Source of the DNA: Octopus sinensis
Taxonomy: Eukaryota
DNA length: 64,000 nucleotides
Reading direction: 5' to 3'
Assembly: GCF_006345805.1 (NCBI RefSeq)
Contig: NC_043026.1
Location: forward strand, 3,224,001-3,288,000
Shown: positions 1 through 64,000 of the stretch, piece by piece
How positions within the stretch are numbered: the first letter of the stretch is position 1
Layout of the letters: every line of letters begins with the position of its first letter
Position numbers and translations under genes: made by a program
Notes under the pieces: generated by a model
The model's input: only the letters and a program-made list of their open reading frames with translations
The model's database searches: none
What the model was told of the DNA's origin: nothing

Positions 1-438
1 GACCACTTTCTGCTATGCCTACCACTGTCTCGCCCTACCTCACACACCTACACACAGACGCACACACTAACACATACTTATATTTTTTGTTTGTTTATCT
101 CGCCTCACACACACATACACACGCACACACTCACACATACACACAATCTGTGCGTTACCAACCTTGTCTCCACTCTTTTGGCTTTAAAAACCTACTTTGC
201 TCTTGTTATCGTAAACTTCCGCCTTTCACCATGTGTAACTCGTAAACACCAGTCGTTTTTTTCTCTACCCTGTTGCCCGCTTTGGGATCTTTCTTCCTCT
301 CTCTTCCTTCTTATGTTTCCGACGAAGAGCTCCGCTCGAAACGTCATACCTTCCTGCTTCCCTTTCCTGAGCGCCTATTAATAATAATACTGTAATTGTT
401 CCATTGTTGTTGTTTTTTTTTGTTTTCCCGTTTGGATT

Positions 439-486
<48 letters not shown>

Positions 487-727
487 TTGTGTGTCTGTGT
501 TTGTCCCCCTAGCATTGCTTGACAACCGATGCTGGTGTGTTTATTTCCCCGTTACTTAGCAGTTCGGCAAAAAGAGACCGATGGAATAAGTACTGGGCTT
601 ACAAAAGAATAAGTCCTGGGGTCGAGTTGCTCGATTAAAGGCTGTGCTCCAGCATGGCCGCAGTCAAATGACTGAAACAAGTAAAAGAGAATATATATAT
701 ATAATATGGGACAATCAGTAAGTTGTC

Positions 728-791
728 CTAATGATACTCAGTTTCAAATACCAGAGCTGAGGGCTTCTAGGCATTTTGCATCAGTTATTAA
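728..791 (-). ncRNA. Variant/degenerate hammerhead motif (core CUGAUGCA)
   Basis: Minus strand: TTAATAA-CTGATGCA-AAATGCC...GGTATTT-GAA-AC tga GT-A-TCATTAG. 7-bp stem II, stem I 6 of 7 paired; core deviates at A9. Confidence 0.5.
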
Positions 792-1689
792 GACAAGAAT
801 GCAATGAAAAAAAGACCCGTTGAATAAAGGGAAGTTACTCTAATGGGCATGGAAAATATAAGTAAAAAATATAAAATATATTTTAAAAATTATAAAAATA
901 CACGCAACCACATACTCACAAAGATAGAAATCTTCATTCATAAAATCTCCATACGTACACATGTATATATATGTGTGTGTGTGTATATATATATATATAC
1001 GCACATACACATACATACATGCATTATTATGGTCAAATACACATTTTTACATGCACACACATATACATGTATATGCATATATATATATATTTGTATAAAT
1101 ATATATATATATATAATATAAATATATACACACGTACGTATATATGTATAACTTCATCTTAAATATACAAAAACGTAAACAATATACAGATATGCACAAA
1201 GGTAACAGGCACATGTTCACACTTGCCACATATATGAATATACATATACATACACACGCATATGCATATATATATATGTACAAATATACACACAGACACG
1301 TATACATGCATACCCAACATCATCCTCGCATAAATATATAGAGACATTTATACAAATGAAAATACACACACAAACATAAAATGTATACATATATGCATAC
1401 TCGTACAGGTATATATTCACACTCACCGCAAACATGAATATTCATGTGTATAGAGGTGCATATATAATCAGCCGAAATTGCGAGGATGATCCGGTTCTTG
1501 ACTGAAGATTGAAGGCTTCGAATGTCCCGTCCGTGTTTTTTGTATCGTCTTCTAGATGTTTTGCGTTCTTGTCCCACTTTGTATTTTTTTTACATATACA
1601 TACATATATATATATATATGTGACCGCGTGTAATTTGTTGGCGATTTTTTTCCTCTGTCTTCCCTTCTTTGGATCTTTCCTTTTCCTAT

Positions 1690-1724
1690 GTTTCTGACGA
1701 AGAGCTCCGCTTGAAACGTTAAAC
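1690..1724 (+). ncRNA. Minimal hammerhead motif with palindromic ACGT stem III, in a dispersed repeat (repeat copies at about 255-450, 1630-1830 and 12620-12840 minus)
   Basis: GTTT-CTGACGA-a-GAGC tcc GCTT-GAA-ACGT-T-AAAC. Copies at 316-345 (+) and 12732-12766 (-) read CCGACGA. Confidence 0.6.
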
Positions 1725-2099
1725 CCTCCTTCTTTCCTGAGCGTCCAATAATACTATATTTGTTCCAAGTCCTCACATTGTTGTGTTTTTTTTGTGCTTT
1801 CTTGTTTGGATTAACTTTATATATATAATACATACATACATACACACATATTCACACTCCTATCTGTCAACACACCTACACCTGCAGATATGCAAGCGTA
1901 TATACATACGCATATGTACGAAGAAGGGAGACGTGCATGACAGTCACTCTTATGCAACGGATATAGTCTTACACTCGTATATATACAGAGATTCGTACAC
2001 ATATATACACATGCACACACATACACTTTTAATATATGCTTATACATACAATTACTACACCTGTATATAGTCACATAATTGAAAAAGAAGAAAAAAAAA

Positions 2100-3600
2100 T
2101 GAAAAAACATACAAAAAATATATATAAAGCAGTAAAAATATATAAAATATGTTAAGATATGTGCAAGGCTTGTACATGGACATAATAAAAAATGCAGGTG
2201 TTATCTATGATTTTGGGGCAGGGGTGCAAAAATGTAACAAGTATTTTGTGAGATGTGGACATGATCTAAAAACTTCACTTCTTGAATTTAGACATGTAGC
2301 AGGGTCTAAAGGACTTTTCCATATGAACCATCTTTCCATATCGCAAAGACCACACTTTCCACTGCCATTGGTGAAGATCTTACACTTGGTCAAGATCTTC
2401 CAGTGAATCTTATAGCTGACATCTTGTTCTTTTAAGGACCATATATAACTGGATAATTTAGTGGGGTTTCTTTTTCTTTTTTTTGTCCCAGTGTTTAAGG
2501 TGTGATTATTGAACCTAGCTCCTAAATTCCCCTCTGTGAAACCCACATATTTCTTCGAAGAAACTGTGTCCTTAGCGTTTGTGGAATCTACCGTGGCTTC
2601 ATAAATGATGGTCTTGGTCATACAGGCTCCATTGAGCAGGTACAAGTCTTTATCTCTGCAGGAACAGCTGGTTTCATGTTGTTGTTTTTGTGTGTTGTGT
2701 GTAATTATATTTTTAAAATTTGTGGTTGAAGTAAAACTAATTTTTAGGATATACCGATTAAAGAGCTTTCTGTAATCATGATTGATTGGAAAATGCCTAT
2801 CTATAAGTGATAAGAAATATTTACCTATATTAAAGGTCACTTCGGGGAAGGAATGGGTGTGAACCAGATAGCTTTCCTATTCCTATGTTTTCTTTTCTTA
2901 ATTTCTGGACTAATAACAGGTGTATAGGTTATTTCCTTACTAAAACCGCTGTCTTTAAGAGCTTTATTATATTTTGGGGCAGCATTATTAAATATGTTTA
3001 TGTCGGAGGAGGGGCTAGAAGTTCTCCTACCAATATTTTTAACTAAATTCTTAAACACTGTGGTGGGGGTGGCAGGAACCGAGATTAATATAACTAAGTC
3101 TATCGTTGGGGTTCCTATAGGGTTTGAAAATGTTCTTATTTAAATCTAAAGATACATCAAGAAAATTGACAAGCATCAGGTTGGTGTCTCTTGTTATGCT
3201 AAGATCGAATGTTTTCATCATTTGGATAATATCCTTCCTTAACCATTCTTGCGCTGATCCATTGGTATTTATAGTTAAAACTAGAGCATCATCTTTGTAA
3301 ATAGTGAAATATACACCTATATATACATAAACAACTTATAAGTAAGGGCTAAAGAAAATTATTTCAATGCCAATATGCTGATAACAGACTATTAAATCGT
3401 CAATTTCCACATATAATTTACTCGCTACAGCAAAAACCGAAGAACTGGAGTCGGGCAAGCCGGCCGTTAGAATTTTTTTAAAATTTGTTATTTCTATATT
3501 GAATCAATTTCAGAATTAATCTCATAAAAGACTTATTCCTCCTCAGTAGAACTTACGAAAGGATATAAATAAGATACTTACATGCGCCCATGGAAAAAGC
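2100..3600 (-). mobile_element. Decayed Penelope-like retroelement (RT C-terminal half + GIY-YIG endonuclease)
   Basis: Minus-strand frames give YKDDAL...VNFLDVSLDL...KPYRNPND...HP (RT), then LVKNIGRR..S.SSD.NIFNNAAPKY.KALKDSGF, then ORF 2205-2840 with IIYEATV...KKYVGFTEG...RFNNH...TKLSSYIWSLK...C.LC..ER (GIY-YIG). Frameshifted. Ends approximate. Confidence 0.88.
3492..3551 (-). ncRNA. Type I hammerhead ribozyme upstream of the Penelope-like RT remnant
   Basis: Minus strand: TTCTA-CTGAGGA-GGAAT a AGTCT tttatg AGATT a ATTCT-GAA-ATTG att CAAT-A-TAGAA. All three stems pair; AUA triplet. Confidence 0.8.
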
Positions 3601-3732
3601 CGAAGCAAAAAACATGAGTACATATATATATATATATATTATATGAGCTGTTTTGTTTGTTTATTAGTTATTATTATTATTACTATTATTAGTATTAGTA
3701 TTGTCCCTTTGATCCCCTGGTCGACAGTTTGC

Positions 3733-3772
<40 letters not shown>

Positions 3773-4229
3773 TTCAGCTTCGCCTCGTATTGCATATTAT
3801 TTCTCCATACAGGGGTTTTTTTCAATGGCAGCCCATTTTCGCGGGGTTCTACTGTTCTTCTCTATCTATCTCTCTCTCTCCCTTTCTCACGTTGTCTGCC
3901 ATTCCCCCCCTTCCATTGCTAAGAGCATTTCTAAGCCAGCCCGTCAGTTCAACCTTCGTATATTCCCGGTGCACCCGCCCTTGCCCACCCCCACCACCAA
4001 TACCGGATATCTCTATATTTTTACTCCATCTATACCGGATGTCGCTTCTCCCACCACCATTATAGGTGTCTACTCTTCGAACCCCCCTCTTCAATACGCT
4101 ATTTCACCATGCATTACCCCTCTCTTGATATCCTACGTTCTACTTGCCTAGAACCTGTCATCATTTCTCTGAACCACCCCTCCCCACTGGTGCTCCCCTA
4201 TATATTTCTGCACCCCCCCCCCCCCACAC

Positions 4230-4470
4230 ATAAAAGCACCATCCGAACGTGGCCGATGCCAGACCCCTCTGGCACCTGTGCAGGTGGCACGTAAAAAACA
4301 CCCACTACACTCGCGGAGTGGTTGGCGTTAGGAAGGGCATCCAGCTGTAGAAACACTGCCAGACTAGACTGGAGCCTGGGGCAGTCCCGAGCTCCCCAGA
4401 CCCCGGTCGAAACCGTCCAACCCGTGCTAGCGCGGAAAACGGACGTTAAACGATGATGATGATGATGATG
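4230..4470 (+). mobile_element. 3' end of RTE-family LINE with (GAT)n tail, representative of many copies
   Basis: Same sequence as the 3' UTR of the RTE LINE at 46493-48468. Copies near 6890, 10460, 15000, 15230, 16580, 17590, 23135, 34545, 40010, 40280, 41985. Confidence 0.8.
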
Positions 4471-4761
4471 ATATGTAATACATGTATATATTACACATAT
4501 ACAGTATGTCCCAGGATTAACTATCCCAATGAAATCAGGCAAATTTTTAAAAAAACTGACAGAATTTTATGTTTATTACTTAATTATGATACCAAAACAA
4601 AATTAGTCAAAACTTTATTGAAAATTCTCAACATGTGTTCCGTTTGTGTCCCTACAAATTTCAAATCTATCCTTAGTCTTGCGAAACACATTTTGAAACA
4701 TTTCAAGACTTATTTCCTGCACTGTGCTAACTTTAAGTTCAGTTAAACTGTTGCTCTGTGA

Positions 4762-5092
4762 GGGCGCGTGGCTTAGTGGTTAGGGCATTCGGCTCATGAT
4801 CGTAAGGTTGTGAGTTCGATTCCCGGCGACGCGTTGTGTCCTTGAGCAAGGCACTTTATTTCACGTTGCTCCAGTCCACTCAGCTGGCAAAAATGAGTTG
4901 TATTTGTATTTCAAAGGGTCAGCCTTGTCACTCTCTGTGTCACGCTGATTATCCCCGAGAACTACGTTAAGGGTACACGTGTCTGTGGAATGCTCAGCCA
5001 TTTGCACGTTAATTTCACAAGCAAGCTGTTCCGTTGATCGTATCAGCTGGTACCCTCGTCGTCGTAACTGGCGGAGTCTTTTTTTTTTTTTA
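4762..5092 (+). mobile_element. tRNA-derived SINE (family copies also near 6600-6880, 26764-26990, 33060-33390 minus, 42190-42440 minus)
   Basis: A box TGGCTTAGTGG, B box GTTCGATTCC, conserved body ttgtgtccttgagcaaggcactt, poly-T end. Confidence 0.8.
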
Positions 5093-5222
5093 AAACTGTT
5101 GCTCCATCCTGGGTACAAAGGTGGAGAAAATGACTATGGGCCCAGAGTGAAAAAAAAGTTTTCTTAGACAGATAAGCAGGATCTGATAGGAATGAAAATA
5201 TAAAAATAAAACAATTATAAAA

Positions 5223-5500
5223 ATATTGTTATATTTCGGAATGGTCATTTTGCCAGTTTAGCCAATAAAAACACACGCACTATATATTTGGCGTTACTTT
5301 GCTTCAGTGTTATTTATTTTTTACATTAATCTTAATCTTATTTCGGCCAGAGTTCTTTTGTCACACTCCTGTGACCGCATCATGAGATTAAGATTAATGT
5401 AAAAAATAAATAACACTGAAGCAAAATAACACCAAATATATAGTGCGTGTGTTTTTATTGGCTAAACTGGCAATATGACCATTCCGAAATATAACAATAT
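5223..5500. repeat. Long inverted repeat (118-bp arms, 42-bp spacer)
   Basis: Arms 5223-5340 and 5383-5500 are reverse complements with 4 mismatches by eye. Confidence 0.95.
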
Positions 5501-5586
5501 CTGTTTCAACACACGACTTCACATAAAAAATCTTGCACAACAAATATATAATTATAAAAATCATAAAGCTATAAACAAAATTTGCT

Positions 5587-5626
<40 letters not shown>

Positions 5627-5837
5627 CTATTAATCATTTTATATGATGATGTGACGTTGTGGCTATCATTCTAGTCTGTTGAAAGCATACTAATGAATAG
5701 TTTTGTTGTAGTAGTTGTTGTTGTTATTCTTAATCCTCGTCTACAATGATGTGATGTTGTGGCTTTTATTGCAGACTGTTGAAACCATCTCCAAGGAATA
5801 AGTTTGCTGTAGTTCCTCCAACTGCACTGCTGAAACA

Positions 5838-5910
5838 ATGGGCAACCTGCTACGAGTCCTCACCAAGGACGACTCCACGAAGAACTATGACGCTTACGTG
5901 GACTTTGAAA
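5838..5910 (+). CDS. CYRI: CYRI/FAM49 coding exon 1 (MGNLLRVLTKDDSTKNYDAYVDFE + 1 nt)
   Basis: ATG at 5838; 73 nt ending at a GTGAGT donor. The N-terminus resembles vertebrate CYRI-B MGNLLKVLT...DFEN (recalled sequence). Candidate acceptor cttttattgcag ending 5774 suggests an upstream non-coding exon. Confidence 0.93.
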
Positions 5911-5975
5911 GTGAGTACAGCTTTTCTTTCTATTTCGGTTTTTCATGGACTTAGAGTGGAAAGAGTAAACAAATA

Positions 5976-6374
5976 GGCGCAGGAGTGGCTGTGTGGTAAG
6001 TAGCTCATTTACCAACCACATGGTTCCGGGTTCAGTCCCACTGCGTGGCACCTTGGGCAAGTGTCTTCTACTATAGCCTCGGACCAACCAAAGCCTTGTG
6101 AGTGGATTTGGTAGACGGAAACTGAAAGAAGCCCGTCGTATATATGTATATATATATGAGTGTGTGTGTGAGTTTTTGTGTCTGTGTTTGTCCCTCCAAC
6201 ATCGCTTGACAACCGATGGTGGTGTGTTTACGTCCCCGTCACTTAGCGGTTCGGCAAAAGAGACCGATAGAATAAGTACTAAGCTTACAAAGAATAAGTG
6301 CCGGGGTCCATTTGCTCGACTAAAGGCGGTGCTCCAGCATGGCCGCAGTCAACTGACTGAAACAAGTAAAAGAG
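5976..6374 (+). mobile_element. SINE family A (ggcgcaggagtggctgtgtggtaag...gactgaaacaagtaaaagag), representative copy
   Basis: tRNA-like head, central (TA)n/(TG)n spacer, conserved tail. Other copies or parts near 490-690, 12440-12600, 14640-14810, 19300-19685, 21450-22040, 24080-24240, 31972-32830, 33451-33841, 34083-34457, 36930-37285, 38525-38950. Confidence 0.85.
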
Positions 6375-7521
6375 AGAGTAAAGAGCAAATGACTTTTAAG
6401 CAGGATTCTGGCATCCCATCTCACTCCTCGGAACTTTTTCATTTTGGGGAATTCTCAGAATATTTTCAAAAAATTTGTGGGAATTTATACAATTATGAGT
6501 GAAACAAGGAAAAGATAAAAAAAAAAAGGGCCAAAAAACAAAAGAAGATAAATGTTAACTGAGTGTCTCCATGAACTCAACGTTGTCTGTCTGGCCCCAT
6601 GGTGTGCCACATGTCAGATATCGAAGTGATGGCAGAGGAACATGAAGTGAAGTGTTTCACACGAGCACAATGCGCCACCTCACCTGGGAATTGAAACCAC
6701 AATCTTGCAGTTGTGAGTGCAACACCCTTACCATTAGCCTGTGCGTCCTCCCATGAAAATTACACCCACACAGTTACATGTATTTGTATAGTTATACCCA
6801 GAACTCAGTCCACTCAGCTGGCAAAAATGAGTTGTTCCTGTGTTTCAAAGGGGCCAGTCTTGTATTTGAAAGGGGCCAGTCTTGTCCTCATCGTTGTCGA
6901 TGCTGGCATGGGTTGGGTGGTTTGACTGAGGACTGGCAAGCAAAGAGGCTCCAGTCTGACCTTGCAAGGTTTCTACAGCTGGATGCTCTTCCTAACGCCA
7001 ACCACTCCGCGAGTGTAGTGGGTGCTTTTCACGTGCCACCTGCACGGGTGCCAGACGAGGCTGGCAAACGGCCACGGTCGGATTGGTGCATTGAAACATT
7101 TGTCATCACAAGCGACAGAGTGCCACTGCCCTTAACTACACAGCTACGTCACTTCCTACATGTGGAACCACATGCATGCATTGCTACATCCATACAACTA
7201 CAGATCTAGACAGCAATCCCTCGCCATGTGGCGCGGTTCACCTACCATTGTTTATTATTTCAGCTTACATGGATTCCTCCATGGTGTGGTTTGGCATTTA
7301 CGATAATAAAATAAATATTTACAAATTTTTAAAATAATAAAAGAAAACTTTCTGTGCTGTTTCTGCTTTGCAGATTTTCACTTATCGCAGGGTGTTGGGG
7401 GTTGGGGGGAGGGACGTAACCCCTGCGACAGTCGAGGGATTACTGCAATCAAATAGCTATATATAATACACAATAATTAATCCCCCCCCCCTTTCTTAGA
7501 CTCTCTATTTGTCTGTCTCTT

Positions 7522-7755
7522 AAGGCAGCAAGCTGGCAGAATGGTTAGCACGTCGAGCGAAATGCGAAGCCGTATTTCATCTGCCGTTAGGTTCTGAGTT
7601 CAGATTCTGCCGAGGTCGACTTTGCCTTTCATCCTTTCGGGGTCGATAAATTAAGTACCAGTTACGCACTGGGGTCGATGTAATCGACCTAATCCCTTTG
7701 TCTGTCCTTGTTTGTCCCCTCTGTGTTTAGCCCCTTGTGGGCAATAAAGAATTAA
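7522..7755 (+). mobile_element. SINE family B (ggcagcgagctggcaga...ctttcatcctttcggggtcgat), representative copy
   Basis: Many dispersed copies: cluster 8350-9540, 14170-14580 (-), 15420-15760, 46270-46480 (-). Confidence 0.8.
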
Positions 7756-7760
7756 GACTA

Positions 7761-8015
7761 TTCCTCTTTCCTTTCTCTCTTTTCTCTCTCTCTCTCCCTT
7801 CTCTGTTTTCTCTTTCTCTCCCTTCTCTGTTTTCTCTTTCTCTCCCTTCTCTCTTTTCTCTCTCTCCCTTCTCTCTTTTCTCTCTCTCTCTTTCCCTTCT
7901 CTCTTTTCTCTCTCTCTCTCTCCCTTCTCTATTCTCTCTCTCTCTCCTCTCTTTTCTCTCTCTCTCTCCTCTCTCTCTCCCTTCTTTCTTTTCTCTCTCT
8001 CTCTCTCTCTCTTTC
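7761..8015. repeat. Polypyrimidine (CT-rich) low-complexity tract upstream of exon 2
   Basis: About 250 bp of almost pure C/T with a degenerate roughly 20-22 bp period. Confidence 0.9.
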
Positions 8016-8083
8016 AAACTCCTTTTTATTGATTGTCTTTTCGCCCACCTTATCCCTCTTCTTCTCCTTTTTTCTTACGGCAG

Positions 8084-8205
8084 ATGCTCAGCCAACTGAG
8101 AAGGAAATTGATGTGTGGACCCAGGTAAACGAGGTTCTGCTCTGTTCCAACTCCATCTTGGCTGATATGGCAAGCTACCACGGTGCAGCTGAGGAGATCC
8201 GTTTA
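8084..8205 (+). CDS. CYRI: CYRI exon 2 (NAQPTEKEIDVWTQVNEVLLCSNSILADMASYHGAAEEIRL)
   Basis: Polypyrimidine tract + CAG acceptor, GTGAGT donor, 122 nt. Phase joins exon 1 (A+AT = N). Matches the FAM49 NAQPTE...GA.EIR segment. Confidence 0.95.
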
Positions 8206-8248
8206 GTGAGTAACAGTTTTTCTTTTCTTGTTTCCCCATCACTTAATG

Positions 8249-8290
<42 letters not shown>

Positions 8291-8959
8291 CATCCTTACC
8301 AAATTGTCATTCTACATGAAGCTGGCCCTGCACTGTGGAACTCGTTAAACTGCCCCAGTGGCTGACAGAATCATTCGCATGCCAGGCAAAATGCTTAGCG
8401 ATATTCCTCCCATTGCTACATTCTGAGTTCAAGTTCCACTGAGGTCAATTCTTCCTTTCATCCTTTTTGGGGTTGATAAATTAAGTACCAGTTGAGTACT
8501 GGGGTTAATGTAATTGACTTAACCCTTCCCTCAAAATCTCAGGCCTTGTGCCAATATTAGAAAGGATTATTATTGTTACTATAAAGGTGGTGAGCTGACA
8601 GAATTGTTAGTACACGAGGCTAGATGCTTTGTAGCATTTCGCCCCTTGCTGCAGTCTGACTTCAAATTCTGTGCAGGTCAATGTTGCGTTTCATCCTTTC
8701 AGTCAAGTACTGGGGTCGACGTTCCAGAATTGTTTGCACACCAGGCGAAACATTTCACCTGTCGCTATGCTCCGAGTTCAAATTCTGCCGAGGTTGACTT
8801 TGCCGCCTTTCATCCTTTCAGGGTCAGTAGAAACACTGGGGTTAATGTAATTGACTAATCCCACCCCATCAAAAAAAATTTCAGGTCTTCTGCCTTTAGT
8901 AAAAAGACTATCTTCCCCCTCCTCCAAAATTGCTGCCCTTGTGGCAAAATTTGAAACCA

Positions 8960-8993
<34 letters not shown>

Positions 8994-11295
8994 GTTGGTG
9001 AGCTGGTAGAATCATTAGCATGCTGGGCAAACTGCTTGGCGGCATTTCATCCTTCTTTACATTGTAGGTTCAAATTCCACTGGAGCCAACTTTGCCTTTC
9101 ATCCTTTTTGGAATTGATAAAATGAGTACCAGTTGTATACTGGGGTTGATATAATTGACTAGTCTCCTCCCCCAAAATTTCAGGCCATATTCCTTTAATA
9201 CAAACGATTATTATTATTAAGGTGGTAAGCTGGCAGAGTTGTTAGCACACCAGGCAAAAGGTTCCCAAACATTTCACCTGTTGCTATGCTCTGAGTTCAA
9301 ATTCTGCCGAGGTTGACTTCGCCTTTCATCCTTTCGAGGTCAATAAATTAAGTACCAGTGAAACACTGGGGTCGATGTAATTGATTAGTCTCCTTCCCCA
9401 AAATTCAAAAATTTTTTAGTAAAAAAACATTATTATTATTAAGGTGGCCAGCTGGCAGAATGGTTAGCATGCTGGGCAGAGTGCTTAGCAGCATTTCCTT
9501 TGTCTTTACATTCTGAGTTCAAATTCCACCAGTCGTCTTGGTGTATAAGTCAACTTACCATTGTTTTGGCTGCAAATTTTGTTCTAAAAAGTTCAACTTG
9601 TATGCCAGAAAAAATGGCCATTCTATTTGAGAAACAAATCCAAAAAGACATCCAAAACCGAGGTGAAATACTGTATTTTCTGGCATGCAAATTGATAGTG
9701 TAAACATGTAGCATTCAACCCATGTCACTATCTTTCCAAATCCTATGGCATTTCACATGGAATTTTTGGTCCTCCAAAGTTGTCTTGGTGTATAAGTTGA
9801 CCTACAACTTCACAACCATCAGAACACAAAGCACTTCTCATGACTGCAGGACCATGAGATGGTTGTGACTTGTAAACAGTTTTGCATGGGAACTGGAGTA
9901 TGAACATACAATGTGCATGTCTTCACTGGATTTGTAAAACGGAAGAGAAGAATAAGAACACATTGCACATGTAACATGTCATGCAGCTGTAAATTTTGTT
10001 GTGAAAATTTCAAGTTTTTTGCTGAAAAAGACAGGATTCTACTTGAGAAACTAATCAAGACAGACGTACAAAACATTACAGGTGAAATACTGTGTTTTCT
10101 GGCCTACAAGTTGATGTAGTTTATAGTGTAAAGATGTTGTGCTAAAGTTTGGCCTAACTGTTTTGGCTGTAGAATTTCAGTCTGAAACATTCAACTTGTA
10201 TGCTGGCCATGCTGGGGCACCCCCCTGGAAGGATTTTAGTCAGTCAATAGTTAACTTTTAATGCTTTAGCTTTCAGATTACTTTGTCAAATGTAATGTTC
10301 ATTTGTTGACATTATTTTAAACTTGAAGATTTTTATCATGTAATTGTGTGTGTTTTAGAATAGCATTGTAGGGTAGGTGTCAGAGAGCAGACCTGTCTAT
10401 TCTGAACATAAAACAGGTGCACTGTTTGGGCTGGATATGGCCAGTTTTGTATTAAACAATTGTCATCATCATCATCTTTATCCGACAGAGTTTCTACAGC
10501 TGGATGCCCTTCCTAACGCCAACCACTCTGAGAGTGTAGTGGGTGCTTTTTATGTGCCACCGGTATGGGGGCCAGTCAGGCGGTACTGGCAACGACCTTG
10601 CTCGAGTCTTTTTACGCATGCCACAGGCACAGGTGCCAGTAAGGCGATGTTGGTAACGCTCATGTTCAAATGGTGCCCTTTAAAGGTTTTTTTTTTTTTT
10701 CCAACTAACAGTGAAGCCTACATTTTTCTGGAAAGCTATAGTGGGGCCTGAGGGGAAAATAGGTTGGGAAACATTGCTCTAGTGTTTTACAAGAGAGAAC
10801 ATTTTGGAGAAATGTGGTCTTAGCTGCATTAAGCGTAGGCAAAAGATGAAGTAGTCATTGCTGAAATGTATTTGATGTTGGAGTTATTTCACAAGAAAGA
10901 AGCCAAAGTTAGTTTGAGCTACACAGCAAATTGTTTGTCTCATTTTGAAGACCAAGTGCTGTGGACACACTGAAACAACTCAGAAGCTGGCTTCAGTTTC
11001 AGGATTAAGGAAAGCTTAACCTTAATGCCAAAAGTCTTGCAGAGCAAGTGTATACAGAAGCAATATAACATCCCAGGGATGTTCGTGCAACAAATTTGGT
11101 ATCGAGTGGTTAGGATTAGAACACTCTGTCATTCATAAAACGGTGCAAAGCATTTTCAGTTTTGTAACCGTGAGAAATACCATTGATACTGAATGAGAAA
11201 TATACACCCGTGTGTCTTTGTGTTTGTATCTTAAGCATCATTATTAATGTGTCTGCTTTCCAATGGTGGTGTGAGTTTAATCATTTAGTGTTTAA

Positions 11296-11516
11296 CCCTT
11301 TAGTGTTCACATTATTCTGCCAAAATTAATCCTTTTTCATCCACATTGTTTTGAACTAATCATGCATTATCTTGTAGCTGTGAGATTTTGAAGAGGTAGC
11401 TGTTAATTTTTAAAACGATATTGTAGGATTGGTGTGAGAGACCAGATCTGGCCAGTTTGAACATAAAACAAGCAGAATACTTTTGGCCGGATATGGCCAG
11501 TTTAAATGCTAAAGGG
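11296..11516. mobile_element. piggyBac-type MITE
   Basis: TTAA-CCCTTTAG...CTAAAGGG-TTAA termini; a degenerate inverted copy follows at about 11521-11712. Confidence 0.8.
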
Positions 11517-11836
11517 TTAAACCAGTCATATCTGGCCCAAATATTCTACATTCAAACTGACCATAATCTAGCCTCTCACATCTAACCTGTATTAGCATTC
11601 TAAAAATATACATTGAAACCTCAAAGCTTATAAGATAACACATGATTAATTCAAACCAATTTGAGTGGAAAAGCATTAGATTCAATCGAGTAACCTGAAC
11701 TCTAAAGAGTTAATGGGGTTTGGTGCGTAGTGAGGGCTGTGATGGACATAGTGTGTACATATACATGAAGTAGACAGGTGTTGGCATGTGTGTATGAAAT
11801 AACACATGTATGTGCATTGGCATATGTATAGGCATA

Positions 11837-12138
11837 TCTATATATATAAAACTGTAGTTGTGTGAGTGTCTGTCCCCTTCGATTTAGATTCCTAACTACT
11901 CCCACATTTTGCGGTGCAGTTTAACCAAATTCGGGTATCGTATAGTCGTGATTCATATCGAGCCCTTCTGGGTATTAGCGTGCGTCTACGATGAGTCTAC
12001 GATTTTAAAAAAAACTTACCATCATTTTTCCGCATTTTGAATGATTTTTGCTCGGTTATATAAGGGAAGTAACTCTCTAAAAATGCTTATATAGTTATTT
12101 CCCTTACAAACCCGAGCAATGCCGGGCGATACTGCTAG
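11837..12138 (+). mobile_element. Non-autonomous Helitron
   Basis: 5' TC after A; subterminal hairpin cccgagcaatgccggg; 3' CTAG before T; no target-site duplication. Confidence 0.85.
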
Positions 12139-12276
12139 TGAAGCTATAAGGTATTACTCAGGCACTCAACTGTGAGTCCACAGCATCTTTTAGCAGAAAC
12201 GGCTGTAAGCCAATGGAGTTCCTTAAATAATCGTTTCTTCCTTTGTCATCTCATTCCCTTATATGTCTTTTTGCAG

Positions 12277-12382
12277 GCTATTTCATTCCCACAGAACCAA
12301 GAACACCAAGAGAATGCTTGGGCAGCAGTCTACCCTATGGTACTCAAGTTGAAGGAGTTTTATGAGTTCTCAATCAGTTTAG
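12277..12382 (+). CDS. CYRI: CYRI exon 3 (AISFPQNQEHQENAWAAVYPMVLKLKEFYEFSISL + 1 nt)
   Basis: tttttgcag acceptor, GTGAGT donor, 106 nt. AW.AV.P.V.KLK.FYEFS motif of FAM49. Confidence 0.95.
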
Positions 12383-13834
12383 GTGAGTTTTTATATTTTG
12401 TGTGTGTGTGTATATTTTTCATGCATATATAGATAGATGCAGGCGTGGCTGTGTGGTAAGAAGCTTGTTTCCCAACCACATGGTTCCGGGTTCAGTCCCA
12501 CTTTTTGTGGCTCCTTGGGAAAGTGTCTTATACTATAGCCCCTGGGCTAACCAAAGCCTTGTGAGTGGATTTGGTAGAGGGAAACTGAAAGAAGCTCATT
12601 TTGTGTATGTGTGTGTGTAGATATATATATAAAGTTAATCCAAACAAGAACACACAAAAAAACACAACAACGCGAGGACGTGGAACAAATATAGTATTAT
12701 TGGACGCTCAGAAGAGAAGGGAAGAAGGAGGATTTAACGTTTCGAGCGGAGCTCTTCGTCGGAAACATAGGAGAAGGAAAGATACAGAGAAGGGAAGACA
12801 GATGAAAAAAAATCGCTAACGGTACACATGAGGTCACATATATATATATATATACACAACTTTTAAAGGAGGGCAAAAGAAAATTATTTCTATGTCTATT
12901 CTATGCATAGAAATAATTTTTTTAGCCCTTATTTATAAGATGTTTATAATTTTAACCTTTAAAGGTATTTTAATATGCTGCCACATTTCTTGATGGAATT
13001 TTTTCTGTAGAGAAAAAAACTTCATTCTATATTAGTAGTATATATATATATATATATATATATATCTATATATATATATATATATATACATATATATACA
13101 TATCTGGTCAGGCTTATTTTGTTTGAGGGAGCCTGCAGCATGCTATTCGTTTGTCAGATTCAGCAGCATTATGAGATTGACCCTTAATACGTCATCCCAC
13201 ATCTTCTTGGGTCTCCCTCTTCCACAACAACTTCCCTACACCCTAAGAAAACTTCCCTTCTTGGAGTCTTGCAAGTTGCATGGTGGACCTCCTCTCTCGT
13301 GCTTGTGTTACATAAAAAGCACCACTGTAAAGTGGTTGGCATTAAGGAAAGGATGCAGCTGGCTGCTGGTGACAGGAAGCATCTTCATCGTCGTTCTAAT
13401 CTCCACTTTTCCAGGTTCAATTTTTGGTTTGATGTTCTTCCTGTTGCTAACCCTTGCCTATTTCCAAGCTAGGAATATTTCTCAGTGACTTGACTTGTTT
13501 TCACTGAAAATTGAAAGGATATATGTACGATGGGCTTCTTTCAGTTTCCATCTACAAATCCTGTGTAAGTGCTGGAGCTAGGAAAGCACGCTCGGTCATT
13601 TACTGGTCAGATTTCTTCGTCAAATCAGTCTTGTTTATTCACATTGTTTTTAATTAATCTTGTAGCTTCAATATTTTGATGATGTGATTGCATATTATTA
13701 GAATGACATTGCAGGGTAAGTGTGAGAGGTTGGATCAGGTCAGTTTTAGCATAAATACTAAAAGATTAGTCTTTTTATATATCTCTCTCTTTTTCACAGA
13801 TGCACACTCATACAAACATACTTCTGCTTTCACA

Positions 13835-13899
<65 letters not shown>

Positions 13900-13965
13900 C
13901 CTCCTATACTTGTACCACCACCACCCACTTCCACTTGTTACCGTTTTGTCGTTCCACTCTTTCAG

Positions 13966-14102
13966 AGAATGTCATACCAACCTTACTTCGAGAATTATGT
14001 TCTTCGAACATGACCTCACGACAACATTTAGAAACCCAACAGGCCCTCTTCAAACAGTTTGCAGAGATCCTGGATTTTGTGCTGAAGTTTGATGATTACA
14101 AG
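13966..14102 (+). CDS. CYRI: CYRI exon 4 (ENVIPTLLRELCSSNMTSRQHLETQQALFKQFAEILDFVLKFDDYK)
   Basis: ctctttcag acceptor, GTTGGT donor, 137 nt, phase-compatible. HLE.QQAL.KQFAEIL.F.L.FD motif. Confidence 0.95.
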
Positions 14103-14859
14103 GTTGGTAACATAGCATTTTATTTAAAATTTCTATTTTGTTTCACTATATTTCTATTTCTTTACTGCCCACAAGGGGCTCAACACAGAGGGGACAGACA
14201 GGGACAGACAAACGGATGAAGTCAATTATATTGACCCCAGTGCGTAACTCGTACTTATTTAATCGACCCCCGAAAAGATGAAAGCCAAAGACGACCTGGG
14301 TGGAATTTGAACTCAGAACGTAGCGGCAGAGGAAATACCTATTTCTTTACTACCCACAAGGGGTTCAACACAGAGGGGACAAACAAGGACAGACAAACGG
14401 ATTAAGTCAATTATATCGACCCCAGTGCGTAATTGGTACTTATTTAATCAACCCCGAAAGGATGAAAGGCTAAGTCGACCTGGGTGGAATTTGAACTCAG
14501 AACCTTATGGCAGATGAAATATGGCTACGCATTTCGCCCGGAATGCTAACATTTCTGCCAGCTCGCTGCCCATTTCACTATATTTCTAAAGTCTACCTGC
14601 CTCCCCATTAATCTGTCCACCTACCATCTATGTTTGTGTTTGTCCCCACTACTATCACTTGACAACCAGTGTTGGTGTGTTTATGTCCCCGTAACTTAGC
14701 AGTCGGGCAAAAGAGACCAATAGAATAAGTACCAGGCTTTAAAAAGCCCAGTCAACTAAACACATCTCAAGATGGTGCCTCAACATAGCTGCAGTCAAAT
14801 GAGTGAAACAGGGGCAAGATAAGAAAGAAACATAAAGGATATTCCTCATTGTGGTTGTG

Positions 14860-15012
14860 GCCAGTGCTGGTGACACGTGAAAGGCACATGTGCCAGTGAC
14901 ACACGAGAGGCACCTGTGCCAGTGACACACGAGAGGCACCAGTGCCAGTGACACACGAGAGGCACCTGTGCCAGTGACACACGAGAGGCACCTGTGCCAG
15001 TAACATGTAAAA
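14860..15012 (+). repeat. 26-bp tandem repeat (gtgccagtgacacacgagaggcacct)n in an RTE 3' UTR copy
   Basis: tgccagt recurs at 14891, 14917, 14943, 14969, 14995. Confidence 0.9.
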
Positions 15013-18000
15013 GGCATCCGTATCAGTAACTCTTGATATACACCCAGTTCACTTTGTAAAGTGGTTGGCATTAGGAAGGGCCACCAGCCATAGAAACCAA
15101 AGGAAAACAGACAGGTGGGGCCTGGTGCAGCTGAACTGGTTTACCTGCTCCCATCAAACCGTCCAACCCATTCCAGCAGGGAAAACAGATGTTAAATGAT
15201 GATTCATCCATTATTATCATCAACATCATCATCATCATTTAACATCCGCTTTCCATGCTGGCATGGGTTGGACGGTTTGACTGACACTGGTAAACTGGAG
15301 AGCTGCACCAGGTTCCAATCTGATTTTGCCTTGGTTTCTACGGCTGGATGCCCTTCCTAATGCCAACCACTCTGAGACCGTAATGGTTGCTTCTTACATG
15401 CCACCAATATGGATGAGAGTAAGGTAGCGAGCTGGCAGAATTGTTAGCGCACTGGACAAAGTGCTTAGCGGTATTTTGCCCGTTGCTACGTTCTGGGTTC
15501 AAATTTCGCCGAGGTCAACTTTGCCTTTCATCCTTTTGGGGTCAATGTAATCGACTTAATACCTATGTCTGTCCTTGTTTGTCCCCTCTGTGTTTAGCCC
15601 CTTGTGGGTAATAAAGAAATAAGTATTTCACCCGTTGCTACGTTCTGAGTTCAAATTTCGCCGAGGTCAACTTTGCCTTTCATCCTTTCAGGGTCGATAA
15701 ATTAAATACCAGTTACGCACTGGGGTCGATCCAAATTTCAGGCCTTGTGCCTATAGTAGAAAGGAATATGGATGTGTGTGTTATCTCAGTCCATATTCCT
15801 GGGTGGGGTAGAAACTTTCATGGGGTCCTAGCAGAAGCAGTCATCACTAGACTTTCTTGCTAGCTTCCCTAGCAGGACCATCTGTGACTGCTAGTCTTGT
15901 TCTCCTGCTTTTTGGCTTCTCTTGGAGGATCCATTTTGCAATTATGTCCCCACTATATTCTAATCACATGTCTGTAGTATTGAAGTTGTGACCTCTCGAT
16001 GGGGTCAAGCAGCTCTTTCCTGTTCCCTGGCTGACCTCTATTTATACAGGGTTAGACACAGAGTGGAAGCAGTTTGTTGTGAAGACTTTGGAATGGTAAT
16101 TGATAATTGCATAGGATGCAGCAATATTTAGAAATGTGTTCTTCAGGACCTGTACATTTGATAACATTAACAGTTTGGCAACATTGTCTGTCTGTGAGTC
16201 TATGTGTATATGTATTCATATGGATGAGGGTAACTGTATAAAGAAATGCTGCTCACTTAGGATGGCATTGAGTGAGGTGATGGAGGCTGATCTCCGGGTC
16301 TGGAACTCTATAGAGGTGATGACAAAGGATGGGGAGAACTGGCAATAGGAACTTGAAAAGACCTTCTGAAATTGGTAAAACTAAGTTCTAGACACTGTGT
16401 ATGTATACACATACATGTATGGGCCTCCAAATTATCTCCTTCTCTACCACCATACGTCTCTCTCTCTCTCTCTCCCTCCCCATTCACTGAACCTTTCAGG
16501 TGAGGTGACAAAGGACCGAGGTATCTGGCGCAGAAGTGTTAAGGCCGTTCCCTGCTGATGAAAAGGGTTGGCCTGCAAGAGTCAGTGCCACGTAAAAGTG
16601 CTCGTGCCAGTGTCACATTAAAACCACTCAACAAACTCTGTAAAAAATGGTTGGCATTAGGAAGGACATCCAGCCATAGAAAGGGCCAAACCAGACTGGA
16701 ACCTGGTGCAGCTCTTCTGCTTGCCAGCTCTGGTCAAACCGTCCAACCCATGCCAGCATGAAAAACAGATGTTAAAAGATGACGATGACAATACACACAG
16801 ACACACACACACAACTGGTCCCTTTGCCCAATTTCCCTATTAAGACACCTCCACTAGATATCTTGATGCTTTGTCATCTCCTTTGAAAGGTTCAGTGAAT
16901 GGAATGGTGGTAGGGGAGGAGAGATAATTTGGTGTATCGATGTATGAGTTCCCCCATCATCTTTGTACCTGCAGCTTCTCCTTCATCTGACTCGTTTTTC
17001 TCAACTGCCCACAACCATTCCACTTGATATCCACCATTAATCCTTTCGCTGTTCTCTCCATCCACATTTTACATTGATCATTCTTTCCCTCTGACCCACC
17101 AAATTATCTCCTTCTCTACCACTGTACGTTTCACTCTCCCCCGTCCCCACACTCTGGCTACCTATACAAACTACACATCATCTCTCTCTCTCTCTCCCTC
17201 ATCCCTTATCCTTCTCTTTCACCACTGTATCTCTATACTAGTATTGCTTTGCCTTTCACTCACATATTTCATTGGTCTCTACCTCTTTATCCACCCCTTG
17301 GTACCTGTTCTCCACTCATTATAGTCACACCCCTCCCGCCAAACCCTCTTGCAACCTCTTTCCCCCCCCTACATTCTTTTATCTTCAGTTCCATCTCGTT
17401 TCGGCTCAGCCTCTACTTTGCCCCTCCAACCATGACATCTCATCACCACTCGGTTTCTCTCTTCCCAGCTCCAACCTGATGGGTCGTCTCCATCCTCTCT
17501 TTTAAGATTTGAGAAAGCATGTTGTTGTTCTTCTTCTACAGCAAGAAACATGATCTGCTCTGGCTCCTTCCCTTATGCTGTAACCCCTCATCATCATCAT
17601 CATCATCATCATCTAGCCTCCGTTTTCCGTGCTTGCATGGGTTGGATGGCTTGACAGGAACTGGTAAGTCCAGGAGCTGCTCCAGGCTCCGATTGTCCGC
17701 TTTGGCTTGGTGTCTATGGATGGATGCTCTCCCTAACGCCAACCACCTTACAGAATGCACTGGGTGCTGAAGTGGAACCATCACCAGTGCTTTCCATGTG
17801 TCACTAGCACCCACACCATGCCTTTCATGTGGCACCTTGGTTTTAGGATCTCCATTCTGTTGTGGTGGGCAAGTATGGCAATGTGCCACATATCTTGGCC
17901 CTCCATCCTCTCCTTTGTCAGGTCCAGCGTTTTGTGATTGGCCTTCAGTACTTCATCCCATGTCTTCTTTGCTTTCCTTGATCATTAGATAGTTAATTAA

Positions 18001-18154
18001 TGTATAATTAGTGCAAGATTCATTACTTTAAATAAACTACTTGATCCAGAACTAAAATCGAAATGTCAAATCAGTTGATGTCTGTGTGTCTGTGCATGGA
18101 CACTTCAGCCATACAACGACTGATGCTTATAAATATATTTCTCTATATTTACAG

Positions 18155-18229
18155 ATGACCACTCCAGCTATTCAGAATGACTTCAGCTATTACAGAAGAA
18201 CAGTTAGTCGTCAGAGGATGACGAATGAG
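18155..18229 (+). CDS. CYRI: CYRI exon 5 (MTTPAIQNDFSYYRRTVSRQRMTNE)
   Basis: tttacag acceptor, GTGAGA donor, 75 nt, phase 0-0. PAIQNDFSYYRRT signature; cumulative codon count places P at 150 and RR at 160-161, as in human CYRI-B. Confidence 0.96.
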
Positions 18230-18409
18230 GTGAGATTTTTGCAGGGGTCGCAATTGCGGTTAGATATTGACTTAATGTCTGGTTCTTACGTATATGATGT
18301 GTGCTGTTAGATCTGCAAGTCTTTCACGACCTCTACATTAGATATTTGTAATTACAGAACATGGTCAGCTTCTGTTCGTTAGTTAGTTAGTAAATTTTTT
18401 GGCTCAAAA

Positions 18410-18740
18410 AGCAAAAAGCAAGGCCATGTAGGGAGACATGGCGTTATGTACAGGGTGGTGTTCATATAAAGAGTTCAGGCCACTTGCGGTCAAGGGAGAC
18501 TTTGAACTGAGCGGTTGTTGGCATCTTCACCATCTCGTCCGGCAGCTTATTCCACGGATCCGCAACCCGGACGGAGAAAGCCCCTCTCCTTCGATTGAGA
18601 TGAAATCGTCGCAAATAGAGCTTTTCGGAATGACCCCGCAGCCGACGCTCTGGAGCAGGAGTGAAGAACAGCTCTTTCGAGAGGTTACACTTTCCGCTTA
18701 TGATGTTGTGAGCAAGAATGAGATGCTGTGGAGGTTGTCA
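18410..18740 (-). mobile_element. CR1-like LINE 3' fragment (duplicate near 51130-51460)
   Basis: Minus frame ...ERRLRGHSEKL...FSVRVADPWNKLPDEMV...FKVSLDRKWPEL, a typical CR1 ORF2 C-terminus. Confidence 0.8.
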
Positions 18741-19989
18741 ATTAGCAGTCAGCTCAACCCACAAGTAGTGAGATCCCTAGCTGGCAACTGGAGGGCAAGG
18801 CTGTCCTTTCAACCCGCTGCTGCGGGTGCCACCATACAATGGACTCTGATGATGATATTATTCCATACTTTCCAATCCATGGCCCTGGTCTTTGCATTCT
18901 TCAGGTCAACGTGACTTTAGGACTTCCAAGCCTTCCTCGAATTGTTGACCATATTTCTTCTTCTTTGGTGCCCTGTGCTGGATTCTCCAGTTGTGTGGGT
19001 TGCTGCCACCACAAAGGTTGCTTCCAGTGCTCATCCTGCCAGTCTTGGTCTCCAATGGTTGTCCTTGGATGTTGTTGTTTGAGATTTGGTCATGTAGGGA
19101 GATACCAAGGATCTGAGGAAGACACTGCATTTGGAACAAGCTTGTTCAGGTTCTGTTTGAGGATGTTCCAGGTATCAGTACTGCAGGGAACGGGCAAAAC
19201 CAGTCAGTGAGGGGGAAAAAAAAGATTTTGATCCTTAGGGAAACGTTGGGCTTCTTCCACACACTTCATTGATGTAGATGCATATTCTTTTACATGTTTC
19301 AGTCATTTGACTGTGGCCATGCTGGAGCCCTGCCTTTAAGGGTTTTTTTAGTTGAAGAAATTGACCCTAGAACTTATTTTTTGTAAGCCTATTCTGTAAG
19401 CCTATTTTGTAAGCTTATTCTGTCGTCCCTTTTGCTAAGTTACAGTGACAGAAACACACCAACATCAATTGTCAAGCAATGGTGGTGGTGGTGGTGGTGG
19501 AACAAAGAAAGACACACACACATATATATATGATGGGCTTCTTTCAGTTTCCATCTACCAAATCCACTCAGAAGGCTTTGGTCAGTCTGAGGCTATAGTA
19601 GAAGACACTTTCCCAGGGTGCCACGCAGCGGGACTGAACCCGGAACCATGTGATAGGGAAGCAAGTGTTTTACCATACAGCTACACCTGTATGTGTATGT
19701 ATTTTATTGTGGCCTCGTTTCAACGGGAGGTGAGATTGTTATAAATGAGTGTCACCCTCCTACAAGCATTATCCTTCATTTCCATTCTTCCTTGGAAAAT
19801 ATATCTGGCTGTGGGCAAATATTACCTTACTCTGAAACTGGTGAGGAATGCTAAGACCACGAATACTCTCCAACCCATGCAAGCAAGGAAGAGTGAACTG
19901 TAAAATGATGCTGATGATGAAGATGTCTCTCTCTCTCTATAATTGTTAAAGAGGACAACAAACATTTAGGCAACACAAACATCTCAAGT

Positions 19990-20909
19990 TCTCCTTGCAC
20001 CTAAGGACTCATGCTCTTCTTTCTCCTTGCACCTAAGGACTCATGCTCTTCTTTCTCTTTGCACCTAAGGACTCATGCTCTTCTAGGACAGCATTCTACA
20101 CCATATGAGATGTCATCGGGTGTACCACAGGGATCTGTCCTTGGTCTCCTCTTGTTTGTGGCATACTCATGCTCTTCTTTCTCCTTGCACCTAAGGACTC
20201 ATGCTCTTCTTTCTCCTTGCACCTAAGGACTCATACTCTTCTTTCTCCTTGCACCTAAGGACTCATGCTCTTCTTTCTCCTTGCACCTAAGGACTCATGC
20301 TCTTCTTTCTCCTTGCACCTAAGGACTCATGCTCTCTTTCTCCTTGCACCTAAGGACTCATGCTCTTCTTTCTCCTTGCACCTAAGGACTCACGCTCTTC
20401 TTTCTCTTTGCACTAAGGACTCATGCTCTTCTTCTCTTGCACCTAAGGACTCATGCTCTTCTTTTCCTTGCACCTAAGGACCATGCTCTTCTTTCTTTGC
20501 ACCTAAGGACTCATGCTCTTCTTTCTCTTGCACCTAAGGACTCATGCTCTTCTTTCTCCTTGCACCTAAGGACTCATGCTCTTCTTTCTCTCCTTGCACC
20601 TAAGGACCCATGCTCTTCTTTCTCCTTGCACCTAAGGACTCATGCTCTTCTTCTCCTTGCACCTAAGGACTCATGCTCTTCTTTCTCCTTGCACCTAAGG
20701 ACTCATGCTCTTTTTCTCCTTGCACCTAAGGACTCATGCTCTTCTTTCTCCTTGCACCTAAGGACTCATGCTCTTCTTTCTCCTTGCACCTAAGGACTCA
20801 TGCTCTTCTTTCTCCTTGCACCTAAGGACTCATGCTCTTCTTTCTCCTTGCACCTAAGGACTCATGCTCTTCTTTCTCCTTGCACCTAAGGACTCATGCT
20901 CTTCTTTCT
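19990..20909. repeat. 32-bp minisatellite (CTCCTTGCACCTAAGGACTCATGCTCTTCTTT), about 26 units (duplicate 52713-53633)
   Basis: Period 32 (19991, 20023); interrupted by an 80-bp RT fragment at 20085-20164. Confidence 0.95.
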
Positions 20910-21767
20910 ATGAACTTTTATGTTTCATTTTTCCTTTTTTTTCCTTCTTTTTTCCTTCATTTTCCTTCTTTGTTTTTCATTTTCCTTCTTTTTTTTCCTT
21001 CGTTTTTCCTTCATTTTTTCTTCATTTTTTTCCTTCATTTTTCCTTCATTTTTCCTTCCTTTCCATTTCCTTATTCTTTTACTCCCTTCCTCTTTGTTGT
21101 CATCTCATTAATATATACCATTCTAATTTTCCCTATCTCTCTCTGATGATAGAACATCCCATACTCGGGGATATCCCAGAAACAGCTTTGACCCTAGGAC
21201 TTATTTTTTGTAATTTTTCCCAATAATAATAATATTTTATATGACTTGAGATGCTTGCCTTAATGTCTGTTGTCCTCTTTAACAATTTTATATCCACTGC
21301 ATCATAAACCTGCAATGACTCCATAACTATCGTCTCAGCTATAACCTTGGAATAGTCCGTCACAGCACTTACCTAGCTTACCTAATCGTTTAGATCACCT
21401 GTAACCCAAACCCCCACACTTTGTATGTATGTATGTGTGTATATATATAGGTGCAGGCGTGCTGTGTGGTAAGAAGCTTGCTTCCCAACCTCATGGGTCT
21501 GGGTTCAATCCCACTGTATGGCATCTTGGGCAAGTGTCTTCTACTATAGTCTCGGGCCAAGCAAAGCTTTGTAAGTGAATTTGGTAGACAGAAAATGATA
21601 GAAGCCTGTTGTATACATGTTTGTCCTCCTCACCATTGCTTGACAACTGATGTTGGTGTGTTTACATACCTATAACTTAGCTGTTTGGCAAAAGAAATCA
21701 ATAAATTAAGTACTCGGCTTACAAAGAATAAGTCTTGAGGTTGATTTGTTTGACAAAAAACCCTTAA

Positions 21768-21986
21768 CCCTTTAGCATTCAGATTATTCTGTCAAATGTA
21801 AAGCTTATATATTCACACCATGTAAAATGAATCTTGCATCATTTCATGGCTTTGAGATTTCAATGATGTGATTGTTTCTTTTTAAAATGACACAATTAGG
21901 TGGCTATGAATGACCATATCTGACTGGTTTGAACATAAAAGAGGGAGCATATTTTGGCCGGATATGGCCAGTTTAAACACTAAGGG
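21768..21986. mobile_element. piggyBac-type MITE nested in a family A SINE (duplicate at 54480-54698)
   Basis: TTAA duplicated at 21764-21767 and 21987-21990; the SINE sequence resumes on both sides. Confidence 0.85.
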
Positions 21987-22080
21987 TTAAAGTGGTGCTC
22001 CAGCATGGCTGCAGTCAAATGACTGAAGCAAGTGAAAGAAAGGAGAAAAGAATAAAAGAAGATGTATTTCTACTTGGCAG

Positions 22081-22203
22081 GATGGTGAGGCTGGTGAAAC
22101 TGAAGTGTCTAATGAAACGGCTAATCGGATGTCACTATTTTACGCCCACGCCACACCAATGTTAAAGATGTTAAGTGACACTACAACCAAGTTTGTGACG
22201 CAG
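22081..22203 (+). CDS. CYRI: CYRI exon 6 ([41 protein letters not shown])
   Basis: ttggcag acceptor, GTAAGA donor, 123 nt, phase 0-0. [23 protein letters not shown] motif. Confidence 0.96.
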
Positions 22204-22814
22204 GTAAGACACCCAACACACAGACATTCCTCCTACAGCAGCAGTTCTTTTGTTCCATTTTTAAGGATGGGTAACCATGGGGGGAGAGGCAATCTTCAAC
22301 TGTTTTCACATTCTGTCTTTGAATTCTACTTCATTCTCTCTTTTTTGTATATAATTTATTAGTTGGGTGGTGGATATTTTGTGCCTATTTTCATTTTTTC
22401 AGTTTAAAATTTCACCTTGATTTCGTCCACACGCAAACACATATTCACAGACGCACACTTTGCAGCTTTACCCAATGCAGTGTTGAGCACTTGTTCTTAT
22501 TGCTCGATATAAGCACGTGTATGTATGTATGTATGTATACACATACTCACACAAACACATGTTTATGAGTGTTAAACAAGAATATTATTGATAGTGACTT
22601 TGAAGTTTTGGCCAGTTAACCCTTTAGCATTCAGATTACTCAGTCAGATGTAATTCTCATTTAATCACATTGTTTTCAATTAATCATGCTTTATCTTGTA
22701 GCTTTGAGATTTTCATGATGTGATTCTTTATTTCCAAAATGACATTGTAGGGTAGGTGTGAGAGGTTGCTTCTGGCTGGTTTCAACATAAAACCTGTAGA
22801 ATATTTTGATCAGA

Positions 22815-22879
<65 letters not shown>

Positions 22880-23034
22880 CAAGATAAGGGCAGAAGAAAT
22901 TGGACCAATACGGTAATAACAAATTTTTTAGAGATTTCTATCGGTTTGTTTCGAGACGCATAAATTTAATGGTTATCGACAATTTTTTGTTTCGGCGTAT
23001 CTGGCATTAGAATTTTTCTTCTGCCCTTATCTTG
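22880..23034. mobile_element. 155-bp MITE with 20-bp TIRs and TA flanks (duplicate 55593-55747)
   Basis: ta-CAAGATAAGGGCAGAAGAAA...TTTCTTCTGCCCTTATCTTG-ta; TA target suggests Tc1/mariner mobilisation. Confidence 0.75.
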
Positions 23035-24947
23035 TAAATTATGTATAAATTTTACCTTTAAAGGCATTTTTTGATATGCTGGCCATTGATAAAATTTTTT
23101 TCCCGAAAAAAGTTTTATCCTATATCAATTATATATATCATCATCATCATCATCATCGTTTAACGTCCGCTTTCCATGCTAGCATGGGTTGGACGGTTCA
23201 ACTGGGGTCTGGCAAGCCCGAAGGCTACACCAGGCCAGTCAGATCTGGCAGTGTTTCTACAGCTGGATGCCCTTCCTGTGTGTGTATATATATACACACA
23301 CACACACACACATACACACACACATATATGTGGAATAAATGTATAATGCACAAAACTCAGAGTAGAGACTGAATGAATCACCAGATTTGCACAGATTTAT
23401 AAACTTTACTTAATGTAGTGAGTATTATTTTTCATGGCTCGAAGAGTTAGGTACAATCCATGCATTCACCTCATGTAGGAACCTGGCAAGCAAAGTATTG
23501 CAATAACCAAACAAAGGTCAGTTATATTTAAGTTAAGGATAAAAAAGGAGCACTTGGCAAATCCAAAGAATGATCTAGCATATCAAGAAGGGTCACAGAG
23601 CGAATAATAATTAACTTGACTGAAGAAGTGAATGAACATTAACGCTGTCACCTATGTTGCATATATTGCATAATAAGCATGGTTTATTTATAGAAACGTT
23701 TGTAACATCAATTTGGCTCCTTTTTACCTCAAATTAATTAATGTATCTAGGTATATGAATATGAGAGAAGGTAAATGGAATACATGAGATTCTTTATTAT
23801 TCAATGCACCAGAACTGTTTGCATAGCATCTCACCTGTGAGGCACCAGTGGAGGATGGGTCAAAGCAGTTGTAGTGAATAATAAAAATCTCATGAATTCT
23901 TTGTCATATTTTATAAATTCCACAGACACAAAGGAACTCCTGAAGTAAGTCCAGTGGCATATACCTCCATATTCTTGTTGACATCAGGTAGCCAAATACT
24001 GTGAATGGGCTTTAAACAGCATACTGCAGGGTGAATACCCAAACATAAAACCATTACCATGTATATATATATATATATAGGCGCAGGAGTGGCTGTGTGG
24101 TAAGTAGCTTGCTAACCAACCACATGGTTCCGGGTTCAGTCCCACTGCGTGGCATCTTGGGCAGGTGTCTTCTGCTATAGCCCCGGGCCGACCAATGCCT
24201 TGTGAGTGGATTTGGTAGACGGAAACTGAAAGAAGCCACGCCTATATATATATATGTGATAGTCTCTGCTCCCATCAATTTCGACATGAGTGTTTGAAGG
24301 AGAAGATTTAAAGAAAAAAGAAAAGAAAGAAGGAAAAAATCTGCAAGTAATTGGATGCCTGACTGTAATTTGAGTTGAGGAATGGATTTTACTATGAAAC
24401 CACAATGGAGACACTGAAGAATTTGATTTTGCCTGGGATTGGGTTTTTCTGGTGATTGCAGGATAGAATTCTTTTATTGTTCTTTTTCCTCAACTCAAAT
24501 TGTTTTGATGCATCGTGACACATTTTACACCATGCAAATTGGTCTGGGCAATAGAGTTTCCTAAGATGTCAAGTTGAGCTGTAGAAATTTTAGTAATTGC
24601 TTCAACTTATCCTTATACCTAAGGGCAAGTCTACCTTAACTGCAATATCCCTCCACTTGTTGACCATACAAAAGAAATTTTGGAATGCGGTCAATTTGCA
24701 TTCAAACCACATATATATATATTTATAAGATCTCACATTTAAAATGTTGTACTTCAAAACCACAAAAGTACTCAGATACAATCGTGTTGGAAGTGTGTAC
24801 TCTGATGTCTGTTTATAATATGTAACCTAAATTTATGTTATTCAGTTTACTTAACCATACTTAGTGTTAAACCCAAATTAATTACTAACGAAAATAATTG
24901 CGATGAAGAAATAAGTAATTAAGGAGAGTCAGTAAAATTATTAGTAA

Positions 24948-25301
24948 TTAGCAGTATCGCCCGGCGTTGCTCGGGTTTGTAAGGGAAATAACTATATAAG
25001 CACAAAGGGGGGGGGGTGTTACTGTAGCTTTTTACGTTCTGAGATTTAATAATAATTTTCTAGAGAGCTACTTCCTTTATATATGCCAAAAATGCATTAA
25101 AAATGGGAAAGATTTATGGTAAATTTTTTTTTATATCGTAGCCTCATCGTAGACGTGCGCTAATACCCAGAAGGGCTCGATATGAATCACGACTATAAGA
25201 TACCCGGTTTTGGTTAAACTGCACCGCAAAATGTGGGAGTAGTTAGGGATCTAAATCGTAGGAGACAGACAGACACACAACCTCTCTTTTATATATAAAG
25301 A
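24948..25301 (-). mobile_element. Non-autonomous Helitron, same family (duplicate at 57660-58010)
   Basis: Reverse-complement homologue of 11837-12138; A|TC start, hairpin, CTAA|T end. Confidence 0.85.
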
Positions 25302-25694
25302 TAAGAGCAAGGGAGGGAACTCTTGAAATATCAATTTTCAAAAATTAAATGTTTGGCAGCTGGTTGAATGAAATATTGTGCCAAACAGATTTTGCAGTGG
25401 TGTGAGGAAAGTGAATCAAGAGAAGTGCATTTAGTCATCATTAACACAGTATTATATTAATAGATGTTTTACCATGCTTATGGCAAACCCTGGGACACAT
25501 GCACTTGCCTGAGTGGCAGGGGAGTCATTAGCTTCTAATTTTATGTGTGTGTGTGTGTATACAGTTCTATATTTAAGAGATGAGGAATTGTGTACATTTT
25601 TGTGTGTGTATATATATATTGGTAAAAACGGTAAGACAACAAAAGAAAGAAAGAAAGAGACCTCAATATTATGTAAATAGAGGAATTTATCTGT

Positions 25695-26036
25695 AAAATA
25701 ATATGAGACAATTACTCAATAGTCAAGATAAAACTCTGAGTTTCAGATGCCGAGGTGGAAATCCACAACACCATCTCTTCCGTTATCTGGCCACCTGAAA
25801 AAATGTTATGAAAAAATACCGTTATATAAAGGGAAATTACTGTATTATAATTCTGCTACTTATATAAATTAAGATTAAAAGTTAATAGTAAACATGTAAA
25901 ATTTATATAACAGTATTTTTTCATAGCGTTTTTCAGATGACCAGATAACAGAAGAGATGGTGTTGTGGATTTCCACTTCGGCATCCGAAACTCAGAGTTT
26001 TATCTTGATTATTGAGTAATTGTCACATATTATTTT
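25695..26036. repeat. Long inverted repeat, about 135-bp arms and 71-bp spacer (duplicate 58403-58744)
   Basis: Arms 25695-25830 and 25902-26036 are reverse complements with several mismatches. Confidence 0.9.
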
Positions 26037-27788
26037 ATTGATATATATATATATATATATTACGGAGATGTACTTGCATAGCAAGTGATTTGATCTGAAA
26101 TCGTGTGCTGAAACAAAAACAATTGCAGCATGGAAGGTGTTTATAAGCCATTTAAGAAACACACAAAAGCCGTTCGATTCACTTTAACATTTAAGTGTAA
26201 TTTGTCAAAATATTTTCAGCGCTTTAAGATTGCAACTGTTGACTGATAAAAATCTGTGCTGGTTAGATATATGTATATATATCTATATATATATATATAT
26301 ATCAAAATAGCTTGAGATACGTAAACAAAACCAAACACATATCCACAAAGATGTGTGTGTTGCAAGTGCATGGGTCAGCTGCAGTTTTTAGGCATAAGAA
26401 AATATATTCTCAGTGTGCCTGGTGTTAAAAACACCTGAAAGTAAGTCACATGGTCAAACGAGACAACTCGCCTCAGGTCTCTTCTCTGAGCAACAGACAC
26501 ATGTTTCGTCGTTGTTGTGACTTTTCAGTGTTGCAGACCAAACGAGGCCCACTGCAACCTATACATATGACTGGCCATGGCTCTATGCTAAATGCTTTAT
26601 AAACCATCTGCTGGCAAGTCCCAACGTTTCATGCCATGCAAAAAATTCAAATAGGAAATTACAAGCAGCTTCAGGTGTATAAACAAAATCCACCCCTGAA
26701 CTAACAACGTGCATACCCCTAGGTATGTGTGTTCAGTTTGGGTGGGTTTTTTTTTTTATATTGGAGGCTCGTGGCTTAGTGGTTAGTGTGTTGCACTCAG
26801 GATTGTAAGGTTGTGGTTTCTGTTCCGAGACTGAGTCATGTGTTGTATTCTTGAGCAAAACATTTCATTTTATGTTGCTCAGTCCACTCAGCTGGCAAAA
26901 CTGAGTAATCCTGTGATAGACTGGCGTCCCATCCAAGTGGGGGAGTAAATATGCCACAAAATCTGGGAAACTGCCCTTATGAGTCTATGGCTCAGGAGGT
27001 CCCTTTCATCCTTTAGGATAGACATATTTATTCTGAAACGTTTTTTTTTTTTAAACACATAAAAGCAATGCACATTCACTAAATAGCGCACTCAATACCT
27101 GTGCAACATGTAACATTTGTTGTAATTTTATTGATTCTAATTTTGAAGATTTATTGGGTTTCCTTTGTTCAAAATCTCTTTGAAGCTACTCCCAACAAAA
27201 CTCCAAAATCAGCTCCAATAAAATGACACACAGAGACTACATTAAATCATATTTGATGGCTTACAAGGTACACCAGCTTATAATGCACTCCTTAATTTTT
27301 GAAGGTCCTTTCTTAAGCCACTGCATTACAGATCCTAAGATGCAGGTTAAAGTTTCTAGAACATTTTTTGGCTTTTGTATAAAGTGTTCCTTATAAGCTA
27401 TCAAATAATATCTTCTAAAAGATATTAAATTGAATAAATCAATGATGGAACTGATACTCAAATTTGGCAAAAGAAAAAAGAGAACAAATTTCAGATTGTG
27501 TTTGGATTTGAATACCAGTTTTAAAAAATCCATTTTGTTTTTATTGAATCTTTTATAAATTTGAAATTTTAAACTGAAAAAAAAAAAAAAATCCCCAATT
27601 ATTTTAGCAATTTGAAATTGATCTAAAATTTTAAATTGGTAAAATAAAAATGAATTGTTTTTTTTTAATGAAATTTTATTCAAGTTTAGTTTATGGAAAC
27701 TTGTTAATTTTATTTTAATGAATTTCTTTTCAGTTTGCTCTGACTTTATCTCTGTTTTTGTAAAATATATATGCATATGACATAATAT

Positions 27789-27833
<45 letters not shown>

Positions 27834-30416
27834 ATGTATTTGAAAAATATATTCTATAAAATGGAAGCTTGAATCTACTCCCCCTGGAGCCTCATAAGTT
27901 GCTTCGGGGTTGAACTATCCTTACTTTGAAAAAGTTGCAATTAAAATTCTTAAATGTTTATAAATTAAGAATATCTCATTCTCAAGAGACCTTAAGTCTG
28001 GTGACAGCAGACACCACAGAATTGTGGGGGGAAAAAAGTTTCAATTTCTTTATACTATACACATAATGTTTGACTACTGTATATTCTGTATTCAGTATCT
28101 CCTTAATTAAGGTAACACTAATAATGGCAAAGAGGAACTATTTCTTATATATTAATTTGTCGAGAATTTGGGGGTGCTAGGTTTAAAATCCCATTTTATA
28201 GAATACATTTTCTGAATATTTATTTTTATATCTTTTAAAATATATATGTTTGTAAAAATATTTTAATCAAACTGTGTTATTGAAATATCTTGTAATTTTA
28301 TAAAAAGTCATCTTTGCCAATTATAAAATCCACTTTTTAATTATTAATGATCCTGTGTCATTCATCCGTCCAAGGTCCATCAAATCAAATATTGGTCAAG
28401 TTCTGGGATAGGTACTCAACTACACTTTCCCTTCAAAATTTCTTAATATAGGCCATGCGAGTGAATGAGATCCACTGACTCAAGGAAGCACTGCTTGTTC
28501 TTTTAGTGTAGCATAGGAAGTTCTCTGATGAACTCGGCACTTTAATTGTACTTTAATTGTACTTTAGGTTGACTCGTTAGTATTCAGGTTATTCTGTCTG
28601 ATTTTATGCTTATTTATTTACCTTGATTTGAACTAATCATGCATTATTGCATAGCCTTGACTTTTTGATCGTATGACTGTTTAGCTATCAAATGACATTG
28701 TAGGGTAGGTGTGAGAAGCTAGATCTGGTCAGTTTGAATGTAAAACAGGAAGAGTTTTGGGGCCAGATAAAGCAGGCTTCACCATCATCCTCATCATCAT
28801 TTAGCATCTGTTGTCCATAGCATTTAAACCAACCAGAACATGCTACCTGTTTTACGTTCAAACCTCCTAGATCTAGTTTCTCATACCTACCCTACCAGAT
28901 CAGTCAAAATATATACAATCATACCTTCAAAATCCCAATGCTACCTGATACAGAACGGCTAATTCAAAGCAATGTGGTGGATAAATAAGCTTTACGCTTG
29001 ACAGAATAATCGGAATGCTAAAGGGTTAACTCAACCTGTCTTGTGTCAGAGGAATGTGTTGCTGCTACAATGTTCGTTTTTGCAACCATGTAATAATCCG
29101 GAATAGCCATTCCACTACACTTTGGCATTTGTCTCTTGCTGTAGCTTTCAGATGACCCAATGCCAAGGAAAGGGAAATTTGGTTGATGGACACTGCACAA
29201 GTGTGTGTGTTTATGATGAAGGCTTCACACTGGCATGAGATGCAGTTAAGTGAAAAAGTACTGTTTTATTAATGTTTCGATTAAAGTGGAATAACCTTGT
29301 TTAGTCAAAGTAGGGATCCCTAATCAAAAGGTTATCCTTTTGGTTTCAGTTCTGAACTAAGAACAGGGAACACAATTCTCTGTTAATACAAAAACTCAGC
29401 TGATTTTCCTTCTATGATGTAAAAAAAAAAAAAAAAAAGTGTCCCTTGTAGTCAGTTGATAAATAGGGAAGGCTAAAATAAATCCCAGAATAAGGAGTGG
29501 ACCTAAAATGATGGACTGGAAACCCTATTGGGTCCAGTGCTCCAGCTTCAACCAGTTAACCTTTCATTACTATATTTCTATTAAAATGCACTGCTTTTGT
29601 TTCAGTTAATTTTGAAAATAATCAAGAATTTATCAAAATATATTTTTTATTCAGCCTTTTTTTAAGCATAAATTAACATAAAATTTTGACAGAAGGTTTT
29701 GATATAGATCACTTTAGCACTAGAGTTTTGTATCAGAGATCTAGGGTTAGTCCTCAGGCAGGTTGGTATCAAAAGAGCTAATGTATATATACAAACATAA
29801 TGTTTTAATTATTTTATTAATTATGGAGACAAAACAATGCAAGTTATAAAAAAAGAATACAGGTTGATGGTTCCTGCTTTTACCTGGTTTTGAAGAAGGG
29901 ATCTGAATTCTGCAATATTGAAATGCAAGGTAAAGCTAGAAACCATCAACTTGTATTATTTTGACTTTATAACAAAAAGAAATAACTAAAAATGTTTATT
30001 TATATCAGACAATGTTTCGTGCAAGTAGCCCATATGCAGAGCAGTACTTAGTGTTGCCACTTCTCTAAGATAGGGATAATTCATTCTAGGCTAGCTGCAG
30101 AGTGAAAAATTAATGAGAATCAAAAGGTTTTATCCCTCACAGAAAGCATTACAAACAGGATTGCATTTTGCACCAAAAAGCCAATATGGGGGTTTCTCTC
30201 GTGGTGTCTACCACAGTATCGTTTGTCCAAACAGAATACCCATGTTTAAGCGGGGATAAATATTGCCGTTCAATATCAATACTGCCTCTGTCCCTAATTA
30301 TTTTTGTACTTTTTAACAAGCTCACTGACAAATCACAACACTGGCACCTGTTTCAGCACTATTTATTCTATACATTGCTGGCACTAAGATGATTCGCTGC
30401 TATCTCTAGCTGTCAA

Positions 30417-30470
30417 GGGTCCATCACTGATGAGACCAAGGAAGGTTGAAATCACATGATCTGGTGACCT
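30417..30470 (+). ncRNA. Type I hammerhead ribozyme, unit 1
   Basis: Stem I GGT(c)CATCA/TGGTGACC; core CTGATGA; stem II GACC-aaggaa-GGTT; GAAA; stem III ATCA-ca-TGAT; AUC cleavage triplet ending at 30461. Confidence 0.85.
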
Positions 30471-30775
30471 CAGTGTTGGAGGTGGCAGGGATTTATTCCC
30501 TACTAGCGATATAAACAAGAGTGTACTTTGTACCAAAAGCCAATATGGGGGTTTCTCTCGTGGTGTCTACCACAGTATCGTTTGTCCAAACAGAATACCC
30601 ATGTTTAAGCGGGGATAAATATTGCCGTTCAATATCAATACTGCCTCTGTCCCTAATTATTTTTGTACTTTTTAACAAGCTCACTGACAAATCACAACAC
30701 TGGCACCTGTTTCAGCACTATTTATTCTATACATTGCTGGCACTAAGATGATTCGCTGCTATCTCTAGCTGTCAA

Positions 30776-30829
30776 GGGTCCATCACTGATGAGACCAAGG
30801 AAGGTTGAAATCACATGATCTGGTGACCT
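30776..30829 (+). ncRNA. Type I hammerhead ribozyme, unit 2
   Basis: Identical motif 359 bp downstream; predicted cleavage after 30820. Confidence 0.85.
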
Positions 30830-31938
30830 CAGTGTTGGAGGTGGCAGGGATTTATCTCCCTACTAGCGATATAAACAAGTGTGTACTTTGTACCAAAAGC
30901 CAATATGGGAGAGGTTCTCTCATGGCATCTACCACAGTATAGTTTGTTCTAACAGAACATCCCATGTTTAAATGGGAATAAATATTACCTCTCTGTCACT
31001 AATACCGGCCTCTGTCACTAATATATATATATATATTCACAAATTCCACTCTCGGTAATCTGGGAATATTCAGACTGGCATAACATTAAGATAAGGGAAT
31101 GGTAGTTGTAATATAGAGTGAAAGTATTATGTGTTATTTCCGTTTCTTTGTTACGTCTGCTTCAAGATTCCTGAGTGTTTCAGAGGAAACTTGTCTTTCA
31201 GTCGGAGCTTTCCACTTAACACTACAGATCTCTCTCTCTAATATATATATATGTATGTATGTATATACAATCAAAAACCAAAACATTCAATAGTCACTAA
31301 TTGTGACTGAGGGTGCAGGGTAGACGAGAGGCAAAGATTCTTACAGCCATAAAAAGCTCATTGGCTTATGTACTGACAGGGGAGACAACTGCCCCACAGC
31401 GAGGGAGCTCCACTATCCTAGCATGCTAGTTTCACTTTCAACAGATCACCACTAGTGATCACTCCATCGCTGATAGTTGAGCTAAATCCTACTTATCGGT
31501 ATATAATAATATTTACCATATGAATAAATGGATGATTCAGCAAAAAGGTTAAAGTGAAAATTCAGAAATAACAAAGGTGGCTAGACACAATACACCCTCA
31601 CACTCACACATGACCATGTTGAAATTTTACCATTTTTTAGAATTTTCATATTTTCCTCTGAGCTTTTTACGGTTGGTTTGGAACAATAAAGTTCCTAAGT
31701 CCATATCCAGTGTTTCTAGAATTTCATGGTCTCATTTTCAAGAATTGAGAAATGTGAAGATATGCAAATGCTGGAATAGGGATTTAGGGGCCTAATGGTG
31801 CCGAACCAACTGTAAAAAGCTCATAAAAAAATATGAAAAGTCTGGAATAAAAAGAAAGATAAAACTTGAAAATAGTCGTGTTTGTGTGTGTATATATATA
31901 TATATATTTATATATTATATATATATATGTATATATAT

Positions 31939-31974
<36 letters not shown>

Positions 31975-32084
31975 GCAGAAGTGGCTGTGTGGTAAGTAGC
32001 TTGCTTACCAACTACATGGTTCCAGAGTCAGGCCAACCAAAGCCTTGTGAGTGGATTTGGTAGACAGAAATTGAAAGATGCCCA

Positions 32085-32107
32085 TTGTATGTATGTATAT
32101 ATGTATA

Positions 32108-32145
<38 letters not shown>

Positions 32146-32297
32146 ATATATATGTATATATGTATTATATATATATGTATGTATATATGTATGTATATAT
32201 ATATGTATGTATATATGTATGTATATATATATGTATGTATATATGTATGTATATATGTATGTATGTATATATGTATGTATATTTATATGTATGTATG

Positions 32298-32333
<36 letters not shown>

Positions 32334-32427
32334 GTATATATATATATATATGTATGTTATATGTATGTATATATGTATGTATATATGTATGTATGTATAT
32401 ATATATGTATGTATATATATGTATATA

Positions 32428-32471
<44 letters not shown>

Positions 32472-32630
32472 GTATATATATGTATGTATATATGTATTAT
32501 ATATATGTATATATGTATGTATATATGTATATATATATGTATGTATATATGTATATATATATGTATGTATATATGTATGTATATATGTATATATATATGT
32601 ATATATATATGTATATGTATATATGTATAT
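32085..32630. repeat. Compound (TA)n/(TATG)n microsatellite expanded inside a family A SINE
   Basis: About 545 bp between the SINE head (from 31972) and tail (to about 32830); source of several spurious ORFs. Confidence 0.95.
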
Positions 32631-35600
32631 AATCTATACGTCTGTGTTTGTCCCCTACCATCGCTTGACAATGTATGTTGGTTTGTTTACATCCCAGTAA
32701 CTTAGTGGTTTGGCAACAGAGAACGATAGAATAAGTACTAGGCTTACAAAGAAAAAGTCCTGGGGTCGATTTTTATTACTAAAGGCAGCGCTCCAGCATG
32801 GCCACAACCAAATGGCTGAAACAAATGAAAGAATATATATATATATTTGTATATATAAAATAACCGTAGACACATATTTGCTTTCCTCCTTGTCTCAGCA
32901 TATGATCAAGGATGTGGCAACTGAAGTGGGAGAGGCCCCTGTTCAGTTTCAGCCAAGTAGAATGGAGCTCCACCGGATAAACCCCATTTCACCCTGGTCC
33001 AACCAAACCCACAATTTTAGGACCATGAGCTTGCCACTAGGCCCATGCGCCTATAATATATATCTGGCACTCCGTCGCTTATCACGATGAAGGTTCCGTT
33101 TGATCCAATTGTAGGAACAGCTTGCTCGTGAAATTAACACACATGTGGCTGAGTACTCCACAGACACGGGTACCTTCAACGTAGTTCTCAGGAAGATTCA
33201 GCGCAATACAGAACGTGACAAGGTTGGCCTCTGAAATACAGGTACGTCTCATTTTTGCCACCTGAATAGACTGGAGCAATGTAAAATGAAGTGTCTTGTT
33301 CAAGGACACAGCATGCCGTTGGGAATCGAACTCATGTCCTTAGAGTTGTGATCTGTATACCATAACCACCAGCCACATGCCTTTACTTCTATATATAAAC
33401 ATTTTTCTTAATTTGATGATCAGATGTTAGACTATCCCAATACGTTTTTACTCTTTTACTTGTTTCAGTCATTTGACTGCGGCCATGCTGGAGCACCGCG
33501 TTTAGTCGAGCAAATCGACCCCGGGACTTATTCTTTGTAAGCCCAGTACTTATTCTATCGGTCACTTTTGCCGAACCGCTAAGTGACAGGGACGTAAACA
33601 CACCAGCATCGGTTGTCAAGTGATGTTGGGGGGACAGACACAAACATACACGCACACACATATATATATACATATATATGACGGGCTTCTTTCAGTTTCC
33701 GTCTACCAAATCCATTCACAAGGCTTTGGTCGGCCCGGGGCTATAGTAGAAGACACTTGCCCAAGGTACCACGCAGTGGGACTGAAGCCGGAACCATGTG
33801 GTTGGTAAGCAAGCTACTTACCACACAGCCACTCCTGCGCCTATGTTTCTGTTTTTTAAACCTGTAATATCTTTGTATCCATCTGATTCCCTGTATCTGG
33901 TGGTTATACGATATGCTCAGAGAGAAGATAAAGGCAAGAAAACTGAGCTTATATAAGAATGCAGGGGACTGACTATCATTTAACTTGCTGCACTATTCGT
34001 CCCCCGTTAAGCTGCTGCTATCAACTTCACAGCAATGGAGAGGAGTGTTACTGGTTTCTTTTGTGTCTCATTGAAATGAAATGGAGTGGCTGTGTGGTAA
34101 GTAGCTTGCTAACCAACCACATGGTTCCGGGTTCAGTCCCACAGCGTGGCATCTTGGGCAAGTGTCTTCTGCTATAGCCCTGGGCCGACCAATGCCTTGT
34201 GAGTGGATTTGGTAGACGGAAACTGAAAGAAGCCTGTCGTATATATGTATATATATATATATGTGTCTGTGTTTGTCCCCCTAGCATTGCTTGACAACCG
34301 ATGCTGGTGTGTTTACGTCCCCGTCACTTAGCGGTTCGGCAAAAGAGACCGATAGAATAAGCACTGGGCTTACAAAGAATAAGTCCCGGGGTCGATTTGC
34401 TCGACCAAAGGCGGTGCTCCAGCATGGCCGCAGTCAAATGACTGAAACAAGTAAAAGTAAAAGAGAGCATACCACAGTCCATGCGTCCACAGGCCCTTTG
34501 ACAGGTGCCATTATTTCATCCTGTCAGGGGTCCAAAGTCATCTTCATCATCGTCGTTTAACGTCCGTTTTCTGCGCTAGCACGGGTTGGATGGTTCGACC
34601 GGGGTCTGGGAAGCCAGGGGCTGCACCAGGCTCCTGTCTGATCTGGCAGTGTTTCTACGGCTGGATGCCCATCCTAATGCCAACCACTCCGCGAGTGTAG
34701 TGGGCGCTTTTTATGTGCCAGGGGAGGCTGGCATCGGCCACGATCGGTTGGTGCTTTTAACGTGCCACCGGCACAGAAGCCAGTCGAGGCGGCGCTGGCA
34801 TCGGCCACGTTCGTGTCAGGGGTCCAAAATCATCGACACCAAACAAACTCGTTGGGGTTGTCGGGTTAGTTGTTAATGACACTGCATGCAACAGTTTGTA
34901 CTGGATTATGCATTAGTGTATACACCTGCTTGTTGTTCCCTCACCTGTTTTTGTCTTCAGTTGGCCATTCCTGGGAATCCAGCAGGAAAGTGTGATGATA
35001 GTTGCTTCTGATAGAACCCTTCTGAGCAGATGCTCCAATGACCCTCCCAGGCAGATAAGATGGTTGGATGAACCATTATGCCACTCTCCTCACTTTAGTG
35101 AAATGTGTGAGCCAAGCTCATTATTAAATTACAATTTAATTGGGATTCAATTTAAACTTAAGGCTTGGAACCTCATTTTTATTCTGCAGCCAGCAGCACT
35201 AAATAGCTCAATGCAACCCCTAAAGCTGAAGTAAATAACTTCAACATTATTCTACATTATGACTAAATAACCCAGATTAATCTGTTCGAACAACGAAGAA
35301 CCTTTAGTAATCCTTAAGAATAACCAATGACTTTGCAGCCCCTTAGTTTTGATGCAAAGAGGAGCTGCACACTGCCCCCCCCCTCACTCTCCTCTCATCT
35401 ATGACAATCCTCAGTCCAGTGGCAAAAGCAGGTCAAGAAAAGGGGATAAAATAACCTCAGTATTCTATAACTGATCAAAAAATAAAACTTATGTTTTACG
35501 CCTGGACCAACCACCAGAATATCGTACATAATATACAAAGTTTAATAATAGCTGAGCAAAATAACCAAAGAAGCCCAACTGTGATTCTAACACCAGAACT

Positions 35601-36778
35601 AAAACATGCTTTAAGCTTATAATTCTGCTTCATACACTAAACTATTTGCTTACATGGTTTGTGACTTTCAATTTAATTTACTTGTATATTTGAAATAGTC
35701 ATAGAACAGAGTTTGGGAGGTTTGCAGGCCACACCACTAGGATGTGTAACTGGAAAGGCCTTTGTGGAGTTCAAAGGGAAGCCTGAATACTTGCAACAGA
35801 GTAAACTCTGTTTAGTGCCCTGAAGGAGAAGAAGCCAGTGAGTTAGGTCTACTGCTTTACATGTGTCACGGACATCTTCTGTTTCTGAATTAGTCAGGGC
35901 AATAGGGGTAGAGCCCTTGAGTTTTTGTGGTTGTTCCTATCTCATAAGATTGATGCTGAAACTTCAACAACAGCAAGTCCTCCACGAAGGGAATCTGGTT
36001 CAGGTGCCTGTTTCATTGAATGTGACTCAAGTAGCAAGAAACCTGATGATAGTGGCTGAGAGGGTGTGTGTGTGTATGCAGAGATGGTTGGGTGGCTTAG
36101 TTAACTTTGTAGCAAAGTGGTTCAAGGTTCAGTCCCACTGTACACCATCTCAGGCAAGTGTTTTGCAGTCTGGCCTCAAGTTCAAAAGCTTTTTGAGTTG
36201 AATTTGGTCGATGGAAACAGTATAATGGTAACTTATGTTCACAAGGAACAGGTTGACAGTAACTTTGACATTTCATCAGTGATAGGCTTTCTGAGTGAGT
36301 CTGATATATTTTATTAATCGATAACCATTCATAAATTCAACAATTAAAAACACACACACACACACACACATTATAACTGGTCCACTACTGAAGACGATGC
36401 TAGCAGAATGTTGTTGCCGCATATCATCTTTAGTTGGCAAGAGAGAATTGTGGGGGCTGATGTAATTCAGACAATCATCGTTATCGGATTTAAAATTATT
36501 CAACAGTTGATACTTTCACATTCAAAAAGGTCTGCAAATACAGAGGCATCATTTGGATGATTGCTTCAGACCCACATGGTTTACAAGTTCCAGCCCCAAA
36601 TTCATAAATCTATGTATATATATATGTACGTTTTAAGCAATTGAGATTCAAGTGAGTTCTAATGAATTCACATGAATATGGTCCTTAACTTGGATGCACC
36701 GGAAATCTATATGGTGTTAACCATACGACAAAGTGGGGTGATTACAAATAGGAAAGAAGCAACAAGAATGGATCAATA

Positions 36779-36867
36779 TATCGGTACAATTGTTTCGTAC
36801 GAGGACATCTTTAATAAAGCTACAAAAATTGCAGTAAATATAGGTGGCTCGTACTCATCAGCTGAAA
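36779..36867 (-). ncRNA. Type I hammerhead motif with large loop II
   Basis: Minus strand: TTTCAG-CTGATGA-GTACGAG-(44 nt)-CTCGTAC-GAA-ACAATTGT-A-CCGATA. Perfect core, stem II and palindromic stem III; stem I only 4 of 6 paired. Confidence 0.7.
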
Positions 36868-37295
36868 ATACATATATATATATATATATATATACATATA
36901 TATACATATGTGTGTGTGTTCTTCTATTTGTTTCAGTCATTTGACTGTGGCCATGTTGGAGCACCGCCTTAGAGTGTTTTTGTCAAGCAATTCAACTCCA
37001 GGACTTTTTTTTATAGCCCAGTACTTATTCTATTGGTGTCTTTTGCCAAACTGCTAAGTTACAAGGATGTAAACACACTCACATCGGTTGTAAAGTGATG
37101 GAGAGAAACACAGATACTAATACAATGGGCTTCTTTCAGTTTCCATCTACCAAATCTACTCACAAGGCTTTGGTTGACCCGTGGCTATAGTAGAAGACAC
37201 TTGCCGAAGGTTCCATGCATTCGGACTGAACCCAGAGTCATGTGCTTAGGAAGCAAGCATTTTATCACCCAGCCATGCCTACGCCTTTATATATA

Positions 37296-37327
<32 letters not shown>

Positions 37328-37429
37328 TTAATTGTCACTAATTGTGGCTGAGGGTGCCAAAGCACATATATTGCAAGAAATAATAGTTAAAATCCTTAAT
37401 GTACGAAATGCACAATATATATGTATATT

Positions 37430-37463
<34 letters not shown>

Positions 37464-37547
37464 TACTGACATAGGGTATTTACTGTGCCATGATTGACTC
37501 TGCGATCACCGGATTAGACTAGTTTCAGCTACCAGTCATATACATCT

Positions 37548-37920
37548 GTGATATACATCTGGAAAATCCTGGAGAGTCTTGTCCCAAACTTTGGCATTCA
37601 AAGTTACCCCAACCGCAGAACGGGGCGCCACTGCATGGTACCAAAGATTCCAACATCACCATCAAAATACAGGACCAGATACTGCAACAGCTTGGGTTTC
37701 AGAGGACCACAGCCCTTTAACATCCTCCCTAAATGCCTGAGAGACTTGCATGGTGTGGATGTGGATTTCTTTAAAATGAAACTGGATCTCTTCTTGTCGG
37801 GGGTCCCAGATGAACCTACCTCACGACAGGAGGCACAGAGGCGGGCAGCGGCATCGAACTCCCTTGTTGACCAAGTGCCACGTATCAGAGGTGGATTCAC
37901 ATATTAGTGTAGCTCATTCA
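37548..37920 (+). mobile_element. CR1/L2-like LINE ORF2 3' fragment
   Basis: IYIWKILE.LVPN...G..C...RGPQ.FNILP..LR.L....VDFFK.KLD.FL..VPDEP...AA.SNSL.DQ, a characteristic C-terminus. Confidence 0.8.
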
Positions 37921-37970
37921 GCGGTGCTACCCCAGCATGGCCACAGCCTTCAGGCTGAAACATTTTTAAG

Positions 37971-38070
37971 NNNNNNNNNNNNNNNNNNNNNNNNNNNNNN
38001 NNNNNNNNNNNNNNNNNNNNNNNNNNNNNNNNNNNNNNNNNNNNNNNNNNNNNNNNNNNNNNNNNNNNNN
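37971..38070. other. Assembly gap (100 N, true size unknown)
   Basis: Run of exactly 100 N. Confidence 0.99.
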
Positions 38071-38273
38071 GTAGGTTAAATGTAAGCCGATTGCCTCTGT
38101 GTCTCTTCCTGCTGCTGTTGTTGTTGTTGTTATCTCTCTCCTCTCTGAGTTCCGTGGCGAACTTTTGCTGATCGATCGAGCCTGGTCAATCGTCGTCGCT
38201 TGACTTGTTGGGATCCCGGGTTCGAGTTCGAGCGACGGCAGGTGGGATTCCGTAGCAACTTTCGGAGGTCCAT

Positions 38274-38342
<69 letters not shown>

Positions 38343-38691
38343 TATATATATATTAAACATTTACATATATTTTATTATTAATTTGCATATTGATGTATAT
38401 TGTTTTGTTCCATTTTCATGTTCCTATTTGTATAATTAATAAATAATATGAAATTGTAATATCCGTAAGTTGATGATCGAAATGAATTTGTTCCTCCATT
38501 TTCTTATTTATATATATATATATAGGCACAGAAGTGGCTGAGTGGTAAGAAGTTTGCTTCTCAACCACATGGTTCCGGGTTCAGTCCCACTGCATAGCAC
38601 CATTGGGCAAGTGTCTTCTACTATAGCCTTGGGCCAATCAAAGCTTTGTGTGTGGATTTCATAGATGGAAACTGAAAGAAAACCATCGTAA

Positions 38692-38747
<56 letters not shown>

Positions 38748-39069
38748 TTGTGTGTGTGAGTGTTTATCACCCCATCATCACTTGACAACTGATGGTGGTG
38801 TGTTTATGTCCCCATAATTAGCGGTTTGGTAAGAAAGTTCAATAGAATAATTACTAGGCTTACAACGAATAAATCTTGGAGTCGACTTGTTTGACTAAAG
38901 GTCGTACTCTAGTATGGCTGCAGTCAAATGACTGAAACTAGTAAAAGAATATATATATATATGTGTGTGTGCGTGTGTATGTATATATATGTCTGAGGGA
39001 AAAAGGAACCATCTTGGATTGGTCCTTTCTTAGTGGAATACTTTACAACCGGTTGTGTTGCATCCCCTG

Positions 39070-39440
39070 GTGCAGATGCATCTTATCAGGTGTCTTGTTT
39101 TAAAGAAGATACCTCACTAAATATGTTCGGTTTGAATTGGCATGTTGTTGCTTGTAAGGTTTTGGCAGATGTATAGAGATATATAATGTTGATTTGTTTA
39201 GCAAGTGTAAGATTGGTAGAATCGAGAGCCTCCTTAAGCATTCGCAGTTGTGCTGGGCTGGGCATATCCTCAAAATGAATGACGAAAGAATACCCAAGGT
39301 TATCATTTACAGCCAGCTGAGATAGTGGCACAGAATGTTGGTTGACCATGGCTCAGATATAAGGAGAAGCTGAAGAGTAACTTCTCAGTTGTGGAGATAA
39401 CTCACAACGCCTTTGAGGACACAGCTTTTGGCATTAGAAG
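39070..39440 (+). mobile_element. RTE-clade LINE 3' fragment, decayed
   Basis: Frame reads IESLLKHSQLCWAGHILKMNDERIPKVIIYSQL (cf. QLRWAGHV.RM.D.RIPK). Confidence 0.7.
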
Positions 39441-39560
39441 GAATATTTAAAGCATTTATATATAATTATATATGTGTGTGTATGTATGAGTAAAAAGTAG
39501 TTGAATTTACAAAATTCTTTGGTAAATCTTTGGGGTCGATGTAATTGACTTATAACCTCC

Positions 39561-39773
39561 TCAGAAATTGCTGGCCTTGTGCCAAAATTTGAAACCAATA
39601 TGAGGGTTGTACTTGTTAATTAAAATAGCTTCTTTTATTCTCGGGTTCCCAATGTTTCTTTCTGTAATTTCAATGGAAACCTGGATGTCTTGAGTGTGGC
39701 ATTTCCCTAAGTGCTTCTCAATGGAAGAAACATTGTTCCTTAACCCATATATACTTACCTGTTTTATGTTCAT
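39561..39773 (-). mobile_element. Penelope-like GIY-YIG C-terminal fragment
   Basis: SSIEKHL.KC...RIKEAILINKYNP.I motif. Confidence 0.55.
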
Positions 39774-40849
39774 AGTTTTACAAACAGTCAGTTGTGTTCC
39801 ATCTCAATCACCAATAACTCATTATACTTTATTCCTTACCTTACGAGTAAAACAACCACATTCTTCTGATTGACGCATAAAACTAGCTAATGATTAATGT
39901 TTCACTTGAACAATCTATGTTCTCACCCCCAACATTCACTGACAACCACATTTTAGGCTTATTGTAGGTGTTTGTAGTTATATTCACACGTCCAGACACA
40001 TGTTCTTCCTCCTCTGTCGTCGTTTAACATGCTTTCCATGCTGGCATGGCTGGAAGTTTGGACAGGAGCTGGTCAGGCCCCAATTGTTTCTTTTGGCATG
40101 GTTTCTATGGCTGTATGACGCCAACCACTTTACTGGTGCTCCTTATGTGCCTCTGGCACGAATGCATTTTATGTGGCACTGGTACCCGCAAGACAAAGAC
40201 TCATCGAGAGGGCGTGGGGGCATGGACATAAAGGACAGCCTGTATGTATGGATGGTCACGATTTTTCTTAGCTTCTATCATCATCATCATCATTTGGCTG
40301 GCATGGGTTAAATGGTCTGACAGGAAATGGTAAGCTGGAGGGCTTCCCAGGTTCCAGTCTGATTTGGCATGGATTCTACAGCTGGATGCCCTTCCTAATG
40401 CTGACCACTCCTGGAGTGTAATGGGTGGTTCTTACCTGTGTAAATATGCATATATATGTATTTCCCAAAGAGTCGTTTACTTCAACAAACCATCTGCTGG
40501 CACCTTCAAAGGTGCATGGAATAACCGATCCATTTATTAAAAACCAGGTAACAATAGAAAGGCCATCCAGGTGTAAAACGGTGACTCAATAATATATCCA
40601 CCTGACCCATGCTAACGTAGAAAAGCTGGATGTAAAACCAAGAAGCACGTAAGGACATGTTTTCATATGAATTTACATATATGTTGTGTGTGTGTGTGTG
40701 CTTACATATGTCTAAAGCTATCTGCAGATATTTTTGTCAACATTTGTACATCTTTATACATGTGCATTCATGTGTGTATACACTCCTGTATGCATGTCTC
40801 GGTGCATGGATTTGCATTGAAACATGTGCAAAAGTACACACACACACAC

Positions 40850-40890
<41 letters not shown>

Positions 40891-41099
40891 GAGAGAAAGA
40901 GAGGCAGATGTAGATATAGCTACACACATACACACACATGTTGGAAGGCGTAAAGTTCCTTGTTTTCGGTAAAACAAAATACAAGAGGACGATTTCATTG
41001 AACATATTCCCTTTTTGTTTTCCTAATCCCTGTGAAAATACTTGGAAGGTTGGGCCACCAACCAGTTCTTCCCCGATACCCTTAAATCCAGGACCTTCT

Positions 41100-41330
41100 C
41101 AGCACCTCGCTCTTATACACATATCTAAGTAAAGGCATCCTTAACTCTTTCTCCTCCACCATCACGAATGTCATCTACTGCATCAAATGCACTCCTTGTG
41201 GGGCTTTATACACTGCCCAAACCGGTCATCATTGTCTAGTGGATCGATTCACCAAATACTTATAAGATATCCATCTCTAGAAACAAACACTCCTTTCCTG
41301 TCATCTCTGCTCAGCGAACCACTTTACACA
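41100..41330 (+). mobile_element. Decayed Penelope-like GIY-YIG fragment
   Basis: From 41161: ITNVIYCIKCTPCGALYTAQTG...DRF..Y.*DI (cf. NVIYCI.C..C..LYIGETG...RF.EH). Confidence 0.65.
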
Positions 41331-43180
41331 ACACCTGAATGTTCAGCTTAATGTTGCTCAACAGATCCTTAGCTCCTAGATTTCGCATGGCACAATGTTT
41401 CATCTTCTCACTACTGACTCGTACACCATTTGGTCTCAACTCACCACACACCTTCTTGGGACTGCTCCCCATACAACATGTCTCCACCCCGTGACATTCA
41501 CACACACACATCATATATATGTCAGACAGTCTCTCTCTCTCTCTCACACACACACACTGCCCATACCTTCCTCACACACATTCACATGAATGAGATTATA
41601 TGCACAGACCTGCACATGCATGCAACAGCCACATTCACGCACAACTCTCTCCCTCCTTCTTTCCCTTAATCACTTTCATTTCTTTTTCTTCCTTCTCTTT
41701 TCCTTCTCCATAATGCATACGTTAGCACACACACACACATTTATATACACATAAGCAGACAGAAATCCTCTTTCATGCACACACAAACACGTGTGTGTGT
41801 GGCCTCTTTCAGTTTTCATCTACCAAATCCACTGATGAATCACTGATTGCCCCAGGGCTATTGTAGCAGGCCTTTGCTGTAAGGTACCATGCGGTGGGAC
41901 TGAACCTGAAACCACATGGTTAGGAAGCGGACTTCTCACCCACATAGCCTCAGCTCTAAATACAAGATATACTTACATACATATAACATCATCATCATCG
42001 TTTAATGTCCGTTTTCCATGCTGGCATGGGTTGGACGGTTCTGGGAAGCCAGGAGGCTGCCCCAGACTCCAGTCTGATCTGGCACTGTTTCTACAGCTGG
42101 ATGCCCTTCCTAATGCCAACCACTCCGAGAGTGCAGTGGGTTCTTGGGACTCTGTTAGTTACAAAAACGGATCCAGGTGATCCAATCAACGGAACGGACT
42201 GCACGTGAAATTGACATGCAAGTGGCTGAGTGCACCACAGACATGTTTACTCTTAGCACAGTTATCAGCAAAGTTCAGAGTGACACAGAATGTGACAAGG
42301 CTGGCCATTTTGAATTGTGAGTACAACTCATTTTTGCCAATGTGAAATAAAGTGTCTTGCTCAAGGACGTGCCAGTGAAGATTGAACTCATGAGCTTCTG
42401 ATCATTAACTGAATACCTTACCCACTGAGCCATGTTCCTCCACTCACTACATATATACATAGATACACACACCACACACACATATATATATATATATACA
42501 GAGAGAGAATGCATACATACGCATGCATATATACATATGTGTGCGTGTGGGTGTATATATAAATGAATAAAAATCTCAAGAGTCAGAGGAATCGAATTAA
42601 ACAAAAAAAAACAAAAAAAAGGCAAGAGAGAAAAAAGAAGAAGAACAACAACGAGTTTGTAGTAAAAGTGTTTCCTATATTGAATGAATGTCAGTGCCGC
42701 CGGTAATTGGGACGAGGGCCTCGACTGTCGAGTGGAGGGCATGGGTTGTCTACCCTGCTGCTGGCTGCTATCGCTGGTGATCGAGACCGTTTTGGTAGAG
42801 TGAGGGCAACAGAAGATGTGTCCATTGCTTCTGGGTCATCTCGCATTGAGCTATGTCCTGCTAGGCATCCATCCATCAAAGGGGCCATGGTTGATGGACT
42901 GCACAAATAAATACAGAATACATATATACGCATAAATATATATACAGATAAAATATATATATACATACATACACACACACACAAATGATTATATAGAAAA
43001 GAAATATGTATATATACACATGAATAAATACAGACAGAAGGTTATATACACACACACATACACACATATATATATATGTATATATAATGTACTGTTCCGT
43101 GATAGAAAATTCAACAAAAAGTACTCCATCTGGTGAGAGATGAATACTATTTACTTAAAGGACACAATACATGTCTTTAA

Positions 43181-44088
43181 GTGCTGCTAATAGTTTCATG
43201 TGTTGAGAAAACTCCAAAATATTCCTCAGGCACAAACTAATTATCATTACTAAAGAAATTGAATAATTAAAGGAACTCGAAAAAAACTAAGGCAGCGTGC
43301 AGAAAATGCAGACAGTAAACAATGGAAAGCAAAAAACAGAAAATGGAAAGTGGAAAACAGAAACTAGAGTGTAAAAAGGTCAGAAAAGGTAAAAGAGCTC
43401 TCCACCTTAGAGCTTAAATGATAAGGCTGGAAAGATATGAAGTCAGTCAGGAATAGGCAGAAGTCACTACAATCCGAAATCATAATACAAGCGATAGGAA
43501 GACCTATATTGGATTATGTGAAGGTGAATTGAAAAATCGCTCTGCTAATCACATCAGCTCCTTCCAACAGAGGGACGAAAGTAAAGCTACTAAGTTGGCT
43601 AGCTACGTATGGAGTTTGAAAGATAACGAAACGCCACATGGGATTAAATGGAAGGTAATTGAAAAATCCATATCTTATGTGAACAGATCGAATAAATATA
43701 GACTTTGGCTGAAAGAGCGCAGATCCTGTTCAGATCAGAGATCCCTAACTCTCTATTGAACTCCAGGTCAGAAATTTTCAGTGGTTGCGTGCATATGTAT
43801 AAATATATTTTGAAAAATTGGAAAATTCCACCTACCCCTGACCGACTTGATGTCTTTCCAGCCTTATCATTTAAGGTCTTAGGAGGATAACTCTTTTACC
43901 TTTTTACTTTTTATTTTTGACATTTTAGTTTTCCATTTTCTCTTCTTTCTCTCTACATTTTCTTCATGCTGTCTTCTCAGTTTTTTTCGCGTTTCTTCTA
44001 TTATTCAATTTCTTTAGTTTGTTATGATACGTGGTTTGCACCCAAAGATTATGTTTCAGTTTTCTCAACAGGAAACTATTTGTAGCAC
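43181..44088 (+). mobile_element. 5'-truncated Penelope-like element with inverted pseudo-LTR
   Basis: GIY-YIG remnant KTYIGLCEGELKNRSANH...TKLASYVWSLK (about 43490-43800), homologous to the 2205-2840 ORF. Flanked by inverted repeats of about 270 bp (43181-43455 and 43832-44088), each ending in a decayed hammerhead. Confidence 0.8.
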
Positions 44089-44319
44089 TTTAATACATGA
44101 GTTGTAACCTTTAATTGAATAACATATAACTATATACACATACACATATATATATAGAGAGAGAGAGGGAGGGAGGGAGAGTCAATAGCTGAGATCCAGA
44201 GCTTCTCACTCTAACAAATTTTATAATCTTATCTTCAGTATTAAATCTCGTAGTAACAACTTCAATTGGTTTCTCATGTGCAAGTCCAACTCTGTTGTCA
44301 TCTCAATGAGCAAAGAGAC

Positions 44320-45170
44320 AATGCATTGCTGATTTGCTCTGGGCAGGAGATGACCATCAAGCAAATTTCTGAGTTGGTTAATGTGTCGTTAAGCACAGTT
44401 TACGACATCAAGAACTATTTGGATAACACCAGAGGTATTCAGAAGAAACTGAAGCAACCAATAACAAGTGAGATCCAGCATACCTGAAGGCCCTCAAATC
44501 TAAAATTTCAAAGGATCCAACCACATCTCTGACAAAACTGACAACTGAAATGAAAATTGATACCAAGACTGTTAGAAATACTGTTCACTGTGATTGAATC
44601 CTGCAACATTTTGTGCCAACTCCAAGACACCCCCTGACCGATTCAATGAAAGTCAGGAAGCTCGAGAGAGCAAAAAAAGTGTTGTGCCTTCCTGAAGAGG
44701 TCAGGATCCACTGTGGAAAATAGTTTCTGACGAGAAAATCTTCACTGTGGATTCTGTTGTGAACAGACGAAACGATTGGTTTATTGCTGAATCACTATCT
44801 CAAGTGAAGGGTGTCTACAGAGCAAAGCATCCTGCTCGGGGGAGGCAGTTGTGGCATCAGATGACAAAAGAAAAACAATGGCCCAACATTTTTTACATTC
44901 TCCTGAGAGAATCGGTGCTGATGTCTATTACAAAGCGTGAAGATAGCATGTCCTGCTTTAGCCTAATTAGCTAATTACCCTAAACGTAATTATATGTAGA
45001 TTCAGGATGGAACACCTGCTCATACAGCAAAGGAAGTACAAAAGCAATGAAGGGACAATTTTGCTGATTCGTAGCCCTTCTCCAGCCCCGACTCGAATCC
45101 ACTGGACTATTCTAGTTGAGGCACTTTAGAGCAGTCTACCAACAGAGTTTTGAAGAAAGAATGGGCCAAA
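44320..45170 (+). mobile_element. Tc1/mariner-superfamily transposase relic (DD..D type)
   Basis: HTH-like KQISELVNVSLSTVYDIK; catalytic motifs SDEKIFTV, IQDGTPAH, SPDSNPLDY; many stops and frameshifts; TIRs not identified. Confidence 0.8.
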
Positions 45171-46492
45171 TTGCCCAAACTTCAGATGCCATATCCAATT
45201 GGTGACAGACAATATTGGGGGTCACATTAGAGCAGACTCTCTATTATTGGCAGCAATAACTTAAGGATAAATAATCTTGCTTAATGTTGACCCTTCCATC
45301 TACAAATAAACATTTCCAAATTCTTTTTGGCTTTTCCAAGTTTTGCTTTTCTATCCTGTAAATGTCTGTATGTATATGTATATATGTGTATGTGAGTGTG
45401 TGTGTATATATATATATGCATGTGTAGACATCTTATACATACATATATGTATGTATATCTGCATGTATGTGTACATATCTATACATATATATGAGTGTGT
45501 ATGTGTATACATATATACTTTTATTTTTATTCTTCGGTTTAACAAAGTTATAAAACGAAGTTATAACATTATTCTCCTATACATATGTATCTCTCTCTCT
45601 CTATGTTATATGTATATATATATACACACAAACATACATGTGTGTATAAATAAATGAATATTTGAAGGGAGAAACTGAGATATACACATGTTATATACAC
45701 GGTGGTGGTTTTAGCTTTACCTTGTTGGTCCACGGAAACCAGCCATCAGTTGACGACGTGGAGACTTTGATTTGAGTAATTCAGTGAAGACAGATGGCGC
45801 CACATATGTGAAACCCTGGAAACAGTTCAGAAGAAAAAAGAAGAAAATTATTTAAGAACTTGAAGAACAATCAGAGACCAAACCCTTCTTCCCCGCCCTA
45901 AAACCTTTTTCCTCGCATAAAAACTGAAATGTATATTTAGGTTTATTCAGACATAGTGTATCTAGGAGAACATCATTTAATGTATCCTTCCTTGTTGTTT
46001 AACTCCAGCAAACCTATGATCATAGATGTTCCAACTGTGACCATCCTGTCTTCCACTCATTCATTTCCAACTCACCCCACCCTCTCTCTCTCCCTATATT
46101 GTATACACTACCGCCACCATCACCCTAGTTCCTCCCACAGAAAGCCACGGTTTAAGACCAGCCTTAAATGGGTCAGTCTCTTCGCTTTGAGAGACAATGT
46201 CAACAACATCAACACCGACCATTATTTAATACCAATAATAATAATAATAATAATATAATAAAAATGGTTCCAGATTTTGCCACAAGGGCAGCAGTCTTGT
46301 TGGAAAGGATGAATTGATTTTATTGACCCCAGTGTTCAACTGGTACTTATTTTATCAACCCCAAAAGGATGAAAGGTAAAGTTAACCTTGGCAGGATTTG
46401 AACTCAGAACCTAGCGCCAGGCGAAACACTGCTAAGCATTTTGTCCAGCACACTAACTATTGTGCCAGCTCACTGCTTCAATAATAATAATA

Positions 46493-48468
46493 ACATCATC
46501 ATCATCATCATCGTTTAACGTCCGCTTTCCATGCTAGCATGGGTTGGACGGTTCAACTGGGGTCTGGGAAGCCAGAAGGCTGCACCAGGCCCAGTCTGAT
46601 CTGGCAGTGTTTCTACGGCTGGATGCCCTTCCTAACGCCAACCACTCTGTGAGTGTAGTGGGTGCTTTTTACGTGCCAGTCAGGGCGGCGCTGGCTACGG
46701 CCACATTTGCATGGTACTCTTACGTGCCACCGGCACTGGTATCACAGCTACGAATTCCACTATGTCAATAGATTATGATTTTGATTTTCACTTGCCTCAA
46801 CAGGTCTTCACAAATGGAGTTTTGTGTCCCAAGAAGGAAAGGAACACATAAGTGGGCTGGCTACATCCCAGGTAGGGCCCATGGGATTATGGCCTCACTT
46901 GTCCTGCCGGGGCTTCTCACGCACAGCATACTTCCAACGGTCTCGGTCTCTAGTCATTTCCTCGGTGAGACCTAAAGTTCGAAGGTCGTGCTTCACCACC
47001 TCATCGCAGGTTTTCCTGGGTCTACCTCTTCCACAGGTTCCCTCAACCACTAGGTTGTGGCACTTTTTCACACAACTATCTTCATCCATTCTCGCCACAT
47101 GGTCATGCCAGTGCAAACGTCTCTCTTGCACACTACAACTGATGCTTCTTAGGTCCAACTTTTCTCTCAAAGTACTTACACTCTGTCGAGTATGAACACT
47201 GACATTACACATCCATCGGACCATACTGGCTTCATTTCTTGCGAGCACATCCACCCCCGCTGCTGACTTGGTCACCGAGGTAACAGAAGCTATCAACTAT
47301 TTCTAGTTTTTCTCCCTGGAATGTGGCGGAAGATGGTCTCTGCGTATTTTCAGTGTTTGATACTCCCGAGCATCTGCCACATAGAAAAACTATCTTCCTA
47401 GTTAGCCTTCCTTTGACATTGCTGCACCTCTTATGTGTCCATAGCTTACACTTGGTGCATCTTATAGAGTTTCTACCTACACCTTTCTTACAGATCGAGC
47501 AGGGCCATCTACCTGAAGGTGTTTATGATTTGTCTACCTTCCTACTTATTAGGACTTTGGTTTTAGCTAGGTTGACTCTAAGGCCCTTCGATTCTAAACC
47601 TTGCTTCCACACCTGAAACTTCTCCTCCAGTTCTGATAGAGACTCAGCAATTAGAGCAAGGTCATCAGCATAGAGGAGCTCCCAGGGGCATCCTGTCTTG
47701 AATTCCTCCATTATTGCTTGGAGGACTATGATAAATAGGAGGGAACTGAGGACTGAACCTTGGTGGACCCCAACCTCTACCCGGAATTCTTCACTGTACT
47801 CGTTGCCAACCCTCACCTTACTAGCAGTGTCCCTGTTAATGGCTCGTTCAGCTCTCACTAACCTTTCATCTATCCCTAGTTTCCTCATTGACCACCAGAT
47901 AAGGGATCGGGGGACCCTGTCGAAGGCTTTCTCCATATCAACAAAAGCCAGGTATAGGGGCTTGCCTTTGGCTAGGTATTTCTCCTGCAGCTGTCTTACC
48001 AGGAATATAGCATCAGTAGTACTTTTCCCTGGCACGAACCCAAACTGCATCTCTAATTACTCTCTCTCTAATTAGTTGGGCTATGACCCTCTCCGTAACC
48101 TTCATTATCTGATCCAACAGCTTGATACCTCTATAATTATTTGTATCTAGGGCATCACCTTTACCTTTGTAGCAGTTGACTAGTATGCTGCTACACCAGT
48201 CATTGGGAATGACTTCTTCGTGTATCACCTGGTTAACTATACGGGTGACTAGGCTATAGCTGACACTACCAGATATGTTGAGCAGTAATTCCTGATGGGC
48301 CTGGGGCTTTCCCTGTCTTCATGCTTCTAATTGCCTTAACTACCAAGGAACTGTCAACTCGGATAGCTGGTCCCTCTGTTGGGTCGACATTCGGCAGACT
48401 CTCTTCATCCCATTCATTTTCTTTATTCAGCAACCTTTCATAGTGGCATCTCCAAACCTCTCTCTTTG
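46493..48468 (-). mobile_element. 5'-truncated RTE-clade LINE with RT domain, 3' UTR and (GAT)n tail
   Basis: KAPGPSGI, NYRGIKLL, QFGFVPGKSTTDAIF, FVDMEKAFDRVPR, GVHQGSVLS.LLF, YADD, LRW..HV.RM, GRGRPRKT. Frameshifts and an internal deletion. 5' end abuts duplication copy B. Confidence 0.95.
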
Positions 48469-50877
48469 GATAAATTAAATACCAGTTACGCACTGGGGGT
48501 CAATCCAGATTTCAGGCCTTGTGCCTATAGTAGAAAGGAATATGGATGTGTGTGTTATCTCAGTCCATATTCCTGGGTGGGGTAGAAACTTTCATGGGGT
48601 CCTAGCAGAAGCAGTCATCACTAGACTTTCTTGCTAGCTTCCCTAGCAGGACCATCTGTGACTGCTAGTCTTGTTCTCCTGCTTTTTGGCTTCTCTTGGA
48701 GGATCCATTTTGCAATTATGTCCCCACTATATTCTAATCACATGTCTGTAGTATTGAAGTTGTGACCTCTCGATGGGGTCAAGCAGCTCTTTCCTGTTCC
48801 CTGGCTGACCTCTATTTATACAGGGTTAGACACAGAGTGGAAGCAGTTTGTTGTGAAGACTTTGGAATGGTAATTGATAATTGCAGAGGATGCAGCAATA
48901 TTTAGAAATGTGTTCTTCAGGACCTGTACATTTGATAACATTAACAGTTTGGCAACATTGTCTGTCTGTGAGTCTATGTGTATATGTATTCATATGGATG
49001 AGGGTAACTGTATAAAGAAATGCTGGTCACTTAGGATGGCATTGAGTGAGGTGATGGAGGCTGATCTCCGGGTCTGGAACTCCATAGAGGTGATGACAAA
49101 GGATGGGGAGAACTGGCAATAGGAACTTGAAAAGACCTTCTGAAATTGGTAAAACTAAGTTCTAGACACTGTGTATGTATACACCATACGTCTCTCTCTC
49201 TCTCTCTCTCTCTCCCCATTCACTGAACCCTTCAGATGAGGTGACAAAGGACCGAGGTATCTGGTGCAGAAGTGTTAAGGCCGTTCCCTGCTGATGAAAA
49301 GGGTTGGCCTGCAAGAGTCAGTGCCACGTAAAAGTGCTCGTGCCAGTGTCACATTAAAACCACTCAACAAACTCTGTAAAAAATGGTTGGCATTAGGAAG
49401 GACATCCAGCCATAGAAAGGGCCAACCAGACTGGAACCTGGTGCAGCTCTTCTGCTTGCCAGCTCTGGTCAAACCGTCCAACCCATGCCAGCATGAAAAA
49501 CAGATGTTAAAAGATGACGATGACAATACACACAGACACACCACACAACTGGTCCCTTTGCCCAATTTCCCTATTAAGACACCTCCACTAGATATCTTGA
49601 TGCTTTGTCATCTCCTTTGAAAGGTTCAGTGAATGGAATGGTGGTAGGGGAGGAGAGATAATTTGGTGTATCGATGTATGAGTTCCCCCATCATCTTTGT
49701 ACCTGCAGCTTCTCCTTCATCTGACTCGTTTTTCTCAACTGCCCACAACCATTCCACTTGATATCCACCATTAATCCTTTCGCTGTTCTCTCCATCCACA
49801 TTTTACATTGATCATTCTTTCCCTCTGACCCACCAAATTATCTCCTTCTCTACCACTGTACGTTTCACTCTCCCCCGTCCCCACACTCTGGCTACCTATA
49901 CAAACTACACATCATCTCTCTCTCTCTCCCTCATCCCTTATCCTTCTCCTTCACCACTGTATCTCTATACTAGTATTGCTTTGCCTTTCACTCACATATT
50001 TCATTGGTCTCTACCTCTTTATCCACCCCTTGGTACCTGTTCTCCACTCATTATAGTCACACCCCTCCCGCCAAACCCTCTTGCAACCTCTTCCCCCCCC
50101 CACATTCTTTTATCTTCAGTTCCATCTCGTTTCGGCTCAGCCTCTACTTTGCCCCTCCAACCATGACATCTCATCACCACTCGGTTTCTCTCTTCCCAGC
50201 TCCAACCTGATTGGTCGTCTCCATCCTCTCTTTTAAGATTTGAGAAAGCATGTTGTTGTTCTTCTTCTACAGCAAGAAACATGATCTGCTCTGGCTCCTT
50301 CCCTTATGCTGTAACCCCTCATCATCATCATCATCATCATCATCTAGCCTCCGTTTTCCGTGCTTGCATGGGTTGGATGGCTTGACAGGAACTGGTAAGT
50401 CCAGGAGCTGCTCCAGGCTCCGATTGTCCGCTTTGGCTTGGTGTCTATGGATGGATGCTCTCCCTAACGCCAACCACCTTACAGAATGCACTGGGTGCTG
50501 AAGTGGAACCATCACCAGTGCTTTCCATGTGTCACTAGCACCCACACCAATGCCTTTCATGTGGCACCTTGGTTTTAGGATCTCCATTCTGTTGTGGTGG
50601 GCAAGTATGGCAATGTGCCACATATCCATCCTCTCCTTTGTCAGGTCCAGCGTTTTGTGATTGGCCTTCAGTACTTCATCCCATGTCTTCTTTGCTTTCC
50701 TTGATCATTAGATAGTTAATTAATGTATAATTAGTGCAAGATTCATTACTTTAAATAAACTACTTGATCCAGAACTAAAATCGAAATGTCAAATCAGTTG
50801 ATGTCTGTGTGTCTGTGCATGGACACTTCAGCCATACAACGACTGATGCTTATAAATATATTTCTCTATATTTACAG

Positions 50878-50952
50878 ATGACCACTCCAGCTATTCAGAA
50901 TGACTTCAGCTATTACAGAAGAACAGTTAGTCGTCAGAGGATGACGAATGAG
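50878..50952 (+). CDS. CYRI: Duplicate of CYRI exon 5
   Basis: Reads identical to 18155-18229 with intact splice sites; lies in the duplicated block. May be an assembly haplotig. Confidence 0.8.
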
Positions 50953-53900
50953 GTGAGATTTTTGCAGGGGTCGCAATTGCGGTTAGATATTGACTTAATG
51001 TCTGGTTCTTACGTATATGATGTGTGCTGTTAGATCTGCAAGTCTTTCACGACCTCTACATTAGATATTTGTAATTACAGAACATGGTCAGCTTCTGTTC
51101 GTTAGTTAGTTAGTAAATTTTTTGGCTCAAAAAGCAAAAAGCAAGGCCATGTAGGGAGACATGGCGTTATGTACAGGGTGGTGTTCATATAAAGAGTTCA
51201 GGCCACTTGCGGTCAAGGGAGACTTTGAACTGAGCGGTTGTTGGCATCTTCACCATCTCGTCCGGCAGCTTATTCCACGGATCCGCAACCCGGACGGAGA
51301 AAGCCCCTCTCCTTCGATTGAGATGAAATCGTCGCAAATAGAGCTTTTCGGAATGACCCCGCAGCCGACGCTCTGGAGCAGGAGTGAAGAACAGCTCTTT
51401 CGAGAGGTTACACTTTCCGCTTATGATGTTGTGAGCAAGAATGAGATGCTGTGGAGGTTGTCATTTAGCAGTCAGCTCAACCCACAAGTAGTGAGATCCC
51501 TAGCTGGCAACTGGAGGGCAAGGCTGTCCTTTCAACCCACTGCTGCGGGTGCCACCATACAATGGACTCTGATGATGATATTATTCCATACTTTCCAATC
51601 CATGGCCCTGGTCTTTGCATCCTTCAGGTCAACGTGACTTTAGGTCTTCCAAGCCTTCCTCGATTTGTTGACCATATTTCTTCTTCTTTGGTGCCCTGTG
51701 CTGGATTCTCCAGTTGTGTGGGTTGCTGCCACCACAAAGGTTGCTTCCAGTGCTCATCCTGCCAGTCTTGGTCTCCAATGGTTGTCCTTGGATGTTGTTG
51801 TTTGAGATTTGGTCATGTAGGGAGATACCAAGGATCTGAGGAAGACACTGCATTTGGAACAAGCTTGTTCAGGTTCTGTTTGAGGATGTTCCAGGTATCA
51901 GTACTGCAGGGAACGGGCAAAACCAGTCAGTGAGGGGGAAAAAAAAGATTTTGATCCTTAGGGAAACGTTGGGCTTCTTCCACACACTTCATTGATGTAG
52001 ATGCATATTCTTTTACATGTTTCAGTCATTTGACTGTGGCCATGCTGGAGCCCTGCCTTTAAGGGTTTTTTTAGTTGAAGAAATTGACCCTAGAACTTAT
52101 TTTTTGTAAGCCTATTCTGTAAGCCTATTTTGTAAGCTTATTCTGTCGTCCCTTTTGCTAAGTTACAGTGACAGAAACACACCAACATCAATTGTCAAGC
52201 AATGGTGGTGGTGGTGGTGGTGGAACAAAGAAAGACACACACACATATATATATGATGGGCTTCTTTCAGTTTCCATCTACCAAATCCACTCAGAAGGCT
52301 TTGGTCAGTCTGAGGCTATAGTAGAAGACACTTTCCCAGGGTGCCACGCAGCGGGACTGAACCCGGAACCATGTGATAGGGAAGCAAGTGTTTTACCATA
52401 CAGCTACACCTGTATGTGTATGTATTTTATTGTGGCCTCGTTTCAACGGGAGGTGAGATTGTTATAAATGAGTGTCACCCTCCTACAAGCATTATCCTTC
52501 ATTTCCATTCTTCCTTGGAAAATATATCTGGCTGTGGGCAAATATTACCTTACTCTGAAACTGGTGAGGAATGCTAAGACCACGAATACTCTCCAACCCA
52601 TGCAAGCAAGGAAGAGTGAACTGTAAAATGATGCTGATGATGAAGATGTCTCTCTCTCTCTATAATTGTTAAAGAGGACAACAAACATTTAGGCAACACA
52701 AACATCTCAAGTTCTCCTTGCACCTAAGGACTCATGCTCTTCTTTCTCCTTGCACCTAAGGACTCATGCTCTTCTTTCTCTTTGCACCTAAGGACTCATG
52801 CTCTTCTAGGACAGCATTCTACACCATATGAGATGTCATCGGGTGTACCACAGGGATCTGTCCTTGGTCTCCTCTTGTTTGTGGCATACTCATGCTCTTC
52901 TTTCTCCTTGCACCTAAGGACTCATGCTCTTCTTTCTCCTTGCACCTAAGGACTCATACTCTTCTTTCTCCTTGCACCTAAGGACTCATGCTCTTCTTTC
53001 TCCTTGCACCTAAGGACTCATGCTCTTCTTTCTCCTTGCACCTAAGGACTCATGCTCTTCTTTCTCCTTGCACCTAAGGACTCATGCTCTTCTTTCTCCT
53101 TGCACCTAAGGACTCACGCTCTTCTTTCTCTTTGCACTAAGGACTCATGCTCTTCTTCTCTTGCACCTAAGGACTCATGCTCTTCTTTTCCTTGCACCTA
53201 AGGACCATGCTCTTCTTTCTTTGCACCTAAGGACTCATGCTCTTCTTTCTCTTGCACCTAAGGACTCATGCTCTTCTTTCTCCTTGCACCTAAGGACTCA
53301 TGCTCTTCTTTCTCTCCTTGCACCTAAGGACCCATGCTCTTCTTTCTCCTTGCACCTAAGGACTCATGCTCTTCTTCTCCTTGCACCTAAGGACTCATGC
53401 TCTTCTTTCTCCTTGCACCTAAGGACTCATGCTCTTTTTCTCCTTGCACCTAAGGACTCATGCTCTTCTTTCTCCTTGCACCTAAGGACTCATGCTCTTC
53501 TTTCTCCTTGCACCTAAGGACTCATGCTCTTCTTTCTCCTTGCACCTAAGGACTCATGCTCTTCTTTCTCCTTGCACCTAAGGACTCATGCTCTTCTTTC
53601 TCCTTGCACCTAAGGACTCATGCTCTTCTTTCTATGAACTTTTATGTTTCATTTTTCCTTTTTTTTCCTTCATTTTTTCCTTCATTTTCCTTCTTTGTTT
53701 TTCATTTTCCTTCTTTTTTTTCCTTCGTTTTTCCTTCATTTTTTCTTCATTTTTCCTTCATTTTTCCTTCCTTTCCATTTCCTTATTCTTTTACTCCCTT
53801 CCTCTTTGTTGTCATCTCATTAATATATACCATTCTAATTTTCCCTATCTCTCTCTGATGACAGAACATCCCATACTCGGGGATATCCCAGAAACAGCTT

Positions 53901-54792
53901 TGACCCTAGGACTTATTTTTGGTAATTTTTCCCAATAATAATAATATTTTATATGACTTGAGATGCTTGCCTTAATGTCTGTTGTCCTCTTTAACAATTT
54001 TATATCCACTGCATCATAAACCTGCAATGACTCCATAACTATCGTCTCAGCTATAACCTTGGAATAGTCCGTCACAGCACTTACCTAGCTTACCTAATCG
54101 TTTAGATCACCTGTAACCCAAACCCCCACACTTTGTATGTATGTATGTGTGTATATATATAGGTGCAGGCGTGCTGTGTGGTAAGAAGCTTGCTTCCCAA
54201 CCTCATGGGTCTGGGTTCAATCCCACTGTATGGCATCTTGGGCAAGTGTCTTCTACTATAGTCTCGGGCCAAGCAAAGCTTTGTAAGTGAATTTGGTAGA
54301 CAGAAAATGATAGAAGCCTGTTGTATACATGTTTGTCCTCCTCACCATTGCTTGACAACTGATGTTGGTGTGTTTACATACCTATAACTTAGCTGTTTGG
54401 CAAAAGAAATCAATAAATTAAGTACTCGGCTTACAAAGAATAAGTCTTGAGGTTGATTTGTTTGACAAAAAACCCTTAACCCTTTAGCATTCAGATTATT
54501 CTGTCAAATGTAAAGCTTATATATTCACACCATGTAAAATGAATCTTGCATCATTTCATGGCTTTGAGATTTCAATGATGTGATTGTTTCTTTTTAAAAT
54601 GACACAATTAGGTGGCTATGAATGACCATATCTGACTGGTTTGAACATAAAAGAGGGAGCATATTTTGGCCGGATATGGCCAGTTTAAACACTAAGGGTT
54701 AAAGTGGTGCTCCAGCATGGCTGCAGTCAAATGACTGAAGCAAGTGAAAGAAAGGAGAAAAGAATAAAAGAAGATGTATTTCTACTTGGCAG

Positions 54793-54915
54793 GATGGTGA
54801 GGCTGGTGAAACTGAAGTGTCTAATGAAACGGCTAATCGGATGTCACTATTTTACGCCCACGCCACACCAATGTTAAAGATGTTAAGTGACACTACAACC
54901 AAGTTTGTGACGCAG
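54793..54915 (+). CDS. CYRI: Duplicate of CYRI exon 6
   Basis: Reads identical to 22081-22203 with intact splice sites; lies in the duplicated block. Confidence 0.8.
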
Positions 54916-55526
54916 GTAAGACACCCAACACACAGACATTCCTCCTACAGCAGCAGTTCTTTTGTTCCATTTTTAAGGATGGGTAACCATGGGGGGAGAG
55001 GCAATCTTCAACTGTTTTCACATTCTGTCTTTGAATTCTACTTCATTCTCTCTTTTTTGTATATAATTTATTAGTTGGGTGGTGGATATTTTGTGCCTAT
55101 TTTCATTTTTTCAGTTTAAAATTTCACCTTGATTTCGTCCACACGCAAACACATATTCACAGACGCACACTTTGCAGCTTTACCCAATGCAGTGTTGAGC
55201 ACTTGTTCTTATTGCTCGATATAAGCACGTGTATGTATGTATGTATGTATACACATACTCACACAAACACATGTTTATGAGTGTTAAACAAGAATATTAT
55301 TGATAGTGACTTTGAAGTTTTGGCCAGTTAACCCTTTAGCATTCAGATTACTCAGTCAGATGTAATTCTCATTTAATCACATTGTTTTCAATTAATCATG
55401 CTTTATCTTGTAGCTTTGAGATTTTCATGATGTGATTCTTTATTTCCAAAATGACATTGTAGGGTAGGTGTGAGAGGTTGCTTCTGGCTGGTTTCAACAT
55501 AAAACCTGTAGAATATTTTGATCAGA

Positions 55527-55594
<68 letters not shown>

Positions 55595-58500
55595 AGATAA
55601 GGGCAGAAGAAATTGGACCAATACGGTAATAACAAATTTTTTAGAGATTTCTATCGGTTTGTTTCGAGACGCATAAATTTAATGGTTATCGACAATTTTT
55701 TGTTTCGGCGTATCTGGCATTAGAATTTTTCTTCTGCCCTTATCTTGTAAATTATGTATAAATTTTACCTTTAAAGGCATTTTTTGATATGCTGGCCATT
55801 GATAAAATTTTTTCCCGAAAAAAGTTTTATCCTATATCAATTATATATATCATCATCATCATCATCATCGTTTAACGTCCGCTTTCCATGCTAGCATGGG
55901 TTGGACGGTTCAACTGGGGTCTGGCAAGCCCGAAGGCTACACCAGGCCAGTCAGATCTGGCAGTGTTTCTACAGCTGGATGCCCTTCCTGTGTGTGTATA
56001 TATATACACACACACACACACACATACACACACACATATATGTGGAATAAATGTATAATGCACAAAACTCAGAGTAGAGACTGAATGAATCACCAGATTT
56101 GCACAGATTTATAAACTTTACTTAATGTAGTGAGTATTATTTTTCATGGCTCGAAGAGTTAGGTACAATCCATGCATTCACCTCATGTAGGAACCTGGCA
56201 AGCAAAGTATTGCAATAACCAAACAAAGGTCAGTTATATTTAAGTTAAGGATAAAAAAGGAGCACTTGGCAAATCCAAAGAATGATCTAGCATATCAAGA
56301 AGGGTCACAGAGCGAATAATAATTAACTTGACTGAAGAAGTGAATGAACATTAACGCTGTCACCTATGTTGCATATATTGCATAATAAGCATGGTTTATT
56401 TATAGAAACGTTTGTAACATCAATTTGGCTCCTTTTTACCTCAAATTAATTAATGTATCTAGGTATATGAATATGAGAGAAGGTAAATGGAATACATGAG
56501 ATTCTTTATTATTCAATGCACCAGAACTGTTTGCATAGCATCTCACCTGTGAGGCACCAGTGGAGGATGGGTCAAAGCAGTTGTAGTGAATAATAAAAAT
56601 CTCATGAATTCTTTGTCATATTTTATAAATTCCACAGACACAAAGGAACTCCTGAAGTAAGTCCAGTGGCATATACCTCCATATTCTTGTTGACATCAGG
56701 TAGCCAAATACTGTGAATGGGCTTTAAACAGCATACTGCAGGGTGAATACCCAAACATAAAACCATTACCATGTATATATATATATATATAGGCGCAGGA
56801 GTGGCTGTGTGGTAAGTAGCTTGCTAACCAACCACATGGTTCCGGGTTCAGTCCCACTGCGTGGCATCTTGGGCAGGTGTCTTCTGCTATAGCCCCGGGC
56901 CGACCAATGCCTTGTGAGTGGATTTGGTAGACGGAAACTGAAAGAAGCCACGCCTATATATATATATATGTGATAGTCTCTGCTCCCATCAATTTCAACA
57001 TGAGTGTTTGAAGGAGAAGATTTAAAGAAAAAAGAAAAGAAAGAAGGAAAAAATCTGCAAGTAATTGGATGCCTGACTGTAATTTGAGTTGAGGAATGGA
57101 TTTTACTATGAAACCACAATGGAGACACTGAAGAATTTGATTTTGCCTGGGATTGGGTTTTCTGGTGATTGCAGGATAGAATTCTTTTATTGTTCTTTTT
57201 CCTCAACTCAAATTGTTGTGATGCATCGTGACACATTTTACACCATGCAAATTGGTCTGGGCAATAGAGTTTCCTAAGATGTCAAGTTGAGCTGTAGAAA
57301 TTTTAGTAATTGCTTCAACTTATCCTTATACCTAAGGGCAAGTCTACCTTTAACTGCAATATCCCTCCACTTGTTGACCATACAAAAGAATTTTTGGAAT
57401 GCGGTCAACTTGCATTCAAACCACATATATATATTTATAAGATCTCACATTTAAAATGTTGTACTTCAAAACCACAAAAGTACTCAGATACAATCGTGTT
57501 GGAAGTGTGTACTCTGATGTCTGTTTATAATATGTAACCTAAATTTATGTTATTCAGTTTACTTAACCATACTTAGTGTTAAACCCAAATTAATTACTAA
57601 CGAAAATAATTGCGATGAAGAAATAAGTAATTAAGGAGAGTCAGTAAAATTATTAGTAATTAGCAGTATCGCCCGGCGTTGCTTGGGTTTGTAAGGGAAA
57701 TAACTATATAAGCACAAAGGGGGGCAGTTACTGTAGCTTTTTATGTTCTGAGATTTAATAATAATTTTCTAGAGAGCTACTTCTCTTATATATGCCAAAA
57801 ATGCATTAAAAATGGGAAAGATTTATGGTAAATTTTTTTAAAAATCGTAGCCTCATCGTAGACGTGCGCTAATACCCAGAAGGGCTCGATATGAATCACG
57901 ACTATAAGATACCCGGTTTTGGTTAAACTGCACCGCAAAATGTGGGAGTAGTTAGGGATCTAAATCGTAGGAGACAGACAGACACACAACCTCTCTTTTA
58001 TATATAAAGATAAGAGCAAGGGAGGAACTCTTGAAATATCAATTTTCAAAAATTAAATGTTTGGCAGCTGGTTGAATGAAATATTGTGCCAAACAGATTT
58101 TGCAGTGGTGTGAGGAAAGTGAATCAAGAGAAGTGCATTTAGTCATCATTAACACAGTATTATATTAATAGATGTTTTACCATGCTTATGGCAAACCCTG
58201 GGACACATGCACTTGCCTGAGTGGCAGGGGAGTCATTAGCTTCTAATTTTATGTGTGTGTGTGTGTATACAGTTCTATATTTAAGAGATGAGGAATTGTG
58301 TACATTTTTGTGTGTGTATATATATATTGGTAAAAACGGTAAGACAACAAAAGAAAGAAAGAAAGAGACCTCAATATTATGTAAATAGAGGAATTTATCT
58401 GTAAAATAATATGAGACAATTACTCAATAGTCAAGATAAAACTCTGAGTTTCAGATGCCGAGGTGGAAATCCACAACACCATCTCTTCCGTTATCTGGCC

Positions 58501-60496
58501 ACCTGAAAAAATGTTATGAAAAAATACCGTTATATAAAGGGAAATTACTGTATTATAATTCTGCTACTTATATAAATTAAGATTAAAAGTTAATAGTAAA
58601 CATGTAAAATTTATATAACAGTATTTTTTCATAGCGTTTTTCAGATGACCAGATAACAGAAGAGATGGTGTTGTGGATTTCCACTTCGGCATCCGAAACT
58701 CAGAGTTTTATCTTGATTATTGAGTAATTGTCACATATTATTTTATTGATATATATATATATATATATTACGGAGATGTACTTGCATAGCAAGTGATTTG
58801 ATCTGAAATCGTGTGCTGAAACAAAAACAATTGCAGCATGGAAGGTGTTTATAAGCCATTTAAGAAACACACAAAAGCCGTTCGATTCACTTTAACATTT
58901 AAGTGTAATTTGTCAAAATATTTTCAGCGCTTTAAGATTGCAACTGTTGACTGATAAAAATCTGTGCTGGTTAGATATATGTATATATATCTATATATAT
59001 ATATATATATCAAAATAGCTTGAGATACGTAAACAAAACCAAACACATATCCACAAAGATGTGTGTGTTGCAAGTGCATGGGTCAGCTGCAGTTTTTAGG
59101 CATAAGAAAATATATTCTCAGTGTGCCTGGTGTTAAAAACACCTGAAAGTAAGTCACATGGTCAAACGAGACAACTCGCCTCAGGTCTCTTCTCTGAGCA
59201 ACAGACACATGTTTCGTCGTTGTTGTGACTTTTCAGTGTTGCAGACCAAACGAGGCCCACTGCAACCTATACATATGACTGGCCATGGCTCTATGCTAAA
59301 TGCTTTATAAACCATCTGCTGGCAAGTCCCAACGTTTCATGCCATGCAAAAAATTCAAATAGGAAATTACAAGCAGCTTCAGGTGTATAAACAAAATCCA
59401 CCCCTGAACTAACAACGTGCATACCCCTAGGTATGTGTGTTCAGTTTGGGTGGGTTTTTTTTTTTATATTGGAGGCTCGTGGCTTAGTGGTTAGTGTGTT
59501 GCACTCAGGATTGTAAGGTTGTGGTTTCTGTTCCGAGACTGAGTCATGTGTTGTATTCTTGAGCAAAACATTTCATTTTATGTTGCTCAGTCCACTCAGC
59601 TGGCAAAACTGAGTAATCCTGTGATAGACTGGCGTCCCATCCAAGTGGGGGAGTAAATATGCCACAAAATCTGGGAAACTGCCCTTATGAGTCTATGGCT
59701 CAGGAGGTCCCTTTCATCCTTTAGGATAGACATATTTATTCTGAAACGTTTTTTTTTTTTAAACACATAAAAGCAATGCACATTCACTAAATAGCGCACT
59801 CAATACCTGTGCAACATGTAACATTTGTTGTAATTTTATTGATTCTAATTTTGAAGATTTATTGGGTTTCCTTTGTTCAAAATCTCTTTGAAGCTACTCC
59901 CAACAAAACTCCAAAATCAGCTCCAATAAAATGACACACAGAGACTACATTAAATCATATTTGATGGCTTACAAGGTACACCAGCTTATAATGCACTCCT
60001 TAATTTTTGAAGGTCCTTTCTTAAGCCACTGCATTACAGATCCTAAGATGCAGGTTAAAGTTTCTAGAACATTTTTTGGCTTTTGTATAAAGTGTTCCTT
60101 ATAAGCTATCAAATAATATCTTCTAAAAGATATTAAATTGAATAAATCAATGATGGAACTGATACTCAAATTTGGCAAAAGAAAAAAGAGAACAAATTTC
60201 AGATTGTGTTTGGATTTGAATACCAGTTTTAAAAAATCCATTTTGTTTTTATTGAATCTTTTATAAATTTGAAATTTTAAACTGAAAAAAAAAAAAAAAT
60301 CCCCAATTATTTTAGCAATTTGAAATTGATCTAAAATTTTAAATTGGTAAAATAAAAATGAATTGTTTTTTTTTAATGAAATTTTATTCAAGTTTAGTTT
60401 ATGGAAACTTGTTAATTTTATTTTAATGAATTTCTTTTCAGTTTGCTCTGACTTTATCTCTGTTTTTGTAAAATATATATGCATATGACATAATAT

Positions 60497-60541
<45 letters not shown>

Positions 60542-62897
60542 ATGTATTTGAAAAATATATTCTATAAAATGGAAGCTTGAATCTACTCCCCCTGGAGCCT
60601 CATAAGTTGCTTCGGGGTTGAACTATCCTTACTTTGAAAAAGTTGCAATTAAAATTCTTAAATGTTTATAAATTAAGAATATCTCATTCTCAAGAGACCT
60701 TAAGTCTGGTGACAGCAGACACCACAGAATTGTGGGGGGAAAAAAGTTTCAATTTCTTTATACTATACACATAATGTTTGACTACTGTATATTCTGTATT
60801 CAGTATCTCCTTAATTAAGGTAACACTAATAATGGCAAAGAGGAACTATTTCTTATATATTAATTTGTCGAGAATTTGGGGGTGCTAGGTTTAAAATCCC
60901 ATTTTATAGAATACATTTTCTGAATATTTATTTTTATATCTTTTAAAATATATATGTTTGTAAAAATATTTTAATCAAACTGTGTTATTGAAATATCTTG
61001 TAATTTTATAAAAAGTCATCTTTGCCAATTATAAAATCCACTTTTTAATTATTAATGATCCTGTGTCATTCATCCGTCCAAGGTCCATCAAATCAAATAT
61101 TGGTCAAGTTCTGGGATAGGTACTCAACTACACTTTCCCTTCAAAATTTCTTAATATAGGCCATGCGAGTGAATGAGATCCACTGACTCAAGGAAGCACT
61201 GCTTGTTCTTTTAGTGTAGCATAGGAAGTTCTCTGATGAACTCGGCACTTTAATTGTACTTTAATTGTACTTTAGGTTGACTCGTTAGTATTCAGGTTAT
61301 TCTGTCTGATTTTATGCTTATTTATTTACCTTGATTTGAACTAATCATGCATTATTGCATAGCCTTGACTTTTTGATCGTATGACTGTTTAGCTATCAAA
61401 TGACATTGTAGGGTAGGTGTGAGAAGCTAGATCTGGTCAGTTTGAATGTAAAACAGGAAGAGTTTTGGGGCCAGATAAAGCAGGCTTCACCATCATCCTC
61501 ATCATCATTTAGCATCTGTTGTCCATAGCATTTAAACCAACCAGAACATGCTACCTGTTTTACGTTCAAACCTCCTAGATCTAGTTTCTCATACCTACCC
61601 TACCAGATCAGTCAAAATATATACAATCATACCTTCAAAATCCCAATGCTACCTGATACAGAACGGCTAATTCAAAGCAATGTGGTGGATAAATAAGCTT
61701 TACGCTTGACAGAATAATCGGAATGCTAAAGGGTTAACTCAACCTGTCTTGTGTCAGAGGAATGTGTTGCTGCTACAATGTTCGTTTTTGCAACCATGTA
61801 ATAATCCGGAATAGCCATTCCACTACACTTTGGCATTTGTCTCTTGCTGTAGCTTTCAGATGACCCAATGCCAAGGAAAGGGAAATTTGGTTGATGGACA
61901 CTGCACAAGTGTGTGTGTTTATGATGAAGGCTTCACACTGGCATGAGATGCAGTTAAGTGAAAAAGTACTGTTTTATTAATGTTTCGATTAAAGTGGAAT
62001 AACCTTGTTTAGTCAAAGTAGGGATCCCTAATCAAAAGGTTATCCTTTTGGTTTCAGTTCTGAACTAAGAACAGGGAACACAATTCTCTGTTAATACAAA
62101 AACTCAGCTGATTTTCCTTCTATGATGTAAAAAAAAAAAAAAAAAAAAGAAAACAAAACAAAACAAACAAGTGTCCCTTGTAGTCAGTTGATAAATAGGG
62201 AAGGCTAAAATAAATCCCAGAATAAGGAGTGGACCTAAAATGATGGACTGGAAACCCTATTGGGTCCAGTGCTCCAGCTTCAACCAGTTAACCTTTCATT
62301 ACTATATTTCTATTAAAATGCACTGCTTTTGTTTCAGTTAATTTTGAAAATAATCAAGAATTTATCAAAATATATTTTTTATTCAGCCTTTTTTTAAGCA
62401 TAAATTAACATAAAATTTTGACAGAAGGTTTTGATATAGATCACTTTAGCACTAGAGTTTTGTATCAGAGATCTAGGGTTAGTCCTCAGGCAGGTTGGTA
62501 TCAAAAGAGCTAATGTATATATACAAACATAATGTTTTAATTATTTTATTAATTATGGAGACAAAACAATGCAAGTTATAAAAAAAGAATACAGGTTGAT
62601 GGTTCCTGCTTTTACCTGGTTTTGAAGAAGGGATCTGAATTCTGCAATATTGAAATGCAAGGTAAAGCTAGAAACCATCAACTTGTATTATTTTGACTTT
62701 ATAACAAAAAGAAATAACTAAAAATGTTTATTTATATCAGACAATGTTTCGTGCAAGTAGCCCATATGCAGAGCAGTACTTAGTGTTGCCACTTCTCTAA
62801 GATAGGGATAATTCATTCTAGGCTAGCTGCAGAGTGAAAAATTAATGAGAATCAAAAGGTTTTATCCCTCACAGAAAGCATTACAAACAGGATTGCA

Positions 62898-63753
62898 TTT
62901 TGCACCAAAAAGCCAATATGGGGGTTTCTCTCGTGGTGTCTACCACAGTATCGTTTGTCCAAACAGAATACCCATGTTTAAGCGGGGATAAATATTGCCG
63001 TTCAATATCAATACTGCCTCTGTCCCTAATTATTTTTGTACTTTTTAACAAGCTCACTGACAAATCACAACACTGGCACCTGTTTCAGCACTATTTATTC
63101 TATACATTGCTGGCACTAAGATGATTCGCTGCTATCTCTAGCTGTCAAGGGTCCATCACTGATGAGACCAAGGAAGGTTGAAATCACATGATCTGGTGAC
63201 CTCAGTGTTGGAGGTGGCAGGGATTTATTCCCTACTAGCGATATAAACAAGAGTGTACTTTGTACCAAAAGCCAATATGGGGGTTTCTCTCGTGGTGTCT
63301 ACCACAGTATCGTTTGTCCAAACAGAATACCCATGTTTAAGCGGGGATAAATATTGCCGTTCAATATCAATACTGCCTCTGTCCCTAATTATTTTTGTAC
63401 TTTTTAACAAGCTCACTGACAAATCACAACACTGGCACCTGTTTCAGCACTATTTATTCTATACATTGCTGGCACTAAGATGATTCGCTGCTATCTCTAG
63501 CTGTCAAGGGTCCATCACTGATGAGACCAAGGAAGGTTGAAATCACATGATCTGGTGACCTCAGTGTTGGAGGTGGCAGGGATTTATCTCCCTACTAGCG
63601 ATATAAACAAGTGTGTACTTTGTACCAAAAGCCAATATGGGAGAGGTTCTCTCATGGCATCTACCACAGTATAGTTTGTTCTAACAGAACATCCCATGTT
63701 TAAATGGGAATAAATATTACCTCTCTGTCACTAATACCGGCCTCTGTCACTAA
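62898..63753 (+). repeat. Duplicate of the 359-bp hammerhead array (HHRs at 63149-63202 and 63508-63561)
   Basis: Same sequence as 30166-31021; predicted cleavage after 63193 and 63552. Confidence 0.9.
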
Positions 63754-64000
63754 TATATATATATATATTCACAAATTCCACTCTCGGTAATCTGGGAATA
63801 TTCAGACTGGCATAACATTAAGATAAGGGAATGGTAGTTGTAATATAGAGTGAAAGTATTATGTGTTATTTCCGTTTCTTTGTTACGTCTGCTTCAAGAT
63901 TCCTGAGTGTTTCAGAGGAAACTTGTCTTTCAGTCGGAGCTTTCCACTTAACACTACAGATCTCTCTCTCTAATATATATATATGTATGTATGTATATAC

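Follow-up and report, generated by a model that had tools for sequence, protein, structure and literature searches.

The CYRI-B gene in the reference genome of Octopus sinensis raises the question of whether two of its coding exons have been duplicated inside the gene, in a manner that would lengthen the protein, or whether the second pair is a product of how the genome was put together. The window that we analyzed is a stretch of 64,000 nucleotides of CM016888.1 (about 3,224,001-3,288,000) taken from the PacBio/Hi-C assembly GCA_006345805.1. Exons 1-4 of CYRI-B are found in it once each, and exons 5 and 6 are found twice:

5838-5910, plus strand: CYRI-B exon 1, with the start codon and the N-terminus MGNLL...; single copy; 100% match to XP_029653613.2
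8084-8205, plus strand: CYRI-B exon 2; single copy
12277-12382, plus strand: CYRI-B exon 3; single copy
13966-14102, plus strand: CYRI-B exon 4; single copy
18155-18229, plus strand: exon 5, copy A; 75 nt, phase 0-0; aligns to CYRI-B P150, R160 and R161
22081-22203, plus strand: exon 6, copy A; 123 nt, phase 0-0; aligns to interface residues N185, S188, L189 and A192
50878-50952, plus strand: exon 5, copy B; same sequence as copy A; first coding exon of XP_029653561.1
54793-54915, plus strand: exon 6, copy B; same sequence as copy A

The Repeated Exons Encode Part of the Rac1-Binding Bundle

The initial annotation of the window had reported that exons 5 and 6 recur with identical sequence, in phase 0-0 and with intact splice sites, and this is indeed the case: all are bordered by AG/GT splice sites, and the A and B copies are identical, including 60 nt of flanking sequence on each side of each exon. 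Its observation that no exon 7 lies between the copies can be extended to the window as a whole, in which we found neither exon 7 nor any later exon, and its arithmetic, by which splicing in the order 1-6-5'-6'-7 would add 66 amino acids in frame, is correct.

The inferred product of exons 1-6 matches Pfam family PF07159 (CYRI/FAM49, DUF1394) with an E value of 2.9e-82 and a score of 276.7 bits (against a cut-off of 23.1), and exons 1-6 also match the CYRI-B crystal-structure chains 7AJK and 6YJJ. In an alignment to chain C of 7AJK, the motifs MTTPAIQNDFSYYRR and ANRMSLFYA are conserved, as are the Rac1-interface residues (as listed in PMC7955166) R160, R161, N154, S157, N185, S188, L189, and A192, with P150 nearby. 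The structure alignment thus places P150, R160, and R161 in exon 5, as had been claimed; the role of these residues in Rac1 binding is documented in PMC7955166, which also reports that P150 makes no direct contact. The segment encoded by exons 5 and 6 corresponds to residues ~147-212 within a helical bundle that spans residues 26-215. Given that R64 and Q68 of the same bundle are also used for contact with Rac1 (PMC7955166), a repeat of the exon 5-6 segment would not simply create a second binding site. The octopus gene is a clear ortholog of CYRI-B/FAM49B (PF07159; 7AJK, 7AJL, 6YJJ), with a full-length alignment over exons 1-6 and with the N-terminal MG start, P150, R160/R161, and the NRMSLFYA interface motif all kept, and it shows nothing unusual once redundancy in the assembly is discounted.

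The First Copy of a 22.3-kb Block Ends at the End of a Contig

The repeat extends well beyond the exons. Within the window, 15696-31268 matches 48469-64000 at 99.4% identity, far above chance, and when downstream sequence was added the match grew to 15696-37970 versus 48469-70706 at 99.5%, a block of 22.3 kb. The block holds the end of intron 4, exon 5, exon 6, and the start of intron 6, and it is present in three contigs. Its surroundings in the window are as follows:

15696-37970, plus strand: block copy A, at the end of contig 1; the left edge has the ancestral arrangement, and the right edge is the contig end, with no duplication boundary
37971-38070, no strand: scaffold gap of 100 N, which separates contig 1 from contig 2; its flanks are not contiguous in the ancestral locus
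38071-48468, plus strand: spacer X, 10.4 kb, with which contig 2 begins; apart from dispersed SINE fragments, found nowhere else in the window
46483-48468, minus strand: LINE (non-LTR retrotransposon) fragment, 5'-truncated and frameshifted; Pfam RVT_1, E 4.1e-30
48469-64000, and on to 70706 in extended coordinates, plus strand: block copy B, whose start falls within a SINE that copy A carries intact

At the left edge of copy A, the sequence from 15496 to 15896 is 100% identical to that of O. vulgaris. At its right edge, homology to copy B reaches 37970, the final base before the N gap; contig 1 breaks off within the block, ~0.5 kb short of a long TA-rich array. The contiguity to be expected of a real tandem exon duplication is therefore lacking, the right end of copy A being the end of a contig. 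What we observe is a pair of copies that share a scaffold, are separated by a gap, and match up to the contig end; gaps between duplicated pairs on one scaffold are known from the literature as hallmarks of an assembly artefact, as is the annotation of falsely duplicated exons as extra loci (PMC9516828). The N run lies in intron sequence, so no reading frame spans the gap.

The two sides of the gap have different relationships to other octopus genomes. On the left, collinearity with O. vulgaris holds as far as L004:42856, and what comes next in O. vulgaris is located in O. sinensis downstream of copy B, starting at 70707. On the right, there is no orthologous sequence in the CYRI locus of either O. 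vulgaris or O. bimaculoides. Beyond copy B, contig 2 reaches an alternative exon (74118 in extended coordinates) and, at about 102.1-115.3 kb, exons 7-10. The use of a Ser-rich alternative exon, located between CYRI exons 6 and 7, is shared by octopods and some other cephalopods.

Sequence Foreign to the Locus Precedes the Second Copy

If copy B had arisen by tandem duplication, the sequence to its left should recur after it. This was not observed: we found no second copy of spacer X in 70707-125269, and X is also absent from the introns of the CYRI loci of O. vulgaris and O. bimaculoides. Together, these two results exclude a simple tandem duplication in the gene. The spacer contains no CYRI exons and no annotated gene. 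It does not represent the other haplotype of the exon 1-4 region, with which (1-15695) it shares only dispersed SINE fragments and no CYRI exons. Nor is it a plain LINE insertion, as the LINE accounts for only ~2 kb and is followed, past its 3' tail, by a reverse-oriented SINE and unique DNA rather than by the expected left flank (...15695). An origin of X by a very long 3' transduction is conceivable.

The truncated 5' end of the LINE, whose microsatellite-like 3' tail lies near 46483-46512, forms the junction between X and copy B. This junction, between positions 48468 and 48469, looks biological. It is base-for-base identical in two contigs, each of which continues for over 7 kb in one direction and over 22 kb in the other, and from this it follows that some real rearrangement exists; the junction suggests that one haplotype carries a structural variant by which the assembly graph was split. 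We also considered that the assembler could have joined the two sides wrongly at repeats, in an animal that carries no structural variant, with the same reads having seeded two contigs. In keeping with such a technical chimera, the junction sits between two repeat elements, and copy B and a third copy of the block (see below) are nearly identical outside the block (0.33-0.40 SNPs per kb), as they would be if derived from the same source molecules. However, the two sequences are not joined through a shared repeat, since the truncated LINE is on the left and the 3' part of a SINE is on the right and the flanks share no homology, and the same junction would have to be explained in two contigs that reach so far on either side. 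We therefore regard a mis-join as highly improbable.

A Third Copy and the Distribution of Alleles

The third copy (C, locus L002) is located on CM016888.1 at 4.47-4.52 Mb, 1.2 Mb away and in inverted orientation. It matches 40878-76690 at 99.8%, and the match includes X sequence and the junction. The third copy stops at its own N gap inside the shared sequence, and contig 2 runs on, collinear with O. vulgaris at 99.4%; the third contig overlaps the start of contig 2 end to end. Along the gene, the copy number in the assembly is one for exons 1-4, three for exons 5-6, two for the alternative exon, and one for exons 7-10.

All sites with SNPs among the three copies are biallelic. Derived alleles are shared by B and C at 14 sites, by A and B at seven, and by A and C at two. 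Nine of the 23 polarised sites contradict a strict paralog tree of the form ((B,L002),A). Between B and L002, the frequency of differences is 3.3 times higher within the triplicated block than in the sequence around it (p = 0.01). As judged from these alleles, two haplotypes mixed among three consensus sequences would appear to fit better than a clean paralog tree, although polishing cross-talk or gene conversion among true paralogs could produce a similar picture.

The presence of three assembled copies, which exceeds what is expected of two haplotypes, counts against a false duplication, as does the real rearrangement implied by the X-B junction, and one natural reading of the three is a collapsed copy A plus the two haplotypes of a real X-B locus. 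On such a reading, at least one haplotype would consist of exons 1-4, block A, sequence that is unknown, X, block B, and exons 7-10, and a 66-amino-acid in-frame repeat would be possible in the mRNA. The order and orientation of the contigs on the scaffold agree with a complex cis duplication of this kind, as do the intact and identical phase 0-0 splice sites of both exon copies, the presence of the X-B junction in two contigs, and 27 sites that set A apart from both B and L002, 14 of them with a derived allele common to the latter two. Yet copy A is tied to X by the scaffold gap alone and has no visible right-hand boundary, X is foreign to the locus, so that the event could not have been a simple tandem one, and the same nine of 23 polarised sites speak against grouping B with C. 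A repeat of residues ~147-212 in the middle of a helical bundle would, moreover, probably be harmful in a strongly conserved single-copy gene. These points, and the gene models and sister species considered next, make a complex cis duplication very unlikely.

Gene Models and Related Species

RefSeq divides the gene among three fragment models, one with exons 1-6 and read-through sequence, one with exons 5'-10, and one with exons 5''-6'', the alternative exon, and read-through sequence. The entries for the gene are XP_029653613.2, XP_029653561.1, and XP_029653619.2, none of which is full length. The read-through in the first of these entries is located as follows:

22204-22362, plus strand: part of intron 6, translated by read-through into the C-terminal tail of XP_029653613.2

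RefSeq never joins exon 6 to exon 5, even though the join would yield a complete reading frame. The hypothetical transcript would read ...AAGTTTGTGACGCAG followed directly by ATGACCACTCCAGCT... at the junction, and no such join was found in the RefSeq models, in the members of the protein cluster, or among the 285 proteins compared. Likewise, hypothetical doubled products of 391 and 438 amino acids had no exact match among 15 billion public proteins, where the normal protein is present only from genome annotations. A search with an exon6-exon5-exon6 junction peptide was insensitive and is uninformative, because even known octopus proteins were not returned. In a homology search with the C-terminal half of the protein for the O. 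sinensis exon 7-10 model, only short, distant proteins were found; the model itself came from the cluster listing.

Comparison with other assemblies, a check that the initial annotation had called for, gave a single exon 5-6 set in each case. Both O. vulgaris (OX597841.1), from which O. sinensis split about 2.5 Mya, and O. bimaculoides (CM046628.1) have one exon 5 and one exon 6, these being other species and not O. sinensis individuals. The 325-amino-acid protein of both outgroups is identical to that of the window over exons 1-6. Duplicated BUSCOs make up 5.2% in the O. sinensis assembly versus 0.5% in O. vulgaris and 0.4% in O. bimaculoides (PMC10700109). The absence of an exon 6 to exon 5 join from the RefSeq models and public proteins compared, which is indirect evidence as regards transcripts, and a single-copy sister species weigh further against a complex cis duplication. 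That a young A-X-B duplication in cis is real on at least one haplotype, and that some CYRI-B mRNA carries an in-frame, 66-amino-acid repeat of the last third of the Rac1-binding bundle, is very doubtful indeed.

The same comparison bears on a larger tandem duplication, with a unit of more than 77 kb that reaches from 15696 to X. Here the native place of X would be downstream of the gene, at a distance of more than 10 kb, and a first set of exons 7-10 would have been collapsed and lie concealed in the gap. An intact gene (exons 1-10) would precede a partial copy made up of exons 5-10, and the mRNA would contain no exon twice. A duplication of this size requires just one novel junction (end of unit to start of unit), and one is what we see; the order and orientation of contigs 1 and 2 agree with it, and X does not lie within the 10-kb flanks examined. 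On the other hand, exons 7-10 are present and annotated just once in the assembly, O. vulgaris and O. bimaculoides show no partial second CYRI model, a third copy 1.2 Mb away and inverted is not predicted, and more than 50 kb would have to have been collapsed while a 22-kb block stayed uncollapsed. We consider this arrangement quite unlikely, and a true duplication of any kind unlikely.

A Probable False Duplication and the Structural Variant Proposed at Its Origin

We conclude that the doubled exon 5-6 set is probably a false duplication in the assembly and that CYRI-B is most likely not lengthened. A real in-gene duplication that doubles the Rac1-binding segment, as originally proposed, is not borne out: copy A ends at a gap, a third copy elsewhere does so as well, the sister species is single-copy, X does not follow copy B, and the exon 6 to exon 5 join is found in no model or protein of the collections compared. 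The caveat attached to that proposal, of an uncollapsed haplotype, is the better explanation, but it needs the addition of a real structural junction (48468 to 48469) on one haplotype.

Contig 1 enters the block from the ancestral left flank, with exons 1-4, and contig 2 enters it from a different left flank, X, and continues to exons 7-10. We infer that the sequenced animal carries, on one haplotype, a structural variant between 15695 and 15696 (some rearrangement, for instance an inversion or the insertion of 10 kb or more) whose junction would be the truncated LINE joined to the SINE. The fork created by the variant would have kept the assembler from merging the haplotypes, and the scaffolder would have set the overlapping contigs in series with a 100-N gap, with the result that exons 5 and 6 seem doubled in one gene. 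The true transcript would then consist of the normal exons 1-10 (325 amino acids), with additional isoforms that contain the alternative exon.

The locus resembles the false heterotype (uncollapsed-haplotype) duplications described by Ko et al. (2022; PMC9516828) and Rhie et al. (2021; PMC8081667), which include falsely duplicated exons annotated as extra "-like" loci, in that near-identical copies lie on one scaffold with a gap between them. Here, in addition, one copy ends at a contig end and another is misplaced, several partial RefSeq models divide the gene among them, the duplicated-BUSCO fraction is raised, and related assemblies are single-copy. It differs from them in that the overlap of contigs 1 and 2 is a fork, with contig 2 opening on 10.4 kb that is foreign to the locus, and in having three copies, not two; also, the class is defined by read depth and k-mer multiplicity, whereas the CYRI case is known from assembled sequence and gene models. 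With genuine in-frame tandem exon duplications the locus shares phase 0-0 exons with intact splice sites, which would splice in frame, but the spacer does not correspond to the end of a repeated unit, no right-hand boundary is visible, none of the gene models and public proteins compared links exon 6 to exon 5, and the sister species lacks the duplication.

For users of the O. sinensis reference, the practical value of a probable false duplication is as a warning, in that one conserved gene is spread over three RefSeq entries. If the redundancy at the CYRI-B locus is left in, gene counts, orthology tables, expression quantification, and analyses of exon duplication will be wrong. Were the duplication real, a protein otherwise nearly invariant across octopods would have gained an in-frame internal repeat very recently, and this lineage-specific variant of a highly conserved Rac1 regulator would be of moderate interest for the biology of CYRI and Rac1. 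Finally, the LINE-SINE junction in intron 4 suggests that a structural variant is segregating in O. sinensis, and this variant may disrupt one allele of CYRI-B.

Gene Structure and the Rac1 Interface

The window was placed through its translated exons, which are a 100% match to the RefSeq entry XP_029653613.2 ("CYFIP-related Rac1 interactor B [Octopus sinensis]"): the gene for this protein maps to CM016888.1 of GCA_006345805.1, giving a window position of approximately 3,224,001–3,288,000 on the plus strand. Candidate CYRI exons were located by probe searches, and their exact boundaries were then taken from the sequence.

CYRI-B exons in the window
5838–5910, exon 1
8084–8205, exon 2
12277–12382, exon 3
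13966–14102, exon 4
18155–18229, exon 5, copy A (75 nt, phase 0-0, AG/GT splice sites)
22081–22203, exon 6, copy A (123 nt, phase 0-0, AG/GT splice sites)
50878–50952, exon 5, copy B (identical to copy A)
54793–54915, exon 6, copy B (identical to copy A)

The 212-aa product of exons 1–6 matched Pfam PF07159 (E = 2.9e-82) and the chains of CYRI-B crystal structures (7AJK, E = 3e-72); alignment to these chains places P150, R160, and R161 in exon 5 and the interface motif NRMSLFYA in exon 6. The initial annotation had reported that exons 5 (75 nt) and 6 (123 nt), both phase 0-0, recur with identical sequence and that no exon 7 separates the copies. The boundaries bear this out, and no exon 7 or any later exon was found anywhere in the window, the queries including the closest full-length cephalopod proteins. 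With positions, sizes, phases, residues, and the missing exon 7 all confirmed, that observation was right in every detail: the repeat is present in the assembly and was correctly described. It had also been stated that P150, R160, and R161 mediate Rac1 binding; R160 and R161 are confirmed as required for it, and P150 adjoins Rac1 without direct contact, other interface residues being N185, S188, L189, and A192 (PMC7955166). The interface also involves R64 and Q68, encoded by exons earlier than 5 and 6, which themselves encode only residues ~147–212. We infer that a repeated exon 5–6 segment would be inserted into the helical bundle, beside the Ratchet subdomain, without creating a second binding site.

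Extent of the Repeat and the Assembly Gap

Comparison of the window with itself matched 15696–31268 to 48469–64000 (99.4% identity), with copy B running past the window end. We therefore joined the window to downstream DNA reached via P0166, a RefSeq model that begins in copy-B exon 5, to give an extended frame (125,269 bases). Here the full block is 15696–37970, matching 48469–70706 (99.5%), and so the homology of copy A stops at the final base before the single N run in the window (37971–38070). To the left of the gap, 2 kb of sequence is collinear with its O. vulgaris counterpart as far as position 42856 of the ortholog's locus (L004), beyond which O. vulgaris continues as the sequence downstream of copy B (from 70707). 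For the 2 kb to the right, dispersed SINE copies were the only matches in the loci of O. vulgaris and O. bimaculoides. Thus, the two sides of the gap were not neighbors in the ancestral gene. The gap lies within intron sequence, and hence no reading frame crosses it. Judging from the equivalent copy-B sequence, contig 1 ends ~0.5 kb short of a 630-bp (TATA)n array, a typical site for an assembler to break.

Two tandem repeats lie in the block. A 32-bp minisatellite in intron 5 (20165–20909 and 52888–53633; ~23.6 copies, 95% matches), also present in O. vulgaris, accounts for many offset matches in the self-comparison, and a 359-bp repeat (2.3 copies) lies in intron 6 (30153–30986 and 62882–63758).

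A Third Copy and the Arrangement of the Contigs

The cluster listing contained three partial O. sinensis CYRI models, all on one scaffold.

Partial RefSeq models of CYRI-B
P0001, XP_029653613.2, 264 aa, window 5838–22362: exons 1–6 and intron 6 read-through to a stop at 22362
P0166, XP_029653561.1, 179 aa, from 50878 onward: copy-B exons 5–6 and exons 7–10
P0163, XP_029653619.2, 131 aa, "uncharacterized LOC115226738", L002 10001–33398: exons 5–6, an alternative exon, and read-through

Translated intron terminates two of these three models of the one gene. The P0163 locus (L002, copy C) is at 4.47–4.52 Mb of CM016888.1 on the opposite strand. It is 99.8% identical to 40878–76690, including spacer X (38071–48468, between the gap and copy B) and the junction of X with copy B, and then reaches a 100-N gap of its own, while contig 2 proceeds collinear with O. 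vulgaris (99.4%). L002 and contig 2 overlap end to end, the end of the former with the start of the latter, by at least 35.8 kb, and contigs 1 and 2 form a fork in which one shared block is entered from two left flanks; a second right flank is seen in none of the contigs. Copy number in the assembly is one for exons 1–4, three for exons 5–6, two for the alternative exon, and one for exons 7–10.

A heterozygous structural variant yields exactly this pattern of fork and overlap. A real repeat would yield it only if all contigs had broken before its right boundary. We consider a larger real tandem duplication that leaves CYRI-B intact unlikely. Most likely, the exon 5–6 repeat is a false duplication, in which overlapping contigs would have been left uncollapsed at the site of a structural variant carried by one haplotype in intron 4. 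The initial annotation had raised an uncollapsed haplotype across the gap as a caveat; with copy A ending at the gap and the third copy likewise ending at one, the caveat becomes the favored reading.

Duplicated BUSCOs amount to 5.2% in this assembly versus 0.5% in O. vulgaris and 0.4% in O. bimaculoides (PMC10700109), so that, where conserved genes look duplicated in it, an artefact is to be expected in most cases. Hallmarks of false duplication are half read depth and a gap that separates the two copies within a scaffold, and falsely duplicated exons have been described that are annotated as additional loci, either on the same scaffold or on a different one (PMC9516828); CYRI-B follows the same extra-locus pattern.

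L002 (4472315–4515712 of CM016888.1, reversed) is 1.2 Mb away and inverted. If native sequence anchors its contig there, the arrangement would fit a heterozygous ~1.2-Mb inversion that has a breakpoint within intron 4 of CYRI-B, in which case one CYRI-B allele would be broken.

Spacer X and Its Junction with Copy B

Spacer X is unique within the window save for SINE fragments and is absent from the O. vulgaris and O. bimaculoides CYRI loci. In a simple tandem duplication the sequence to the left of the second copy is the end of the unit and is expected again after that copy. X does not recur after copy B in the extended frame, which excludes a simple tandem duplication inside intron 6.

The left edge of copy A is ancestral, since across 15696 it is 100% identical to O. 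vulgaris with a SINE intact. Copy B begins inside this SINE at 48469, directly against the 5'-truncated end of a LINE, with no flanking homology at the junction.

46483–48468, minus strand, 5'-truncated LINE (frameshifted reverse-transcriptase remnants; Pfam RVT_1, E = 4e-30)

The junction is identical in two contigs, and we read it as a genuine structural difference carried on one haplotype; a purely technical mis-join is very unlikely.

SINE-like elements of ~400 bp (72%–92% identity) occur in both orientations throughout the introns (33446–34462, 5973–6374, 38522–38951, and many others). The 3' region of the LINE (46483–46736) is multi-copy, with up to 94% identity to 23127–23277, suggestive of SINEs sharing the LINE tail.

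A Single Exon 5–6 Set in Two Other Octopuses

Exon 5 and exon 6 each occur once in the complete, gap-free O. vulgaris locus (OX597841.1) and once in the O. bimaculoides locus (L005). O. vulgaris, which split from O. sinensis ~2.5 Mya (PMC10700109), is collinear with 1–37970 and then with 70.7–125 kb of the extended frame, that is, with a single block copy. A 325-aa protein common to O. vulgaris and O. bimaculoides (P0164) is identical to the window across exons 1–6. The initial annotation's headline, a real in-gene duplication doubling the Rac1-binding segment, could double the exons in mRNA; given gap sides that were not ancestral neighbors, an X that does not recur, and single copies in both relatives, we regard it as very unlikely.

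An alternative Ser-rich exon of 47 aa (LSTESVSCSKTHVNSSSS...GCINEGE) lies between exons 6 and 7.

74118–74258 of the extended frame, beyond the window (~33241–33381 of L003, the copy-B locus), and 33201–33341 of L002, alternative Ser-rich exon

O. bimaculoides includes it in isoform X1 (372 aa), and transcript-derived proteins of 361 aa from another cephalopod (P0003 and P0170) carry a related insert.

Alleles or Paralogs

We aligned copies A, B, and C with O. vulgaris as outgroup. The 54 biallelic SNPs separated A from B and C (27), C from A and B (17), or B from A and C (10). B and C shared 14 derived alleles, A and B seven, and A and C two; because every pair shares some, a strict ((B,C),A) tree fails, contradicted by nine of 23 informative sites. 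Between B and L002 there are 1.21 SNPs per kb within the block versus 0.33–0.40 per kb across X and the downstream sequence (p = 0.01). Twelve SNPs separating A from B and C (6.65 per kb) fall in the 1.8 kb beside the junction (15696–17500 versus 48469–50270), as compared with 0.73 per kb in the remaining 20 kb (p = 4e-7). This cluster could be an old haplotype around a structural variant or a duplication edge spared gene conversion. The overall pattern fits two haplotypes mixed over three consensus sequences. It is supportive rather than decisive, as real paralogs affected by gene conversion or polishing cross-talk could give a similar one.

Transcript and Protein Evidence

No RefSeq model joins exon 6 of copy A to exon 5 of copy B, although a complete reading frame would result, from which we infer that RNA-seq junction reads give the join no support. 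Instead, one model is cut short by read-through and the next begins at the exon 5 methionine. The junction was present in none of 285 fetched proteins. The exact doubled products of 391 and 438 aa were absent from a 15-billion-protein collection, which does contain the normal 325-aa protein, from genome annotations only. These negatives are weak, given that source of the normal protein and the insensitivity of a junction-peptide search, which missed even known octopus proteins.

P0168 (UniRef A0A0L8I9M0, O. bimaculoides, 592 aa) is an older CYRI model with a reverse-transcriptase segment spliced between the last exons; the segment belongs to the same family as the LINE at the junction of X and copy B, and the model gives coding annotation to an intronic LINE. 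P0072 (Acipenser sinensis, "UNVERIFIED_CONTAM", 358 aa) is a sturgeon CYRI model that has the equivalent of exon 6 twice in tandem, probably a similar artefact of assembly or annotation.
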